Shown: piece after piece, positions 1 to 64,000 of the stretch
Layout of the letters: every line of letters begins with the position of its first letter
Position numbering within the stretch: position 1 is the stretch's first letter
DNA from: Naegleria gruberi
Taxonomy: Eukaryota
NCBI GenBank assembly: GCA_000004985.1
Contig: GG738903.1
Strand: one strand, 5' to 3'
Length of the DNA: 64,000 nucleotides
Made by a program: the position numbers and the translations under genes
Notes under the pieces: model-generated
Database searches by the model: none
What the model saw: only the letters and a program-made list of their open reading frames with translations
What the model was told of the DNA's origin: nothing

Positions 1-527
1 TTCTACTTCGTTAACGGATGAATCTACTAACAAATTTACCAAATTAGGCAAACTCATTTTACTATTCATCAATTTATAATATTCTTGGTTATCAATTATT
101 GATTCCATAATATCCAAAGATTTCAATTTGTAAAAATGTGAAATACTATTAAATTTAAATCCTTCCCTATCACGACCTTGAATATCTCTAATTGTTAAAT
201 GCTCCAAATTATGCACAAGTCTTGGGGAATTTTTCATAATTTCAAGATCGCTATTCGAAAATGGTCCCCAAATATTCGAAATATTATAAAAATTAATTGA
301 ATTGTTTTTAATTGCAATGAGGAAATGATTCACTGCTGGATCAACATAGGCTCCCTGGGAGAAACACATTTTCCTACTGGCCAAGATTTTAACTTGAATT
401 TTGTTCAGAGTTGATGCTAACCTCCATTTCGAACAAACTAAGGAAATTATTCGAATGATGAATTTTGAATGAAGGAAGGAAAATATTTCCACCAACATTT
501 CGGATGGAATGTCGTTTAGCTTTTCAT
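1..527 (-). CDS. F-box/LRR protein, partial (N-terminal 175 aa; C-terminus lies beyond the window start)
   Basis: Minus-strand ATG at 527..525 with an open frame to position 1. The translation begins MYEKLNDIPSEMLVEIFSFLHSKFIIRIISLVCSKWRLAS, an F-box consensus, followed by LRR-like leucine spacing. It is absent from the ORF track because it runs off the window edge. Confidence 0.55.
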
Positions 528-1260
528 ACATTTTTTTAAACGAAATGGTTTAAAATCGATCACGAATTTATTGTAATAATTCATGAGAACAAATTGAACA
601 TGCATTAATCTATTTCAAAACGTGATTAGAAATTTAGAATTAGAAAGATCCAAAAATAGTCAATAACACCCGTCAACCTGAAGATGTCAACAAGACAAAT
701 TCTGGCTCACCTTTTAATTGGAGTGCGCAAGACGAAGCAGTAAGCAACCTTAATGAATTTGAACAACGATACAATGTAGGCGTGACTTTTTATCAGATAA
801 TGACCAAGGATACTTTGACAAGTATTTGTACGTTGTGTAACTTTGGTAAGGTGCAAGATTTGAGATTGAAATTTCCTCACGGAAAATTCACTGATGAATT
901 AATTGATTCTGTGTTGACCATGTTAGCAAGAGATGCTCACCAGAGAATGAACATTGATACTCTTCTCAAGATTTCTACTGAGCACCACTGATGTTACATG
1001 TGAATGGAAATCCACACTTATTTCCACAATTACATTAATTTTTTATGGGTTATCTTTTTATCGAGGACGCTTTACAGTAAATAAACTGTAAATGTGTTAT
1101 TGTAAAGTACTTTGATTTAACTGACTCACACGATATTGTAAACCACTTCCCAAACTGTGGGAAAAATCACATGTATTGGGATGTTTCATCTCACATACTA
1201 ATAACTAAACTTCACCAAACAAAACAAAAAAAATCACACAAGAACAAACAATTAGAAACA

Positions 1261-2014
1261 ATGGGAAACGTTTTTGATAAGATTCCTATTGAAGACATTC
1301 AGTCAGGAGTTACTGGAGCCATCAATGCTATTACAACAGGTACTCACCCAAGTACTAGAGACGAAACTACGTACAATTCTGTGAAAAAGTGGATTCAAGA
1401 TTGTGATGTAAAAACCTGCAAGCTATTCCACGATGCTTTTGCAATGCCAACTGATGCAAGTGGTGCTATCATTTATAAGAAAGCTGTCGTTTTCACCAAG
1501 TCAATTGATGTCAATTTGACAGATCTCTTGGTAGATTTGTTAGAATTATTCAACAGTAAGAGTTATCAAGCTCTTGCCATTTCTGCTTTGAGAACAGTTG
1601 CCAAGAATCTCAAGATGAGTATTTCCACAGGTGAAAATAACATGCATGATGACAGATCTCAATAATGGAATGATCATGTGTGTTGCCTCCACTGTTTACG
1701 AAAGTAAACTTGATGCTACAATCTTCAAAACAGGTGTCCTGTGTACTGGTACCATTATTAAGGTTGTTCCACAATCCATGTTCAGAATTGGTTTGATTAA
1801 TGCCATGATGAGAACTAGTTTGGAAAGTGTCAGAAGACAAACTGTTGAAATTTTGCATGCCAAGTATATGATTGCAGAGCAGGATATCAAAGAAAACTTT
1901 ACATTATATAATAAGGTATTCATTGAGACAGAGGCTATTTATAATGATTATATTAAAGAAGAATTGAAAAGACATAAAGCAAAGGAAGAAAACAAGTTAG
2001 AAGCAGAACAATAA
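1261..2014 (+). CDS. hypothetical protein with N-terminal MGN (possible N-myristoylation); coding region split across two frames
   Basis: ATG at 1261 (MGNVFDKIPIEDIQ...). The track ORFs 1171..1665 and 1631..2014 overlap with a +1 frame switch. A 37-nt GTATTT..CAG intron (1619..1655) or a 25-nt GTGAAA..CAG intron (1631..1655) would restore one frame; alternatively this is a frameshift or pseudogene. Best model: join(1261..1618,1656..2014). No recognisable domain. Confidence 0.45.
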
Positions 2015-2157
2015 ATTAACATAGCAGTTGGAGATTAAGATGAGGTTGGTGAATCCAATAAACTGTAAGCATAGTTAATGGGTATTAGTTTATTATTATT
2101 GAGGGACTAATTAAATTGATTGACTTGTGAGATCACTTTTCACAAGATCAAAAAAAA

Positions 2158-3210
2158 ATGGGCAATTCACAACCGGCATCAAATCTTGATGGCCAGACAA
2201 CGTATGATCGTTCAACGGGTGAACAAATAGTAAATTTTAATTTATTCTCCGATGATGAATGTAAGGAGAAAACCCATGAAGAAATTGAAGCAAGTCAAGT
2301 TGATTATTTCTCTTCGGATCAGAGATTGGATGAATTAAAAACAATTTTGGGAGAAGACATTGTTAATAACCAGTTGGAATACTATAAGAATGTTACAAAG
2401 GTAACTGAAGAGTGTTTGCCAGTGATGGCAATCACCAAAGATTATCCATTTATGGACGAGTATATAGGTCATTATTTGGTGGCATGTTTAATGAGGAAGA
2501 GTGAAAGTTTTGCTAAACATTCAAAGCCATTCAAGTGTTTGGATGATGGATATTTGGATGAAATTTTAGATGTGAATACTTTAAAGAAATATCCAACCAA
2601 AATTCTGAAACAGAAATTTGAAGAGTTTCATCAGGATTTCCAGTATTGCATGTCAGTGCCAAATTCAAATGAATATAGCAGAGTGATGGAGACTGTATCT
2701 TTGGAAACTGTTTTCAAAGAACCTTATTCTGCAATCCTTTCTCAACCAAATCAAATAGAAATTATCAAGTCTAGATTTTTACCAAAGCAAACTACTTTGG
2801 AAGTCAAGAAAATTGAGCACGAGCCGATGGAACCTTATATTTATAACCCAAAAACAGATACAGAAGAGGATTTTGAAAGAAAGTTAATAGCACTTTCACA
2901 AACTGATTTTTTGAAACAAGATATTGAGCTTGTGAAGGAGTGTTATCAAAAGGAGCAAGAATCGACAAGTGCCGATTGTTTTGGGAAATACAATTCTCTT
3001 TTGAGTATTTCTGAACTCGTTCTTTGCAAGAAGGAAATTCTCACACAATCACCACAATTAACATTTCCAAATATTGAAGACTCAGCACTTTTGGATTTTA
3101 AAAAAGATGGATCTTGTTCAGGAGTTCTTTTGAAAAATCATATTGAAAAACTATTTCCAAATATGCCAAAATTTCACTATCTATACTTTTATAACAAAGA
3201 TAATAATTAA
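2158..3210 (+). CDS. hypothetical protein (350 aa, MGNSQP N-terminus)
   Basis: Single long ORF from a true ATG at 2158, with coding-like composition and no recognisable domain. Confidence 0.55.
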   Translation: MGNSQPASNLDGQTTYDRSTGEQIVNFNLFSDDECKEKTHEEIEASQVDYFSSDQRLDELKTILGEDIVNNQLEYYKNVTKVTEECLPVMAITKDYPFMDEYIGHYLVACLMRKSESFAKHSKPFKCLDDGYLDEILDVNTLKKYPTKILKQKFEEFHQDFQYCMSVPNSNEYSRVMETVSLETVFKEPYSAILSQPNQIEIIKSRFLPKQTTLEVKKIEHEPMEPYIYNPKTDTEEDFERKLIALSQTDFLKQDIELVKECYQKEQESTSADCFGKYNSLLSISELVLCKKEILTQSPQLTFPNIEDSALLDFKKDGSCSGVLLKNHIEKLFPNMPKFHYLYFYNKDNN

Positions 3211-3252
3211 TATTTACAATAATTTCGTTTCCTGAAACAATTTCTTTTGAAC

Positions 3253-4320
3253 TTATTGGGAATGATCAGTAATGACCATTCTAGCAATGGTATTAACACA
3301 ATCAATGGCAGCATTCTCATTCTTGTTTATCCAATAATGCATCTTTACCTTGTTAATGACCACGTCATGGACAAAACCATTCATGCAATGATAGAATGAT
3401 GGATAGGAAAATTGAATGTGAATTCTTCTACAATTTACATGCTTTTGTAAATTATTGAGCATTTTGGTGCTTATTAAATTTTCATTACTGGAATCTGGAA
3501 TGAATTCAATTGATTCATCAAAGTCCTCAACTTGAAAATCTAACTCCTTATCTTGTGTGAAAATATCTGAATAATTATCTGAATCAAATCCACTGTGTCC
3601 AACAATTGAAAACTCAATAGGACCTTTCTGTGGAGGTTGGAATGTAGATTTTGCACAGATGCAAGCCCCTGAATGAGGAACTGAAATGTCGTAATGAGTA
3701 CTTCCAATCAGTGTCTTGAATTTGAAACTATTCCATGCAGATATAAATTTCGATTCTGGTTCTGACATCTCCATCAGCAATGGATCACTCAAAGCCAATT
3801 GCTTACCAGTATCACCAAGAAAGTGTCCCACATATGTATTTGCAATTGTACTCACAACATTTCCATATAAATCAGTCCATCCTCCACTGCTAGTTCTCTT
3901 CGATCCCAAATGAGGAGAACAAATAGTTGTCAACCCAATTGGCTCAAAATATTTAGAGAATTCATCCTCATATTCATTCATCAACACATAGGCAGCATAT
4001 CTACAATAGAGACCTCCTAACGAATGACCAATTAGGGAAAATTTAACCTTGTTGTTTCTTTCTGTAAATTTGGGTAAAATTTCCTTCCTGAAATATTCAA
4101 TAATTTCTTGGGCCATTCTCTTACCACCAACTGCCACTCCATGATGTGTGTCCTTGGAGTTTGATGATGGACGCAGAGTAAATAATTGATCATCGGGAAG
4201 AATTGAATCCAAAATTGGATATTTCTTATGAAATTCTAACTGGATGTCATGTTGTAAATATTCCATATCCTCGTGCTGGCCGTTATTTCCATGCGAGAGA
4301 ACAATAAAGTGATAAACCAT
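3253..4320 (-). CDS. putative serine esterase/lipase of the alpha/beta-hydrolase fold (DUF676/PGAP1-like)
   Basis: 355-aa ORF from a true ATG at 4320. Contains the nucleophile-elbow motif LIGHSLGGLY (GHSxG). The surrounding sequence HGNNG...FSLIGHSLGG...SPHLGS is typical of DUF676 esterases. Confidence 0.7.
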   Translation of the reverse strand: MVYHFIVLSHGNNGQHEDMEYLQHDIQLEFHKKYPILDSILPDDQLFTLRPSSNSKDTHHGVAVGGKRMAQEIIEYFRKEILPKFTERNNKVKFSLIGHSLGGLYCRYAAYVLMNEYEDEFSKYFEPIGLTTICSPHLGSKRTSSGGWTDLYGNVVSTIANTYVGHFLGDTGKQLALSDPLLMEMSEPESKFISAWNSFKFKTLIGSTHYDISVPHSGACICAKSTFQPPQKGPIEFSIVGHSGFDSDNYSDIFTQDKELDFQVEDFDESIEFIPDSSNENLISTKMLNNLQKHVNCRRIHIQFSYPSFYHCMNGFVHDVVINKVKMHYWINKNENAAIDCVNTIARMVITDHSQ

Positions 4321-4421
4321 TTTTTTTTAAATTAATTTATTTAAATTAAACTATTTTTGTAAGCAAGTTCATTTTGCGCCTTACTTTCATTCTATTTTTA
4401 AAACAAATAATAAAGAAAAAA

Positions 4422-5462
4422 ATGTCCACAACACATGATGAAGAAATAATAGAAGGTGATGATCAATCATTGATGATCGGAAGGTTTGATATAACGACTC
4501 TGCCCCTAGAAAATCAAATTAATATATTTTGGTATTGTGATGAGAGAACTCTGATCAATGTGGCTCAAACTAATAGAGGCTATCATCATTTGATCATGGG
4601 GGATGATGATGAATCGGAGCCGGAGGTGAATTCCTATAGAAATACTATTTGGAAGGTTAGATTATTGTCTGAATTGAATAGATTGATTGATGATTATAAT
4701 AAGAGTATAATTGATAATGTAATTGATACTTCCTTGGTTCATAATTTGAATGAAAATGATTTGGACAAGTATGTGAGGAATAATTTGAGAATTAAGGAGG
4801 ATAGAATTAGATATAGTGAAATTTTGGCTAAATTCAAGAGATTAGATTATAAACCAGCTGTGGATTCAACTGAAGTTTCAGCAAAAGGAAGAGTTTGGAA
4901 TAATAAGACTGTATACACTTGGTATTCTTTCCTTCATCGAAATTATCCAATATCAAATGATGATGATTTTGCATCTTATTGTACATTTGAAGGATATGAG
5001 ATTGTAATCAATCAATATGGTTCATCTGGAGGAAATGATTGGAATATTGTGTTTGGTATAGGAGGTGAATATGAAGATTTTGGAAAATCCAATTCGATTG
5101 CAGAGTTTACAGTAGAAAACTGTGGTTTTGGATATATTGTAAATTCTAATCAGTTCAAGATTAGAGGTGATCATATATACGAAGATTGTAAATTCGCAAA
5201 AGATATTAAGGCAGTTAAAGTAGGTGACAGATTCACTCTCAAATATGATAGAGAAAGGAAGTGCATTCACTTCTTCAAGAATGGACAACACATTGTTTCT
5301 GTTGCTGATGAATATGGAGAAACTCTCAAACCAATCGTCTATTATCCAATCATTTCTATGTGTGTTGAAATGGGTGTTACTTTCTATCCTCTGCTTCAAG
5401 TCGATTATCCAGTCAATGAAAATGTATCCTTCACAAAGAGCAACTTTAAATTTACTTGTTAA
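4422..5462 (+). CDS. F-box / SPRY-domain protein
   Basis: The first in-frame ATG is at 4422; the track start at 4374 is TTG. The N-terminus LPLENQINIFWYCDERTLINVAQTNRGYHHLI is F-box-like. The C-terminal KVGDRFTLKYDRERKCIHFFKNGQHIV...GETLKPIVYYPIISM resembles a SPRY/B30.2 fold. It is diverged 101 bp from the start of the minus-strand esterase gene. Confidence 0.6.
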   Translation: MSTTHDEEIIEGDDQSLMIGRFDITTLPLENQINIFWYCDERTLINVAQTNRGYHHLIMGDDDESEPEVNSYRNTIWKVRLLSELNRLIDDYNKSIIDNVIDTSLVHNLNENDLDKYVRNNLRIKEDRIRYSEILAKFKRLDYKPAVDSTEVSAKGRVWNNKTVYTWYSFLHRNYPISNDDDFASYCTFEGYEIVINQYGSSGGNDWNIVFGIGGEYEDFGKSNSIAEFTVENCGFGYIVNSNQFKIRGDHIYEDCKFAKDIKAVKVGDRFTLKYDRERKCIHFFKNGQHIVSVADEYGETLKPIVYYPIISMCVEMGVTFYPLLQVDYPVNENVSFTKSNFKFTC

Positions 5463-5541
5463 ATTCACACATTTTCATTTCTGTTTTTAATATTAAAAAA
5501 TTATTATTTACTGAATCATTTGTTTATTGAGTTTTTGTTAA

Positions 5542-7078
5542 TTAAAATTCAAACTTAAAGTCGTCGTTGGCTTGGAATTCTTCTGAAGCCATCAAAAATT
5601 CAGAACTTGTTTGAAGGTTGACACCACCAAAGTCAGAATTTTGATCTGGAGATTGTGATTCTTTCAATCTTTCTAAAATATCAATCAAATTTTGAAGCTG
5701 AGAAGGATCCATTGATTGAAGTGTTTCCATTGAAAGTTCTGGAACTGGAGGGGAAGCAACAGCAGCACCTGTACCATTTAAAGCTTGGTGTTGAGCTTGT
5801 TGCACGGTTGGTTGCTCGATACTATCTTGAATATTATTAAAGAGGGCTTCGAATAGTGCTGGATCCAATCCAGTACATTCGTTTGACAAAACGGAACGTT
5901 GATTTTCTTGTTGGAATAACGAATTGACCCATTGTTTACAAACCATATCGCTAATTGGCATGGATTGTTGTTGAGTGAGATCCATTGGCCAATGGAAAGT
6001 ATTATGATTATCGTCGAGGAAATAGTTATTCAAAGTTGGGAAGTTATTCGAATCGAATCTTTGGAAGTGAGCTGAAGTTGGAGCTGACATGGCACTTGAC
6101 AATCCACCACCTATCATATCTTGTTGTGGTTGAGGAGTTCCAGCACTTTGGGAAGAAATTGTCATTGGAGAATTTTGAGAATTTCCACAATTCTCACTTT
6201 CTCTTCTCAAGTTGAGGTAGACATTGAGTTTCATTTCTTTGGCCATCAATCTTTCAGGTGGTGATAATGTACAAGTGGCAGTAGATGTATGTGGATTAGT
6301 TGTATTATTGTTGGATGGAATAAATGAGGTACTTGTGGATGGTTGACTATTCGAAAGTTGACCAACACTCACGCAGCTATTACTTCTCTTTCTGATTGTA
6401 TTCGAATTGGTTTGGTTGAGGATATATGGATGAGAGGCACTGGTGCTTCTATTTCTGGAAGAGGAATTTGGAGTTTCTGGAGAATTCTTTAAGACTAAAG
6501 GAACAACTTGAAGTTGTTTGAATGTTTGTAGTTGAGCAAGCGAGGTTTCTTCCCTTAAGTTTTGATTCTCTGAATGGTATGGTCTTTGTTTCAATCTTTG
6601 GAGTTTCGTCTTCCATCTTAGTTTGGAATATTTCGAATAATTCTTGATCACATGAAATACCATGATGAAGACTTTGATCCAGAGCAGTTAAAGCTTCTTC
6701 AGTGAATAGAATTTCTTCAGTCGAAGGAGTATCAACACTATTAGCAATTGATTGCTTTCTCTTCTTTTGTTTAGTTTCGACTCTTGGAGAATCATTATTC
6801 GAATCTTCTTCAGCAGCTGCAACTGACTTTCTTCTAGATGTTCTCTTTCTCTTCTTTGGAGTGGTTTCGCTACCTGGTTGGAAAGCCAAAACTTGAACAC
6901 CAGTTGATGTACTCAAATTCAATTCGAAATAGTTTTGTTTAAATTCGTCATTGTTGATTTGTTTACGAAGTTTCTTTGGTTGACCACTGATAGGTGTTTT
7001 ATCTGAAGCAATATCAGAATCGTTAGTGTAGTTAGAAATGACGGATCCTCTTCTCAAACTTGGGGAATAGGTGCTCAT
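5542..7078 (-). CDS. low-complexity S/T/N/Q- and K/R-rich protein, probably nuclear; two frames joined by a putative 91-nt intron
   Basis: Track ORFs 6449..7135 (true ATG at 7078, MSTYSPSL...PKKRKRTSRRKS...KQKKRKQ, NLS-like) and 5542..6663 overlap by 215 nt with a +1 frame switch. A GTATTT...TTCAG intron at 6660..6570 joins them in frame (...DQSLHH|ENQNLREETSLAQ...). Model: join(complement(6661..7078),complement(5542..6569)). A frameshift or pseudogene is the alternative. Confidence 0.4.
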
Positions 7079-9047
7079 TTTGATATTTAGTTTAGTTTCG
7101 AATGGTGTGTCTATAAGTTGTTGTAAAGTGTACAAGGCGATGAGAGAATTTATATATTTCGGCGATAGAGTATATTACTAGTTGAACCAAGAGAAGGATT
7201 ACTATTCAAATACTCTTTGACCAATTCAAGTATTTTACAAGTTGTTGTTTTTTTTTGATTCGAATAATTTGCAAGAAACCGTGTGAATTTATTCATCAGT
7301 GCCAATGAAAGGATCATCATGAAGAATGAACGACTGAGATGAAAACTGCACAAGAAGCATCTACTCGCAACTGACTTTGATCTGTGAGAGGCCACACGCT
7401 TGTGCTGCTCATTCTATTCGAAACGAAATCCACACAATAGGAAGACAAACTGTCTGTTGATTGGTCAAATGTCCTCTCTCTATACAATTATATTTCTATT
7501 GACTAGATATGTAGTGATCCATTCTTGTCCAGATTTCAAGTAACAGTTAGTTTCGTCTAAAAACTTAAAAAGCGTAATATGAAATATGACATTTTAATTG
7601 CAGCAAGTGTCAATATTTGGAAAAAAAGAAAGTTTGGAATGTACCAGATGAGTTTGAATAACACATTTCTCCATCGTACGAAACCTTTCAGATACTGGCT
7701 CTTTGAAAGTTGAAGTTTTGCTTTGTGAAATAAAAGGTTTTGTGATTTAAAATGTCAAGTGCTATGAAATTCATGTATGATTTTCTAATATGTGACATGA
7801 TGACTATGTGCAGATGTTGATGTCAACAAGTAAATTACGAAGATAGAACTGTCATACAAGATTGGATCTACAAGTTTCAGATCTAGTGAAATAGTTTAGG
7901 TTAACGCAGACGAAAGGAGATAGATCAGTAATGATAGAAAAGGAATATCCTGTAACCATGGACTGTCTAATTACAAAGTGAATATACAACAGGTACTCTG
8001 TTATTAGTACATTGTGTATTCTCATGGAATTTGAATCTTTTAAAGTGGACAAAAATATACGAAAGTGTAATATTCTGAAAGGTGTGCGTGTTAGTAATCA
8101 TTGTAATAACAAATTTGAGGAATCTTTCGGAATCTTTCTACAATCCACTCACTACAAATATTTCACACTACTGTACATTGTATTTTTGAGAATCTTTCGA
8201 ATATGTCATTGTTCGTTAAAGAAATCGTTGCGTTAGTGGTTTTACAAATTCCAAACCGTGTCCTTTCCAAAATAATGGTGGGAACAGTTTTTCTTCACTG
8301 TTTCCATTTGTGTGGTTGTATCGAATTGATTTTCTTCATTATGTTCAACCAAATGAACCCAATGTTCAAGTTTCGAATAGAGAAGAGATAAGCACAGTTC
8401 TGTTCACTTCCCAAATAATATGACTTGACGCTTTCGCTCGTGTCTTTCCATCAAGAACCTTAAGGTTGCAAATTTGTTGACGAAATTGACGAGATTTCAT
8501 TTTTCTAATTTTGTTTTGAAATTTTTTACAAAATTAAAAGTCCGTTCGTTCGATAATAATTGGACGTTCAGTGATGAGTCAGCAGTTGTTGATTGTATAG
8601 AAGATTTTTGATTCAATTACAATGTGACAGAGATATTGATTCTCATTTTGATTTTTCATGTTTCATTGTAAACAATTTCAAATAGAGATGTGTTGTAAAC
8701 GAAAGGGGTTTGTGAGATAAATGAACTATTTCACAAGTTCATTTGTTTATTTCTTTTTCAAATTGGAAATGAAACTTTATGGTTAGTTTCGTTTGTATGT
8801 TTGATTCATGAAAAGAGAGATAGTTTTCTTTGAGATATTGTAGTTCATTAAATTGTTCTCTCTTCTATTTTCTTCAAGATTCGAATATTGTTAGTTCACC
8901 AATCAATAAGGTTCATTTCTTCCATAAGTTCATCAATAAAGAAAATTGTAAAAAATTGTAATCTTTTCATCCATTACACAAGTTCATTTCTTCCATTAGT
9001 TCATCATTAGCTTTTGTACAAAATTCTAAGTCTTTTCAACCATTAAT

Positions 9048-10469
9048 TTATTCATCCGATATCAGTATCCCAATGTCACATAATTGATTATTCTTGAGTT
9101 TTTGGAAAATCTTCTCTACAAAGAAGAATTCTCCAGCAAATCGATACCTCACATGAATGATGGAATCAGTTGAAACATCCTCCTCAGTTTTTCCTCCATA
9201 AAAATACAAGCCACTTCCAGTTGCATCATGCACCAGTGAGGAGCACAATAACCTTCCTGCAGCAACTCCTAATTGAATGCAAACACTCCACTCATTCCTT
9301 TTCAAATCGAAAACATAGCAATCATTTTTAGGTATTCTATTGCTCTGTTCACAACCTCCCAAGCTTAATAAAAAACGTTGATCTATCAAACAAATAGTAT
9401 TGCCATAAATTGGCTGAGGTACTGGGCATATCTTTGTTTCCTCAAATTTCACAACGGTCCAAGAATTTGTTTTGAAATGGAAGATGACCAAATCACATGT
9501 TAAAACAGGTACATCAATGTTCAGCTCACCAGCATAAATGACCATAGAATCGTTTGATGGATTGTAAACTGCTGTAGAAAATGATCTGGACTCTATTGGA
9601 ATATTTGGAACAATTTTTTCTACCCACGTTTCAGTTTCACAATCAAAAACATATAAATCCTTACTGATCCACTCATCGGAATATCCTCCAAACAGAACAA
9701 TGGTATTATTAAATGATCTATACACTGAAACATGTCCATAAATTCCAGGGGCTGGATTATTGACTGCCTCCTCTTCAAAAGGGAAATACTTCCACTCATT
9801 AGTATCCAAATTATATATAGTCAAGTCATTTTCTGGTGTTGAATCATCATTTCGTATACCTCCAATAATGTAGAATGAATTATTCACCGGATTATAATTC
9901 AGTGAATGATAATAGAGAGCATTTGGTGGGCTATCATCCGATTCCTTCATACCAATCGGTGGCAACCATTTCTTCTCCAGAATATCATATCTCTGAAATT
10001 CAATACCGTCATGATCTCTACCTCCCCATGAGTAAATAATTCTCGAGTGGTGATTATCAACAATCTCTGTCGTGTGTGCATAAATACTTAGTGGTTTGAT
10101 GCAATCATCAGCTTGATCACTCTTCTGATCACGATGTTTTTCATCTTCGGAGCCTTCATGTACTGAATGTTTACTCTCTGATGTTGATGATTCCTCATCT
10201 TGATGATGATGATTATGATCTTCCTCTTCAACAATTTCCAACGTAACTTGTAGAGCCACATCATCATCATCATGATCTTTATCTTCATAATTCCTCTTTG
10301 AAAAATTCTGTCTATAAATCAGTGGATAATAGATGGGACACAAGGCTGTATGTCGATAGGTAATAAATTCAATATCAACATGTTCATCTTCTTGTTTATC
10401 ATCATCGGGGATGGCAATGATTTCTTCTGAAGATGTTTTTGATTGTGAATCAGTACTCAAATTATCCAT
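9048..10469 (-). CDS. Kelch-repeat beta-propeller protein with an acidic His/Asp-rich N-terminal region
   Basis: True ATG at 10469 (MDNLSTD); the upstream in-frame GTG at 10487 is not used. Repeated Kelch signatures: YSWGG, FYIIGG, IVLFGGY, SLGG, LYFYGG, with W/Y spacing typical of a galactose-oxidase-type propeller. Confidence 0.75.
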   Translation of the reverse strand: MDNLSTDSQSKTSSEEIIAIPDDDKQEDEHVDIEFITYRHTALCPIYYPLIYRQNFSKRNYEDKDHDDDDVALQVTLEIVEEEDHNHHHQDEESSTSESKHSVHEGSEDEKHRDQKSDQADDCIKPLSIYAHTTEIVDNHHSRIIYSWGGRDHDGIEFQRYDILEKKWLPPIGMKESDDSPPNALYYHSLNYNPVNNSFYIIGGIRNDDSTPENDLTIYNLDTNEWKYFPFEEEAVNNPAPGIYGHVSVYRSFNNTIVLFGGYSDEWISKDLYVFDCETETWVEKIVPNIPIESRSFSTAVYNPSNDSMVIYAGELNIDVPVLTCDLVIFHFKTNSWTVVKFEETKICPVPQPIYGNTICLIDQRFLLSLGGCEQSNRIPKNDCYVFDLKRNEWSVCIQLGVAAGRLLCSSLVHDATGSGLYFYGGKTEEDVSTDSIIHVRYRFAGEFFFVEKIFQKLKNNQLCDIGILISDE

Positions 10470-10719
10470 TTTGCTATTTATTTTCACTTGATATCAATTA
10501 GTATTAATTAGTATATTTGGTTCGGATCAAAAATATCAATAAACAATTTAATACTTTTGGATGACGAGTTTTTTTTTGTAAAGATTTTTAAATTTCCAGC
10601 CCGCCAATTTCAAAATTAAAAATAGAACAAATCACATCAAAAAAAATAACAAAACTCGTCATTGCAATTCTTTTGATTAAATTTTTTTCATCTTTTTTTT
10701 TGCGATAACAACAATCATC

Positions 10720-11378
10720 ATGATGAGTTCGGCTGAACAACAACAACAACACCTGTCGGTGGTGGAGGATAGTGATCAAAGAATGGTGGAACATAATGAG
10801 GTTCCGATTATGGCCAAACCAGGAGAAGCAAATGCATACTTTCCAAGTTATACGACAAATCATCCAGTTGAGAGGGATTCTGATGAGGACGAGACTGAGG
10901 AAGTTGATGATGATGAAAATGGAGGACGTTTCTTTGATCCTCTCTTTGAATTCAAGGAACAAGACAGATTGTTGCCATATGCAAACATTGAGAGAATTAT
11001 GAAAAAAACTGTGGAAATGTTTAATAAGAGTGCTAAAATTTCAAAGGAAGCAAAGGAGTGTATGCAAGAATGTGTCACAGAATTTATTTGTTTTGTGACA
11101 GGTGAAGCATCCGATCTTTGTGTAGAAGAAAAGAGAAAAACTGTGGCAGGAGAAGATGTTTTGAATGCCTTGGAAAAACTTGGTTTTGAAAATTATTGTA
11201 AGTTTTTATATTGAGATGAGTATTGTGTTAATTGTGAAAAGGTGGAGCCTTAAAAGAATGTCTGACGAAACATAGAGAATCCATCAAAAATGACAAGAAA
11301 GGATCTGGATCTAACAAGAACAAAAAAAAGTCATCAAAGGGCGGAAAGAATAACAACAATAAGGATACTAATTGTTGA
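10720..11378 (+). CDS. NFYB: NF-YB (CBF-A/HAP3) histone-fold transcription factor subunit; 2 exons
   Basis: [17 protein letters not shown]...[55 protein letters not shown] matches the NF-YB histone fold. A GTAAGT...AAAAG intron at 11198..11241 (44 nt) restores the conserved continuation ...[15 protein letters not shown] followed by a K/N-rich tail. Model: join(10720..11197,11242..11378). Confidence 0.8.
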
Positions 11379-11401
11379 AGACGGATTAAGTTGGAAGTTT
11401 A

Positions 11402-12487
11402 TTACTTCAATATTATTATTCGATGATTTTCCTTGTCTGCTATATAGAGCTCGCCAGTGATATGATTGATACACAATCCATTTGGATTTCCCTCACTGAA
11501 CTGGATTGATTTTAGGTAATTTCCCTCTGGTGAAAATATTAAAACTCTTCTATTAGTGATTCCATCACAAACAAGAATTTGTTTTGTGATCTTGTCTACT
11601 GTTACAGATGTTGGAAATTCAAACTCACCAACTCCATTACCTCTGCTACCAAATTTGAAAAATAATACCTTGCCTCTTGTATCTGTAACATACACTCTAT
11701 TATTATGTCTATCAGATATGATACATTGATTTTCATGATTGACTGTAATACCAAAAGGTGACTCCATTTTGAGCTTTCTTTCACATCTCTTTCCAAAAGC
11801 ATATAAAAAGTCACCATCCTTTGAAAGCACTTTAATTCTATGATTGGACGAATCTGATATGAATATATCACCATAATTTCCACCATTTTCAAAAGTATTC
11901 ACATGTATTCCACAAATTCCATTGAATTGATAGGGTCCATTGCCAGGTTTCAATCTTAGACCTCTCCTCCAAAGTTGTTCATGCTTTATCAAATCGTAAC
12001 AATAAATACATTCATCATCACCTGCAACTAATAAATTCCCATAAATATCTATTTCCATAAAAAGTGGTTTGAAAACCAAATCAATTTTATATTGAAATTC
12101 TCGTGTTGTTAAATCAAAGGCTTGAATCCTCCTATTGCCATGATCAGCAACTAGCAATATGTGATTTTCATGTGATATTTTTACATCGTATGGAAGTGAA
12201 AATTTGCCACATTCCGAATCCTCCCAAGAAGAAGCAATAATACCCAAACTATCTTCATCATAGGATGGCATTACCAATAATTTCGGAATGCAACCAACAA
12301 TCTTTAGAGAATCACTCAATCCACATTCCAAAAAATCTTTTGATTTTCTCATCCCTTTCCTCATATTTTCCGTTAATTTTCTCAAGAGCCAATCTAAATG
12401 ACTAAATTCCTCTTCCTCTTGATCAGTCTGCACATGATTAAAATCGTGTAGAATCAACACAAAGGTCACAGCTGATTCTCTTTTCAT
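11402..12487 (-). CDS. NHL-repeat six-bladed beta-propeller protein
   Basis: 361-aa ORF from a true ATG at 12487. Recurrent NHL signatures: ADHGNRRIQAFD, SSNHRIKVL, DRHNNRVYVTD, ITNRRVLIFSPEG, DKENHRIIIL. Confidence 0.75.
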   Translation of the reverse strand: MKRESAVTFVLILHDFNHVQTDQEEEEFSHLDWLLRKLTENMRKGMRKSKDFLECGLSDSLKIVGCIPKLLVMPSYDEDSLGIIASSWEDSECGKFSLPYDVKISHENHILLVADHGNRRIQAFDLTTREFQYKIDLVFKPLFMEIDIYGNLLVAGDDECIYCYDLIKHEQLWRRGLRLKPGNGPYQFNGICGIHVNTFENGGNYGDIFISDSSNHRIKVLSKDGDFLYAFGKRCERKLKMESPFGITVNHENQCIISDRHNNRVYVTDTRGKVLFFKFGSRGNGVGEFEFPTSVTVDKITKQILVCDGITNRRVLIFSPEGNYLKSIQFSEGNPNGLCINHITGELYIADKENHRIIILK

Positions 12488-12493
12488 TTTTTT

Positions 12494-13434
12494 TTAAAAT
12501 TCAAAAACAAAAGGTTTTCCAATTAGTTTGTCTTCCTTATTGCCAATAACAGAAATTGCATTAATATACATTCTGTCACTCTCCTTCTCATAGGCAAATC
12601 CTCTTGCTTTTGGACAGTGATTATGACCAAAACAGTGTACCTTTAAATTTGTGAAATGATTCGAGTCCAACAATGTGGTCAACTCTTCAGATCCTCTCGA
12701 TGATCCATTTGATGTTCTATCCATATTGAATTTACAACATGGAAAGTGTGTCATTAGAATGTCAATATCATTCGGAATATTAAACGATGTCTTTTTACAA
12801 AACAAAGGTGGTGCCCAATTTCCTCTATATCTCACTCCATGAATCTTGATAGAATGATTATTATCGTCCACAATCGTCACACTTTCGTCCAACAGTAAAT
12901 AATATTGTGATTTGAGAGTGGATTTGGATTTTTCCTCTCGGAAATACTTTTGAAATCGTGGATAGACAATAATATCAGGTGACCATTCATGATTTCCTAT
13001 ATATTTAATAATTAATTATTAAATCATATAATATATGTAATAATATATTGATGATGATGATATATTTGTCATGTTCATAACCTACCCACAATCATGATAA
13101 TATATTTAAATACTCCATCACATTGTTTAATTAAATATTCAAAAAACGTGTCAACTTCTGTGAATAATCCAGTATTGGTAAAGTCACCACAATGCAGTAG
13201 AACATCACCTGCAGGCAGATCAACCATTTCATGCATACAATGTGTATCGGAAATGAGTACAAACTTCATGGGTTGAATTGGAAGATTTGAATGATGTTTT
13301 ATGGATCGTTGTGGAACTTGTAGTGTTGTAATTTCCTCTTCGATTGGAGATGTTGATTCTCCTCCTCCTACTACTTCCACTGATGATGTGTGATGATTCT
13401 TTTGATAGTAAAAACTGCTTTCGTTTTCATTCAT
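12494..13434 (-). CDS. calcineurin-like metallophosphoesterase (MPPED-like); 2 exons
   Basis: Exon 1 (13434..13086) carries the ISDTH and HCGDF motifs. A GTAGGT...TATAG intron at 13085..12997 (89 nt) joins it to exon 2 (12996..12494) and recreates the canonical GNHE motif (IMIVG|NHEW). Exon 2 carries MTHFP and GHNH (GHxH). The total CDS is 852 nt and in frame. Model: join(complement(13086..13434),complement(12494..12996)). Confidence 0.8.
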
Positions 13435-13640
13435 TTTTTCAATTTGTTTTATTCAAATTTGTGTCATCTAAACTTGGAATTTGTAATCAACTAGACAATT
13501 TTAAAAGTATTTCAAAAAGTTCAAGAAATTTATGAATTTGGAGTTTCAAAAATTCTCCATTAGCTTCAACTTTTTTGAACTAAGTTGCAAATATGAAATT
13601 TTCAACAATAAGCTGGTTCAATAATTACAATGAACTCTCT

Positions 13641-14057
13641 CTATCTTACATCTGAAATTACCTCTGCAAAGATTTCATCCCAAGGAGTTAGTGCCTCTTC
13701 AGTTACTTCATTTAGTGAGGAGCTAGGAGTCATTTCTTCCTCTTGAGTGAGTTGTTTCAGAATACTCATTAGTACTTCATCATTTTGCAGTGGAATGTCA
13801 TCGTTTGGTGTACCAGAGGAACTGATGATTGATAAATTATCTTTCAGTAAACTGAGTGGAGAAATATTTCTATTGAGAACTTGTGTCATTTCATCAATGA
13901 GATCCTTGTGCATATTTTGAACTCGTCTATATCGTTTACTCATCAAGCTGATTGCTCTAAAGTCCTTCTCCAGAATTGAGAAACTGTCAAATGTGATGGT
14001 TTGTCCTGAGGAAGTAAGAATGCTGGCCTTTCTAGGTTTCAATCCTTTTTCTACCAT
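13641..14057 (-). CDS. hypothetical protein (138 aa)
   Basis: ORF from a true ATG at 14057 (MVEKGLKPRK...); the track start at 14093 is GTG. I found no frame-compatible splice to the upstream Zn2Cys6 gene, so I treat it as a separate small gene. Confidence 0.3.
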   Translation of the reverse strand: MVEKGLKPRKASILTSSGQTITFDSFSILEKDFRAISLMSKRYRRVQNMHKDLIDEMTQVLNRNISPLSLLKDNLSIISSSGTPNDDIPLQNDEVLMSILKQLTQEEEMTPSSSLNEVTEEALTPWDEIFAEVISDVR

Positions 14058-14169
14058 TTTACAAACATTCAAGTGAAATGCACAAGCTTCCACAACAGGT
14101 GAAAGAACTGCAAATAAGCAATATCTAATTAATTTTCAAAATGGTTATCAATTTGATGATTTTGGATAC

Positions 14170-15639
14170 TTACGGAAACAATTCATTTTCAGTCAATAAG
14201 GTTATTCTGAGTGCACTTTCTTCCATCATTGAATAGCTCACTTCTTGAATCTGTTTCAAGAATAAAAATGCATACCCTTCTGATAAAATTGTTGTAAACA
14301 ATCTCTGATGTTTAAAGTATCCATCGCTGTGGCAGTCAGTTAGAGCTTTCATAGCTTCTGATTTGTGTTTCATGAGGGCCTTGAATATAAAGTGAGAAAC
14401 TTGTTTGAAGAGTACATAGTTTTGAGGAGTAATTTTGGTATTTCTCATGTAGTCCCAAGTACCTGGCAGTAAGAATTCATCGAGTTTTCTATTTACAGAG
14501 TAGAAAAACAGTTGGTACATGTTATCCAACAGATTTTCCATATTATTCAATTCTTTCATAAATCTGGCCGAAACTAGAGTCTTGTGATGGACTAAACTAG
14601 CATAAAATCTATTTCTCAAGGTTTTTTCGTTATCCAAATAAAAATTAATAAGGGTATGATAATAGCTTGCTTTGATTTGATTTCCTTCTGCGACACAAGT
14701 CATAAACATCAAGTGACAAGAGGCACCCCAATAAAACTGTGTGATATGATCCACAGAAAGTGCTGCAATTTCACATTCTGCCCTTCTCAAAATATAATCC
14801 ACATAGTCCAATTCACCCAACAGTTGTGAACTCAATGTCAAAATACCCAAATAGAAAGCATAAATACATCTCAATTCCCCCTTTGATTTTATCCATCCAT
14901 CATTATGAAGCAATTCAACATCTTCCCCTCTCTCAAAACAATGCAAGTAATTATTCACAAAATGTACAAGTTTAGCCCTCTCAATCAGAGGATGAATACC
15001 ACAAATGAAAGTAAAGTACAACTCAATCACCCTCATAGGTGTAATTGGAGAGGGTTTAGTTGTAAATATTCCAGCACTACCATTTGCATTATTGGTCATT
15101 GTGATATCGGTACTACTCTGATCATCGGAAGTCTTTTTCTTAATAGTATCATCGGATGATGATGACGATTTGGGTTTATCCTTTGATTTTAATGAATATA
15201 ATTCAGAACCCTTTCCTCTCTTTTGTGGTGTATTGTACTATAAGAAGTTTTCCGTTCAAATATTCATATGGAGAGTGCAATTATTATTGTAATTAAATAT
15301 ATCGAAATATTGAGTGATAATATTTTGATGATGGGGGTATAAGGAATATTAATAATTGAAACATACAACACATTCCGATCCGACTGCTAAACACTTTGAG
15401 CATCCACTTAATTTCTTATCACACTATTTTCATATCATTGTGATGATGAAGTTTTTCAATGAAAGTTTTAAAAGATGAAAACAAACCTTTTTATGCAATT
15501 TTCTACACCGAATACATGCAATGGGATGGCAATCTCCACTAAACGTCAATTGATTCATTTGCTGATGTTCCTGTTGTTTGTCATTACCTTCACTATTATC
15601 GGGAGGAGATGATGATGAAGGATCCACTTGATGAAACAT
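14170..15639 (-). CDS. GAL4-type Zn(2)-Cys(6) binuclear-cluster transcription factor with a fungal-TF-like middle region; 3 exons
   Basis: Exon 1 (15639..15487) ends ...CHPIACIRCRKLHKK. A GTTTGT..AATAG intron (15486..15424) leads to exon 2 (15423..15367), CDKKLSGCSKCLAVGSECV. Together these give the full CX2CX6CX6CX2CX6C zinc cluster. A GTATGT...TATAG intron (15366..15238) joins exon 3 (15237..14170) in frame (YNTPQKRGKG...KKKTSDDQSSTDITMTNNANG...). Exon 3 has the hydrophobic heptad pattern of the fungal-specific TF middle-homology region. The CDS is 1278 nt, 425 aa. Confidence 0.7.
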
Positions 15640-15971
15640 TTTTTTCGTAGTTTAAAGTAACTAGTCGATCGGTTCTGCATGCCAAAACCAGAGAATGCAT
15701 TGGCCAAGTTTGAATGTGGTTGGAAATGTTGGTAAAGTGCTTCGGCGGGGTGGAGTTTTTAATATGTACGCCTTTAACAATGTTGTAAAAAATATTTAAA
15801 TATTTAAAAAAAAAATATCCACAGTAATTCTACTAACCAATGTTATTACAGCAAAATCATCCTCCTTAGAATTTGTATCTTTAAAACGGAACAAACCTAA
15901 CTAGAGAGAACAAAGAGGATCACTACAAGTTAAACAATAACAATTATCGTACTTAAACCAGAAAGAAAAAA

Positions 15972-18539
15972 ATGATTGGTGCTGGTGGTATGCCAGGTGC
16001 CGGTGCCGATGCTGCTGGTTCTTCCGATGATGCTCCTCCATCTGGTGCTCAACCAAAACTCTCTCGACTCTTACAAATTGAACAAGATTTTGCTGCAAAA
16101 GATGACCTTGGTATTATTTCCGAAATACATGATAGTAACCAAAAGATTCTGTTGATATCATGCCACACCTTGAATGCGGATCATTCTCTCAACACGGATC
16201 ATGTAATAGTCAAGATTGATACCATCATTAGATCATACAAGATCCGAAATCCCAATACCACAATCAAGGCACCTCTCATGATTAAAACATCCAACTCGGA
16301 GGCATTCCTACAAAGATTGAACAAATTGGGGGTATGCAGAGAAGTGAAGGAAAATATAGTGTTCTATGATGAAATTTCAAAATTTAGCAAATTTGCAAGT
16401 TTGTTTTGTGATTGTTGCTTTCAAAACATGTTGGAACGAAAGCAAATTGGTTTCAATTTTAAAACCTTGTACATGTTGAAAATGCAACTCAGGAGGCCTT
16501 ATCCTTCATGTCTGGATCGATTTAAAAGTGATATTATCATTGGTGCTTATATTGCCTTTCCAGAGTTTGTGTTTGGTGTGACGAATGTTTGGATTAATGA
16601 GAATGAAAGTTTTGGAGTTTACAAGATGAAAAACAGCGACCAGCTACTAATTCACAGTCAAAGTCAAGTTGTATTGGAGAATCTTTTTTACCTAGGATAT
16701 ATTGAGAGTATGGAAAGTTTGGTTTCAATCCAAGGAAGCTCACTATTGGGTTCTAGAGTTTCATTTAGAGGATCAAAATCTGACAAGTTGTACATTCTTC
16801 CGTGCATATCTTTAATGAATAACCTAATAATGGCATCTGTTCCATCTCAAGTGGAATTGGATTATAAATCATGGTTGAATATTGGAACAAGAGAGGATTG
16901 GAAATCATATGTAGATCAGTGTGCCCCAACACCATTTCTCAATAACTCAAATCCAACAATTGGTTATTTCCCTGCCCTATATAAGGGTCCAAAGCATCTT
17001 TTCAATCGATCAGATGCTTCGTTTGTAAATATTGAGGAGGTTTGGGATATTTTACATAACAACAAATTACCAGAAAAGAGACCAAAAGACAGAAACACTT
17101 CACCTGGAGAAGTGACAGTATTATTAGATGAAACGTTTGATAGTAATGTTCTAAGGAGATTTCTCCAGTTGAAATTGAGATTTCCATTGAACCAAAATGT
17201 ATTATCTTTAAGAGGGAAGATTGTGGATTGGTTGTTTAACCATAATCTAGTACTTCCAGTGACTGAAGACCGAACAACTACTCAACTAGTAATACGTAAT
17301 GAATCTATTACTGATTCATCAGAAACTGCTATATTCTATCCTGTAATTAATGACGAGCAGATATCTAATTTATTCCTCAAACAAGAGTATTTGACAAAAC
17401 TAAAAAATAGCCTGTCAGCATTCTTAATTCTCCTTTTCAACTATCTGGAGAAAAATGGGATAGATTATGAGAGAGATCATCCTTTTAGAGATTACTTGGA
17501 TGCAAATCAAACCATTTGGAAAGATTATGACAAGAATTTAATTCACTATCAGCTAGTTGGTAGTACCAAAATCCTCTCAGAATTGAGCTATCAATCTATG
17601 TTTCCTAAACTAAAGCCAAGTATGATTATTTCTAATCAGTATATGTTACTAGATGGAATGAGAATGGAGATTCAAAATATGGATGATTTGAAACGACAAC
17701 TGATAGATTTATATTCAGCAACAGCCTACAGAATGACAATCGTTCATGGAATGTTTGATGATCCTTCTTTTGATAGAACAGTTGCTAACAGTTACATTCT
17801 TTCACTGAATAATTATCTGGAAATATTAGAGAGCCATAGTAAAACAGAAGTTATTGAAGAGGAGGAGCTAGATGAGCTCGATTACCTATTTATAGCTCTT
17901 TCCTCGAAACATTTATTGAAATCATACTCTTACTATGCTGAGTTTAACATTAGATATGCATTTAATGACGGCTGGTATACTGCACAAATGGTTTTTAAAG
18001 AATATGTCCAAAGAAAGAATTTTATTAAGAGGAAACCTAACACTCTACTAATCAATAATTTCCTAAAAAATCAATTAAGAATACTGCATCCAATTATACC
18101 AGCATTCGCATCTTACTGTTGGACTGACATACTTGGTATCAAAGATTCAATACTCTGTTATGAAAATATTCCATTACCTGATCCTAAATATTTACTGTCT
18201 AATCATTTAATAAGAGCAGTACTTCCAAAATCCAAGTTGAGGAAAAGAAAATATTCAACAGCTAGGATAACTGTTTGTGACAAGAAGGAGGAATGGCATG
18301 TGAAAGCCTTAGCAGCTCTCAAAGCACATGAAGAGTATATTAATTCACAAGATTGCTTGAACAAACTTTTCTTGTACGTAAAGGATTATTTGAAAGAAAA
18401 AGATATCAAAACGATAATGCGATATATGAGTGCTCTGTGTGAGTTGTACAAAGAACTGGGATCTGATATTTTCATGAATGGAATGAATATGAATTGCTCA
18501 AGCCACATTTTGAATGGATTAGTGAACAATTCCAATTAG
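15972..18539 (+). CDS. hypothetical protein (855 aa)
   Basis: Long uninterrupted ORF from a true ATG at 15972, with a Gly/Ala-rich N-terminus. The C-terminal segment LRILHPIIPAFASYCWTDILG weakly resembles the anticodon-binding helix of class Ia aminoacyl-tRNA synthetases, but no HIGH or KMSKS motif is visible. Function unknown. Confidence 0.55.
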   Translation: MIGAGGMPGAGADAAGSSDDAPPSGAQPKLSRLLQIEQDFAAKDDLGIISEIHDSNQKILLISCHTLNADHSLNTDHVIVKIDTIIRSYKIRNPNTTIKAPLMIKTSNSEAFLQRLNKLGVCREVKENIVFYDEISKFSKFASLFCDCCFQNMLERKQIGFNFKTLYMLKMQLRRPYPSCLDRFKSDIIIGAYIAFPEFVFGVTNVWINENESFGVYKMKNSDQLLIHSQSQVVLENLFYLGYIESMESLVSIQGSSLLGSRVSFRGSKSDKLYILPCISLMNNLIMASVPSQVELDYKSWLNIGTREDWKSYVDQCAPTPFLNNSNPTIGYFPALYKGPKHLFNRSDASFVNIEEVWDILHNNKLPEKRPKDRNTSPGEVTVLLDETFDSNVLRRFLQLKLRFPLNQNVLSLRGKIVDWLFNHNLVLPVTEDRTTTQLVIRNESITDSSETAIFYPVINDEQISNLFLKQEYLTKLKNSLSAFLILLFNYLEKNGIDYERDHPFRDYLDANQTIWKDYDKNLIHYQLVGSTKILSELSYQSMFPKLKPSMIISNQYMLLDGMRMEIQNMDDLKRQLIDLYSATAYRMTIVHGMFDDPSFDRTVANSYILSLNNYLEILESHSKTEVIEEEELDELDYLFIALSSKHLLKSYSYYAEFNIRYAFNDGWYTAQMVFKEYVQRKNFIKRKPNTLLINNFLKNQLRILHPIIPAFASYCWTDILGIKDSILCYENIPLPDPKYLLSNHLIRAVLPKSKLRKRKYSTARITVCDKKEEWHVKALAALKAHEEYINSQDCLNKLFLYVKDYLKEKDIKTIMRYMSALCELYKELGSDIFMNGMNMNCSSHILNGLVNNSN

Positions 18540-18627
18540 ATGGATATCCAATTGATTGTTACTTGGAAAGGTCATCTGAGAACTCAACCATAGCCAATCC
18601 TTTCTTTCCTATTGTAAAATTAATTGA

Positions 18628-19329
18628 TTAATGAGCTTTATTTACATATTCCATACACCTTGGATAATTCCATTCATCAATATTTACAGATGATACACTC
18701 TTTCCTTCAGCCATCTGTGTCAATAAATCTGTCACCTCAATCAATTCTGTATCTTGAGGATTTCCATAAAAAGCTCTCATCAAGAGCATGTTACGTAAAT
18801 TATCTGGCAAGTATGAAATTTCATTATCCAAAAAGATGGTCTTTTCCATATCTCTTCCCAAACTATTCACTCTCTTGGTTTGGAAAATATGATGTCTATA
18901 CAATCTATGTGTGAAAACATCAGGCATGTGTTTCAGAATATTATCAGCATGAAATTTCACACCAGCAGTCAACAAGACAATTTCAAATCGTTTCTCCATC
19001 TCTACCAAAAACTCTTCCAATCCAGGTCTCAACATGACATGACATTCTGGATAACAAGGAAACGAATTATGGAATGGTCTCTCCGAACTAGCAATTAAAC
19101 ATTCATCCAAGTCCAAAACCAAAGTCATTTCTCTATCGGATTTGATAGCAGGAAGAGAACACAATCCATCCCGAGAGGCATACTTGTAATTGATGGAATT
19201 ATGACGAATTGTTGATGCAGATGATGATGAATTTTTGAATATTCTTCCATTCTTGTTGTTGCTGGTAACAAGGAAGGAAATTGATGATGAAAACTTGCAA
19301 GATTTTTGTGCTGTGAGAACTTTGAGCAT
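18628..19329 (-). CDS. FCP1/NIF-type (CTD small phosphatase-like) HAD phosphatase
   Basis: 233-aa ORF from a true ATG at 19329. Contains the catalytic DxDx(T/V) motif in LVLDLDECLIAS and a downstream block (RPGLEEFLVEMEKRFEIVLLTAG) typical of NLI-interacting-factor / TIM50-like phosphatases. Confidence 0.7.
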   Translation of the reverse strand: MLKVLTAQKSCKFSSSISFLVTSNNKNGRIFKNSSSSASTIRHNSINYKYASRDGLCSLPAIKSDREMTLVLDLDECLIASSERPFHNSFPCYPECHVMLRPGLEEFLVEMEKRFEIVLLTAGVKFHADNILKHMPDVFTHRLYRHHIFQTKRVNSLGRDMEKTIFLDNEISYLPDNLRNMLLMRAFYGNPQDTELIEVTDLLTQMAEGKSVSSVNIDEWNYPRCMEYVNKAH

Positions 19330-19430
19330 TTTTTTCTAATTTTTAATAAAATTCATTTTCCTTTCACAAATTAATGAAATAAGGTACATATCATCAACAA
19401 TTCTTAATTTACATTTACATGAGGAGAGGT

Positions 19431-20099
19431 TTATTTTTCTTTACGATACATGACATCTGTTCTCATGACATATTTAAATTCATTTGGATCACTCAACACA
19501 CTTCCTTCATGATAATTCGAATGAACAAACATCAAGACTTGACCTGCTTGTGGTTTCACACTATGAGTTATTTCACATCTCGAATTGAGAAAGTTAGTTT
19601 CACCTCCACTCTCCACATCATTCAAATATAAGAGAACTGTAATGAAAGATCTTTCCACAACTTTCATTTTCTTTCCATTAATTTCCACATTAAGAGTTGG
19701 TCTCTGAAAACAACCATCATAATGAGGAGCAAAATATTCTCCAGCTGCATACTTGTAGAAACGAATTCTTTCATTGAGACCACACAATTTAAAACCATCT
19801 TGTGGACCTACTTTGAGTGATGACACATTCTGTGGCAGGTATTTCTCTAATTTTTTGTAAAGCATGTCAGAATATTGCTTTTTATCAATCATGGCACGAG
19901 AGTTATTTCTAACATCTTTCATCATGGTAGATGAAGTAGGACCTGTTGAAATTGGGGCTTCTCCATAACCAATTTCTTCACTTTCTTTCAAAAGTTTCGA
20001 ACATTCTTCTGTGGAGAATAAATTCTTGATGAGCCAAATGTTGTTTGGATCAATGGTTTCAAGATGTGGTTGCTTAGAGATGGTGGATGAAGAGATCAT
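19431..20099 (-). CDS. 2-oxoglutarate/Fe(II)-dependent oxygenase, prolyl 4-hydroxylase-like
   Basis: 222-aa ORF from a true ATG at 20099. Carries the HxD...H iron triad (FAPHYDG ... HEGSVL), the ITVLLYLNDVESGGETNF jelly-roll block and a basic residue in KYVMRTDVMY typical of P4Hc-domain enzymes. Confidence 0.7.
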   Translation of the reverse strand: MISSSTISKQPHLETIDPNNIWLIKNLFSTEECSKLLKESEEIGYGEAPISTGPTSSTMMKDVRNNSRAMIDKKQYSDMLYKKLEKYLPQNVSSLKVGPQDGFKLCGLNERIRFYKYAAGEYFAPHYDGCFQRPTLNVEINGKKMKVVERSFITVLLYLNDVESGGETNFLNSRCEITHSVKPQAGQVLMFVHSNYHEGSVLSDPNEFKYVMRTDVMYRKEK

Positions 20100-20243
20100 T
20101 GCTATTGTTTCTTTTGTTTTTTTGAAAATAAATGATACAAACAGTCTGAAAAGTTTAAATTAAACGATGAACATTGAGTTCACAGTTCGAAGCTCGGTAA
20201 TATGAAAACACGTTATTAAGGGTAATCAAGGTTAACAAATGCA

Positions 20244-20300
20244 GCCCGTCTAGCTCAGTCGGTAGAGCGCAAGGCTCTTAACCTTGTGGTGGGCGATTCC
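20244..20300 (+). pseudogene. tRNA-Lys(CUU) 5' fragment (acceptor 5' strand, D arm and anticodon arm intact; T arm decayed and 3' acceptor strand absent)
   Basis: GCCCGTC TA GCTCAGTCGGTAGAGC G CAAGG CTCTTAA CCTTG folds as acceptor 5' strand, D arm and anticodon arm with anticodon CUU. The sequence then degenerates (GGGCGATTCC with no complementary T stem), and no GACGGGC 3' acceptor strand follows. It lies in the divergent promoter between the P4H-like and F-box/LRR genes. Confidence 0.5.
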
Positions 20301-20417
20301 TTTTACGATTCTGTCTGTTTATTTTGAAATAGTTAATTTTACAATAATAAATAATTTATCTATAATATTTCAAAACAATAACAATACTATCTATTTATTA
20401 ATTTTTATTTAAAAAAA

Positions 20418-21722
20418 ATGAAGAAGCGAATGAGAGAAGAATTTGATCGTAATTCAATCATGATGGAAGGAAAGGAGTACGATAACTTATTCCCCGATGA
20501 TATTTGTGAAGAAATTATGCAATGGCTAGCTTGGAAAGAAGTTTTATTGAATTGTTGCCTAATTTCCAAGCAATGGTTTACAATTGCAAAATCAAGATAT
20601 AGAGCAAGTATTCAACTCACATATGGTCAAGAAAAATTATGGCTATGTTTTATTAAAGAGCAGCAGGAAGGAATTTCTCGTATATTTAATATTGGTGTTG
20701 ATTCTTTCAGAGTGGTGGGAAGTTACTTTATAGATAGCATTAATGCAGAGATTATTAGCAAATCGTTTCCTAATTTGAAGCGATTGGAAATTGGTGATAA
20801 CCAACAATTTGGAGATTGTGGAGCAGAGTCGATAAGTAAGATTAAGACTTTGACGAGCTTGAATGTTTTAGATTGTGGAATAACTTCAAAAGGAGCAGAA
20901 TTTATTGGATTGTTAAACGGGCTGACCTATCTTAATATTGGAAATAACAAGATTATGGATAGTGGAATGAAATTTATTGGAAAATTGAGTTCACTGAATG
21001 TTTTGCAGATTGGTAGTACTGAGATAACTAGTGAGAGTTTTAAATTGGTGGGCTGTATGAAGGGATTAACATCTCTTTCTATTTATTCAAATCCAGTCAC
21101 AATAGAAGATGCAAAATCCATAAGCTCAATACACGGCCTTAAATCTCTAAATATCAGCAATACAGGAATTTCTGTGGAAGGATTGAAATATTTAAGTGCA
21201 CTGACTTTACTAACGAACTTGTCTTTGGCCAAGAATAACATTACAAATGAAGGGCTTTTATCAATATCCCAAATGAAGCAAATAACTAAACTCTTTCTTC
21301 AACATAATGTAATAGACTGTGATGGAGCTCAATTATTAAGTACAATGACCAATTTGAGATTATTAAATATTAGTCAAACCAAAATCACCACTGAAGGAAT
21401 CAAGCACATTACCTCCTTGAAGAACATTACATCTTTGAATATTTCGATTAATCAGTTAAATGATGAAGCTTTAAAATTAGTTAGTTCAATGAATCAATTG
21501 ACCAATCTCAGTACACACAATAACAAGCTAACCAGCGAAGGCGCAAAACATATAAGCCAATTGAATAATCTAACAGAACTCAACATTTCCTCAAATCCTG
21601 TAAGAATCGAAGGTGCCAACTATTTAAATCAAATGACAACACTCAAAATAATTAATGTTTCAAACTGTAGAACTGGAATCTTCCAATGGAACAATAATAT
21701 TGATCTACAATTTGATGACTAG
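20418..21722 (+). CDS. F-box / leucine-rich-repeat protein (RNI-type LRRs)
   Basis: True ATG at 20418. The N-terminal LFPDDICEEIMQWLAWKEVLLNCCLISKQWFTIAKS is an F-box. About 12 LRR units of 24-25 aa follow, of the form LxxLxxLNISNTGISVEGLKYLSALTLLTNLSL. Confidence 0.7.
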   Translation: MKKRMREEFDRNSIMMEGKEYDNLFPDDICEEIMQWLAWKEVLLNCCLISKQWFTIAKSRYRASIQLTYGQEKLWLCFIKEQQEGISRIFNIGVDSFRVVGSYFIDSINAEIISKSFPNLKRLEIGDNQQFGDCGAESISKIKTLTSLNVLDCGITSKGAEFIGLLNGLTYLNIGNNKIMDSGMKFIGKLSSLNVLQIGSTEITSESFKLVGCMKGLTSLSIYSNPVTIEDAKSISSIHGLKSLNISNTGISVEGLKYLSALTLLTNLSLAKNNITNEGLLSISQMKQITKLFLQHNVIDCDGAQLLSTMTNLRLLNISQTKITTEGIKHITSLKNITSLNISINQLNDEALKLVSSMNQLTNLSTHNNKLTSEGAKHISQLNNLTELNISSNPVRIEGANYLNQMTTLKIINVSNCRTGIFQWNNNIDLQFDD

Positions 21723-21802
21723 CAGCACATGAACCATAAAGTTAAATAGTAAACAACTCTTGTTACCCATAAAGCAACCATCAAATTCACCAATCAAAAA
21801 AA

Positions 21803-23164
21803 ATGCCAAACATCAACATTCGACTTCGACAAGCCAAAAACTTGGCAGCAAAAGACCTTTCCAAAACGTCGGACCCATTGGTAATTTGCACAGTTAACAA
21901 CAAGAAATCATTCAAGACAGAACCAATCATGATGGACTGCAATCCAAACTGGGAAACGCACAAGAAACCAATTAAACATGAATTTACGGTGAATTTTGAC
22001 AAATTAACAGACGTGATACAATTACAAGTGGAAGACTATAACATCTTCTCTAAAAACAAACCAATAGGAAGTTGTCAAATACCTCTTCAATTTTTAGAAA
22101 AATCAAAACCAATGGAATTTACATTTGATTTACGTGATACGAAACAAGCAATTGCTGGACAATTGGTAGTTTTATTGGAAGCAATGGATTTTGGAATTGT
22201 TCCTTCAACAACAACAGTGCCTATGTATCCTCTTCCGACACAGCAACCATATTCTCCTCCTATTTCTGTTGTGCAGACACAGCAACCACAACAACCACAG
22301 CCACAGATACAGCCACAACAGCCACAACAGCAACTAGTTGGAAATTTACAAAGGAATGACAGTAGTCCAACACTTGCTGCACTCAGACATGGATCTTTCC
22401 TGACCAATAATAATACAGGTGTTGGTGGTCAATCACCTATTCAACAGCATCCATTGCAAACTTCTCAGAGTTTTATCATGCAAAAAACGACAATGGATCA
22501 ACAACAATCATCAATGATGATGGGCACAGGAAGTAATAGTGTATATGGAATGCCACTACCACAACAATATGTCAATAATGGAATGCAACAACAGCAACAA
22601 CAGCCATTGACACATTCCAATTCGTTCATTAATTATTCACAACAACCACAACAACAACAACCACCATCAATGTATAATAATTCTCAGCAAGGAGTTAATA
22701 TAATTTCACCAAGTGCTAATAATAATAATAATATTGGAACTCAATATACTCCTCCACAACAGTATAATCAACAGTATAATCAGGGAATTGTTAATAGTCC
22801 AGGAAGTATTTCATCTCCTTCGAATTTACAACCAATGAATAATTCATCATCTTATAATTTAATGAATAATTGTCAACTACAAGGAAATGTACAAGCTCAA
22901 CAAATTCAACAAAATGATAATAGTGTATCTACTCCAAGAAAGGCATTGCCTACATTACCAGTTAAACAAGGAAGTACAAGTCCTCAAACAATTGGTCAAC
23001 CAACAATTGATTCACAAATTCCAAAACCAAATGAGCTACCTCAATCGAATCAATGGACTGGTGTTGTCACTGATCAATACATTGATTATGTAGTTTCCCA
23101 ACTTCCAATTCCACTCTCCATACCAGAATATTACCAACGTTTTGTAAAGCCATTTAAAATATAA
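21803..23164 (+). CDS. C2-domain protein with a long Gln/Pro/Asn-rich low-complexity tail
   Basis: The N-terminal 120 aa (NIRLRQAKNLAAKDLSKTSDPLVICTV...IQLQVEDYN...IGSCQIPL) fit a C2 beta-sandwich. The remainder is poly-Q/P (QQPQQPQPQIQPQQPQQQ...). Confidence 0.65.
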   Translation: MPNINIRLRQAKNLAAKDLSKTSDPLVICTVNNKKSFKTEPIMMDCNPNWETHKKPIKHEFTVNFDKLTDVIQLQVEDYNIFSKNKPIGSCQIPLQFLEKSKPMEFTFDLRDTKQAIAGQLVVLLEAMDFGIVPSTTTVPMYPLPTQQPYSPPISVVQTQQPQQPQPQIQPQQPQQQLVGNLQRNDSSPTLAALRHGSFLTNNNTGVGGQSPIQQHPLQTSQSFIMQKTTMDQQQSSMMMGTGSNSVYGMPLPQQYVNNGMQQQQQQPLTHSNSFINYSQQPQQQQPPSMYNNSQQGVNIISPSANNNNNIGTQYTPPQQYNQQYNQGIVNSPGSISSPSNLQPMNNSSSYNLMNNCQLQGNVQAQQIQQNDNSVSTPRKALPTLPVKQGSTSPQTIGQPTIDSQIPKPNELPQSNQWTGVVTDQYIDYVVSQLPIPLSIPEYYQRFVKPFKI

Positions 23165-23207
23165 ATCCAAATCTGGACATTTGAATGATTTGAAACTTTT
23201 TAAAAAA

Positions 23208-24131
23208 ATGATAAAACGAACAATTGAAACTCTTGTTGATGAAGCAAATGTTGGATCTGAAACAAAAAAGACGAAACTCACTCATGAAGTTTTCAATGAT
23301 GATATTCTGGGTGAAATTTTATCCTTCCATGATGATTTTAAATTCATTGTATTGAATTGTGCATTAGTTTCGAAACAGTGGTTGAATGTCATATTGGAAA
23401 GATCAAGACTTTGTTTTCGATGTTATAGTAACAATTTGAAAGGTCGATTTTTACAAAATATTGCAACTTTGGTGGTGAGATTTGGAACTGTCGAATTTGA
23501 TTATCAAATACTTGGTCTGATGAAACGTTTATCACATCTTCGAGCTTGTTTTAATGATATTGGTGTTGAAGGGGCTAAACACATCAGTCAATTGAAACAA
23601 TTAACTTTTCTTGGAGTGAGTGGTAATTTTGTTGGAGTGGAAGGAGCCAAATACATTAGTCAATTGAAACAATTGACAAACCTAGATATTTGTTTTAATA
23701 ATATTGGAGATGAGGGAGCAAAACACATTAGTGAATTGAAACAATTGAAAAATCTCAAAATTGGAAACAATTACATTGGTGTTGAAGGTGCCAAATATAT
23801 TAGTCAACTGAAACATGTAACCAAGCTTTCTATTAGTTATAACAATGTCAGAGTTGAGGGGGTTAAATACATTAGTGAAATGAAACAATTAACTGATCTT
23901 AACATTGGTGAGAATGTAATTGGTGATGAAGGAGCTAAACATATTAAGAAATTGAATCAATTGACTAGATTAAGTATTTCAGGTGTTGAAATAAGTGAAG
24001 CAGGAGCTAAATACATTTGTGAAATGAAACAATTAACACAGCTCAATATTAAGAATAATAACATTGGCAAAATAGGCAAGGAATATATCTGTACTGAACT
24101 GAAATATTTAATTGATCTTGAAGTGTACTGA
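23208..24131 (+). CDS. F-box-like / leucine-rich-repeat protein (RNI-type LRRs)
   Basis: The first in-frame ATG is at 23208; the track start at 23181 is TTG. FNDDILGEILSFHDDFKFIVLNCALVSKQWLNVI is F-box-like. About 9 near-identical 24-aa repeats follow, ISQLKQLTxLxIxxNxIGxEGAKYI. Confidence 0.65.
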   Translation: MIKRTIETLVDEANVGSETKKTKLTHEVFNDDILGEILSFHDDFKFIVLNCALVSKQWLNVILERSRLCFRCYSNNLKGRFLQNIATLVVRFGTVEFDYQILGLMKRLSHLRACFNDIGVEGAKHISQLKQLTFLGVSGNFVGVEGAKYISQLKQLTNLDICFNNIGDEGAKHISELKQLKNLKIGNNYIGVEGAKYISQLKHVTKLSISYNNVRVEGVKYISEMKQLTDLNIGENVIGDEGAKHIKKLNQLTRLSISGVEISEAGAKYICEMKQLTQLNIKNNNIGKIGKEYICTELKYLIDLEVY

Positions 24132-24221
24132 AGTATAAAAAGAAAAAATTCATTTTCTTTCGTGCATTTGATTTGTACAAATACCATCCATGAAAGGTAA
24201 TCTTCTTGTCTATACTTAAAA

Positions 24222-25871
24222 TTATTTATTCCAATAACTTAATAATTCTTCCATTTTACCATACGAGTTGATGCTAACCTTCCTTAATTTGGCAAAAGTT
24301 GGATTTGTTTGCAAAGCTTTCACACATGCTTTTGATGCAGAAACGGAATGTGCATCAATTTTTCTCAAATTTACCAAATTGGTACACTTGGAAACAAGGT
24401 TTTCATACAAATTGATGCCATCCATATTGCAACATTGACAAATTAATTCCTTCAAATTGGAAAAGACTGGTGAATCGAAAATGATTTCGAATAAAGATTC
24501 TAAACAAGCCAAATCAGAAATATCCAAATATTCCAAGTTAGATAAGGTAGGAGCACTCAAAAAGGTTTCATAGGAACTCTTCAATAAGTTCTTGTTTTCA
24601 CAATATCTAGCACTTGAATGAGAGATAGTGAGCCTCTTTAGATTTGGGCAATGATAAGAGAGTGAAGGAAAGGTTGAAATGTAGGTACTTTTCAAATTCA
24701 AATCAGTGAGTGAGCTTTGAGAGTTTGGTGGACATTGTACAACCTCTGAATTTTCTTGTCTGTAGTGTGCAGTAGGACCTCCAAAAATGTTTGCATTTCC
24801 CCAATTAAAGTTTTCAGCTTTGAGTGTTGTGAGTTTTGGTAAACTTGGAGAAACAATCAAATTTACAAATTCACTATTTGGCATGGAACAATAGGAAAGA
24901 TCAAGTCTAGTAATATTGGTTAAACTTGTCCAAAAGTTTGGGTAAAGAGTCAATCTATGATTTCTAATACCCAAATATTCGAGATTGACCTTATCTTTCA
25001 ACAATTCGGTTAGTCCATAGTCTTCATTTCCAGATTGAGAATGTTGTGCTAATTCTAAATGAGTGAGTTGATTCAAATATTTGGATTCTGAAATGATTTG
25101 CAAAAATGATTTTGGAAAGTCGTGGCTTGTCAAGTCTAATTTTTTAACACTGGACATGAAACTGCTATTGAGTAATTCCTTTGCCTCCTTTTCTGTAAAC
25201 TTTTTCACATTGGCCAAGTTTAATTTTGTCAAATTCTTCATTGAACATTTCTTTAAATTCTTCACACTTTGAATTCCCATATTATTGGATGCTAAATTCA
25301 ATTTTGTCAAATTCTCCAACTTTTTACAATTAGAAAGTACTTGAAATGTATCAACACCAGCAGAAAACAATGATAATGAAGTGACATTCTTGATAAATGG
25401 TCCATCTAACAAACTGGTAATCTCTTCCTTTCCAACTTTGACTGACTTTCGTCTACTATAACTTGCAGTACCTAATCTCACTTTAAAACTAAGTCTTTTC
25501 AAGGTTTCTCTCCACATCTTGGATACCAATTGACAGGAATTCATCAGAACTGGTATATCCAAGAATTGATAAATGTGAAATAAATTATCCGAATTTAATT
25601 GATCGGACGAAACTCTTCTTCTATGCACATCCAACTCCTTCAAGAATTCGTTAATATTACCAACAAATTCATCAATCATACAATTATTATTTACAAAATA
25701 ATGATGACCAACTAATTTCACCTTTTTAGAAAGTGACAGTAATTGATCATTGACATTGGTCATTTCATTAAATAAAGTACCATCAATATTTTCATCAACA
25801 TGTTCATCAACATTTGCAAGTTGTTGATCTGATGTTTCTTCGTGTTTTCTCTTCTTGCTTTGTTTTGGCAT
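24222..25871 (-). CDS. F-box / LRR protein (FBXL/AMN1-like)
   Basis: 549-aa ORF from a true ATG at 25871. F-box LFHIYQFLDIPVLMNSCQLVSKMWRETL. Irregular LRRs with N/L/C-rich consensus follow (LTKLNLASNNMGIQSV, LTHLELAQH..., LEYLDISDLACL). Confidence 0.6.
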   Translation of the reverse strand: MPKQSKKRKHEETSDQQLANVDEHVDENIDGTLFNEMTNVNDQLLSLSKKVKLVGHHYFVNNNCMIDEFVGNINEFLKELDVHRRRVSSDQLNSDNLFHIYQFLDIPVLMNSCQLVSKMWRETLKRLSFKVRLGTASYSRRKSVKVGKEEITSLLDGPFIKNVTSLSLFSAGVDTFQVLSNCKKLENLTKLNLASNNMGIQSVKNLKKCSMKNLTKLNLANVKKFTEKEAKELLNSSFMSSVKKLDLTSHDFPKSFLQIISESKYLNQLTHLELAQHSQSGNEDYGLTELLKDKVNLEYLGIRNHRLTLYPNFWTSLTNITRLDLSYCSMPNSEFVNLIVSPSLPKLTTLKAENFNWGNANIFGGPTAHYRQENSEVVQCPPNSQSSLTDLNLKSTYISTFPSLSYHCPNLKRLTISHSSARYCENKNLLKSSYETFLSAPTLSNLEYLDISDLACLESLFEIIFDSPVFSNLKELICQCCNMDGINLYENLVSKCTNLVNLRKIDAHSVSASKACVKALQTNPTFAKLRKVSINSYGKMEELLSYWNK

Positions 25872-26192
25872 TTTTTTTTCTAGAAGAAAGTGGTTGAAAC
25901 GAAACTTTACAATTATTTCAACCTGTCAATTTAACAGATTTTCCAGAAAATGGAGTGAATTCACAAATTCCACTATTTATTGGCTAATAATAACTGTTCA
26001 ATAATAATTATTCAATTCTGGATTACCATTTATGGTGCTTTCTATAAAAAGTTTAAAATTCACAATTTCAATAAATATTTTCAAATAACAACTTTGATTA
26101 AAACTAGATCATTTGAAAAAGATCTAAAAATTAAATTCCCTTTCACTCAATCAAAAAAAAAGATCAAATTTATTTTTAAATATTAAAAAAAA

Positions 26193-28328
26193 ATGAAGAA
26201 AACTTCTTCCTCGCTAGTGAGGAGTTTTTCTTCCGTGTCTGTTGTGATGAAAAATAAGACAATGCAATCATCAAATTTATCAGCATTGATCAATAATTGT
26301 CAAGTACTATCATCCACGAGGAAAAATGCTAGATTTTATAGTGTAAAGCAAACTCTTGGAGGAAATGAAGCCTCCACTCTTAGACAACAAGTTGCTTCTA
26401 CAACATCGTCATCATCTTATGCTCAACAACATCAAGCACCACCAGTGATTGAGCAAGTTGTTGCCGAAGAATCAACAACAACAACAACATCCGAACCAAT
26501 TATTGAAGAAAAACCACTCTTCTCCAAGAAGGAAATTATGATTCTTGAAAGCGAAAAAACAGCACTTGGACACTTGTTGAAAATTATCGAAAACGTTGAA
26601 GGAAGTGAAGAGGATATTGATCTTTTAAGAAAAAGTATTAATCAATTGGAGGAACATTTCTTGATGGTTATTGTTGGTGAATTTAATGCAGGTAAATCAT
26701 CATTCATTAATGCCATGCTCGGAGATCGTTATTTGAGAGAAGGTATTACTCCAACAACAGCTCATCTTCATGTTATTCGTCATGGAGGTGATTCTAATCA
26801 AAAGTTTGACGAGAGAAATCAACTTGTAAATATGGAACTTCCACTCAAGTGGCTTAAAGGTATTAGTGTTGTTGATACACCAGGTACTAATGCCATTATC
26901 AAGGAACATCAAACAATTACAGAAACTTTTGTACCAAGAGCTGATTTAATCATCTTTTTGACCAGTGCAGAAAGACCATTCTCTGAGAGTGAACACACCT
27001 TCCTTGAAATGATTAGAAAGTGGGGTAAGAAGGTTGTTGTCTGTATTAACAAGTATGATTTACTTCAAAATGAAAAGGAACAGGACGAAGTGGAAGTATT
27101 TGTTCGTGATGGTATTATTCGTTTATTGGGCTTTGAACCTAAAATCTTTTGTGTCAGTGCTAGGAGTGCAATGGATTTCAAACAATCATCAAGAATTTCT
27201 TCATTCTTGGCTCCTGAAGAAAGAGAACTTGCCGAAAAACAAAAAAAGACCAAGTTGGCTGAAAATTGGCTTGATTTGGAAAAGTATGTTTTGGACACTC
27301 TGAATTCTATTGAACGTGCCAAGTTGAAATTCCTTTCTCCACTTGGTGTTGCTCAAAATTTATCTGAAAAGTACTTGACAACCAATATTGAAGAAAGATT
27401 AAAGGTATTGAAAGAAGATAAGAAAACTATGGAAATTATTGAAGAACAACTTCAAGTATTTTATAATGATATGAAACAAGATTTTGAATTGCAACAAGCC
27501 AAATTGGAAAATATTTTCCATGAACTTTCTGAACGTGGTACAGGCTTTTACGATAACTTTGTCAATTTGTCTAATATTTCAAGTTTGATCAAGTCCAAGA
27601 TTGTTGCTGAAGAATTCCAAACTCAAGTTATTGCCAATACTGCCACTCAAATTGAAAATCATGTCTCTGAAGTTATTGATTGGATAATTGACAGAAAATA
27701 CAGACAATGGAAAGCTGTGACAGATTTTGCCAATAAGAGAGCTAGAATTTCACTCCATGAAGATAAATTAGTTGGAACTCTTTCAAGTGATTTCCAATTT
27801 AACAGAAAGGAACTTTTACTCAAAATTGGTACCACAGCTGAAAATGCTGTTAGAAGCTATGATAAGGAACATAATGATACTGAAAAGCTCTTCTCTGAAA
27901 TTGCCTCTGGTCTCAAGGCTACAGCTGCTGTAGAAGTCAGCGCTATTACAATTGGTGTTTCTTCTGCACTCTTGATGCCAACTGCTGCTATGGCAGGTGC
28001 TGGTGTTGTTGGTGCCTTAATGGTTGGTGCTGGTGGTCTCTACGCACTCCCATACAAGAGAGCTACAATGAGAAAGAACTTTATTCGTGAAGTTAACAAG
28101 CTTAAGGAAGTTTTAAAGCAAAGAATGAGGGAAGAATTTGAACGAGAATTATTGTCAAGTATTGATAGTATTAAGAATTCAATTACTCCTTACTCTAGAT
28201 TTGTTAAAGCTGAACATGAAAAATTCTCAACTCAAAAGGAAAGACTCATCGAACTTCAAAAGGTTATTAATCAAATCAGAAAGGAAATTGAAAGCTTACA
28301 AGAGGCTGATATTACTAAAAAGATGTAA
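26193..28328 (+). CDS. dynamin-family large GTPase of the mitofusin / FZO type
   Basis: G1 GEFNAGKSSFINAML, G3 DTPG, G4 NKYD. An S/R-rich N-terminal presequence-like segment. A C-terminal hydrophobic segment (ITIGVSSALLMPTAAMAGAGVVGALMVGAGGLYALPY) is followed by a heptad-repeat tail, the classic Fzo/mitofusin or FZL architecture. Confidence 0.75.
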   Translation: MKKTSSSLVRSFSSVSVVMKNKTMQSSNLSALINNCQVLSSTRKNARFYSVKQTLGGNEASTLRQQVASTTSSSSYAQQHQAPPVIEQVVAEESTTTTTSEPIIEEKPLFSKKEIMILESEKTALGHLLKIIENVEGSEEDIDLLRKSINQLEEHFLMVIVGEFNAGKSSFINAMLGDRYLREGITPTTAHLHVIRHGGDSNQKFDERNQLVNMELPLKWLKGISVVDTPGTNAIIKEHQTITETFVPRADLIIFLTSAERPFSESEHTFLEMIRKWGKKVVVCINKYDLLQNEKEQDEVEVFVRDGIIRLLGFEPKIFCVSARSAMDFKQSSRISSFLAPEERELAEKQKKTKLAENWLDLEKYVLDTLNSIERAKLKFLSPLGVAQNLSEKYLTTNIEERLKVLKEDKKTMEIIEEQLQVFYNDMKQDFELQQAKLENIFHELSERGTGFYDNFVNLSNISSLIKSKIVAEEFQTQVIANTATQIENHVSEVIDWIIDRKYRQWKAVTDFANKRARISLHEDKLVGTLSSDFQFNRKELLLKIGTTAENAVRSYDKEHNDTEKLFSEIASGLKATAAVEVSAITIGVSSALLMPTAAMAGAGVVGALMVGAGGLYALPYKRATMRKNFIREVNKLKEVLKQRMREEFERELLSSIDSIKNSITPYSRFVKAEHEKFSTQKERLIELQKVINQIRKEIESLQEADITKKM

Positions 28329-28422
28329 ATTTAAAAGTATATTAATCTAAAGCAACTATTTTGTGTTAATCACTTTATTCTTTATCACAAAATATATTGA
28401 ATGTTTCAAATCAAAAACAAGT

Positions 28423-28493
28423 TGCATTAGCCGGGAGTCGAACCCGGGTCACCAGCTTGGAAGGCTGGTATGATACCGTTACACTACTAATGC
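28423..28493 (-). tRNA. tRNA-Gly (anticodon UCC)
   Basis: The reverse complement, GCATTAG TA GTGT AACGGTATC ATAC CCAGC CTTCCAA GCTGG TGA CCCGG GTTCGACT CCCGG CTAATGC, forms a complete cloverleaf. The T loop is GTTCGACT and the anticodon TCC sits in loop CTTCCAA. The 3' flank on the minus strand is a T5 run (a Pol III terminator). No encoded CCA. Confidence 0.9.
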
Positions 28494-28520
28494 TTCTCAT
28501 TACATTTCTTAAAATATGAT

Positions 28521-28614
28521 ACTAAACGAGTCAATTATAGCATTTTAAGCATCACTCAAGAGCAAATCAAACACAATCAATTATGCTTAAAATGCTATAA
28601 TTGACTCGTTTAGT
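28521..28614. repeat. perfect 32-bp inverted repeat (hairpin) with a 30-nt loop, about 28 bp upstream of tRNA-Gly
   Basis: 28521..28552 (ACTAAACGAGTCAATTATAGCATTTTAAGCAT) is the exact reverse complement of 28583..28614. The loop is CACTCAAGAGCAAATCAAACACAATCAATT. Confidence 0.9.
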
Positions 28615-28620
28615 GATATG

Positions 28621-29366
28621 ATTCTTGTTTTGTGGGCCAACCAATGCTAAAAATGAGCGTAAACGTTCAGTGAGCCTGAATTGATTTACAATTCTGTTCC
28701 TAACCAAAACAACAAATATTTGGTTTATTAATTATATTCTCACATAGATGCTTGTTATTTGATCGAACGGTCTTTTATCTTTCTGTGTTGGAAGAAACAA
28801 TCAATAAAGTTTTGTGTAATTTTTTAGCTAGTGGTTTGTAAACATTAAAAAAACGAGTTTATTTTGGACATTGCTCGATATCTACTTAATGAATCGTATC
28901 AGATTAAATATCACAATGTTATTTAACAAAATTATTATTGTATTGTTTTGTTGGTTTTATTAAAACTGTTGTTATTCTTAAAATGTTAGCAGATAGATAA
29001 GTTTCGGAAATCACTTACAATGGCAACATTTCTTCACTCCACACAATAAAATACTGTGATTACATGCGATCAAAGGTTGAATTTTGGAATATCATTAAGT
29101 AACTAAAAAGTTTGCTCCCAAAATAACATCCGAATAGTGAGCTAATTTACTTTGGGAAAAAATTACTGTTCAACCGATGGTCCAAGATCTATGAATTGAA
29201 TTATTGAAACAAAGATTGTCCTCAGTTTTATGCACAGTGATGTCTACAACGAAAAAACGATGGTAGTATATTAATGTTTTGAAGGTATACAGACATTGAA
29301 CAATACTGTTGGTCTGTATTTTATCATATTTTTTAGGGTTGGTTGGCCCACAATATACTAAGAATA
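28621..29366. mobile_element. candidate non-autonomous DNA element (MITE-like), about 745 bp, with imperfect terminal inverted repeats of about 35 bp
   Basis: Left end ATTCTTGTTTTGTGGGCCAACCAATGCTAAAAAT (28621..28654). The reverse complement of the right end 29327..29366 reads ATTCTTAGTATATTGTGGGCCAACCAACCCTAAAAAAT. The 14-bp core TGTGGGCCAACCAA is perfect (28631..28644 versus 29339..29352). No ORF longer than 60 aa lies inside. The right end overlaps the last 3 codons of the adjacent minus-strand gene. Confidence 0.4.
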
Positions 29367-30323
29367 TATAAGTACTCCAAATTGTCCACTATCACATACA
29401 TAAAGTAGACCACTTAATGGATCAATAATAATTCCAAAACTCTTATAATTTCCACTAACAGATTTAACTTTTGATAAATCCTCCCTTCTAACCACAACAA
29501 GTCTATAACCACCATTATCTGATACATAAATCAAATCAGAGGCCTTCTCATAGAATATAGAATAGGCAAAATTCATTCTAAAAGATGATTTTCGAATAGA
29601 ATTCCATTTTCCTTGCTGTTTTTCAAATAATTCTAAACAAGAATTATGACTCATTAATATTTCATTCTCAGAAAAGCAATGAATACCAAAACCACCACCC
29701 TCAATTTTCCCAATATCATCATCTAAATATTGTAAATGATCTCCATGTTCACGATCTAATATCATAACTGATTTTTCATAATCCACAACATAGAGTTGGG
29801 ATCCCATAACATCCAATCCCCAGATATTATAGTAAGTTTCTTTAGATTTCCAAACAAGAAGTGGATTCTTCCTCATTATATCAGAAACCTTAATCTTTAC
29901 AACATATGGATCAGTAGATGCATAAATATATTCCTCATCCTTCTCCTTAATCAATTTCAAACAATTAAAACAAGTAATTTCCTCAAACTCAACTTCAAAC
30001 AAGGCCTTCCTTCCAATTGACTTGTTTTCATACTCTTCAGCTGTCTCTGCTCTCGGAAAAACACTCAGTGCCGAACCATTCGTTACAATAAATCTATAAT
30101 AATCATTGGAGAGAACAATATCAAAACAATTCGGACCAACATGCCATGCAGAATAATAACCACTAACATTCAGTGATGAAAATTCGAGAGAGTATCGTTT
30201 GGTGGGGATGATATTAATTTTATATTTTAGGAGGTTAATTAAATTATTATTATCGTGATGATCATCATCAGTGGAAGTAAATTGGGACGGAAGAAAATCT
30301 ATCAGCTCAACCTTTACAGACAT
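29358..30323 (-). CDS. NHL/SMP-30-like beta-propeller protein
   Basis: 321-aa ORF from a true ATG at 30323. The C-terminal blades carry NHL-like signatures (LIYVSDNGGYRLVVV, LLYVCDSGQFGVLIY, SQLYVVDYEKSVMILD). Confidence 0.5.
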   Translation of the reverse strand: MSVKVELIDFLPSQFTSTDDDHHDNNNLINLLKYKINIIPTKRYSLEFSSLNVSGYYSAWHVGPNCFDIVLSNDYYRFIVTNGSALSVFPRAETAEEYENKSIGRKALFEVEFEEITCFNCLKLIKEKDEEYIYASTDPYVVKIKVSDIMRKNPLLVWKSKETYYNIWGLDVMGSQLYVVDYEKSVMILDREHGDHLQYLDDDIGKIEGGGFGIHCFSENEILMSHNSCLELFEKQQGKWNSIRKSSFRMNFAYSIFYEKASDLIYVSDNGGYRLVVVRREDLSKVKSVSGNYKSFGIIIDPLSGLLYVCDSGQFGVLIYS

Positions 30324-30872
30324 TTTTTTTTAAAATTATTTGTAAAGAATATTGTAAAGTTAGGGTGGTGAGGATTAACAGATTCATTTTGATAACATTA
30401 TCAATGGCATTGTTGATTTTATTTCGAATAAAGTGGAGACAGATACAGTTGACATGTTCTCTGTTTGACATTGAAATGATGTATCAGCCATTATCAGAGT
30501 ATATGGCCAATGGTTCTTGAATTGTATGACAAAATCCTCATCTCATCTGCATTGAGTTGTGTTCTATATTCAGTCTCTTCTTTAATTTGTCCATTTTTGT
30601 AGAAAGATTCATGAAGTTTGTTTATTCGAATAAAAAGAATTTAAAAATTTTTGGTGTTTTTGAATTCTATACAAGTCGAACAGGTATTCGTTAAAAAACT
30701 GTGGTTAACATCTCTGATGCGAAGTATTTATCAACTTTCTCTTCATGGATGCAATATACGAAACCATCTGAAAGGGAGGTTTAAAAACTGGATAATTGTA
30801 TCACTTTAAATAGGGAGGATAAACTTCTTTCAACATCTTTCCTTAGTCTTTAGAGCATTAAAAGAAAAAAGA

Positions 30873-31286
30873 ATGAAAACCAATTCAATGGATCGCTTAT
30901 TTGATAATTTGATGAGATTATACTTGACATTGCTGGCAGAAACTCAAACTAATCTTGAACAAATACAAGTTGATAAAACAATAAGTGCCAGTAATCCACA
31001 AGTGTTGGAAGAAAACCAAAAAGTTTCCACTCAGACATCGTACGAAACATCTAATGTAGACAATGATTCGAATAATGTAATTTGTGATACAATCTCGCAA
31101 AGCGAACCACTTCCAAGTAATAGAAACGAAAGCTCATCTACCGATCATACAAACAATAGGACTGAATTGAATTTTGTAATAGTTAGTGCCTCGACCATTT
31201 CAGAGAAATGTTATTCGAAAGTTAAAAGAGGAAGAGGAAGACCAAGAAAAAATACACTAAACAATAATAACAATACCAACAAATAA
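30873..31286 (+). CDS. small AT-hook protein (137 aa), paralog A of a two-member family in this window
   Basis: The conserved N-terminal helix is MDRLFDNLMRLYLTLLAETQTNLEQIQVD. The conserved C-terminal block ELNFVIVSASTISEKCYSKVKRGRGRPRKN ends in a canonical AT-hook (GRP core). It is about 70 percent nucleotide-identical by eye at both ends to 59222..59599. Confidence 0.6.
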   Translation: MKTNSMDRLFDNLMRLYLTLLAETQTNLEQIQVDKTISASNPQVLEENQKVSTQTSYETSNVDNDSNNVICDTISQSEPLPSNRNESSSTDHTNNRTELNFVIVSASTISEKCYSKVKRGRGRPRKNTLNNNNNTNK

Positions 31287-31438
31287 TCATTTCAATCCTT
31301 GATCGATTTCTCTTCCAATTCTCAAGTTCTTTGTTGATTCCAATAGTTTTGTGCTATTCGAAACTGCATACCATAAATTTCTCAATCACTATTGTTTTTG
31401 ATTGAATGAAATTTACTAATAAAAAATAGCTCAACCGT

Positions 31439-32431
31439 ATGAAACGTTTCTCTTGTGCACTTTCGAATACCTTTAAATTCGTCCAACCTAGACGAACGTT
31501 GCCGAATACTTTAAACAAGAATAATTTACGCAATTCCTTCCGATCCTTTCACACTAATTTTCCAATTTTTAATCAAAATGATCGAAATGCAAATGAGACT
31601 CAGAATCTTATAGACGAAATTTCCAAAGCAATTCGTGAACAACAATATTCGAAAGCGAAACAAACTCTCCGAGGATTAACCAAGAATTGGTTGGGATTTT
31701 ACAAATTCGATGATAATCAATTAGCTCTTTATTTACAGAGTTTAGTCTTGTTGGATTGTTCGAATAATGATGAACGAAAGATGAATCTAACACCCTTGCT
31801 ATTAGCTTCGAATAATGGCTATAAGAAAGCTCACTTAATGCTTGCAACTATGGCTTATTTGAAGGATTCCAATTTGGAGAATGAAAATTATAGAGTTTAT
31901 TTGAAGGAATTTGACGAAAGTGTGGATTGGAATGACGAAACATTGGTTCAATTGACCATTGAATCACATTTAAAAGAATTAATCCAACAATTTGATTCGA
32001 GATTTGCACATTTTGCTCTTGGAAAATTTTACATGAAAAATCAAAAATATCAAAAGGCGTGTGAAGCATTCACTCAGTCAACCGAGAAGAAATTTACAAA
32101 ATCTCAATTTGAATTAGGTCTCTTAATGAGAAATGGATCTCCTGATGGAATGGTTTCGAAAAATCCTGAACGTGCTCTCGAATTATTCAAAAAATCGAGA
32201 TGGGAACCACAAGCTCATAAGGAATTAGTTGAAATGTATCTGAATGGTGAAGGTACAGATCCAAGTTATTTGAAAGCAGCTTTTCAGACATGTATTTATT
32301 ACATTGTCAAGTTTGTAAATAGCAGATTCTTCCTCGTATTGCTATTCTTGATGGAATTATTACTTGCTCTTATGGATGCAGTTTTGTCTATCGTTTTGGG
32401 AATTGTTGGAATCTTTGGTGTCCTTGTTTGA
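31439..32431 (+). CDS. Sel1-like repeat protein with a C-terminal transmembrane anchor
   Basis: Sel1/TPR-like units (FALGKFYMKNQKYQKACEAFTQS..., FELGLLMRNGSPDGMVSKNPERALELFKKS..., LVEMYLNGEGTDPSYLKAAFQ). A hydrophobic tail (FFLVLLFLMELLLALMDAVLSIVLGIVGIFGVLV). A basic S/T/R-rich N-terminus that may be a targeting peptide. Confidence 0.55.
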   Translation: MKRFSCALSNTFKFVQPRRTLPNTLNKNNLRNSFRSFHTNFPIFNQNDRNANETQNLIDEISKAIREQQYSKAKQTLRGLTKNWLGFYKFDDNQLALYLQSLVLLDCSNNDERKMNLTPLLLASNNGYKKAHLMLATMAYLKDSNLENENYRVYLKEFDESVDWNDETLVQLTIESHLKELIQQFDSRFAHFALGKFYMKNQKYQKACEAFTQSTEKKFTKSQFELGLLMRNGSPDGMVSKNPERALELFKKSRWEPQAHKELVEMYLNGEGTDPSYLKAAFQTCIYYIVKFVNSRFFLVLLFLMELLLALMDAVLSIVLGIVGIFGVLV

Positions 32432-32647
32432 GTATTTCATGGATATTAATAAAAATTATCGTCGTCTTACTTCAGTTCTGTAATTTTTTCACCATTTTTA
32501 CTCGAAATCAGTTTTGTGAAGGAAATAACTTGTTGTAAGCACTTCAATATGAACATTTTCATAATGTCATGGAAAGGATAATTTCTCCAATAGGTAATTA
32601 TTAGATCTTCCAAGCAAATGAGAATCCCAAGTGATTGAACAACAGTT

Positions 32648-32687
32648 GCCGACTATCACCGACTGTTTCCGACTATTTCCGACTATT
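32648..32687. repeat. 10-bp tandem repeat, 4 copies (CGACTATTTC with variants), 70-110 bp upstream of the P450 ATG
   Basis: CGACTATCAC CGACTGTTTC CGACTATTTC CGACTATTTC, read directly from the sequence. Confidence 0.85.
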
Positions 32688-32755
32688 TCCGCTTTAAATT
32701 CTTCAAACTGAATCCTCAACATTGAAAAAACAATGTCAAAAAAAACAAACTCAAA

Positions 32756-34405
32756 ATGATTGGTCCAATACTTTTAGCATTGAGTTTAGCTCTCATTGGC
32801 GTGATTGCACTTAAAATCTACAAGAATATTCAAAAAGCAAAGGGAATTCCTGGTGTTTGGCAAGTTTTGGATAATTCTCCTTGTTACATTCCAATTCTCT
32901 CTCCATATTTTTATATGGGATCTGAAAATCATCTCATTGAGGTGGCAACGAAGAGAGGTGATCCAGAAACTGGTACTTTACGTATCACAACAATGAATCT
33001 TAATAGAATATTCGTTTCGGATAGAGAAATGTTGAAAGACATTCACTCTAGAAAGTTGGGTTTCTTCCCAAAATCAAAAACATTCCTTGAACCAACTGAA
33101 GTATTTGGTGGACACATAGTTTCGGCTCCAGATACCGATTCTTGGAAGAAACATCACAATACCATTTCTCCAGCTTTTAGCTCTAATAATTTAGAATACA
33201 TGTCACATGTTTCCAGTGAAACTGTTGATACTATGGCTCAATGCCTTTGGAATCCTGACATTGAAAGCAAAGGAGAACATGTAATTGATAGAGTTGACAA
33301 GTTATTTACCAATTTGACATTGGACATTTTGGCAAAATGTAAGTGTCTTCTATTTTACATTGGAAATTCAATTATTCTCATCACAATAATCACAACTAGC
33401 TGCATTTGGAGCAAGTTTCTCAATCTTTGTTCCAAAAGAAATGGAAAACACAAATGAAGTCATCATGGGAAGAAAATTGAAAGATTCAGTTGACAATATT
33501 TTCAATATTGGTTTCGTTATTAGAATTGGTTTTCCTAAATTCATGCATGCCACATTATTTAAATGGTTTGGTTTGGATAAAGATATTGACAGATTTGTTG
33601 AAAGAGTTCAAAACTTGATTGACCAAAAGAAAGAGGAAATTGAACGTGATGGAGAAGTTTCTACAAGAGATGTTGTATCATTGATGATTCAAGAGAATTT
33701 GAATAACAAAGAATTGACCAAAGAAGAAATCCTATCCAATGCTTTTATATTTTTCATTGCTGGTAAGTTTTCAGTTGACCAAAAACTAATTATTGACTCT
33801 AAACTCTTCAAATAATAGGAATGGACACTAGCTCAAATACATTGCAATGGTTCCTCTATGAAATTGCCAAAAATCCATCTCTCCAAAAACGTTTACAAGA
33901 AGAAGTTGACAACATTCTTCCAAACAAGAGAAAACCAACTTTTGACGATTACAATCAATTGAATTTGATCACCGCTTGCATTCATGAAACATTGAGAGTA
34001 CATCCTCCAGTGACCAGTGTTGCAAAGGATTGTGCCAAACCTGTCCAATTAGGTCCATTTCACATTCCAAAAGGATCTGTCATTTATTCATTCTTGACAG
34101 CTGCCAACAAGAATCCAAAAGTTTGGCCAAACGCTCTTGCTTTCAATCCAGATAGATTCTACGATCCCGATGTAAAATCCAAGTCTGCCAATGACTATAC
34201 CTTATTAAGCTTCTCAATGGGTTTAAGAAAATGCTTGGGAATGAAATTTGCCTTGATTGAAATGACTTGTGTTTTGGCCAGAATGTTGCAATATTATGAG
34301 TTTGAATTGTTGAATGATGAATCTGTTGATCCAGTGATGAATTTTAGTAAGCTAACTGTAAAGCCAAGCAATTTGAGAATTCGTGTGATTAAGAGAACTA
34401 ATTAA
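32756..34405 (+). CDS. cytochrome P450 monooxygenase; 3 exons (510 aa)
   Basis: Three track ORFs are joined by GTAAGT introns: 33339..33399 (61 nt) and 33763..33818 (56 nt). The splices recreate the AFG motif (ILAKS|AFGAS) and the I-helix FIAG|GMDTSSNTL. The ExxR motif (ETLRVHPP) and the heme-binding motif (FSMGLRKCLG) are present. An N-terminal membrane anchor is present. Model: join(32756..33338,33400..33762,33819..34405); the total of 1533 nt is in frame. Confidence 0.85.
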
Positions 34406-34626
34406 ATTCTATATTCATCAAGTAGTGGAAATACTTGTTCTGTATTGATCTAAAGAAAACCAGGTCCAACTCTACAAAGTTGTAAAACTCACAACCATTT
34501 AAGAAACAATTAAAAATAGAATGGAATGACAGTTAGGAATTCTCACGTTGTGAACCAACAATTTTAAACCCATCACGTGCTCTCACCAACCAAAAACAAC
34601 TCTTTAAAAAAAACAAATCGAAAACA

Positions 34627-36066
34627 ATGCAATACCATAGCACAAGACTTGGAACTGCATCTATCAATCTCCTAACTGAAGCCATTGATGAAACAATCAA
34701 AACAGGAGTCGAGGTTATGATATTCTCCTCTTCATATGAGAGTCCAGTTTCATGTCGTTGCACTTTACGTTGTGGCACTACTTTGTACTTGAATAATATT
34801 AGAGTTTACAATGATTTTGCTGTTAGTATTCAACTTGAAGCTTGCATTGATATTGGTACAATTTCCAAGATTGGAGTTTGGATTGGACATAAGGACTCTG
34901 CAACAATTAGTAATGGGTCGTATGTTGAATTGATATCAGATTGGGTTACTTTGAATGGTGAAAGTGAAAAGAAAGCTTATAATTACCCTGGCTTGTTTCT
35001 GGGTTTGTACTCCAACTCAAACAAATTCCATAGAAAATTACAAGCTGTTCGCAGTGATCATTGTAATCTTCCATTGACACACACCAGATATTATGCTAAC
35101 ATGGTTACTGGACATGCCAAGGAGAAATGTCCTGTTTTTGGTAGATTCACTGTGGATCTTTCAAAACCATTTTCTTTGAGAAGTTTGGCGTTTATTTATT
35201 ATAGAGATACCAATTTGATTCCATCTTTACAAAACTTTGAATCCAATGCACCTGTTGTCTCAGTCAACACTGTTGATGGATTTACCTATCATGGTAAATT
35301 TCAACCACTGGGAGAAGAAGGTGGTTGTTTATCTGATTTTGGAATTAATTCTAGTCTTATGTGGAAACATCATCCATTTGGTCTTAAGAATTCCAGATCC
35401 AAGAATGAAGTCACTAATCAATTTATTGATATTAAGGGTGAATGCTTTCTATCCCTTGGTGTTTCTGTATCTTTGAGCACATTACCAAACACAAATACCA
35501 ATCCAAGTAATATTTTACAAAATACATATAACAAAAATCAATGTAGTCAACCAACATTTTTTCAAATAACAGGTGATCAAAACGTAGAGCTCCATCAAAA
35601 GACAGACAAGGACTTTGAGACCTTCTTTACAAAATTTAAAGATCTGGTTTGTGATTGTGCTAATGATTTGGTTGATAAATATACTGGTGAATTTTCTGAA
35701 TGTGTCAGAAATTATGGTAAACTGTATCAACATTACGCTGGTGTCAACATTCAGCTTTTAGTTGAATCAGTTATCAACAATATTCAAAGTGGTTTGAATA
35801 TGAATGATGCAGGTGCACACATTGAATTAGTGAAACAACTTGTTGCAGACTTTTTAGGACATATGTATAATCACTATTGTGCTTTCATTACAAATATAAA
35901 CAATAATCAAAATGCATTGCCTCCAAAGGTTAACCAATTAAGGATGAATTATTATGCTAAAACTCAAAAAATAGCCGACAGTATTGCATCATTCCATCAA
36001 GACTTGGATAAGATTTCTAGACGTATCGATGCTTATAAAGAATGGAGACAAACAATGATGGAATAA
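34627..36066 (+). CDS. hypothetical protein (479 aa)
   Basis: Uninterrupted ORF from a true ATG at 34627; no recognisable domain. Confidence 0.5.
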   Translation: MQYHSTRLGTASINLLTEAIDETIKTGVEVMIFSSSYESPVSCRCTLRCGTTLYLNNIRVYNDFAVSIQLEACIDIGTISKIGVWIGHKDSATISNGSYVELISDWVTLNGESEKKAYNYPGLFLGLYSNSNKFHRKLQAVRSDHCNLPLTHTRYYANMVTGHAKEKCPVFGRFTVDLSKPFSLRSLAFIYYRDTNLIPSLQNFESNAPVVSVNTVDGFTYHGKFQPLGEEGGCLSDFGINSSLMWKHHPFGLKNSRSKNEVTNQFIDIKGECFLSLGVSVSLSTLPNTNTNPSNILQNTYNKNQCSQPTFFQITGDQNVELHQKTDKDFETFFTKFKDLVCDCANDLVDKYTGEFSECVRNYGKLYQHYAGVNIQLLVESVINNIQSGLNMNDAGAHIELVKQLVADFLGHMYNHYCAFITNINNNQNALPPKVNQLRMNYYAKTQKIADSIASFHQDLDKISRRIDAYKEWRQTMME

Positions 36067-36210
36067 TAACCAATCGAACAGGGCAACTATATTAACTCAT
36101 GTGTAAATAACAAAATAAACAATATTCAACAAATAATCTCCCAATTATTTTTCAATTTTCAATAATTTTAATTGACGATCTTATATTTGTTATTATTTAA
36201 TTAATTACAA

Positions 36211-37512
36211 TCATTGATTTAAACATTGTTGTAAAACTGATATCATTGTTCTCCTACTTTCTGGAATTAAGCAATGAACCACTGGATAGCAATGAAATTG
36301 ATAATCTTCAGTAATGACCACTAATTTATCCTTGTTTACATTGCTTACTTTGGAATTTAACAATTTTACGAAATATTCCATTCCAGGAGCCATTTCTTCA
36401 TGTTTACTATAATTGATAATCCACTTGGATTTGAAGAATTTCGAATACATTTCAGAATCTTGAGATTCCAATTGTTGCATATTGGATAATATTGAGAAAT
36501 TGTCTCTATCTGATTCAGATATACATCTATCTATTAATTCCATCATGTCTCTTGTCAAAACAATTACATTTTCCTCTTTCCACTCTTCCTTAGTTACAAT
36601 TTTTGCTGAAGTATCACATGGAGGAGAAAATAGAGCAATAGAATGAACTGGCCATACCTTCAAATCTCCATAATTCATTAATTGAAAAGCCATCATTGTC
36701 AAGTGACAGGCTCCAGCTGAAAAACCTGTCAAAATAATATCCTGAGCTGGAATTCCCTTTTCTTCGATTAAATATTTGAAACATTCTTTACAATCTTCCA
36801 ATTGATCTGTTAGCGAATGTGTCAACATTCTTCTATCCATATTTTCGTGATGAGCTGGATCTTCAACTAATCTATACTCAATTGACAATATGTGTGAGCA
36901 TTTGACTTTTGACGTTTTGTTCACTTGTTCGATACCATACATAATTGATTGAGCATCCAAACCTAAAGGATTACCTGAGATGAAACCTCCACCATGAGCA
37001 AATAACATAACTTTTCCTCTTTTTTCACAATTTTTCATTGTAATCCAATACGAATCTCTCAATTTCTCAATCTTTTCAACCTTCTCTGCACACCCAAACC
37101 AAGAATCGTCCAATTTGGGATAGAAACGATTCTTTTGAATTCTTGTTTCCATTCGATAATCAACAACTGAATTACGTTTCAGATTTCTTCTTCGCAATAG
37201 CAAATTCCACAAACGGGATTCATTCGATAATTGAGCAGCACTAGTATCCTCCACCTCGTCGTATAAAGTTCCATATCTATCACAACTTGAACATAACTGT
37301 TTCAACCACTGATAAACAACGTAAAAAAAGACTGCCAATGGAAAAATAGCTCTGGCTAGGAGGTACTCGAATGACGGCATTTTTTTAACTGAATCAGCTC
37401 TATTAATGGTCTTGGATCTAGACACCGATGAGGAGTATATTATTTGAGGAATAGGAGAAAGGAGTTTGCGGTAACGAATCCATCCATTACAATCAGATTC
37501 CTGAAAGATCAT
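36211..37512 (-). CDS. alpha/beta-hydrolase fold-3 esterase/lipase (hormone-sensitive-lipase / AADAC-like)
   Basis: 433-aa ORF from a true ATG at 37512. Oxyanion-hole motif HGGGF (LFAHGGGFISG) and nucleophile GFSAG (GxSxG). An N-terminal hydrophobic anchor (AIFPLAVFFYVVYQWL). Confidence 0.75.
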   Translation of the reverse strand: MIFQESDCNGWIRYRKLLSPIPQIIYSSSVSRSKTINRADSVKKMPSFEYLLARAIFPLAVFFYVVYQWLKQLCSSCDRYGTLYDEVEDTSAAQLSNESRLWNLLLRRRNLKRNSVVDYRMETRIQKNRFYPKLDDSWFGCAEKVEKIEKLRDSYWITMKNCEKRGKVMLFAHGGGFISGNPLGLDAQSIMYGIEQVNKTSKVKCSHILSIEYRLVEDPAHHENMDRRMLTHSLTDQLEDCKECFKYLIEEKGIPAQDIILTGFSAGACHLTMMAFQLMNYGDLKVWPVHSIALFSPPCDTSAKIVTKEEWKEENVIVLTRDMMELIDRCISESDRDNFSILSNMQQLESQDSEMYSKFFKSKWIINYSKHEEMAPGMEYFVKLLNSKVSNVNKDKLVVITEDYQFHCYPVVHCLIPESRRTMISVLQQCLNQ

Positions 37513-37579
37513 GACTAAATTATTCCACTATGTAAGTTATCAATGCTATTCAAAATGTTTTTATTGAAAGAGTCAAAAT

Positions 37580-40500
37580 TTACTTCTTGTATTGTGTTTG
37601 AAGCATGTTGAGATAATCGTGAGCAGAATCTTCTGTAGTTGTTTGTTTTTGTACTCTGTTTTGTCTGTGCTTGGCTCTTGATTGCTTGAACAATTCTGAT
37701 GGATTGTAATCTTCGGAGGATGTTGAAGCAGTAGATGAAGATGAGGATGCCTCTTGTGTCTTGGTTTCTTGTTGTACTTGTTGGGAGGAACCTTCTTGTT
37801 GAACTTGTTGAGATTCATTTTGTTGTAATCTTCTCTTTTCATGTTTTGGCTTTCCATTCTTACCGAAATTAAATGGGTGTTCATTGGCATTGTTTGCTTC
37901 ATTAGAATTCAAAATCTTGAAGGAACTTCCATTGTTAGTATTCTTATTATTGTTATTTGGTTGGAATTGTCTTTGCTTGTATGGTTGTTGTGGTCTTTGA
38001 TTGTTTGGTTGTTGAGTTTGAGGAGAGGCTGGTTGTTTTTGATTATTTTGAACCTTTGGCATATCATAATTGTAGCTTGAAGTGGTAAAGTAATGTTCCT
38101 TAGTATAGTCAACATTTTGCTTATAGCTATACTTCTTTTGTTCATTATCATAAACTCTAATGTACTTCTTCTTGTCCAAATTAACCAAAGATCTCAAACT
38201 GACAATAGCACCTCTAGCAGTGGACAATCTGGAACCAAATGTTGAACCTCCAACAAATTCTTCATCAAAAATAACTTGCCCATTATCACCATCAATACCA
38301 ACCAAAGTACCAACAAGACCGAATCTAGCAGAACCAGATCCACTCATTTGCATGACACGATGTCCAAGAGCAAAATCAGCAATATAGAAAAGATTTGGAC
38401 ATGGATCTTCTGGTTTGTGCACAAATACAGGATCAATAACAATAGATTGCAAGGCAGGTGTTTGAGCAGGTTGTTTGCTGAATTCAATAGCTGCTTCTTC
38501 AATAGCCTTCAAAGCAGAAACTGGTAAAACATCTTGTTCAATATCAACAAATGGCAAGCTACGGAAACCTTGTTCATCAATCCACTTGGTAATTTCAGCA
38601 ACCTTTGTTTGATAGTACTTGTCCTTTTCATGATTATCCTTCAAGGTATTAGGGAAGAAGAGTTCACATCTGAATGGAATATCTTGCTCAAGTTTGGCAA
38701 CAAAATCTGGGAATGCTTGACAAAAGTTGCCAATAAGTGTCATTGCCTTATCGGAAAGTTCCCAATCACCAAAAGTACCTCCAACAGAGAACTTATTAGA
38801 AAGAGGTTTGGTGAACAAACTACCACCATCAAAGTTGAGGAAGTATGAGTCATCGAGATTTTGCTCATTAAAGTCACACTTGCAATATCCAACAATTCTC
38901 TTTGATGACTTCTTTGATCTTAATCCTAAACCGACATTTGGAGTGAGTTTGGTATTTGACAATTCCAATCTAATACTACCAATCAAGAGACCCAAAGCCT
39001 TCTTTGTCAAACCAAGTCTCTTAGAAGCAATATGGAGAGGCACGTACTTTTCAGCAGCAAACTCGGTAACAGCTTCCTTAGGGAACTTTGGTCTAGGAGT
39101 TTGATCAGAGTAAGGAGTGGTGAGTGAAACCTTGAGGAATTTCTTATCATAACCAGCAACCTTACCCAAGGAGGCATATGATTGATCTCCCAAAACAAGA
39201 ACAGTACTATTGACTGGATATTCCTTTTCAACAGCTTGTGGACCTGTTTCAGCAAACTTGCTATCTGGAGTTGGTTCATAATCATCTGGAAGGACAATCA
39301 ATGAATGTGGATAAGCAAATTCATCTCTGTGGAATGATTTCTTGATACCAAACTTGTCACGTTTCATTCCCTTGAATAACTTGACAAATAACAACACTTT
39401 AACATTACCAATATCAAGACCATATCTTCTCAAAAGTACATTCTTATGATAAGAATATTCCTTTCTAAACATTTCAGCATCCCTTTCATTGTGATATTCT
39501 GGTTCACTATTTTCAAAATAGCTTGCTCTTTCATCAGCAATGCTGGACAAGATACCCAATCTTGGGTATGGATATCCAATGTAAACCTTCTTACCAATGT
39601 ACTTACTCAAACCTTGAGCGGCCTTGACAGATTCTTCAATTACAAATTCATCATCCATCATTTGATCCCTTGAGTATTGAGGGTTCATGTTGATAACCAA
39701 ACTTGGCTTTTTACTTGGATGTCCAAAAAGTGCAATACCAACATCCTTCTCTTCAACTTGAGTAGTCTTACAATCTAAAACTGGGAATCCCTCCAAGTTA
39801 TGCTTTCCAATCTTGACACCATCACATAGCTTTGGCAAGAATTTTTCATATTTTGGAAGTTCAATAACTTGTTCCTTAACGTGAGAGTTAATAATTTCAG
39901 GAAGAGAATTATCTTCAAGGGAAGAAGCAACATTGACTGAGACAGAAGTGTCATAGGTAAAGAGGAAATTGTCTCCAAATCTATTTCTCTTCTTTTCAGC
40001 TTCACTCAAAAGAGAATCATCAACACTTTTGATAGCTTCCAATAAACGATTTTCATCAATGAAAGGCAACAAGGAAACTCCTTCATAATCATACTTGGTT
40101 CCTTCACGATCAATGAAGAATTCCTTTGGATAAAAATCATGGATTGGTGATGATTCCAAATAGAGTTTACGGAAAGGTTCTGGGAGAATCTTGCAACTTC
40201 CTTCTGGTAGGACACCCAAAAGTTGTTCAAAAGGTCTGAATGGTGTACCAGCATCAAATACGATATCAGCAGCATATTGGCCAATGTTGACAAGGTCTGT
40301 AGCAATTGGTGCATAGTGGAATGGATAGAACCATCTCCAAGAAATCAATTGATTGTAATAATATTTAAATACCCATACAAGACCTTCAGCATATGAACGA
40401 ACAACCTTGGCAACTTCTTCCTTATTATCGTAATCAATGTTGAGTTTAGTTTCATAGTAAGCCTTATGCCAAACGTTAAAATCGAAACCATTGTCACCAA

Positions 40501-42159
40501 TAGACTTTAACAAGAGGTCATTGACTTCTTCAACTTCTACACCTTCTTCATCTTCAAGATCCTCATCAGCATCAACTCCGTAATTTACAGTTGCTGGAGC
40601 ATTGAAATCCATAACACTGGACATGCCGACAACTAGTCCCATGTCCTTTTCAGTGTGATCACCATCATTGACAAACAATTCCTCTTGTTGGAGTAAATGT
40701 TTCTTCAAGCTTCCTGGTGAAAGTTCATTAGCAAATGAATCGAGAACACTGGAGGCATTTTCTACAGTGGCCTCGGTTTGTGGATGGTTAACAGAATTTC
40801 CGACTGATTTGAATCCTTCGGAATCAACCACTTGCTTAGCACCTCTTCTTCTTCTAGTCTTTCTATTTTCTCTCAACCTAGCAGTATATCTTTGTTCCAT
40901 CATTGATGATTCTTGGGAAGCAAGAGCTCTAACGAAATCTTGCACACGTTCCAAGTGAACATCTCCTAGCTCAGTTAAATAACCTGATTTTGGTAAAATT
41001 TGCTTGTAAATATCAATCATTGTGTTAATACTTCCTTCTTTGATATCCAATGTTGGCATGTGAGGAAGGAAATCGTTACCAGTAAAGAATATGAAAAATA
41101 CAAAGTCATCAATAATTCTTTCCAAATCATATTCGAATGAAAGTTTTTGTTCCAAAAGAGCTTGTCTAAACTCGAAATCTAAATATTGTCTTAATGCACA
41201 TAAATGTAACAAGTGGAACTTTTCAGCGAATGGCTTATTACTAGACTTTTCTTTAGAATCATTATTTCTATATTGTTCAAAGACATCTTCACGAAGAAGC
41301 ATAAAGTGAGGTTCGTGAGTAACTAATCCTAGACAAATCAAGTCAGCATCAAGACCATACAAACAATGTCTTTCGTTTGGTTGATAACCAGCTTCCATCT
41401 TTCTACCACGAATAAAGTTCATAATCTTGTGTTCACCTTCACCTGGCACTTCGTGTCCTGACAAGATAACTTTACATTGTTGCCATTTGATATCTGTTTG
41501 CATCTTGCTATGAATGAAATACTTCAAATGCATACTCAATTTGGCCATAAATTCTGTTCCTGGAGTGATACAGTTAGAATCGAACAAGTTGTCCCTTTCA
41601 GGCACTTTTTCTCCTTTTTGTTCGAGCTTTTTACGTAATTGTTGTTCATCAAAAACTTTTCTAAAACGTCTCGATCGTTGTTGGTTCATCTTGGCTCTTG
41701 GTGCAACACCATCCAAAGCTAAGAAGAAGTGTTTGGAAGGCTTAATCAATTGGAAAAGTTGATCAATGTAACGGAAAATCTTCAAAATCATTTCCTTCTC
41801 GGTTAATTGAGCCTTTAATTCATCATCCTTGTGTGTACAGTTGTGAATAATACCGTTCATATCAAGGTATAAATTGTCTGTCATTATGTTGATGATGTAA
41901 TTTGATATAATTCAAATAAATTTAATATTATTATTATTTGGTGATGAAGTTTGTAACAATTATATGGTATTATATTAGATGTATTATTAGTATATTGTTG
42001 TATGAGGTTGTTAGTGATGGATTGAAAAATGTCAAGTTAAAATCTTGTTGTATTCTAACAATTAAACTTACCCACAGTTGGTATAGTTGCCTCAGTAAGT
42101 GAGGAAGCAATACATGGATATCTTTCAGAGAGCCATTTGAAAAGTCTTGGTACACCCAT
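37580..42159 (-). CDS. XRN1: 5'-3' exoribonuclease XRN1; 2 exons (1461 aa)
   Basis: The track ORF (1434 aa) begins at TDNLYLDMNGIIHNC and so lacks the conserved N-terminus. Upstream on the minus strand, exon 1 runs 42159..42072 (MGVPRLFKWLSERYPCIASSLTEATIPTV). A GTAAGT...GACAG intron (42071..41878, 194 nt) joins it to exon 2 (41877..37580). The splice recreates ...IPTV|DNLYLDMNGIIH. The XRN N-terminal catalytic domain has Q/N/P-rich C-terminal tails. Confidence 0.9.
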
Positions 42160-42618
42160 ATCTATTCTATTTTTCTACTACTACTATTAATCTAGTTTTG
42201 TTCTTATATATACAATAATTACAAATTATATTATTCAATAATTTGTCTATTATCCAAATTCGCTCTCAAGAAGATGCTACTCTCTCTTGTCTTTAAAAAA
42301 ACACACAATGCACGTTGCTGTTGTGATTTGTTGTTGTTGTCGTCTCGAGATGATGAATCAACACACACGATAATAAATATTATCTTTCGATATTTTTTAT
42401 AACTTATTTTTGGATCACAACATCCTTCAATAAGCTTTTGTTAAGTGGCTACGAGCAACAAGTCAGAGAATGAATATTCAATCTCAACAATCACAATTCC
42501 CAACCTAACAAAAGCATGATTGATCAATTTTAAGAATGCACAAGCTTTCCCTTTCAAAGTTCCATCACAAAGAATTAAAATTTTAAAAAAATTAATAAAA
42601 TATTAATAATATTAAAAA

Positions 42619-42999
42619 ATGTCGAATAGGAATTTGATGAATCTTGCCCAGGTGTTGGGAATGTTGGCGAATAGGGATCGTGATGATGATGTAATTATGG
42701 GAAATTCATTATCCTCTTCATCTTCAGCCTCTGTTGATTCTACTTTGGAATCTTTCCTCTCCAATAATAACAATAACAATGAAAGTAAATATTTCGTTAT
42801 GGATAGAGGAGGCTCCTCCAATTTATTTGATCAAACTCCTTCACTCTTTTCTACAATGGGAAGTGGTGGATTTCGTGCCATGGCAAAGCCTTTCGATGAA
42901 GATCTTCGTCAATATATTCAAGATCCCTATATTCGTGATCGTGAAGTGGAAATGCGATTGAAAGCAATGAAGGACGATTTCAAGATTCCAAAGAATTAA
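42619..42999 (+). CDS. hypothetical small protein (126 aa)
   Basis: ORF from a true ATG at 42619 in the promoter-distal gap after XRN1, with an S/N-rich low-complexity middle. Support is weak. Confidence 0.35.
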   Translation: MSNRNLMNLAQVLGMLANRDRDDDVIMGNSLSSSSSASVDSTLESFLSNNNNNNESKYFVMDRGGSSNLFDQTPSLFSTMGSGGFRAMAKPFDEDLRQYIQDPYIRDREVEMRLKAMKDDFKIPKN

Positions 43000-43245
43000 T
43001 TGGAATTAATTTGATTATTATTCAAACACTCAACTACAAATGTATTGAAACAATGAATAATTATATGTACAATGAATAATGTAAATTACTAGTCACTCAT
43101 CTCAGCATGAACCAAATGAAACTCTAATGTTAGCATTATTTCTGTTAACAGAAGAATAAATATACAGAAATATTAACATCATAAAAGATCAAATATCGAC
43201 AATTTACATTTACAATTGCTTACAAAATTTCCAAGTACGAAAAAA

Positions 43246-44664
43246 ATGTCTCTCCATCATCCGAGTCCTTCCGTAGATAACAATGCTTCCCGTATGCAAA
43301 GGAGATTGAATACCTTGTATTCTCATCTTGTGATGGCCTCTAATTTCTCCCCGATCAATGATTTGGGAATGATGAAAAATTATCATGACGAAATTATAGT
43401 GGAAAATAATAAGACAAATGCAGCAGGTGGAAAGGAAAAGACTACAAGTATTCTCATGAATAAATTTCCAAAGGGAATGATTGAAGAGAGTGATTTCAAG
43501 ATTGTACAAGTTGACTTTGAACAACCATTGGCAAGTGAAGGTGATTGGATTGTCATTAAATTGTTACAGTTGAGTAAGTGAAAAATGAAATGAGATAATT
43601 AAATGTTTCAAAGGTGTTGATCCATATATGAGAGCAAGAATGGCTCCAAAAACTCCAAAAGGATATTTTCCAGCATTCAAATTGAATGAACCATTGCATG
43701 GTGGATGCATTGCTAAAGTTCTTTCATCATCAACAAGTGTTCAACATAGGTACAAACAAGGAGATTTATTATTTGGATATTTCAATTGGCAACTTGTACA
43801 AAAGGTAACTGTTGGTGCAAAGTTTGAAACAATTTATCAAATTGTAAAAATTGATCCCAAGTTGAAAGTTCCTTCATCAAATTACTTGGGTATCTTGGGA
43901 ATGCCAGGAGTTACTGGTAAGTATTATCTGTGAAGATTAGTGGAATAATTTTGAATAGCATATCATGGATTTTTGGATATTTGTCAACCAAAGAAGGGGG
44001 AAGTTGTTGTTGTGAGCGCAGCATCTGGTGCAGTAAGTTTCTTTTGATTTCTTTTTCTCATTTTCAAATAGGTTGGAAGTATTGTAAGTTAATTTTAATG
44101 AATAATTATTAAAATTTCACCAAGGTTGGACAAATTGCCAAATTGAAAGGATGTTTTGTTATTGGAATAAGTGGCGGTTCTGAAGAAGCCATGAAAGAAT
44201 TGAAATCTGCTGGATTCGACTCACTGATCAACTATAAAGACTACCCATCAACATCCACACTGAAAACAGCTATTGAAAAGGCATCTCCTTCTAAGGAGGT
44301 TGATTGTTATTTTGACAATGTTGGAGGATACATTCTCGATGCTGTAACTTTGTGTATGGCCAAATATGGAAGAATGTCACTTTGTGGAGCTATCAGCCAG
44401 TACAATGATACAGGTGCTGAGATGGGACCTAGAATGAATTCTCTCTATGTTGTTAGAGAGTTGAAAGTTCAAGGATTTTTAATTTCTTCCTATCAGAAGC
44501 GATACCAAGAAGCTGTTCAACAATTAGCTCAATGGACTTTGGAAGGAAAATTGAAGGCCCTTGAAACCAAAGTTAAGGGATTTGAAAATACTCCTAAAGC
44601 TATCATTAGACTCTTCTCAGGAGAGCAAAAGCTCGGCAAAATGATTGTAGATTGTGTTGAATAA
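43246..44664 (+). CDS. NADP-dependent oxidoreductase of the prostaglandin reductase / leukotriene-B4 12-hydroxydehydrogenase (MDR) family; 5 exons including a 12-nt micro-exon
   Basis: Exons: 43246..43573, 43614..43916, 43959..44032, 44072..44083, 44125..44664. Introns of 40, 42, 39 and 41 nt all start GTAAGT. The splices recreate LLQLS|VDPYMRARMAP, GMPGVTG|AYHGFLDIC, SAASGA|VGSI|VGQIAKLKGC and the C-terminal ...GEQKLGKMIVDCVE. The match to PTGR1 is continuous, and the whole model stays in frame (1257 nt). The N-terminal 65 aa (MSLHHPSPSV...) extend beyond the homology; the true start may be internal. Confidence 0.8.
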
Positions 44665-44819
44665 AAGGTTAACTCCCTCTGATTTGAGAAGCTAAGCGTT
44701 GTCTAGCCACATCAGTACTGAGGTTGAAGACAACTTGGGAACCTGTGGTGCAGTGATAATTCTCATTAGTAAAAGTCACTATTGAATAATTTTATGACCT
44801 TGAAAGAAAAAAAGGTTAT

Positions 44820-44892
44820 CTCCCCCTGGTGGGCTCGAACCACCGACCTGCAGATTAACAGTCTGACGCTCTACCGACTGAGCTAAGGGGGA
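44820..44892 (-). tRNA. tRNA-Asn (anticodon GUU)
   Basis: The reverse complement, TCCCCCT TA GCTC AGTCGGTA GAGC G TCAGA CTGTTAA TCTGC AGGTC GGTGG TTCGAGC CCACC AGGGGGA, forms a complete cloverleaf. A T-run terminator lies downstream on the minus strand. Confidence 0.9.
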
Positions 44893-46130
44893 TCACATTA
44901 AGGATATTTTGCAGCCTTATTCTGAAAATATCCACTTATACCTTTCTTTAAATATTTGCGTTGGGAAATATCTCAATAACTTCTTTTGAGTTTCTAAATT
45001 AGCATCTTCGCGTGCTGCTATTTTCTTGCCATTAGGACTTGGGTATATGTACCTGAAATAGGCTGATTGGAATTTGAGTTTTTGGTAATGTAAGGTGTTG
45101 AGGTTATTTCTTCTTTTGCTGTTTGGCACCAATGTTTAAATAAATGGCAACACTCTTGTCATAGGTCATCTGTTTCAAAATCGCCAATACAAATTGTTTT
45201 GGAGTTCCTGTTGAGGTTTTCTACAGATTTAACCTTTTATCCATCCACAAGGAAGTTAAAGTAGCTACTTTTGATTCATCTTTGAATGAGGAATACTTTG
45301 GATATTGAACATTTTTGGTTGAGTGCAAATTCTTATTTACAGATCCTCCATGGAGTGGGAAAGTTGCGTTTTCCAATTTTTTGGCAACTAACATCCACAA
45401 CATTTTCAATTTTAATACATCTCACTCTGAAGGATGTTTCTGGATTCTTTGTTATTGGTTCAAGCCAAATAGAATCCAGCAATAATAATATTTATCAACA
45501 TGAAGAGAACTGGCTTTAATATTATCGACAATCATTTTCCGATAACATGATCACACAGTATTTAAAAATTCCACTAGACTCATTTTTTTTTAAAGTGAAA
45601 AAATCAAACCAATCGGGCGGGAAACTTACGCGCACAAATTTTCCCTCCAAATCAAAACTAATCTTTTCGTTGTATTAATCATAAATGAACTCAAGTAACA
45701 TAAAAACTTATTATTCCAATAACACCTACTCAATACTTTCTAAAACAATCTCTCACTATCCATCAAACGAAACGTTTTGTTGATTCAATTCTCTTATTAA
45801 TCACTCGATTACCTCAAGCATGGTTTCGAATAAAAATTGATGGGTAAAGATAAATCACTTACCAAAATGGAAAGCCTAACTTTCATTCAGGTTTTGGAAA
45901 CTCGGTCATGAACAAGGTAAGATTGAAAAAAAACGTTAGAAACGAATTCCTTTTGGCGTTTCGAATATTGTTTCGTCATCACTACTCTGTCTAGATTGTA
46001 TTCTATTCATCATCGTTCATCATCACAACAACATATTGTAAATATAACAAAAATTCTCTTCCTTTCGAATAACAATTAGTTCGGAATCGTCGTCATCATT
46101 TCTAATAGTAATATTTTAATAATACGAAAA

Positions 46131-47732
46131 ATGGGCGTTCAACAAAGCTCATCGTCATCAGGAGGTGGTGTTGGTGTTGGTCTAGATCATTTACTTCATT
46201 CCATAACCATCAATTCTGGTCAATATCTAGCAGGTGATGATGATGAAAAAATTGTCGGACAAATTCAAACCACTAGACAAACACGTTCTCTTTTCAATAC
46301 ACGAATTAATCGAGTAAATTCATCATCTAAACCTGTTGGTAGTAATGGTAAAATAGACAAGTCAAATGCCACAACTCCACCCATTGGAATGTTAAATTCT
46401 GAAGCGATGGAAAGAGTTAGAGATAAATTAGTGAATGCATCTTCAATGTGGTTGAGTATTGATGATTCGAATCGTGAACAATCAAGTTTACAAAAACGAA
46501 TTTTGAATGGTTCAGGAACAACTTCGATATTACATTTTAGAAGAAGAGCTGCTTCGTCACCTGAGGAACGAGAGAAATTGATAATGACATTGGCAATGTA
46601 TTTGAGTCATAAGGAAGAAATGTTGACTTCGTATATGGCATCTGACTGGATGTCATCTGTTAGAATTATTGAGAAAATGTTAATTCCGAGTGAATATTCA
46701 CAGTTTATAGAGTTGGCTGTTCAAGTTATTGATGAGAATTTTGAATTGCCAAGTGAAGATTCAGAATCTCTAAAGAAGAAAAAGAATCATAATAGAAATA
46801 GGTCAGGAGGAATTTTGTCATCTGTTTCACATCATCAACATAGACGTCAAGCTGTGCCTAAAAATCAAAATTTGACGCCTCAACCATCTACTGTAGAAAC
46901 ACAATATGTAAATATCAAACTAATGATTGTTCCTCAGCAACTAAAATACTCGACGCTTGTAGAGGCATGTTTTCCAGTTTTGGAAAGCTTTTTAATTGAT
47001 CCAATGGATGGAATTGCAGATAGTTTTGCAGTTTCACTTGTTGTAGATAATTGGTTCCTCTATTTTGAACCTGACACTAACTTGATTATACCAAAGAAAT
47101 TATACTGTACAGCCAAATCATTTGTGGATGAGCAAATTCCCACATTTGTACGAGTTCAACACAAATCCAATCAGATTCAATCCCTACTTGCATCATGTGT
47201 GAGTAAGTGGAACAATTCAATGTATTTTAAAGCATCCAAGACAGATGATATGCACACCATGTCCATGGAAGAACATGTAGAACCTTCTCTTGAAGATTCA
47301 TTCAGTGATAGATCGACTGCCAGCAGTTTGAATCAAAAATATTATGGAAATTCGTTTGATTTTATTGAAGACTTTTTTGTAAACTATCTCAAATTTGATT
47401 TTATCAACACACCAACTGCCAAATATTTACAATCATTTTTACAAAATGTACAAAAATTCGGATTTAGTGAATTAATGTTTAATGCAAGTGATGACCTCTC
47501 ATCCAAATATGGAGAGGAATTGAGATTGGCCAAGGATGGAAAGCTCAGCTTTTTAGACTCTGGTGAGTTGGATTTTTTTATGGATAAGCTTTCCTTGGCT
47601 ATTCAAGAGAATGAACCAATTTTCGAAACAATACCGAGCGATTGTTTGGAGAATAATCCATTCGTTGCACTGAATATCTTGAATGGAGCATTCAACATAC
47701 AATATATAGACGAGGATGAGTATGAATTATAA
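46131..47732 (+). CDS. hypothetical protein (533 aa) with N-terminal MGxxxS
   Basis: Uninterrupted ORF from a true ATG at 46131; no recognisable domain. Confidence 0.5.
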   Translation: MGVQQSSSSSGGGVGVGLDHLLHSITINSGQYLAGDDDEKIVGQIQTTRQTRSLFNTRINRVNSSSKPVGSNGKIDKSNATTPPIGMLNSEAMERVRDKLVNASSMWLSIDDSNREQSSLQKRILNGSGTTSILHFRRRAASSPEEREKLIMTLAMYLSHKEEMLTSYMASDWMSSVRIIEKMLIPSEYSQFIELAVQVIDENFELPSEDSESLKKKKNHNRNRSGGILSSVSHHQHRRQAVPKNQNLTPQPSTVETQYVNIKLMIVPQQLKYSTLVEACFPVLESFLIDPMDGIADSFAVSLVVDNWFLYFEPDTNLIIPKKLYCTAKSFVDEQIPTFVRVQHKSNQIQSLLASCVSKWNNSMYFKASKTDDMHTMSMEEHVEPSLEDSFSDRSTASSLNQKYYGNSFDFIEDFFVNYLKFDFINTPTAKYLQSFLQNVQKFGFSELMFNASDDLSSKYGEELRLAKDGKLSFLDSGELDFFMDKLSLAIQENEPIFETIPSDCLENNPFVALNILNGAFNIQYIDEDEYEL

Positions 47733-47747
47733 CGGAACAAATAAAGT

Positions 47748-49463
47748 TTATTCTGATTTAATGGACCATTTCAACTTTTTACAGCTTTCCAATAACTTGT
47801 AACCAAGTGATGTAATGAGTTGATTATCTTGTAAAGTAATATCCCTTAAGGAAACAAGGGTACTGGTCGAGCATGTTAAAGCTTCGATATCGTCATCTGA
47901 AAAATAATAAGTAATCAAAACAACATTCTTAAATGTCTCATTTTGAGACATTATTGGAATAAAGTTGATTGTTTTTAAATCTTCATAACTTTCTAATGGC
48001 TTTGCATTCCTTATACTTAAAGTTTTCAATTTGTTAAATACTGTTGATTTTGCAAGGAACAATAAATCACTAACTATTAAGGGCAAGCTTAAAGTTAATG
48101 TTGTAATGTTTGAAAAAATTTCACAAGTACTAAACATTTGATATCCTTTCAAATTGCTCTCTTTCCTATCAATACTCAATTGTTTAAGGGTAGACAGTGA
48201 AGAATAATTGCAAAGTTGTATTAAAATATCAGTTTCTGATTCCTTCTCCTGCTGCGTACGGAAAATAACTGTTGAAAGGGTTTTGAGATGGGGAGATTTA
48301 AACATATTAAAAAAATCGGTATTCTTTGGATCAATAATTTGAATTGTTTCCAAATTACAAAGTGTAGTATTTTCTGACAAAGAGGAAACACCTATTTCAC
48401 TAATACTTTCTAGAGATAGAGACTTCAATTTTGGAAATTTGAATCCACAAATAATATCATCCAAACAATTCCACGTTCTAAACTCAAGAATTTGTAGGTT
48501 TGGGCATTCCATATCTGAAATTCCACTATTGTGCAATTTGTGCACATTTTTATCATTTATCCACAGTGTTATCAAGGATTTACATTTAAATATATCAATT
48601 ATAGAGTAATTATTATTAATAAATACTAATGCCTTGAAATCTTCAAGAAGTGATAATTTGGATATTTTAATTAGATCAGTATCTTGCACAATATTTAAAT
48701 GCAAAATTTTAAGACTATTTGTAAAGTTATTTACAACGTGTGAAATTGAAAATGAACTCTTAAGGTTTGTCAAGTATAATTCTGTCAAATTATAATAAAA
48801 GTATTTTTCAAAAGAAATACCGCTAAAGGTTCCTTCAAGAGCTAAACTTTTAACTGTAGTGAGGTCTCTGTTTGTCAATTGTGAAAAATCAGACGTACAA
48901 TTTGCAGAAAATAACTTGATAGTGTTCAACTTTTTGCTTCTATGAAGAACTTCAATACCGTGTAAATCAAGTGGTCTGGAATCAAAACTTTCTAAATTCT
49001 CAAAAAATTGAGAATTCATGAAGCTTAAAACTGTATCTGTTTTTTGCAAATTAATTATTTTGAATCTCTTCAATAAAGAAGCAGCTCTCAAGAATTGACG
49101 AGAAACCAACAACAATTTGAAACCTTCCAAATCAGGAAGAAATTCCAACAAGTAAACAATTACATCATCACACATAATTTCCGTTTTCTTTGAGAGTTTC
49201 ACTTTTTTTCTTTCCTTATTCCCTTCTTCAATAGTTGGCTGTATCTTATTGAATATTAGATGATTATTTTCCAATACATTATCGTCATCATTAGAAAGAA
49301 CGTTGCTCTTTCTCTTTTCTCTTTCCATTTGCAATTCAATTTGTTTTGTTCGCTCCCTAGCCATCATATATTGAAAAGCCTGATCCGATGTCCAACCACT
49401 TTTCTCAAGTAATTGCAAAACATCACCAAGGCTTTCGTTACTTGTTTGTGTAATGGGTTCCAT
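47748..49463 (-). CDS. F-box / LRR protein (FBXL-like)
   Basis: 571-aa ORF from a true ATG at 49463. F-box-like IMCDDVIVYLLEFLPDLEGFKLLLVSRQFLRAAS, followed by irregular Cys-containing LRRs. Confidence 0.6.
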   Translation of the reverse strand: MEPITQTSNESLGDVLQLLEKSGWTSDQAFQYMMARERTKQIELQMEREKRKSNVLSNDDDNVLENNHLIFNKIQPTIEEGNKERKKVKLSKKTEIMCDDVIVYLLEFLPDLEGFKLLLVSRQFLRAASLLKRFKIINLQKTDTVLSFMNSQFFENLESFDSRPLDLHGIEVLHRSKKLNTIKLFSANCTSDFSQLTNRDLTTVKSLALEGTFSGISFEKYFYYNLTELYLTNLKSSFSISHVVNNFTNSLKILHLNIVQDTDLIKISKLSLLEDFKALVFINNNYSIIDIFKCKSLITLWINDKNVHKLHNSGISDMECPNLQILEFRTWNCLDDIICGFKFPKLKSLSLESISEIGVSSLSENTTLCNLETIQIIDPKNTDFFNMFKSPHLKTLSTVIFRTQQEKESETDILIQLCNYSSLSTLKQLSIDRKESNLKGYQMFSTCEIFSNITTLTLSLPLIVSDLLFLAKSTVFNKLKTLSIRNAKPLESYEDLKTINFIPIMSQNETFKNVVLITYYFSDDDIEALTCSTSTLVSLRDITLQDNQLITSLGYKLLESCKKLKWSIKSE

Positions 49464-50175
49464 GCTTAATCAAGTGGCGCCACTTTTTTTTTGTGTGCTG
49501 TAAACAATTATTGCTGTTCACACTACAGTTAGAGTGTGAGCTCTTAAATTTCCTGAATAGGACATTAAGTTGAAATTAAGCTTAATAAATTGAAGAGCAT
49601 CCTGATGAGTTTAATATATTGTGTATTGAACATGATTCTCCTATTACAAAACCAAAGAGTAGTGAATTTTATTGATGGTGTGATGACCATTAAGTTATTT
49701 CCCTTCAATGATCGGAAGTGAACTTGCTGATGATATTGATGATAAAAGATGTGCCAATTCACAACTCGGATGAATAATACTAAGTGGAAAACTCCAAATA
49801 TCCAAAAACTATTATTCGCAGTTGTTGAATTAACATTCGAAGAAAGTTGTTCATAAAATAGTTCTAAAAAATTGTGCAACGTTATGCTAAACGATCATCA
49901 CACCATTCATCATCAATATTAACAACAACAACAACAACATTTTAGTGGATAAATTTATCTTTTGAATCTCCCATATGATACCAATAGTAATAATAATATT
50001 ATTTTGTGGGAATGTTCAGAACATTCTTCACCTGAAGTGAGTGCAATCTCCCGATAAATTGATTCATCATCAATAATAACAACAATCATGATGCATTGTA
50101 GATGATGATGATGTGGCGAGCCTGATGTTGTGTGTTGGAACTCACATTCCAGAGTAACCAATTGTTCATCAAAAA

Positions 50176-51251
50176 ATGTCACAACTCCATATGATAGAAG
50201 ATTTGAACGATGATGTATTTCACATTATTTTATCTTTTCTTCCATTCACAGATTTAAATCGACTACCATTGATTAGTAAGAACAATTTCCGAATGTCTCA
50301 ACTTGCTCTCTCTGACACGTATCATGAAACCAACTACCGTACAAAGATTGCCTATTTTAATGGAACTACTTATTCGTATTATTATCACCCATATGCTATG
50401 GAATTTTACAAAGAATATTTAAATATTACATGCAATTTTAGAAGAAATTTAATTAATTTTCAATTGAAAGTTAATGAATTGATTGCGGAAAATTATTCGA
50501 AACAAGAAGAAGCTCTGAAAACTAAATTTGATACTGTAGAGCTGTATCGACCATTTCAGGAAATTAAAAATTCAATTAACGTGGAACAAATTGAGAAACA
50601 AAAGTCTCGATTGAAGATTATCATATGTGGAGAAGGAGCTGTTGGAAAAACAAGCCTTATTCATAAATTATATTATGGCAAAATACCTGAATACTTTCCA
50701 GGAAATTGTGAGTTGGAAATTGGATATGGATATTTGAATAATGTAACAATGAACAAATTTGTAACATTGACATTGTGGGATACTGCTGGTCAAAAGTAAG
50801 TTCAATTTCTGTAATTTAGAGTTAATTAAAAAATTCATATTTCAGAGATTATGATAAGTTGAGACCACTTTCATATCCATATACAGATGTATTTTGCATT
50901 TGTTTCACTAGGATTAGTTCAAAATCTTTCAAAAAGATTCCATCTCGTTGGGTTCCTGAAATTAATCACCATGCACCAAACTCTGCTCTGGTTTTAATTG
51001 GATGTAAATTTGATCTTTTATCAGATACTGATGTGATTACAAAGCTAAGATACAGACATTTTGATTCAGCTGTCAAATATGAAAATTCAGTTCAAATGGC
51101 AAAGAATATTGGAGCATTAACATATATTGAAACATCTGCACTGACTGGTGAGGGAAACGTTTCAGATTTTGCTGAGATTATTACTAAATGTCATGCCATG
51201 TTTAGAGAAATATATCCTATCAAATCAGAAAAGAAGTGTATCATTTGCTAG
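50176..51251 (+). CDS. Rho/Rac-family small GTPase with an N-terminal F-box-like extension; 2 exons (341 aa)
   Basis: Exon 1 (50176..50795) contains LNDDVFHIILSFLPFTDLNRLPLISK (F-box-like), a linker, then KIIICGEGAVGKTSL (P-loop) ... LWDTAGQ. A GTAAGT...TTCAG intron at 50796..50845 (50 nt) follows. Exon 2 (50846..51251) continues KDYDKLRPLSYPYTDVFCICF...LIGCKFDL (Rho insert and G4-like) ... SALTGEGN and ends in a CAAX box, CIIC. Confidence 0.8.
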
Positions 51252-51305
51252 GCAATAAAAAGGTCATGAATTCAGCTCTTTGTTGGATCACGAACATTTG
51301 GAGAA

Positions 51306-51540
51306 TCAATACTTGAAGATCTTCATGCTTTCTTGTGGAGGAGCAAATGCACTAATATCTTCATTTTGATTAATATCCCTAGCAAAGAAGAAAAAGTCTG
51401 GATCGCATCTAATTGGTACCAAACCAATTCTATGAGCAAGGACTTCGTCTTGAATAATAGATGTATTTGTTACGATAAACAACTTTTTCAATACAGAGGA
51501 ATTGGTATGTATATAGCGCGATGAAATGGTATATATATCG
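51306..51540 (-). pseudogene. fragment of RNA polymerase I/III subunit RPAC1 (AC40)-like gene, apparently truncated
   Basis: The minus-strand translation ...[49 protein letters not shown] matches the conserved RPAC1/Rpb3 core (...[27 protein letters not shown]...). The frame closes with stops on both sides (TAA upstream, TGA after ...MKIFKY). There is no room for the remaining roughly 250 aa before the convergent Rho gene. A second frame also shows RPAC1-like residues, consistent with a frameshift. Confidence 0.45.
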
Positions 51541-52107
51541 TTTTAACTTATACCAACTCAACATTGTCTGTGGCTTGATGATTTCGTCTAGCGGAAATTA
51601 ATATAATATAATTAAATAATAAAGATGAGTAATGTAGTGCTTGCAATCGCATTTGGTTTATTATTAATAATAAGAGTATTAGTGATTATTTTGTTGAATA
51701 TTATATTGAATCCATCACAGCAACGATCAGATTATAGAATCATAAATGAAAACCACTTTAGTATTTATTACGATATATACCTGAACGGTATGCCATGATG
51801 TATTTTTCTAATTGATCAAACATATTTTCGAGTTTAGTTTTTGCTTGTGAAGTAGTTAATGTTGCGATAAGATGATATCTATGATCTCTGAAGTCAACGA
51901 ACTCACGGCAGAGCCTACGAGGAGATTTTTGCTTCATTGAATTATACATAAAATCCAATTCACAGCAAGCAATTATGATGTCCAGTGCCCAAAGAGGAAG
52001 AAGGAGAAAGTTGTCAAGAAGGAAAAGGAGAAGGTTGTCACTCATCTGATAAAATTTTGTCGAGTCGTTCTAGATTTTTTTTATGGCAGAAAGGCTTTTA
52101 TTTACAA

Positions 52108-55100
52108 TTAGAACTGCGATGATGAAGAAACTTGTATCGTTTGGCCAGCAATTAACTCCATACAACTCAATGGTTTTTTCGATGATGCAACACTGAACAA
52201 ATGATCATCATCGCTGACATGTGAAACCGCCAAACCTCCAAAGAACGCATTCTTCATCTTTTGTCTCACTGTAAGCTTTTTAAGATTGGTGAAAAAGCTT
52301 CCTACTTGTTTCTTTCGTTGTTTCTCTTGGATTCTTGCCTCTCGTAATTCCTTTTCTCTTCGTTCTTGGACGATGACGTGCGTTTTGGTCATGTTTTGAA
52401 TGAAGTGAGCGACGATGCTTATCAGGGTCCTCTTTTCAATTTCCATATTTTGGTGCGGTTTCAGAGATTCTGATAATGTTTCGTCTGAAATAGTTGATGG
52501 TATACCATTTGGATTCTCGTCTTTCATGATATCTTTCTCACCAAAGAGTTCTTGAGTGGATTTGAGTGAGTGTTCTGCTTTGGTTAGTAATTGGTCAATT
52601 TTGACAATTTGAGTTTCTGCCATTTCAATAATTGGTCCAATAATTTCAATAAATCGATCAGTTTCGTCCAAAAGATTCTTCTCTTTCATAGATTCCATTA
52701 ATTTAAATGTCTTTCTCACTGAATCGACTTCATCTTTGAATTGTTGGATTTCTTCTCTGATGAGGAAGAAATTCATTGGTGCACATTTTGGAATATTAGA
52801 AAGCTCACTATCCAATTTTAAAATTTCAGGGAATTTTTCTTGACATAATTGACACAACACATGAATCATGGTCTTTTTCTGATCAGTTGATTTGACTTGT
52901 TCCAATACACTTAATGACGAAACCTTGAATCCATAAAGATTTTGCATTTTAGAATTCCCAGTATTCAAATAATTACTAATTGTCAAGACAAGTGACAGCA
53001 AATTAAGCCAACTTGGTGAGTTCTGCAATTGATCGCAAGCACCAATAATTATTTCCAGCTTGTTTCGAATATTCATTGCTGTAGAAGCCAAATTGAATTT
53101 AAACATCCAGGCAGCAATTCTATTCAGTGAGAATGGAATATCACGAATTTCATAAATAAACTTCTCGACCAATCCTAGAACCTTAACATTCATTGGATTT
53201 TGAGGAAGATTTTCCAATTCTTCAGCTGTTTTTGTAACACTTTCAACTTCTTCACTTGTTGGCATGCACTTAGATAGACAGGAAACAAGCTCTGTATCGT
53301 ATGATTCGTCCATTTGTAGAATACCCCTTCTCAATCTTGCAAATTTCATTTCATCAGTTTCGTCCTTATTGAGCTTCTTGATGGATTTCAATTGGATTGA
53401 AATCATGTAAGATTTGTTTTGATCCAAAACTTTCACTTCCTCAATCTTTGGTTTGTTGTTTGCTGGTTTCTCCTTTTCGGCTGGTTTCTTACTGATTTCC
53501 ACTTTCTGGAAGGTCTTTCCCAACGATTCCAAATCAATCTTCTTGATTAGTTCATTGGTATTTTCGGCAAGTTTCTTCTCCACAAAAATTGTCTTTTTCA
53601 CTTCGGTGTTCAGTATCCTTTCGAGGAAGATTGGTTTCGTGGCAGTACTTGGTTTTGCTTTTGGTAATTGAGGAAGATCTGAAAGAGCTCCCACATTTCC
53701 AACAGGTGGTGTTGGACAAGAATTACTTCCAGAAGGTGGAAGAGGAATTCCAGAATTCATTCCAGGAGGGAGTGGAACTCCTGTTGTAACAGGAGGTTGT
53801 GGAATGACTGGAACTTCTGGTGGAGTAGCACTAGTTGAAATGTTCTCTACAGGTTGCAATTGTGAAATTTCAACTGGTTTGGCAGATTGTTCTTGTAGTT
53901 GACTGACAACTGTTTCTACTACATGTTGATTGACTTGTTCAGGTTTCTCTTCATCCAATGAAGTAGCATTATTGATAATATTCTTATTGAAATCATCTTG
54001 TTCTTGTTTCTTTACCTTTTTTTCAAGGTTTGTTTTTTGGGTTTCTAATTTTGCATTTTCATTTTCCAATTTAAGAATATATTGCCTCATTTGTTCAATA
54101 TCCTTCCGTTGTTCAATTTCTGTTTCTGTGGTGAAAGTGACCTTATCTTCATTGATTGCAATTTTCAAAATTCTATCAATTGTCTTCCATGAATTGTAAA
54201 TTTCTCCCACACTTTGATTCTTAATAACTCCAAATTTGGTCAATCTCAACATGGTATTTAAACTATTCACAAAAATATTGTTAATTTGATTCGATTCATT
54301 GCTCAAACTTGTCAAGTAACTGGAAATTGATTTGGAAATCTCAATAGGATTAGTCGTATCCACATCTTCCAAAATTCCCAAACAAGTATCATGATAATAT
54401 TTGGAGAAATGTTTCTCAAATGCACCAACTTGCAATAAAACATTCGAATAAATTGGTTCCTTTCCCAAATCAATATCCAAATCATCAATAATCTCCTCAA
54501 TTCTCAAATGAATTTGTTTTGCAGAAGTGTGCATTCCCAAACCTTTCAATTCCTTAACAATCATTGATTTAATTCCCTCATTTGGAGATTTTGAAATCAA
54601 TCCATTGAAAAACACCATCAATGCCATAATATATTGCTTACTATTTCCCTTACATAAAATCTCCTCAGCATGATTTTCTAAATTTGCCAAATCATTGAAA
54701 CTTTTCCCTAAAAAGTGAAATCTTTTTGGTTCACTTTTAATTTTCTTAAAAAGGTAAAAATTTTCCAAAATCAAAGCATGAGTATCGACATTCTCAATAT
54801 GAATATTCAAAATAGCTGTCAGGAGAAGTAAGGCCTCAGCTCTCAATTCTAAAGATTCGCAATCAAGAATTAAAACTAAAGCTCTCAAAGCATCTCGATC
54901 TTTCAAGAAGAATTCTCTTGAAAATTCTGAAGCATCTAAAAGTTTTTGGGTGCATTTGAGGAAGTGAACTTCGAGAGGGATTCTATCCTTATTGATTTTA
55001 TCTGAAACAAGTTCTGAATGATCGAGTGAAGTAGTCATCATGGTCAACCCGCCACCTGTCAAGAAATCTGAAATCCATTTTGAGTATTTTGAATCCTTTG

Positions 55101-55620
55101 CCATATCATTTGAATTTTCTGAATCTTCTTCATCGATTCTATCTACACACACCTCCAAAACTTCACTAATTGTCTTCAAAATATTCGAATCATAATTCGA
55201 ATCTTTAAATTGTTGTAAAATTTCTTCACAACCATTTTCGATAATTGAAATCAATTTCTGAGAAAGATTAAAATTATTCTCTGGTACAAAAATTGTAGAA
55301 GTATCCAATACTTCAGACATGTCATTTGCCAGAAAGAAACCTGTCATGTTTGTTGTTGGACGATCAATCAGAGTTTCGAATATATGTTCAGTGAAAGAAG
55401 AAAACTTGGCAGAAGATGTTGGTTGTTCCGTAGCAGTGGTAATATGTTGTGTAGAGGAGAAAATATCCGAATTATTGCTAACAGTAACTTTGGACCTTTC
55501 TGTTTCGTTTAAATTAGTTTCATTATTCGATGATGATGATGGAAACACATCTTGTAATGTTGGTTGTTCATGAATTGAAGATCCTTCATCATTGGAAGTG
55601 TGACTGTCAGCATCCTCCAT
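52108..55620 (-). CDS. formin (GBD/FH3 - FH1 - FH2), 1170 aa
   Basis: Uninterrupted ORF from a true ATG at 55620. An N-terminal armadillo-like GBD/FH3. A coiled coil. A proline-rich FH1 (PPEVPVIPQPPVTTGVPLPPGMNSGIPLPPSGSNSCPTPP). A C-terminal FH2 domain (about 420 aa) that is collinear and homologous, by eye, with that of the formin at 59666..63805. Confidence 0.85.
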   Translation of the reverse strand: MEDADSHTSNDEGSSIHEQPTLQDVFPSSSSNNETNLNETERSKVTVSNNSDIFSSTQHITTATEQPTSSAKFSSFTEHIFETLIDRPTTNMTGFFLANDMSEVLDTSTIFVPENNFNLSQKLISIIENGCEEILQQFKDSNYDSNILKTISEVLEVCVDRIDEEDSENSNDMAKDSKYSKWISDFLTGGGLTMMTTSLDHSELVSDKINKDRIPLEVHFLKCTQKLLDASEFSREFFLKDRDALRALVLILDCESLELRAEALLLLTAILNIHIENVDTHALILENFYLFKKIKSEPKRFHFLGKSFNDLANLENHAEEILCKGNSKQYIMALMVFFNGLISKSPNEGIKSMIVKELKGLGMHTSAKQIHLRIEEIIDDLDIDLGKEPIYSNVLLQVGAFEKHFSKYYHDTCLGILEDVDTTNPIEISKSISSYLTSLSNESNQINNIFVNSLNTMLRLTKFGVIKNQSVGEIYNSWKTIDRILKIAINEDKVTFTTETEIEQRKDIEQMRQYILKLENENAKLETQKTNLEKKVKKQEQDDFNKNIINNATSLDEEKPEQVNQHVVETVVSQLQEQSAKPVEISQLQPVENISTSATPPEVPVIPQPPVTTGVPLPPGMNSGIPLPPSGSNSCPTPPVGNVGALSDLPQLPKAKPSTATKPIFLERILNTEVKKTIFVEKKLAENTNELIKKIDLESLGKTFQKVEISKKPAEKEKPANNKPKIEEVKVLDQNKSYMISIQLKSIKKLNKDETDEMKFARLRRGILQMDESYDTELVSCLSKCMPTSEEVESVTKTAEELENLPQNPMNVKVLGLVEKFIYEIRDIPFSLNRIAAWMFKFNLASTAMNIRNKLEIIIGACDQLQNSPSWLNLLSLVLTISNYLNTGNSKMQNLYGFKVSSLSVLEQVKSTDQKKTMIHVLCQLCQEKFPEILKLDSELSNIPKCAPMNFFLIREEIQQFKDEVDSVRKTFKLMESMKEKNLLDETDRFIEIIGPIIEMAETQIVKIDQLLTKAEHSLKSTQELFGEKDIMKDENPNGIPSTISDETLSESLKPHQNMEIEKRTLISIVAHFIQNMTKTHVIVQERREKELREARIQEKQRKKQVGSFFTNLKKLTVRQKMKNAFFGGLAVSHVSDDDHLFSVASSKKPLSCMELIAGQTIQVSSSSQF

Positions 55621-55865
55621 TGTTCTACTTATTTTTTTTAATGAAAGTTGACTGGAGTAATGAAACGTCCAACATCAATCACAATTTTCATTGTCAAAAT
55701 TTGGTAACAAGCAATACAAGCTTTCAAGTGAAAACCATTTTATGAAGAGGTCAGTAAAATTCCTTAGTATTAAGAGTTTCGAATATAAGAACAAGGAACA
55801 CATTCCTTTGATCATCAAGGAACATAAAAAAAACAAAAAATCAAAAATTGTAAAAAATCAAAAAA

Positions 55866-56651
55866 ATGATAAAATTTCTTTCTTCGTTTTTTCAAAGTCA
55901 AACAAGCACGACAATTAATTCAACTGAAATCGATCAAGTTTATAAAAATCCCGATTCGAATATTCTTGAAAAGGTACCTGCGGAAATTATTGTAAAAATT
56001 ATGAGTTATCTACTCGTAAATGATGTGAATTATTTTGGTCAATCGTGTCGAGTTTATTTTACTTTATTATTTGGACAAGATTTATCGAGATTGAAATCAA
56101 TTCAACAAATTAAAAAGAGTTTCGTCTGGAGAAATATGGAAGAAATATTAAAATGCAATGAATTGAAGAAGGAATATGAAAAAGATGAGCTGGCAGTAAT
56201 GATTCAAACCCAAATATGGAAACCTTTAGTTTCGTATTATTTTCCTCAATTTGTTTCAACATTGAACATCAAAAATTGGATGCATGTACTAAGGAGAAGG
56301 ATAACTCATTTAATAGTTCATCATTCATCGAGTCTTCCTGTCAAAAAACACTTTCCATCTGAACCATTTAAGGAAATCAAAACTTTGGATGATTTTATGA
56401 CCTATCCACGAGATACAGTATTGCCATTAGTTTCTTTCATTGAAAACTGTTCAGACTGGGAATACGAATGTCCCTTAAAGAATGCCAAAATGTCATTTGT
56501 CTCTCAACAAGTCAATTTCTGTCATGTCTGTAAAGAAAATGTTTATGAAGTGAGAAGTGAGGATCAATTTATCGAACACGTTGAGAAGGGTCATTGTGTG
56601 GCTTATGGAATGACTGGTGTTTCTATTAAGGGAAAGAGAAAATTCAAGTAA
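55866..56651 (+). CDS. F-box-like protein with a C-terminal Cys/His cluster (261 aa)
   Basis: VPAEIIVKIMSYLLVNDVNYFGQSCRVYFTLL is F-box-like. The C-terminus has CPLKN...CHVCKEN...HVEKGHC. It is diverged 245 bp from the formin start. Confidence 0.5.
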   Translation: MIKFLSSFFQSQTSTTINSTEIDQVYKNPDSNILEKVPAEIIVKIMSYLLVNDVNYFGQSCRVYFTLLFGQDLSRLKSIQQIKKSFVWRNMEEILKCNELKKEYEKDELAVMIQTQIWKPLVSYYFPQFVSTLNIKNWMHVLRRRITHLIVHHSSSLPVKKHFPSEPFKEIKTLDDFMTYPRDTVLPLVSFIENCSDWEYECPLKNAKMSFVSQQVNFCHVCKENVYEVRSEDQFIEHVEKGHCVAYGMTGVSIKGKRKFK

Positions 56652-57036
56652 AGAAGAAAATGGTTAATTCTCAATCCATAACTTAGAAACCTTTTGTGAA
56701 AATGAATAGTTTTAATATCATATCTTGATATTATAAAGTAATAAAATTTGGAACCAAATGGTATTGGATTAAATCTTCAAGGAAATTTTATTCCGAACAA
56801 ATTCCGAAAAAAATGGTTAGCGTCATTCCGAGGTTTTTGAGCCAAAAATAATTCGGAAGCTTTTTGATGGTGATGAAGTTTATTTTCGGGATGTGTGTTT
56901 TGGAGAGTAGTATTTAAGTGATGACACCAATCTCAAATTGAAAATAACAATCAAGAAAAAAGAAGCAATTCAACAATTGAAAGCGAAACAAGCTAACTTG
57001 TAAATAATAATAGTAAATAGTAATAATAACAACAAG

Positions 57037-58983
57037 ATGTCATCTGCTGAAGTATTTGATGGAGCTATTGGTATTGATTTGGGAACAACTTATTCATGTG
57101 TTGGTGTTTATATGGGAGATAATGTAGAAATCATTCCGAATGATCAAGGTAATAGAACAACACCTTCCTATGTTGCATTCACTGATGAAGAACGTTTAAT
57201 TGGTGATGCTGCCAAGAATCAAGTTGCAATGAATCCACACAATACAGTATTTGATGCTAAACGTTTAATTGGTAGAAAGTTTTCCGACTCAACAGTTCAA
57301 GATGATATGAAACATTGGCCATTCAAGGTCATTACAAAGAGTGATGAGAAACCATACATTCAAGTTGAATACAAAGGAGAATCACATGTTTTCACACCAG
57401 AACAAATCTCATCCATGGTCTTGACTAAAATGAAGGATATTTCAGAACAATATTTGGGTAAACAAGTCAAGAAGGCAGTCATTACAGTTCCTGCCTATTT
57501 CAACGATTCACAAAGACAAGCAACCAAGGATGCTGGTGCAATTGCTGGTTTGGAAGTTTTGAGAATTATCAATGAACCAACAGCTGCTGCCATTGCTTAT
57601 GGTTTGAATAAGAAGGGTGAGAGAAATGTTTTGATTTTCGATTTGGGTGGTGGTACTTTTGATGTTTCAATTTTGAATATTGAGGATGGTGTTTTTGAAG
57701 TGAAAGCCACTGCTGGTGATACCCACTTGGGAGGAGAAGATTTTGATAACTTGATGGTTCAATTCTGCTGTCAAGAATTTAAGAGAAAGTACAAGAAGGA
57801 TATTCAAGAAAATCCAAGAGCATTAAGAAGATTGAGAACTGCTTGTGAAAGAGCCAAGAGAAATTTATCATCAGCTGCTAACGCTTCAATTAATGTTGAT
57901 TCAATTATGGACGGAATTGATTTGGATATTTCAATGACTCGTGCTAAATTTGAACAATTGAATATGGACTTGTTTAAGAAGTGTTTCGAACCAGTCAAGA
58001 AGGTTTTACAAGATTCAGGATTGGACAAGGCACAAATTGATGATGTTGTTTTGGTTGGTGGTTCAACACGTATTCCAAAAGTTCAAGAAATGCTCAGAGA
58101 ATTCTTCAACGGTAAAGAATTGTGCAGATCAATTAATCCAGATGAAGCTGTAGCTTATGGTGCTGCAGTTCAAGGTGGTGTTTTAACTGGTAAGGAAACC
58201 AAAGTCTTACTGATCGATGTTACTCCACTTTCATTGGGTATTGAAACAGCTGGTGGTGTCATGACCAAATTGATTGAAAGAAATTCAACCATTCCATGTA
58301 AGAAATCTGAAATCTTCTCAACCTATGCTGATAATCAAACAGCAGTCACTATTCAAGTCTTTGAAGGAGAAAGAACCTTGACAAAGGATAATCACTTGTT
58401 GGGAAGATTTAACTTGGAAGGTATTCCACCAGCACCAAGAGGTGTTCCAAAGATTGAAGTCACATTTGAAATTGATTCTAATGGTATTATGAAAGTTTCT
58501 GCCAAGGATACTTCATCTGGTAAGACACAAAACATTACCATCAAGAATGAACAAGGACGTTTGAGTAAGGAAGAAATTGAAGAAATGGTCAAGAAGGCCA
58601 AGGAAATGGAACAATTTGATAAGGAATTGAAAGAAAAGATTGATGCCAAGAATCAATTAGAGGCCTACGCCTATCAAATGAAATCCACTGCTGATGATCC
58701 AAACTTGTCTGGTAAATTATCAGATGCTGATAAGAATACCATCAAGAAGACATGTGAGGAAGTTATTAATTGGTTAGATAATAATTCTACCTATTCAAAG
58801 GATGATATTGAAAAGAAAAGAAAAGAATTGGAAGGTAAATGTGCACCAATTGTTAGCAAGCTGTATCAACAAGGAGCTGGTCAACCAGAATTCACACCAA
58901 ATGGAGCAAACTTTACCTCATCAGGTAATACTTCCAGTGGTTCTGAATCAAAGCCAAAGTTTGAAGATGTTGATGTTGATTAA
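57037..58983 (+). CDS. HSP70: cytosolic HSP70 (DnaK family), 648 aa, no introns
   Basis: [22 protein letters not shown], the canonical nucleotide-binding and substrate-binding domains, and a GGMP-free G/S-rich tail. The C-terminus ends FEDVDVD rather than EEVD. Confidence 0.95.
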
Positions 58984-59221
58984 ATAAACAAACCATTTCT
59001 CATCTCTACCAACACTCGAGTTGATGCAACATTCTTAATTGAAGCGAAAAGGCAAAAGATTTCAAAGAGATACTACTCGCAAGATTTAAAATCGAAATAG
59101 ATAAGGACTTTAATGGAATTGTTTTCTGTAAAAAAGTTAACCCCGAAGAGATCAATATCCATTCTAATAAATTATCAGTTGATAATTTAATAGAGAAGTT
59201 GGGTTTGTTCAAAAGAAAAGA

Positions 59222-59599
59222 ATGGGAACAATGGATCGTTTATTTGATAATTTTATGAGATTGTACATTATATTGCTTACTGCGCAAACTAATCTAGAAC
59301 AAATGCAAGTTGACAATACTATCATTAGCAGAAATCAAGAACAGGAACTAAACCAAACTAGAAGTGAAGAATTTTCCACACACACAACAAACGGACTAGA
59401 TGTTTACACTGATTCGAATAGTGTCCTTTCTGATAATTTCTTGCAAAGTAAACCACTTGCAAGCACAAGACTTGTTGAAAGCTCACCGAAGACAGAATTG
59501 AATTTTGTACTGGTTAGTGCCTCAACCATTGCAGAGACATGTTATTTGAAAGTTAAAAGAGGTAGAGGAAGACCAAGAAAAAATAGCCTTAACAAATAG
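59222..59599 (+). CDS. small AT-hook protein (125 aa), paralog B
   Basis: MGTMDRLFDNFMRLYIILLTAQTNLEQMQVD ... ELNFVLVSASTIAETCYLKVKRGRGRPRKN. Same architecture as 30873..31286. Confidence 0.6.
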   Translation: MGTMDRLFDNFMRLYIILLTAQTNLEQMQVDNTIISRNQEQELNQTRSEEFSTHTTNGLDVYTDSNSVLSDNFLQSKPLASTRLVESSPKTELNFVLVSASTIAETCYLKVKRGRGRPRKNSLNK

Positions 59600-59665
59600 T
59601 TTTTCTCCAAATTCGAAACTAAAGTTTCTAAAAAAGTCAACAACATTATTATAAATTTAGATTAT

Positions 59666-62600
59666 TTATTTGAGTGAATCCATTAGATTTTTAGTTTCAG
59701 TTCTAGATTTCAACAATTGACCATTAGTAAGTCCCTTTGCAAGTAAGCCCATAAGATTATTTGGTTTCTTCTTAGTTTCTTCTTCCTTCTTAGCAAGATT
59801 CATTAATCCAGCAAAGAAATTGTTTGCATTCTTCTTTCTTTCTTCTTGCTGTTTTCCAAGCACTGACAAGAGTTTGTTTTCCTCATCACCAGTTGGAGTT
59901 TTGGCAGATGTTGGAGTGAGTGATGACAAGAGCGAGGTCTTTGATTTCAAACTTGACAGATCAAATGATGGGGATTGAGGAGTGGCATTGATAGATGGTT
60001 TAGTAAGCAAAGAAGTTGCAGTAGTTGATGAAGCTGCCTTCTTTCTTTGCATTAATAATTCCTTCTTCTTATCAAATCCAAGTTGTTTCTCATTCTTCTT
60101 TTTGGTTTCTTCTTGAAGTTTCTTTTGTTTTTCCTTTTCTTCCTTTTCTCTCTTGGCTTTCAAATCTTCACAGGCCTTATTCAAACTCTCGACAAAGTTG
60201 TGAATTTGAGTAAAGAATGTATCAGGTTTGTCAAGTAAATCTTGTGGCTTTTCGTCGAAGAGAGCTGCAATGAGTTTGAGATTTTCCTCAACAGTTGTTC
60301 TTGATTTTTCAATAATTTCCAATTGGTTTTGAGCTGTGCCGATGGTTTCTTCCATAACTTCGAGGAATCTATCTTTAGGATGGATATTCTTTTCCTTCTT
60401 CATCTTTTCAAAGAAGTTCTTGGTCTTTTTGGTATCTTCTTGGAGTTTCTTGATATCTTGGTCAATTGGAGCAAGTTGCAAACGAGTACATGTTTGTACA
60501 GATGACAAATCATTTGAAACTGTCAACAATTCAGGGAAATTATCTTGACACACTTGAGCCAAGTATTGAAGCATACTCTGCTTTGGATCTCTAGCTTTCA
60601 TAGTTTGCATCTTTTCGAGAGAACTAATCTTGAAACCATAAATGTTTTGCAACTTTTTGTTTGGAGCATGTTGATTGATATAGTTACCAATTGTCAAAAT
60701 GAGAGCCAAAATATCATGCAATTTGGTGGATGCTTGCAATTCCTTACAACCATTGAGCATTGAATCAAGTTTTGGTCTAATGGCAGAAATTCTGGAACCC
60801 AATTTGAGTTTAAAGTCCCACGATTGAACTCTTGTCAATGGAGATGGAATATCCAATAAGAAGGTGAAGAATGTTTCAGCCATTGGAATAACCTTCTTTG
60901 GTGCATCTGGATCCTCAGAAACTTCCTCTTCCTTGGTATCATCAAGATATTTCTGAATAACTGGAATTTCCTCATCGAGTGGCATGCAACCACTCAAAAC
61001 TTCAATGTTATTATCATCGACTGTCTTTTCGTCCATTTCAATGATGGCATTTCTGTAACGAGCACATTTCATTTGATCAGTTTCTGAATTATCCAACTTT
61101 TTAAGAGCAGAGAATTGAATGGAAATGTTATTCGAACGTTTACCATCAATTAAAATGATTTCTTCGACCTTTTTCTTTGCTGGTTGATCGGTGGCAATTG
61201 CCTTTTCCTCAACTTTTTCAAAAGCTTCCTCAATAGTTCCCAAATCAATCTTCTTAATCCATTCATTTGTCTTTTCAGCAATTCCATTCTTGATAAAGAT
61301 TGTTTGTTGAATGTTGGTTTGTGGAATTGTGTCAAAGAAGAAAACCTTGGTCTTTCTTCTTGGTTTAGCATTTGGTAATGTTGGAAGAACTGGTTTCTTG
61401 ACACCAGGAAGCATTCCCATTCCAGGTGGAGGAGGCATTCCAGGTAAACCACCCATTCCAGGTGGAGGTGGCATTCCCATACCTGGAGGCATTGGAACAC
61501 CTGAACCTGGAGGCATTGGAATTCCAGGTAAACCACCAGGTGGAGGAGGAACACCCATTCCTGGTGGCATTGGAATACCTGAACCAGGTGGAGGAGGAAT
61601 TCCCATACCAGGAGGCATTGGAATGCCTGAACCAGGAGGTGGTGGAACGCCCATTCCTGGTGGCATTGGAATACCAGATCCAGGTGGAGGAGGAACACCA
61701 GATCCACTTGGCAAACCACCAGGTGGAGGAGGAACAAATCCAGTTGAACCAGGTGGAGGAGGAACACCACCAGTAGCACCTGTCTCACTTGGTAATTTCA
61801 AATTATTGACCTTCATGAATTCTTCCAATTGCATAGCTCTCTGGTTGATGACACGAATTTCCTTGATTTGAACTTCAAGTTTTTCCTTTTCAGCTTCAGC
61901 TTCCTTCAACTTATCGGTCAAGGTCAAATTTTCTTCCTTAGATTTGGTCAATTCAAGTTTGAGAGTTTCTTCTTTGGAAAGATTAGTCACAGCATTCATG
62001 AATGATGAAAGAGTTTGTTTACGTTTCTTTGAACGTTCCTCAGCATCTCTCTTCTCGAGCTCTTGCTTTTGTTGGAAGAGCTCCTTCTTCATGTTCATAA
62101 TTTCATTTTCCAAGTCCAAAATTGTACGTTGTTGAGTCTTGACCAAACCATCGAGTTCAATTTCCTTTTCTGTTGTGAATTTGACCTTATCTTCTTTGAT
62201 GGCTACTTTCAAAAGGTTTTCAACAGTTGCCCATGATTTGTTAATTTCTTCAATTTCTATACCTTTAGACTTGCTGATAATTCCAAATTTGGTCAATTTC
62301 AACATGGAATTCAAAATATTTACAAAGCTGTTGTGAGCAGAGCTTGAAGAGCTAGCTTCATCATCCTTATTCAAGGTAATCAAGTAATTTGAAATTGATC
62401 TGGCAATATCAATAGGGCTACTAAGATCAATTTCATCCAAATCCTTGATGGAGGAAGATTCCTCATCGTGTTCTTCAGCAAATGAATTGAAAACACTTTC
62501 GAATGCCTTGATTTGTAAGAAAATATTCGAGAGTGGAGATTCCTCATCGTCCTTATCAATATTTTGCTCCTCAGCCAATACCTCATACTTCAAGTAAATG

Positions 62601-63805
62601 TACTTTACAGCCATGTGAAGTCCCAAATTCTTCCATTCACGCATCAATGAGATTCTAACACCTTCATTTGGAGAAACAGAGATCAATGAATTGAAAAAGA
62701 TCATGGTTGTCAAGACATAGGAAGCAATTGCTCCATTAAACATGTCATCAACTTCCAAATTTTCACCAGCCAAAAAGTTTAAACTATCAATCAAGAAATG
62801 GAAACGTTTTGGTTCTCTCTTGATCAATTTAAAGCTTGTCAATGCGTCAAGAATCAATTCGAAACCATCCATATTCTCAACATTCAAATTCATAATCACA
62901 GAAAGCAAAAGCAAAATTTGTGATCTCAATTCCAATGAATTGGAATCCAAAGTAAGAACCAAAGTTCTCAAAATATCCTTGTTCTTAAAGAAACAACCTC
63001 TAGCATAATCGGAAGTATTCAAAATTGTTTCAATACACTTTAAACAGTAAACTTCCTTTGTTTCCTTCTCTTCATCTGCAGAAGTTGACAATGCAGTCGA
63101 TGCCAAACAATCTGCCAATGAAGTGAGACCTCCCTCATTCAAGAAACCTCTCAACCACACTGAGTACTTGACCTCTTCAGAAGTTGTTGAAATTTCCAGT
63201 AAACTTTGATCTTCTTCAGCTGAAAGAGTTGAACAAATTGTCAACACTTCAGAAATTGTCTTTAACTGCAACAAATCAAAATTTCTCTCTGTAAACTTTT
63301 TGATAATCAAAGAGGGACTTGCATTGATAGCTTTCAATGTCAATTGTTCTTGTTTGTTCAAGTGATTTTCTTTGATTAAATTGTCTTCCTCTTCTTCTTT
63401 ACTAATTTGCTTTGGAGGAGTGGCATCTTTCTTTCCGAACATACCACCCATCAATTTTTGAATTCCTGACATTCTCTTTGAACTAACAGAAACTCTAGGT
63501 GAAAGCATATCAAGAAAATTATTCGAATCCAACGTTGGAGAAGTAACTTTTGGAGTTGTCTTCTCCTCATGAACCTCCTCACCAAACACCATATCACCAG
63601 TAAATGCACTAAAATTACCAGATCTTCTCTTATTAGCAGCAAAATTCAATGAAGATGGAGTAATTGACTCAACATTGAGTGTATCAAAACATGAAGATGA
63701 TGATGACAATGATTTGGAATTGGGTGGTGTTGATTGATTGGTTGTTGGAGGAGAGGTTTTCCTTCCAGAACCATTACCATTAGCAGAACCAGAACCAGCA
63801 AACAT
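59666..63805 (-). CDS. formin (GBD/FH3 - FH1 - FH2), 1379 aa, with an expanded FH1
   Basis: Uninterrupted ORF from a true ATG at 63805. The FH1 has at least 9 PPPPG/PMPPGMG units (GVPPPPGSGIPMPPGMGVPPPPGSGIPMPPGM...). It is followed by an FH2 and a K/E-rich coiled-coil tail. A paralog of 52108..55620 on the same strand, 4 kb away. Confidence 0.85.
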   Translation of the reverse strand: MFAGSGSANGNGSGRKTSPPTTNQSTPPNSKSLSSSSSCFDTLNVESITPSSLNFAANKRRSGNFSAFTGDMVFGEEVHEEKTTPKVTSPTLDSNNFLDMLSPRVSVSSKRMSGIQKLMGGMFGKKDATPPKQISKEEEEDNLIKENHLNKQEQLTLKAINASPSLIIKKFTERNFDLLQLKTISEVLTICSTLSAEEDQSLLEISTTSEEVKYSVWLRGFLNEGGLTSLADCLASTALSTSADEEKETKEVYCLKCIETILNTSDYARGCFFKNKDILRTLVLTLDSNSLELRSQILLLLSVIMNLNVENMDGFELILDALTSFKLIKREPKRFHFLIDSLNFLAGENLEVDDMFNGAIASYVLTTMIFFNSLISVSPNEGVRISLMREWKNLGLHMAVKYIYLKYEVLAEEQNIDKDDEESPLSNIFLQIKAFESVFNSFAEEHDEESSSIKDLDEIDLSSPIDIARSISNYLITLNKDDEASSSSSAHNSFVNILNSMLKLTKFGIISKSKGIEIEEINKSWATVENLLKVAIKEDKVKFTTEKEIELDGLVKTQQRTILDLENEIMNMKKELFQQKQELEKRDAEERSKKRKQTLSSFMNAVTNLSKEETLKLELTKSKEENLTLTDKLKEAEAEKEKLEVQIKEIRVINQRAMQLEEFMKVNNLKLPSETGATGGVPPPPGSTGFVPPPPGGLPSGSGVPPPPGSGIPMPPGMGVPPPPGSGIPMPPGMGIPPPPGSGIPMPPGMGVPPPPGGLPGIPMPPGSGVPMPPGMGMPPPPGMGGLPGMPPPPGMGMLPGVKKPVLPTLPNAKPRRKTKVFFFDTIPQTNIQQTIFIKNGIAEKTNEWIKKIDLGTIEEAFEKVEEKAIATDQPAKKKVEEIILIDGKRSNNISIQFSALKKLDNSETDQMKCARYRNAIIEMDEKTVDDNNIEVLSGCMPLDEEIPVIQKYLDDTKEEEVSEDPDAPKKVIPMAETFFTFLLDIPSPLTRVQSWDFKLKLGSRISAIRPKLDSMLNGCKELQASTKLHDILALILTIGNYINQHAPNKKLQNIYGFKISSLEKMQTMKARDPKQSMLQYLAQVCQDNFPELLTVSNDLSSVQTCTRLQLAPIDQDIKKLQEDTKKTKNFFEKMKKEKNIHPKDRFLEVMEETIGTAQNQLEIIEKSRTTVEENLKLIAALFDEKPQDLLDKPDTFFTQIHNFVESLNKACEDLKAKREKEEKEKQKKLQEETKKKNEKQLGFDKKKELLMQRKKAASSTTATSLLTKPSINATPQSPSFDLSSLKSKTSLLSSLTPTSAKTPTGDEENKLLSVLGKQQEERKKNANNFFAGLMNLAKKEEETKKKPNNLMGLLAKGLTNGQLLKSRTETKNLMDSLK

Positions 63806-64000
63806 TTGTGCAAAGATGTTTGATGATGAGTTATTGTTGGAATTTGGAGATTTTGATGTTGTTGGATGTTGATGGGTTGTATTGGAGGAGGAGGAAGAAT
63901 GGAGGGGAATGAAATCTTGATTCCTTTTTGGAGATTCGTCTTCATTTGCTGGTGGAGAAGCTAATTTTACTTGGAAAGCTTCCTCTTCTTGTTTTTGATT

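Follow-up and report, generated by a model that had tools for sequence, protein, structure and literature searches.

Does the crowding of F-box genes in one stretch of the Naegleria gruberi genome mark a local cluster, or is it what a strongly expanded and widely scattered gene family looks like from close by? The window that we analyzed comprises 64,000 nucleotides and is part of a 304,373-bp scaffold of N. gruberi NEG-M. Its GC content is 31-37% and even throughout, and this uniform base composition therefore gives no sign of foreign DNA in what is ordinary N. gruberi nuclear DNA. F-box genes make up eight of its ~39 genes (~20%), numbered here 1 to 8 along the window. An earlier note, made from the sequence alone, had reported eight such genes and put them at about one fifth of the local gene set. 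The proportion was borne out, and the count holds for seven genes that are well supported by Pfam, profile or paralogue evidence, while the eighth (4422..5462) is probable at best. All eight are intact open reading frames (ORFs) in the window, gene 1 being truncated by the window start, and they lie in three tight groups at 1-5.5 kb, 20.4-25.9 kb and 47.7-56.7 kb.

To establish the identity of the eight N-termini, we used the Pfam F-box families PF00646 and PF12937 with their curated cut-offs. Gene 1 alone clears its cut-off, gene 7 scores 20.4 bits against a cut-off of 20.5, and genes 2, 3, 4, 5 and 8 give sub-threshold matches (E 0.01-0.12), all at the correct profile positions. Matches are thus found in 7/8 candidates, versus 0/30 among the other window ORFs at E ≤ 0.1 (Fisher p = 6e-7). 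A joint profile of the eight N-termini, searched against the PDB at E ≤ 1, returned 24 matches, 23 of them F-box proteins that were each matched within the F-box, among them FBXL2 (3e-6), FBXW8, FBXO42, Skp2, TIR1 and Cdc4. Scanned across the window in six frames, the same profile picks out the eight alone (next piece 7.9 bits), and upon leave-one-out six of the eight rank first among ~575 pieces. For the set, these searches establish homology to solved F-box domains; gene 2 lacks individual support.

Several of the eight could nonetheless be helical look-alikes of the F-box, or degenerate relics that do not bind Skp1, which would leave nearer three to five real adaptors. This would fit the seven N-termini below the curated Pfam cut-off, the failure of genes 2 and 6 in the leave-one-out test, the single-sequence PDB searches with these two genes, which returned no match, and the gene 6 family profile, which found no F-box in the PDB. 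It would also fit the loss of the canonical Pro of the 'LP' motif, which by direct reading is replaced in four of the eight (genes 4, 5, 6 and 7; by Asn in gene 4). We consider this reading highly improbable, because the weak Pfam matches share profile positions and are absent from the control ORFs, the joint profile picks out solved F-boxes with high specificity, an F-box name has been given independently to gene 5, to gene 7 and to one paralogue of gene 6, and between orthologues the motif of gene 2 has changed less than its surroundings, as described below.

Gene 1 occupies 1..531 on the minus strand; its ATG lies at 531, not at the limit of 527 given in the earlier note. The gene extends beyond the window start, leaving its N-terminal 177 aa in the window. 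Its F-box (aa 5-41, nt 409..519) scores 29.1 bits against F-box-like (cut-off 24.3) and 21.4 bits against F-box (cut-off 20.5), and ranks first upon leave-one-out with 16.4 bits. Gene 2 (4422..5462, plus strand; NAEGRDRAFT_59377, 346 aa, a 100% match to P0095) has a probable divergent F-box at aa 25-59 (nt 4494..4598), with a sub-threshold F-box-like match (15.8 bits, E 0.012). Its orthologue P0096 (72% identity) matches the same positions of that profile (E 0.075), and the stretch LPLENQINI.WYCDE.TLI.VAQTNRGY is almost invariant between the two proteins and better kept than its flanks. The AlphaFold2 (AF2) model of gene 2 is unusable (pLDDT 31). A SPRY domain had been proposed for this gene; Pfam gives no SPRY family at E ≤ 1, and a two-sequence profile finds no SPRY chain in the PDB at E ≤ 10. 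The C-terminal domain is beta-rich, and SPRY only by UniProt's automatic name.

Genes 3 and 4 combine an F-box with leucine-rich repeats (LRRs) of 24 residues. In gene 3 (20418..21722, plus strand, 434 aa), the F-box at aa 25-60 (nt 20490..20597) precedes ~13 repeats; it ranks first upon leave-one-out (25.5 bits), and Pfam reports LRR_6 at E 1.3e-24 and a sub-threshold F-box at E 0.011. Gene 4 (23208..24131, plus strand, 307 aa) has its F-box at aa 31-65 (nt 23298..23402), again ranked first (38.3 bits) and sub-threshold in Pfam, followed by repeats that match LRR_6 at E 6e-21; at the DNA level a 72-nt tandem period recurs 5.8 times at 23548..23962. The AF2 model of gene 3 has low confidence in the F-box stretch (pLDDT 41-53) and resolves a solenoid, roughly aa 120-400, with pLDDT mostly ≥97 and beta-strands exactly 24 residues apart. 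Its best Foldseek match is the LRR domain of RipG4 (7e-17), ribonuclease inhibitors take ranks 2-8, and the FBXL2-SKP1, FBXL17-SKP1 and COI1-ASK1 complexes are also recovered. The repeats of both genes carry an N-x-I-G-D/V-E-G-A motif, as read from the translation. Together, genes 3 and 4 encode GALA-like 24-residue LRRs of the CC-LRR subfamily, placed after an F-box. Repeats of the ribonuclease inhibitor (RI) type alternate at 28-29 residues, and that class was rejected for these two genes because their repeat length is 24; the resemblance to ribonuclease inhibitors, seen in the fold neighbors and the LRR_6 match, is at the superfamily level only. The earlier note had seen RNI-type 24-aa repeats in both genes and partly in 1..527: the repeat length is right for 20418 and 23208, the type is not, and Pfam detects no LRR in the 177 aa of gene 1 inside the window.

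Gene 5 (24222..25871, minus strand; NAEGRDRAFT_52719, 549 aa) has an F-box at aa 91-131 (nt 25479..25601), then irregular LRRs (Pfam LRR_4, 37.7 bits). Its F-box is sub-threshold in Pfam (E 0.12) and ranks first upon leave-one-out (28.4 bits); the protein is identical to D2VW38, named 'F-box domain-containing protein' in UniProt. Genes 3, 4 and 5 are all F-box-LRR genes and lie within 5.5 kb. Gene 6 (47748..49463, minus strand, 571 aa) has a divergent F-box at ~aa 95-135 (nt 49059..49181), then an LRR-like region. It has no Pfam F-box match, but its paralogue P0100 exceeds the Pfam F-box threshold (29.0 bits) at the aligned residues 95-134, and we accept gene 6 as an F-box gene for this reason. 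A second paralogue, P0099, carries an F-box name in UniProt, and BLASTP aligns the F-box and LRR of gene 6 in register with those of gene 4 (E 3e-5). Comparison with the public protein sets yielded neither an identical nor a nearly identical entry, and gene 6 appears to be absent from them.

Gene 7 (plus strand) is a single gene of two exons, 50176..50795 and 50846..51251, separated by a 50-nt GT-AG intron (50796..50845). As the earlier note had proposed, it joins an F-box (aa 7-47, nt 50194..50316; leave-one-out rank 1, 13.2 bits) to a Rac/Rho GTPase, with Ras/Roc family matches on both exons and a C-terminal CaaX motif (CIIC). The same spliced sequence is the corrected model XP_002671699.1, entered as 'Rac', 'F-box' in Table S8 of PMC8296547. 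Gene 8 (55866..56651, plus strand; NAEGRDRAFT_73251, 261 aa, an exact match to D2VW51) has a Cys/His-rich C-terminus and a probable F-box at aa 35-67 (nt 55968..56066), which is sub-threshold against F-box-like (13.9 bits, E 0.047) and ranks first upon leave-one-out with 10.9 bits, against a background of ≤7.7 bits.

The eight genes therefore span at least five architectures: the 24-residue GALA-like/CC-type LRR, two further LRR types, a Rac GTPase, a SPRY-named protein and a Cys/His tail. All identities are ≤41%, and no pair within the window exceeds 36%. The sole clearly related pair is genes 3 and 4 (36% over 219 aa); genes 4 and 5 are detectably related (E 2e-5), and the remaining pairs share <30% identity or are undetectable. 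Among the matches listed, the closest relative of gene 4 is P0013, on another scaffold of 339 kb (41% over 341 aa), and the recovered paralogues of gene 6 all lie elsewhere, on four other N. gruberi scaffolds; this comparison draws on the small set of matches listed, so that the claim of nearest relatives is built on few sequences. A recent tandem or segmental array was rejected on the number of architectures, the low identities, and the closer relatives of genes 4 and 6 elsewhere among the matches listed. Of the local cluster suggested earlier, the tandem or segmental origin thus falls, and a density above that likely by chance remains.

Under random dispersal, a genome would need ~1000 or more F-box genes, ~6% of its genes, for eight among 39 to be expected once in it. 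Were the genome total a few hundred, the same count would lie far above the local expectation (per-window P about 1e-6 to 1e-8), and a dispersed superfamily alone would not account for it. Because chance alone needs so large a family, some regional enrichment of F-box genes is likely.

That enrichment could reach the strength of a true hot spot of fast-evolving SCF adaptor genes, in which repeated local duplication and divergence make the density a property of the region and not of the genome average; the chromosome arms of C. elegans and the tandem arrays of Arabidopsis are models for this. The family size that random placement would need speaks for such a history, as do the three tight groups, the relatedness within the F-box-LRR trio and the weak alignment of genes 4 and 6. 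We regard it as somewhat unlikely, given the variety of architectures, the absence of any window pair above 36% identity, and the closer relatives of genes 4 and 6 on other scaffolds among the matches listed. Moreover, the window was singled out for looking dense, which is a selection effect, and standard F-box counts are too low: the precomputed Pfam annotation misses the F-boxes of paralogues such as P0002 and P0013.

We propose that the window genes probably belong to an F-box superfamily that is large, old and scattered over the genome, the product of a lineage-specific expansion with a modest regional concentration on top. The domain identity, the architectures and the paralogy pattern are direct observations. 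Each protein would bring substrates to an SCF (Skp1-Cul1-F-box) ubiquitin ligase as its adaptor, the 40-residue F-box docking on Skp1 and the variable C-terminal module picking the substrate or controlling the adaptor. These modules would be the 24-residue LRRs of genes 3 and 4, the irregular LRRs of genes 5 and 6, the prenylatable Rac GTPase of gene 7, the beta-rich SPRY-named domain of gene 2 and the Cys/His tail of gene 8. The density would stem from genome-wide expansion, presumably through birth-and-death duplication, and the modest concentration possibly from ancient local duplications in the trio at 20.4-25.9 kb.

Arabidopsis has ~700 F-box genes and C. elegans several hundred, and their clusters are mostly recent tandem arrays of a single subfamily. 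Like these families, the Naegleria genes form a large lineage-specific set of adaptors with varied C-terminal modules and high local density; unlike the plant and nematode clusters, the window brings together dissimilar neighbors (≤41% identity, at least five architectures) whose nearest listed relatives lie on other scaffolds. Nematode F-box and MATH-BTB clusters have been proposed to act in innate defense, and the intracellular bacteria and giant viruses of amoebae themselves carry F-box/LRR mimics. By analogy, the region might be one of a few Naegleria 'nurseries' in which fast-evolving SCF adaptors of many architectures turn over by birth and death, perhaps tuned against such amoeba-infecting bacteria and viruses; we regard this as decidedly unlikely.

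Standard annotation misses a large fraction of the F-box genes in N. gruberi. Five of the eight have no F-box name in the source records compared or fall under the Pfam cut-off, and the numbers of SCF adaptors published for this early-branching eukaryote are probably too low because F-box genes escape annotation. Should the excess seen locally be confirmed across the genome, it would suggest that a protist organizes its fast-evolving ubiquitin-ligase adaptors by region; failing that, the window is a routine case of a known family expansion, and the finding is real and fairly ordinary.

The expansion itself is already known, and the window genes are further members of it. The earlier note had proposed a lineage-specific expansion of SCF adaptors, and the recovered paralogues agree, coming from N. 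gruberi or from environmental or sequencing-run entries among the matches listed. Published supplements agree as well: one counts N. gruberi among those taxa whose CRLs have diversified '(BTB and F-box)' (Grau-Bove et al., PMC4327156 supplement), and in another the F-box is the additional domain found most often on the GTPases of Naegleria (Herman et al. 2021, PMC8296547 supplement). The latter authors describe F-box fusions to Rab-like, Rho/Rac, Ran and G-alpha proteins and propose 'GTPase-dependent ubiquitination' (PMC8296547); gene 7 is one of the fusions listed there and does not differ from that set.

Genes 3 and 4 resemble the plant 'FBXL14-like' proteins and the Ralstonia RipG/GALA effectors in joining an N-terminal F-box to 24-residue LRRs. 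They differ from RipG/GALA proteins, which are secreted bacterial effectors, in being eukaryotic chromosomal genes, and from both systems in their divergent F-boxes, which fall below the Pfam cut-off. GALA-like LRR proteins often carry F-boxes and are described from plants, protists and planctomycetes (Kajava et al. 2008, PMC2244805). Among the sequence matches are 'F-box/LRR-repeat protein 14' of soybean and LRR proteins of planctomycetes, taxa that fit the spread given by those authors.

All eight F-box(-like) candidates that the earlier note had picked out are present in the window as ORFs, numbered here by position. Gene 1 (1..531, minus strand) starts at an ATG at 531 and extends beyond the window edge. 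Gene 2 (4422..5462, plus strand) corresponds to NAEGRDRAFT_59377, and exact look-up identifies gene 5 (24222..25871, minus strand) as NAEGRDRAFT_52719 (UniProt D2VW38, 'F-box domain-containing protein') and gene 8 (55866..56651, plus strand) as NAEGRDRAFT_73251. Genes 3 (20418..21722) and 4 (23208..24131) both lie on the plus strand. Gene 6 (47748..49463, minus strand) is an intact ORF of 571 aa; its F-box and that of gene 5 lie ~90 residues from the start. Gene 7 (50176..51251, plus strand) contains a 50-nt GT-AG intron at 50796..50845, and its removal gives the revised gene model that Herman et al. (PMC8296547) list as XP_002671699.1. ORFs are tightly packed on both strands of the window, and joining split ORFs gives a total of ~39 genes, so the eight indeed make up about one fifth of the local gene set (8/~39).

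When the proteins are searched singly against Pfam, only gene 1 passes the curated F-box cut-off (29.1 bits); gene 7 falls 0.1 bit short, genes 2, 3, 4, 5 and 8 match at E values of 0.01–0.12, and gene 6 has no Pfam F-box match. The weak matches are not noise, because all of them span common profile positions (1–6 to 34–42) and none of 30 other window ORFs has an F-box match at E ≤ 0.1 (Fisher p = 6 × 10⁻⁷ versus the candidates). We also combined the N-termini of all eight into a single profile, A1, and searched it against all PDB sequences. This returned 24 matches at E ≤ 1, of which 23 are F-box proteins aligned in their F-box: FBXL2 (3 × 10⁻⁶), FBXW8, FBXO42, FBXO3, FBXL17, FBXL5 and Skp2, and further TIR1, FBH1, FBXW7, Legionella AnkB, beta-TrCP and Cdc4. 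Across the six-frame translation of the window, A1 recovers the eight alone (runner-up piece, 7.9 bits), and the scan reveals no additional F-box in small ORFs or in exons lying upstream, such as those of the Kelch and NHL genes. In leave-one-out searches of ~575 pieces, genes 1, 3, 4, 5, 7 and 8 each rank first at 10.9–38.3 bits against a background of at most 8.6 bits, and genes 2 and 6 fail; searching the PDB with the N-terminus of either of these two alone also gives no F-box match. Judged by Pfam alone, the F-box assignment looks partly refuted, but the PDB matches of A1, the leave-one-out ranks and the silent controls speak against this. Taken with the paralogues, they confirm the noted density of F-box genes with minor corrections, gene 2 being only a probable member.

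Gene 2 carries a textbook-looking LPLENQINIFWYCDERTLINVAQTNRGY stretch that is almost invariant in the sole homologue found, which is 72% identical, and both proteins give weak F-box-like matches at profile positions 2–36. An AlphaFold2 model built with this single orthologue is unusable (pLDDT 31). An F-box in gene 2 is only probable, and the SPRY domain proposed for the same protein was not recovered in Pfam or PDB sequence searches.

Gene 6 has no near-identical entry in protein libraries of 5.8 billion and 1.84 billion sequences that do contain neighbouring N. gruberi genes, so it appears unannotated and probably has no model in the public gene set. A word-indexed homologue search found nothing. 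Paralogues came out only under exhaustive HMMER searching; five of them are from N. gruberi and are spread over four other scaffolds. The family alignment shows a conserved block, CDDVI..ILEFLP.LEGFKLL.VSKQF.RA. One relative, P0100, passes the Pfam F-box cut-off (29.0 bits) at residues 95–134, which align to gene 6 residues ~95–135; P0099, an F-box protein by UniProt name, and P0101 have weaker Pfam matches at the same site. BLASTP also aligns gene 6 with gene 4 in register through the F-box and LRRs (E = 3 × 10⁻⁵). We accept gene 6 as a divergent F-box-LRR protein, with the reservation that its family N-terminal profile by itself matches no F-box in the PDB; its C-terminal module is LRR-like by homology only. 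The relatives P0097 and P0099 (XP_002678925 and XP_002678926) are adjoining gene models on a 537-kb scaffold, one matching gene 6 over its first third, F-box included, and the other over residues 344–530. They look like a single F-box-LRR gene that automatic annotation may have split or fused to a neighbour.

Among the remaining C-terminal modules, those of genes 3 and 4 are LRRs of 24 residues with strong LRR_6 matches. The DNA of gene 4 has a period of 72 nt (5.8 copies), and the AlphaFold2 model of gene 3 is a confident solenoid (mean pLDDT 85, mostly ≥97 over residues ~120–400) with a beta-strand spacing of exactly 24 residues. The repeats had been described as 'RNI-type 24-aa repeats'; the length is right, but 'RNI-type' is imprecise, because true RI repeats comprise 28–29 residues, and no LRR is demonstrable in the part of gene 1 inside the window, where one had been proposed. 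In Foldseek, gene 3 matches best to RipG4, an F-box effector of Ralstonia, in its LRR domain (7 × 10⁻¹⁷), followed by ribonuclease inhibitors and then by the FBXL2-SKP1, FBXL17-SKP1 and COI1-ASK1 complexes. GALA and GALA-like 24-residue LRRs belong to the CC-LRR subfamily, often share a protein with an F-box and are known from plants, protists and planctomycetes (Kajava et al., PMC2244805), which is exactly the composition of the gene 3 sequence-match list. The LRRs of gene 5 are irregular (LRR_4, 37.7 bits); the module of gene 7 is a Rac-type GTPase that bears a CaaX motif, and that of gene 8 a Cys/His-rich tail that matches no family.

By homology, the eight proteins would most likely serve as exchangeable receptors that bring substrates to SCF ubiquitin ligases: each F-box would bind Skp1, and the module behind it, be it LRR, GTPase or another, would bind or regulate targets. 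Domain identity and architecture are shown here, Skp1 binding and ligase function are predicted, and the canonical Pro is replaced in half of the F-boxes.

The density of these genes had been attributed to a lineage-specific expansion or a local cluster. All-against-all BLASTP among window genes links only three pairs within the eight: genes 3 and 4 (36% identity across 219 aa of their LRRs), genes 4 and 5 (23%, E = 2 × 10⁻⁵) and genes 4 and 6 (25%, E = 7 × 10⁻⁴). Among the matches listed, the closest to gene 4 is P0013, on a 339-kb scaffold, with 41% identity over its full length and an F-box that is nearly identical; for gene 3, P0002 (694-kb scaffold) and gene 4 are about equally close; and all relatives of gene 6 listed lie on other scaffolds. 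Because linked pairs are few, the relatives listed lie elsewhere and the eight have at least five architectures, these comparisons exclude a recent array of tandem or segmental origin. Ancient local duplications may at most be the common source of the trio at 20.4–25.9 kb. The idea that the cluster is foreign or viral is rejected, given a uniform GC content of 31–37% along the entire window and typical flanking eukaryotic housekeeping genes: leucyl-tRNA synthetase (EFC38944, exact look-up), an XRN1-type exonuclease, Hsp70 (NAEGRDRAFT_73252, exact look-up) and two formins, besides an intron-split P450. Exact protein matches place the window on a 304,373-bp scaffold of N. gruberi NEG-M.

A local cluster without a tandem array is statistically plausible. 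In a binomial sensitivity analysis across assumed family sizes, a 39-gene window with at least eight F-box members would occur about once per genome only with ~1000 F-box genes (6% of genes), and a family of 300–400 genes gives a per-window probability of 6 × 10⁻⁷ to 5 × 10⁻⁶, to be read with the caution that this window was picked for its apparent density. Standard Pfam counts are too low for this family, since the F-box that P0002 and P0013 both clearly carry is absent from their precomputed annotation. Our reading is that the family is truly large and dispersed, with some regional enrichment. We found no genome-wide N. gruberi F-box count in the literature, only qualitative statements; Table S8 of Herman et al. 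(PMC8296547) marks 'F-box' 72 times, with gene 7 among the entries. Lineage-specific expansion is supported and already in the literature, and what is new is confined to several family members with missing or incomplete annotation.

The window encodes more protein-interaction modules of a kind typical for ligase adaptors, namely a Kelch-propeller protein (9048..10487, minus strand), an NHL-repeat protein (11402..12487, minus strand) and a weakly NHL-like ORF (29358..30323, minus strand; NHL E = 0.023, under the cut-off); no F-box, BTB or RING domain was detected on these three. Directly upstream of gene 3 lies a prolyl-4-hydroxylase-like 2OG-Fe(II) oxygenase (19431..20099, minus strand), and a 14-kb scaffold holds a copy of it that is at least 90% identical (both fall in one 90%-identity cluster). 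The idea that it is a Skp1 prolyl hydroxylase is rejected, because the PDB entries closest to it are generic P4Hs from bacteria and algae (E = 2 × 10⁻⁵), which give no specific tie to Skp1 hydroxylation. A cytochrome P450 (32756..34405, plus strand) and a zinc-type alcohol dehydrogenase (43216..44664, plus strand) are each split, giving two or three ORFs apiece, as would be expected from short introns such as the verified 50-nt one of gene 7. Two paralogue pairs are unrelated to F-box genes: small AT-hook proteins (30873..31286 and 59222..59599, both plus strand; 58% identity over 130 aa) and FH1/FH2 formins (52108..55620 and 59666..63805, both minus strand; 34% identity over 1154 aa), with one AT-hook gene directly adjoining one formin.

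What the first reader, a model, noticed from the sequence alone, without database searches (positions are those of the whole stretch)
28510..29366. Hairpin plus MITE-like TIR element immediately upstream of tRNA-Gly(UCC)
Within 200 bp of the 5' end of the tRNA-Gly gene lie two palindromic structures. One is a perfect 32-bp-stem hairpin (28521..28614). The other is a roughly 745-bp ORF-less segment bounded by imperfect terminal inverted repeats of about 35 bp, with a perfect 14-bp core TGTGGGCCAACCAA. The GC-rich core is conspicuous in AT-rich flanks. tRNA genes are preferred insertion targets for mobile elements in several compact eukaryotic genomes. This looks like a non-autonomous DNA transposon or foldback element that landed at a tRNA gene. 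The right TIR overlaps the stop region of the neighbouring propeller gene.
Basis: seen in the sequence. Interest (0 to 1): 0.55.

Follow-up and report, generated by a model that had tools for sequence, protein, structure and literature searches.

The report
Tiny palindromic insertion beside a tRNA gene
In a Naegleria gruberi intergenic spacer, a 94-bp perfect palindrome flanked by a short duplicated target sequence looks like a miniature transposon inserted just upstream of a glycine tRNA gene, while the larger "745-bp MITE" next to it is a weak inverted repeat with no insertion signature; overall this is fairly ordinary.

Summary
Both structures are at the stated coordinates. The window is Naegleria gruberi nuclear DNA. 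The hairpin (28521-28614, 32/32-bp stem, 30-nt loop) is far beyond chance. That is a target-site-duplication signature. The hairpin is therefore best read as a 94-bp MITE- or foldback-type insertion, 20-27 bp upstream of an intact tRNA-Gly(UCC). The larger inverted repeat (28616-28653 / 29330-29369, 14-bp perfect GC-rich core) is real but only modestly above chance. It has no target-site duplication at any plausible boundary. Its outer right end lies in the native last codons of an NHL-like gene, and its interior has no ORF, protein-domain remnant or Rfam RNA. Whether it is a transposon is unproven. Neither structure recurs in the 64-kb window, two other Naegleria loci, IMG/VR, JGI metagenomes or prokaryotic genomes. 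The N. gruberi genome could not be reached, so copy number, the decisive test, remains open. No tRNA targeting can be claimed from one case. Interest is low to moderate.

The parts
28423..28493 (-). tRNA-Gly(UCC) gene. It appears intact and has a T5 run just downstream on its own strand.
   Evidence: ARAGORN. Rfam tRNA, 69.3 bits. T-run read from the sequence.
28513..28520 (.). Left copy of the putative target-site duplication (AATATGAT), at -20 to -27 relative to the tRNA 5' end.
   Evidence: Sequence. Flank-repeat statistics.
28521..28552 (.). Left arm (terminal inverted repeat) of the 94-bp palindromic element.
   Evidence: (pair I1).
28553..28582 (.). 30-nt spacer (loop) of the palindromic element.
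28583..28614 (.). Right arm (terminal inverted repeat) of the palindromic element, 32/32 complementary to the left arm.
28615..28622 (.). Right copy of the putative target-site duplication (GATATGAT). It matches the left copy at 7 of 8 positions, or as a perfect 7-mer ATATGAT after one extra base. It is also the outer end of the left arm of the large inverted repeat.
28616..28653 (.). Left arm of the large imperfect inverted repeat. The perfect core TGTGGGCCAACCAA is at 28631-28644.
28654..29329 (.). 676-bp interior. It has 29% GC, no ORF, no protein-domain remnant in any of six frames, no Rfam family above threshold and no internal repeat structure.
29330..29369 (.). Right arm of the large inverted repeat, with the core at 29339-29352. 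Positions 29358-29369 are the stop codon and last three codons (I-Y-S) of the neighbouring gene.
29358..30323 (-). Lineage-restricted 321-aa ORF, NHL-repeat-like at its C-terminus. Its 3' end abuts and overlaps the right arm.

Best explanation
The spacer contains two separate things. (1) The 94-bp perfect palindrome at 28521-28614 is a miniature terminal-inverted-repeat element of MITE or foldback type. It consists of two 32-bp terminal inverted repeats around a 30-nt spacer and has no coding capacity. I infer that a cut-and-paste transposase supplied in trans inserted it with a 7-8-bp staggered cut. The cut was in the sequence ATATGAT, 20-27 bp upstream of tRNA-Gly(UCC), and repair of the stagger produced the flanking duplication. 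The insertion pushed the older upstream DNA 102 bp further away but left the proximal 27 bp, including a TATA-like ATATTTTAA, next to the tRNA gene. The perfect arms point to a recent event. (2) The insertion landed at the outer edge of an older pair of roughly 40-bp imperfect inverted repeats that enclose 676 bp of featureless AT-rich DNA. This pair is most likely a decayed relic, either of an old mobile element or of a local inverted duplication of the 3' end of the neighbouring gene. It has no demonstrable mobility or function. Shown here: the inverted repeats, the flanking duplication, the lack of coding capacity, the position relative to the tRNA, and the absence of both structures at the orthologous position in two other Naegleria. 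Inferred: transposition, a transposase acting in trans, recency, and membership of a family.
For: The window is N. gruberi: the flanking GTPase gene is 100% identical to an N. gruberi protein. The arms are a perfect 32/32 match; the hairpin's inverted-repeat score is 32 against a shuffle maximum of 17, and its DNA fold has z = -10. The immediate flanks AATATGAT and GATATGAT occur by chance at 0.17% of window positions (7 of 8 matching) or 0.07% (perfect 7-mer with 1-nt slop). The element has no coding capacity. It is not a cloning-host or vector artefact, since there is no match in E. coli genomes or plasmids. The gene order is lineage-specific: downstream of the orthologous GTPase gene, N. 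lovaniensis and a metagenomic Naegleria sp. have different genes and neither the tRNA-Gly nor these repeats. The large inverted repeat is above chance but lacks a target-site duplication. Its outermost 12 nt on the right are native coding sequence. Its interior shows no domain remnants or RNA families.
Against: No second copy of either structure was found anywhere I could search: the 64-kb window, 27 kb of other Naegleria DNA, IMG/VR, JGI metagenomes and prokaryotic genomes. A transposon family needs several copies. Published transposable-element content of N. gruberi is low: 0.28% in bioRxiv 10.64898/2026.06.24.734286, and 5.1% total repeats in PMC6125883. The flanking duplication has one mismatch or one extra base although the 64 nt of arms carry no mismatch, which is slightly odd under neutral decay. 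The element's ends (ACTAAACG...) do not resemble the terminal motif I recall for hAT elements, the best-known 8-bp-duplication superfamily. No transposase, integrase or reverse transcriptase is encoded in the window.
Confidence: 0.5

Rival explanations
1. First reader's model. The roughly 745-bp segment (28616/28621-29366/29369) is itself a non-autonomous DNA transposon (MITE) bounded by about 35-40-bp imperfect terminal inverted repeats, and it landed next to the tRNA gene.
For: The inverted repeat is above chance and has a conspicuous GC-rich 14-bp perfect core. The segment has no ORF and its size is in the MITE range. The spacer is long for this gene-dense window.
Against: There is no target-site duplication at the 28616/29369, 28630/29353 or 28631/29352 boundaries. 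The best-conserved part of the repeat is internal rather than terminal. The outer right end is the native C-terminal codons and stop of the NHL-like gene. There are no subterminal repeats or internal symmetry. No second copy was found in any reachable data.
Confidence: 0.15
2. The 722-bp segment 28631-29352 is a solo LTR, or another relic of a retroelement that integrates with a tyrosine recombinase or integrase. It begins with TG and ends with CA, carries short terminal inverted repeats, and lies upstream of a tRNA gene, as Ty3 and DGLT-A insertions do.
For: The TG...CA termini and terminal inverted repeat can be read. The size is typical of an LTR. DIRS and Gypsy elements are reported in the sister species N. 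lovaniensis (PMC6125883). DIRS-type elements make no target-site duplication (my own knowledge).
Against: There is no 4-6-bp target-site duplication (TGTTT on the left, ATATA on the right). Similarity between the arms continues outside the TG/CA boundaries. No reverse-transcriptase or integrase remnants lie in the segment or nearby. No other copy was found.
Confidence: 0.08
3. The structures are local and non-mobile. The two GGCCCACAA-containing arms are paired protein-binding or regulatory sites, for example an upstream element for RNA polymerase III or a boundary element at the tRNA gene. Alternatively they are the product of a one-off inverted duplication of the gene's 3' end. The hairpin would be a cruciform-forming palindrome made by replication template switching.
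For: Every structure is single-copy in all data searched. Before the hairpin insertion the left core would have sat 35-49 bp upstream of the tRNA, followed by a TATA-like sequence (inferred). The right arm includes native gene sequence, which fits a duplication origin. The interval after the GTPase gene differs in all four heteroloboseans compared, so it is a rearrangement hot spot.
Against: The motif is absent upstream of the window's other tRNA gene and everywhere else in the 64 kb. The right-hand copy points into the antisense strand of a coding region where no RNA gene is detected. Template switching does not predict a 7-8-bp direct duplication flanking the palindrome.
Confidence: 0.17
4. 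The hairpin is a gene for a hairpin RNA, a precursor of miRNA-like or siRNA-like small RNAs.
For: As RNA it forms a perfect 32-bp stem. It gives generic hits to plant and animal miRNA-precursor models (MIR6288, 56.5 bits, E = 2e-10).
Against: All the miRNA hits are below the families' gathering scores (56.5 against 74, 34 against 88) and come from unrelated taxa, so they reflect only the hairpin shape. There is no evidence of a promoter and no conservation in other Naegleria. Perfect stems are more typical of young inverted-repeat elements than of miRNA genes (my own knowledge). This reading can coexist with a MITE origin.
Confidence: 0.05
5. The palindrome is an assembly or cloning artefact.
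For: The assembly is an older Sanger draft (my own knowledge). Perfect palindromes sometimes arise from chimeric clones.
Against: The palindrome is internal to a 304-kb scaffold (contig length). It is short and has clean flanks with a direct duplication. It has no similarity to E. coli or plasmid DNA.
Confidence: 0.03

Closest known systems
Very short palindromic MITEs such as human MADE1 (80 bp: two 37-bp terminal inverted repeats of Hsmar1 around 6 bp). Comparison from my own knowledge.
   Same: The element is almost entirely two long terminal inverted repeats around a short spacer. It has no coding capacity, is flanked by a target duplication, and folds into a near-perfect hairpin.
   Different: MADE1 has a TA duplication, thousands of copies and a known autonomous partner. 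Here the duplication is 7-8 bp, only one copy has been seen, and no partner is known.
DNA-transposon superfamilies that make 7-8-bp target duplications (hAT, P, Merlin, Novosib, some MULEs; Dada makes 6-7 bp). From my own knowledge.
   Same: The length of the flanking duplication. A 32-bp terminal inverted repeat resembles the 31-bp repeat of the P element.
   Different: The terminal sequence ACTAAACG does not match the hAT-type YARNG ends. No transposase is available for comparison, so no superfamily can be assigned. Dada elements insert inside small-RNA genes, not upstream of them.
Retrotransposons that target tRNA genes in compact genomes (yeast Ty3 and Ty1; Dictyostelium TRE5, TRE3 and DGLT-A). 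From my own knowledge.
   Same: The position: an insertion a few tens of bp upstream of a tRNA gene (here -20 to -27), in a gene-dense genome where tRNA flanks are safe sites.
   Different: Those are retroelements that encode reverse transcriptase and carry LTRs or poly(A) tails. This is a 94-bp palindrome. One case cannot demonstrate targeting.
Solo LTRs
   Same: The 722-bp core-to-core segment starts with TG, ends with CA and has terminal inverted repeats.
   Different: It has no 4-6-bp target duplication, the arm similarity extends beyond TG/CA, and no related retroelement has been seen.

Membership tests
MITE / foldback element (94-bp hairpin) | Terminal inverted repeats at both ends | tested here: met
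   32/32 nt perfect arms.
MITE / foldback element (94-bp hairpin) | Target-site duplication directly flanking the ends | tested here: met
   AATATGAT / GATATGAT match at 7 of 8 positions. Chance is 0.07-0.17% at random window positions.
MITE / foldback element (94-bp hairpin) | Small size and no coding capacity | tested here: met
   94 bp; no ORF.
MITE / foldback element (94-bp hairpin) | Multiple dispersed copies in the host genome | not testable with these tools
There is no second copy in the window, other Naegleria loci, IMG/VR, JGI metagenomes or prokaryotic genomes.
MITE / foldback element (94-bp hairpin) | An autonomous element with the same ends, or an empty-site allele | not testable with these tools
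   No transposase is encoded in the window. No other N. gruberi strain data are available.
MITE (745-754-bp unit) | Terminal inverted repeats | tested here: met
   35 of 41 gapped columns match, with a 14-bp perfect core. The best-conserved part is not at the termini.
MITE (745-754-bp unit) | Target-site duplication | tested here: not met
   No flanking direct repeat at boundaries 28616/29369, 28630/29353 or 28631/29352 (sequence).
MITE (745-754-bp unit) | Ends are foreign to the flanking host sequence | tested here: not met
   Positions 29358-29369 of the right arm are the native stop and last three codons. The ORF's C-terminus aligns co-linearly with the C-terminus of an NHL paralogue.
MITE (745-754-bp unit) | Multiple copies in the genome | not testable with these tools
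   Single-copy in everything reachable.
Solo LTR | TG...CA termini together with a 4-6-bp target duplication | tested here: not met
   The TG/CA termini are present (28631 and 29352), but the flanks are TGTTT and ATATA.
tRNA-gene-targeting retrotransposons (Ty3, TRE, DGLT-A) | A retroelement body (reverse transcriptase, integrase, LTR or poly(A)) and recurrent insertion at a fixed distance from tRNA genes | tested here: not met
   No reverse-transcriptase or integrase remnants. The other tRNA gene in the window and one in N. lovaniensis have no such insertion.
Rfam miRNA precursor families (MIR6288, mir-4703, MIR5380) | Score at or above the family's gathering threshold | tested here: not met
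   56.5 against 74, 34 against 88 and 27 against 150 bits.

The most novel reading that the evidence does not exclude
The 94-bp palindrome belongs to an undescribed Naegleria family of miniature DNA transposons that preferentially insert about 20-30 bp upstream of tRNA genes. This would be a cut-and-paste counterpart of the tRNA-targeted retrotransposons of yeast and Dictyostelium. Its perfect hairpins might feed the amoeba's RNAi pathway.
Probability: 0.06. Interest if true: 0.6.

Novelty: new member of a known kind. Interest (0 to 1): 0.25.

Why it matters
If genome-wide copies confirm it, this would be a recently active miniature DNA transposon in a genome reported to be very poor in mobile elements. 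Its insertion polymorphism could mark N. gruberi strains. Only if many copies sit at the same distance from tRNA genes would it become interesting as polymerase III-directed targeting by a DNA transposon. As it stands, it is a small, plausible transposon insertion next to a decayed inverted repeat in a rearrangement-prone spacer. It is useful for annotation and not surprising.

Tried and rejected
- **Dictyostelid origin and DUSE promoter.** I first guessed the window was dictyostelid and that CCCACAA was the DUSE small-RNA promoter element. I dropped this when the flanking gene proved 100% identical to an N. gruberi protein. The motif is also absent upstream of tRNA-Asn and elsewhere in the window.
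- **Reaching the N. gruberi assembly.** Four look-ups with the look-up of encoding contigs all returned 'not on record', so a genome-wide copy count was impossible.
- **Exact-pattern scans.** I scanned for the hairpin arm and the degenerate arm core in IMG/VR, JGI metagenomes and prokaryotic genomes. Nothing was found except three 17-mer hits in IMG/VR. The one I inspected (L003) shows no flank similarity, and the other two were not inspected.
- **Local BLASTN.** A search of the spacer against the window and the N. lovaniensis and Naegleria sp. loci gave only self and arm hits.
- **RNA families.** Rfam at a permissive E-value gave only generic hairpin matches to miRNA models below threshold and a chance-level snoR100 hit.
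- **Protein-domain remnants.** A six-frame Pfam scan of the spacer found no transposase or reverse-transcriptase remnant. Pfam on 27 long window ORFs found no mobile-element protein. One sub-threshold Plavaka match lies inside an alpha/beta-hydrolase and was dismissed.
- **Contamination and vector check.** There is no match against E. coli genomes or plasmids.
- **Structure of the neighbouring ORF.** An AlphaFold model, made to judge whether the propeller is truncated, had pLDDT 32.5 and was unusable. A PDB sequence search gave nothing significant.
- **Literature.** I found no described Naegleria MITE or tRNA-targeted element.
- **Searches deliberately not run.** I ran no further search on the 46-aa spurious ORF across the arm. 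No N. gruberi-grade DNA appears to be in those collections: the P0001 cluster has no Logan, ENA or JGI members.

Full report
**Source of the window.** The window is nuclear DNA of Naegleria gruberi. The ORF at 26193-28328 is 100% identical to an N. gruberi predicted protein on a 304-kb scaffold. It is 88% identical to N. lovaniensis and 67% to Willaertia magna. The window has about 33% GC and is gene-dense.

**Check of the observation.**
- tRNA-Gly(UCC) occupies 28423-28493 on the minus strand (Rfam 69.3 bits). Both structures therefore lie upstream of its 5' end.
- The hairpin has arms at 28521-28552 and 28583-28614, complementary at 32 of 32 positions, with a 30-nt spacer. As single-stranded DNA it folds at -31.6 kcal/mol, z = -10.
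- In my own inverted-repeat scan the hairpin scores 32. The best score in 100 dinucleotide shuffles of the window is 17.
- The larger inverted repeat is weaker. Ungapped it is 38 nt at 79% identity, with a perfect 14-mer at 28631-28644 and 29339-29352.
- Gapped, it shows 35 matches in 41 columns between 28616-28653 and 29330-29369. The score is 44, against local shuffles of 24 ± 3 with a maximum of 40.
- Window-wide it scores 18 against a shuffle maximum of 17. Unrelated real inverted repeats in the window score 17 and 16. The repeat is real but not overwhelming.
- The enclosed DNA has no ORF above 46 aa.
- The right arm overlaps the stop codon and the last three codons of ORF 29358-30323(-).

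**A flanking duplication around the hairpin.** AATATGAT (28513-28520) precedes it and GATATGAT (28615-22) follows it. I measured how often a 94-bp segment at a random position in this window shows such flanks. Seven of eight matches occur at 0.17% of positions, and a perfect 7-mer allowing one base of slop occurs at 0.07%. Perfect terminal inverted repeats, a flanking duplication, small size and no coding capacity are the structural definition of a MITE or foldback-type insertion.
- Removing the 102 bp restores ...TTCTTAAAATATGATTCTTGTTTTGTGGG.... The target was 20-27 bp upstream of the mature tRNA 5' end.
- The 27 bp nearest the tRNA gene, including a TATA-like ATATTTTAA, stayed next to it (read).
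- The tRNA gene looks intact and is followed by a T5 run.

**The 745-754-bp unit.** Four observations argue against reading this unit as a transposon.
- No flanking direct repeat exists at any plausible boundary: 28616/29369, 28630/29353 or 28631/29352.
- The best-conserved part of the arms is the internal GC-rich core plus CTAAAAA, not the termini.
- The outermost 12 nt of the right arm are native gene sequence. The 321-aa ORF has no homologue outside N. gruberi and no Pfam hit. Its residues 212-319 nevertheless align with residues 245-359 of a genuine NHL-repeat propeller encoded at 11402-12487 (E = 9e-4; Pfam NHL). Both proteins end two residues after the last repeat motif (...GVLIYS* and ...RIIILK*). 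The stop codon and the last codons were therefore not supplied by an inserted element.
- The interior is ordinary non-coding DNA. It has 29% GC, no internal repeats, no domain remnant in six frames and no Rfam family.

The segment between the two cores begins with TG and ends with CA like an LTR, but it lacks a 4-6-bp duplication. The left arm's outer end coincides with the hairpin's right-hand duplication copy. The palindrome therefore inserted at the edge of a pre-existing left arm.

**Copy number.** In everything that was reachable, both structures are single-copy:
- the 64-kb window;
- 27 kb of N. lovaniensis and a metagenomic Naegleria sp.;
- IMG/VR, which gave only three 17-mer matches; the one inspected shows no flank similarity;
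- JGI metagenomes;
- prokaryotic genomes;
- E. coli genomes and plasmids, which also rules out a cloning artefact.

The window encodes no transposase, integrase or reverse transcriptase. Published estimates put transposable elements at 0.28% of the N. gruberi genome (bioRxiv 10.64898/2026.06.24.734286) and total repeats at 5.1% (PMC6125883). I found no paper describing Naegleria MITEs or tRNA-targeted elements.

**Genomic context.** The interval downstream of the GTPase gene differs in every heterolobosean compared.
- N. gruberi has tRNA-Gly(-).
- N. lovaniensis has an ankyrin-kinase gene.
- The metagenomic Naegleria sp. has a gene whose nearest window relative lies 18 kb away in the opposite orientation, at 46131-47732 (41% identity).
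- Willaertia has tRNA-Leu(+).

The spacer is therefore a rearrangement-prone, lineage-specific region. Both transposon insertions and local duplications are expected in such places. Long inverted repeats are otherwise rare in Naegleria DNA: none of 18 nt or more occurs in 22 kb of N. lovaniensis.

**Alternatives considered.**
- A regulatory reading of the GGCCCACAA cores, as a polymerase III upstream element, is weakened in two ways. The motif is absent from the other tRNA gene and from the rest of the window. The right-hand copy also points into the antisense strand of a coding region where no RNA gene is detectable.
- The miRNA-model hits on the hairpin are all below gathering scores and only reflect its shape.
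- One insertion cannot establish tRNA targeting.

**Verdict.** The hairpin is most likely a miniature terminal-inverted-repeat transposon insertion with a target-site duplication (about 0.5-0.6). The larger unit is a real but weak inverted repeat whose status as a transposon is unsupported (about 0.15). I rate novelty as a probable new member of a known kind, and interest as low to moderate. A single BLASTN against the N. gruberi genome would settle the question.

Noticed in passing
window 20244-20295 (+): Rfam calls a tRNA here at 36.7 bits, but ARAGORN does not. The sequence is the 5' two-thirds of a tRNA-Lys(CUU)-like gene: acceptor 5' strand, D arm and anticodon arm. The T arm and the 3' acceptor strand are missing, and no matching 3' part occurs elsewhere in the window. 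It looks like a truncated tRNA pseudogene or fragment between two genes.
   Followed up: partly
window 26193-28328 (+): Apart from heterolobosean orthologues, the dynamin-family GTPase next to the tRNA has its best matches (about 42% identity over about 84% of its length) in Chloroflexi (Caldilineaceae, Litorilinea) and in many metagenomic bacterial proteins. This suggests a bacterial-type dynamin-like protein, possibly acquired by ancient horizontal transfer into Heterolobosea.
   Followed up: no
window 28329-28500 compared with L001:12152-12388, L002:3323-3401 and L006:8392-8690: The gene order immediately downstream of the GTPase gene differs in N. gruberi, N. lovaniensis, a metagenomic Naegleria sp. 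and Willaertia magna. In the metagenomic species the neighbouring gene resembles window 46131-47732 (41% identity), which lies 18 kb away on the opposite strand in N. gruberi. This hints at an inversion or rearrangement with a breakpoint in this spacer. Willaertia has a different tRNA (Leu-UAA) in the equivalent position.
   Followed up: partly
window 29358-30323 (-): This 321-aa ORF has no homologue outside N. gruberi among 5.8 billion proteins and no Pfam domain. Its C-terminal third is weakly NHL-repeat-like and resembles the NHL propeller gene at 11402-12487. It is a fast-evolving, lineage-restricted paralogue.
   Followed up: partly
L006:11500-14391 (Willaertia magna contig JBEGDK010000005.1): An extremely AT-rich 3-kb stretch is packed with more than 100 inverted-repeat pairs built around a recurring palindrome GTATAAATTTATAC. 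It may be a repeat array or a cluster of mobile elements.
   Followed up: no
window 20418-25871: A cluster of adjacent leucine-rich-repeat genes (LRR_6 type) lies at 20418-21722, 23181-24131 and 24222-25871, interrupted by a C2-domain gene. It looks like a locally expanded family.
   Followed up: no

Follow-up and report, generated by a model that had tools for sequence, protein, structure and literature searches.

In plants, the AHL proteins combine one or two AT-hooks with a self-associating module, and their oligomerisation results in multivalent binding to AT-rich DNA; the module is the PPC/DUF296 domain, which spans about 120 aa and forms trimers. In actinobacteria, the activator WhiB7 carries an N-terminal partner-binding module and a single C-terminal AT-hook which anchors the complex on AT-rich DNA; its partner is sigma factor A, which is bound through an iron-sulfur cluster domain with four cysteines. 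HMGA1 and HMGA2, the third system considered here, are small (about 100-140 aa), largely disordered proteins with three hooks and an acidic C-terminal tail, which have no structured helix and achieve bivalent or trivalent binding in the nanomolar range. Short AT-hooks bind weakly when alone, and their affinity is modulated by flanking residues and by nearby phosphorylation; AT-hooks and extended AT-hooks are also able to bind RNA, to mediate protein contacts and to act as nuclear localisation signals, and WhiB7 is a small AT-hook protein for which structural data are available (reviewed in PMC11354804). For the nonapeptide KRGRGRPRK there is a crystal structure in which it lies in the minor groove of d(CGTTAATTAACG)2 (PDB 8CPG), and the free peptide binds AT-rich DNA with a Kd of 1.5-5.8 uM as against > 10 uM on (CG)4 (PMC11526092).

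We analysed a 64-kb stretch of Naegleria gruberi nuclear DNA (GC 33%), referred to here as the window, in which a preliminary description had pointed out two related ORFs ending in an AT-hook. Both ORFs, named ORF A and ORF B in the following, were indeed present on the + strand, with exactly the coordinates and the lengths (137 aa and 125 aa) that had been assigned to them. They are separated by 28 kb, encode products of about 14-15.5 kDa and belong to one 304-kb scaffold, and the sole annotation of either gene is 'predicted protein'. Our reading, which we hold to be probable, is that the two form a lineage-restricted family of small adaptors binding AT-rich DNA. The genes and the parts of their products are as follows.

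30873..31286, + strand: ORF A, 137 aa, single exon, stand-alone gene; product identical to XP_002671693 (NAEGRDRAFT_73240)
30888..30974, + strand: N-terminal conserved block of ORF A, M6-D34 (MDRLFDNLMRLYLTLLAETQTNLEQIQVD), predicted amphipathic helix with muH up to 0.63
30975..31163, + strand: acidic S/T/N/Q-rich linker of ORF A, net charge about -6, predicted disordered with pLDDT < 50
31164..31253, + strand: C-terminal conserved block of ORF A, E98-N127 (ELNFVIVSASTISEKCYSKVKRGRGRPRKN), predicted helix running into the AT-hook
31224..31250, + strand: AT-hook KRGRGRPRK of ORF A, residues 118-126, identical to AT-hook 1 of HMGA1
59222..59599, + strand: ORF B, 125 aa, single exon; product identical to XP_002671702 (NAEGRDRAFT_73253)
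59231..59314, + strand: N-terminal conserved block of ORF B, M4-D31, predicted amphipathic helix
59495..59584, + strand: C-terminal conserved block of ORF B, E92-N121, with the AT-hook KRGRGRPRK at 59555-59581

Anatomy of the two proteins and their AT-hook

Two independent AlphaFold runs agreed on a four-part layout, in which a predicted N-terminal helix is followed by a disordered acidic linker, a second helix and an extended hook. Along these four parts the charge changes from -1 through -4 to -6 and about 0 to +7. The models, which were built on a two-sequence alignment, reached a mean pLDDT of 58-61 and a pTM of 0.24, and the helices seen in them are indicative of secondary-structure propensity. 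The N-terminal helix (muH 0.5-0.63) was modelled with a mean pLDDT of 71 for residues 1-10 and 90 for residues 11-20 in ORF A, the corresponding values being 80 and 90 in ORF B. It is slightly acidic and presents an unusually broad hydrophobic face, made up in copy A of L9, F10, L13, M14, L16, Y17, L18, L20 and L21. The second predicted helix, ELNFVxVSASTIxExCY, has a pLDDT of about 65-80, and the two proteins contain few cysteines, two in ORF A and one in ORF B.

The conserved blocks at both ends had been written out as motifs in the preliminary description. The C-terminal one, ELNFVxVSASTIxExCYxKVKRGRGRPRKN, is correct in both copies, while the N-terminal one, MDRLFDNxMRLYxxLLxxQTNLEQxQVD, stands except for the spacing between LL and QTNLEQ, which amounts to three residues (AET) in copy A and two (TA) in copy B.

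Both ORFs have KVKRGRGRPRKN in common, in which an R-G-R-P core is set between basic flanks, and the motif GRP[RK] occurs exactly once per ORF. The nonapeptide KRGRGRPRK of A and B agrees letter for letter with AT-hook 1 of HMGA1, which bears out the earlier assignment of a C-terminal AT-hook, though the Pfam AT_hook profile (PF02178) gave 15.8 bits (E = 0.012) for ORF A and 16.4 bits (E = 0.0076) for ORF B, just under the gathering cut-off of 17.4. Such a shortfall of 1.0-1.6 bits is expected for a single motif of 13 positions. AT_hook is the sole Pfam family matched by both proteins; a zf-TFIIIC match (E 0.005) was dismissed as spurious, being below the cut-off, confined to copy A and located in the low-complexity middle.

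It may be argued that the main task of the basic tail is to direct the proteins to the nucleus or nucleolus, or to bind RNA or protein, and that the activity of these proteins resides in the two conserved helices, for example in a small subunit of a Naegleria-specific complex, with any minor-groove binding being incidental. RNA binding and protein-protein contacts have both been described for AT-hooks (PMC11354804), and the conserved sequence of the two proteins lies mostly outside the 9-residue hook, both of which speak for such a role. But AT-selective DNA binding has been measured for a peptide of exactly this sequence (PMC11526092), and the hook has stayed unchanged in two paralogues that have diverged by 0.7-1.1 at synonymous sites. 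The exact identity with HMGA1 and the invariance between old paralogues argue against a generic basic patch, and we regard this explanation as unlikely.

Coding status and selection

The proteins encoded by ORF A and ORF B are 58% identical over 130 columns (BLASTP, E = 1e-43). When counted by codons, their amino-acid identity is ~74% in the N-terminal block and ~83% in the C-terminal block as against ~44% in the middle, which contains several indels and is the most divergent part of the alignment; the divergent, acidic and S/T-rich middles that had been claimed for the pair were thus recovered, with a net charge of -4 to -6. At the DNA level, identity is 72% over 395 aligned columns, and the alignment starts and stops at the ORF borders. 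A nucleotide comparison of the flanks gave no alignment of one locus to the other, so that the similarity is confined to the ORFs, as had been described. A six-frame tblastn search of the 64-kb window showed that a third copy is absent from it. ORF A and ORF B are paralogues, and with a dS of 0.7-1.1 between them, the duplication appears to be an old one that took place in the N. gruberi lineage.

One part of the alignment departs from this general level of divergence. A 105-nt block at the 3' end (31160-31264 against 59491-59595) is 90% identical in DNA, compared with 72% for the ORFs overall, and dS of the C block is 0.24, compared with 0.75 and 1.1-1.2 in the other two parts. The low dS and high identity of this block may be due to strong codon bias on K/R/G/P codons or to partial gene conversion between A and B, rather than to long-term constraint.

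The preliminary description had maintained that the pair represents a protein family under selection and not a copied repeat. An alternative to be weighed against this is that the ORFs are non-functional, either as chance ORFs, as decaying duplicates or as fragments inside a multicopy mobile element. We found dN/dS between A and B to be 0.40 over the whole alignment by the Nei-Gojobori method, which is significantly below 1 (one-sided Fisher p = 1.4e-4); by the same method the N block gave 0.21 and the two conserved blocks together 0.28, and the range from other estimators was 0.25-0.42. In the C block alone, purifying selection did not reach significance (p = 0.09). Both frames have stayed intact despite a dS of about 0.7-1.1, and all indels within the ORFs are multiples of 3 in a nucleotide alignment which is blind to codons. 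In the AT-rich DNA of the window the probability of a stop codon is 0.074 per codon (about one per 13-14 codons), and the chance that a frame remains open over 125-137 codons is accordingly 3e-5 to 7e-5 for each ORF.

Codon usage was scored as log-odds with a model trained on the large genes of the window. The annotated frames of the two ORFs obtained +0.23 and +0.27 bits per codon, while all the other five frames were below 0. These values are lower than the 0.39-0.60 bits per codon of the large neighbouring genes, which may be counted in favour of non-function. The same holds for the lack of detectable homologues outside the N. gruberi complex and for the lack of expression evidence from identifier searches, in which the NAEGRDRAFT identifiers were found neither in the searchable texts of papers nor in the supplements to a preprint on chromatin proteomics and to a paper on N. 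gruberi proteomics, a result that is uninformative on expression.

Further evidence came from an ENA metagenome contig (L001, sample ERZ929261) which represents the Hsp70-ORF B-formin segment of a closely related strain at 97.6% identity. In this environmental allele, ORF B is free of indels and shows three substitutions, each at a third codon position (one being M28I), whereas the 238-bp spacer upstream of ORF B has acquired 6 substitutions together with 7-bp and 19-bp indels. ORF B has thus remained intact in an independent strain while the adjacent spacer has changed. As regards a mobile element, the window contains two copies with unrelated flanks, and no transposases, terminal repeats or repeat families were found around either ORF within these 64 kb; the multicopy element with shared flanks which had been named as the contrary case was therefore not encountered here. 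Combined together, the dN/dS ratio, the in-frame indels, the frame-specific coding potential, the unrelated flanks and the ordinary neighbours uphold the view of a protein family under selection. ORF A and ORF B are genuine coding genes under purifying selection, and we consider non-function to be very unlikely and, judging from the window, an origin from a transposable element or an artefact to be unlikely.

Relatives, known systems and the proposed function

A word-indexed search of 5.8e9 proteins retrieved nothing besides the two N. gruberi proteins. In a HMMER profile search of 1.84e9 cluster representatives we obtained ORF B itself and ten unrelated multi-AT-hook proteins, all of them matching in the hook only. 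These ten share the motif (K/V)KRGRGRPRK with ORF A and ORF B, but they are repeat proteins with 3 to 13 hooks, and none of them has the N-terminal helix or the ELNFVxVSASTI block. JGI metagenome contigs, which were searched with N-terminal peptide patterns and with a back-translated DNA pattern of NFVxVSASTI, gave chance matches only, and nothing was found in the viral contigs of IMG/VR. A sequence profile search of the PDB returned noise (E at least 0.085), and Foldseek found 0 matches in the PDB for the predicted model. The absence of a known family, which had been stated earlier, is consistent with all these searches and with a Pfam scan run to E up to 10, as they yielded the AT-hook and nothing else.

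The suggestion that the proteins are lineage-specific also gained support, since the matches are limited to the two N. gruberi proteins and one environmental allele. Annotated proteins of N. fowleri and N. lovaniensis are present in the databases, as their Hsp70s were retrieved; any orthologue in these species must therefore be unannotated or too diverged to be detected. At the retrieved Hsp70 loci of both species Ras and TrmO are found upstream, and DOCK/RasGEF takes the place of the formin downstream. An AT-hook ORF is absent from these loci. As the genes on both sides of Hsp70 differ from those at the ORF B locus, collinearity is lacking, and the loci are uninformative on absence from those species. 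A tblastn match upstream of the N. fowleri Hsp70 (E = 0.19) was rejected, there being no corresponding ORF. We classify ORF A and ORF B as an orphan, lineage-restricted family of a known kind, that of small AT-hook chromatin/transcription proteins.

Among the described systems, HMGA1 and HMGA2 resemble the pair in being small and largely disordered and in combining an acidic region with an AT-hook. In contrast to their three hooks, each protein of the pair carries a single one, placed at its extreme C-terminus, and instead of an acidic tail the two have an internal acidic region, a basic C-terminus (+7) and two conserved predicted helices; the profile searches, with their hook-only matches, gave no sequence similarity to HMGA outside the hook. 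The plant AHL proteins share with the pair the logic of an interaction module plus hook. The N. gruberi proteins are much smaller than the AHLs, and no PPC/DUF296 match was obtained in the Pfam scan (E up to 10). The likeness to WhiB7 is in the mode of action only, again an interaction module and a C-terminal hook. WhiB7 is bacterial and binds its sigma factor through a domain with four cysteines, whereas ORF A and ORF B have only one or two cysteines, and neither a Whib match in the Pfam scan nor homology in the profile search was noticed. The pair is therefore not HMGA, as it has one hook, an internal acidic region and conserved predicted helices; it is not AHL, as it lacks PPC; and it is not WhiB7-like, as it lacks the Fe-S domain.

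A role as chromatin or transcription regulator, which had been put forward in the preliminary description, is a possibility suggested by the AT-hook. In the adaptor reading preferred here, the C-terminal tail (+7) with its single hook would anchor the protein in AT-rich minor grooves. One hook means micromolar affinity and little sequence specificity, and the conserved N-terminal helix must then supply a second function. This helix, LFDN[LF]MRLY[LI]x[LI]L, may self-associate in A-A, A-B or B-B combinations, which would produce a bivalent, HMGA-like binder. Alternatively, it may dock on a chromatin or transcription partner, in which case the hook would tether that partner to DNA. The pre-hook helix ELNFVxVSASTIxExCY would position or extend the hook, and the acidic S/T/N/Q linker would act as a flexible spacer, possibly regulated by phosphorylation and possibly folding back on the basic tail. 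That the proteins are nuclear, that they bind DNA at full length and what the N-terminal helix does are inferred.

A more specific version of this adaptor explanation, and no exclusive alternative to it, is that the proteins are minimal transcriptional activators, in which the acidic/hydrophobic N-terminal helix (D-R-L-F-D-N-[LF]-M, of the FxxPhiPhi type) and the acidic linker would constitute an activation domain recruiting co-activators, with the hook as the only DNA anchor. The amphipathic N-terminal helix, whose acidic-hydrophobic pattern is kept in both copies, agrees with this, as does the net charge of -4 to -6 of the linker, and WhiB7 offers a precedent among small AT-hook proteins with structural data (PMC11354804). 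The mechanism would be a eukaryotic counterpart of the one described above for WhiB7. However, with a single AT-hook such a protein would hardly distinguish one promoter from another, and patterns like FxxPhiPhi turn up in amphipathic helices of every kind. The same segment also fits the loose consensus of a nuclear export signal, so that such pattern matches carry little weight. Activation in this specific form appears improbable to us.

The adaptor reading can also be extended to the origin of the family. It would then have been born within the N. gruberi species complex, where an HMGA-identical hook and a new helical interaction module would have come together as a minimal, self-contained chromatin/transcription adaptor, a eukaryotic analogue of the WhiB7 design, whose helix recruits a partner or oligomerises with it and whose hook tethers the assembly to AT-rich DNA. 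We put this forward tentatively and consider it rather doubtful in its entirety. If true, it would make the pair a tractable case of a new DNA-targeted regulator arising from one short linear motif and one helix. The adaptor reading itself, if true, would place ORF A and ORF B among the simplest AT-hook proteins, in which a helix makes the protein contact and a hook the contact to DNA, and they would provide a clean system for examining how a single low-affinity minor-groove anchor gains use through a partner or through oligomerisation, and how lineage-specific chromatin factors originate in a deep-branching eukaryote (Heterolobosea). The practical significance is limited, as eukaryotic genomes commonly encode orphan proteins in which a short basic motif binds DNA, and the pair gives no sign of an unusual mechanism.

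Genomic surroundings

ORF A is situated between a divergent gene of 321 aa (29358..30323, - strand; no Pfam match) and a Sel1/TPR-repeat gene (31439..32431, + strand), and further upstream are LRR, C2 and dynamin-like GTPase genes and a tRNA-Gly. ORF B occupies the 682 bp that separate an Hsp70 gene (57037..58983, + strand) from a formin gene (59666..63805, - strand), both of which face it with their 3' ends. Over the 28 kb from one copy to the other there are genes for a cytochrome P450, an alpha/beta hydrolase, XRN1, an alcohol dehydrogenase, an F-box/Ras-like protein, a second formin and a tRNA-Asn. The idea that the two copies mark the ends of a segmental duplication or of a mobile element was rejected, as ordinary cellular genes lie between them and there are no flanking repeats.

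Upstream of ORF B, at 59168-59189 and 33 bp before the start codon, we noticed a perfect 22-bp palindrome, TAAATTATCA-GT-TGATAATTTA, and upstream of ORF A an inverted repeat, TGATAA-CA-TTATCA, at 30390-30403, which has GATA-like half sites as in the ORF B palindrome. A shared promoter motif, and with it co-regulation, was discarded, since the window contains these patterns about as often as expected by chance (1 and 2 matches observed, 0.92 and 1.09 expected).

The Hsp70 gene at 57037-58983 is 98% identical to a paralogue located on a different N. gruberi scaffold, NAEGRDRAFT_44741, and this identity points to a recent duplication. The environmental contig L001 is collinear with the window only from ~250 bp upstream of Hsp70 onwards; its positions 1-4228, with a DUF1264 gene and others, have no counterpart in the window at 52000-56790, where a 261-aa gene and a formin are located. 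This mismatch is due either to a rearrangement in the strain or to chimeric assembly by way of the Hsp70 paralogue, which is nearly identical. Hsp70 and ORF B are bracketed by paralogous formin (FH2) genes at 52108-55620 and 59666-63805, both on the - strand, which share a 95-nt stretch with 79% identity, and in the second of them a long polyproline repeat of FH1, with a period of 24 nt, lies at 61433-61719.

Two tRNA genes were identified on the - strand, tRNA-Gly(UCC) at 28423-28493 and tRNA-Asn(GUU) at 44820-44892. A 52-nt tRNA-like Rfam match (36.7 bits) at 20244-20295 on the + strand, which has no ARAGORN call, may be a truncated or degenerate tRNA. The ORF at 33821-34405 (+ strand) covers no more than the C-terminal portion of the profile for cytochrome P450 (positions 275-460 of 462, E = 5e-59); since the N-terminal part is missing from it, an upstream exon, and hence a gene with an intron, is indicated, and this exon is perhaps the ORF at 32756-33457. 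One of the three LRR genes, which together occupy 20418-25871, contains seven tandem units of 72 nt (24 aa) at 23481-24108.
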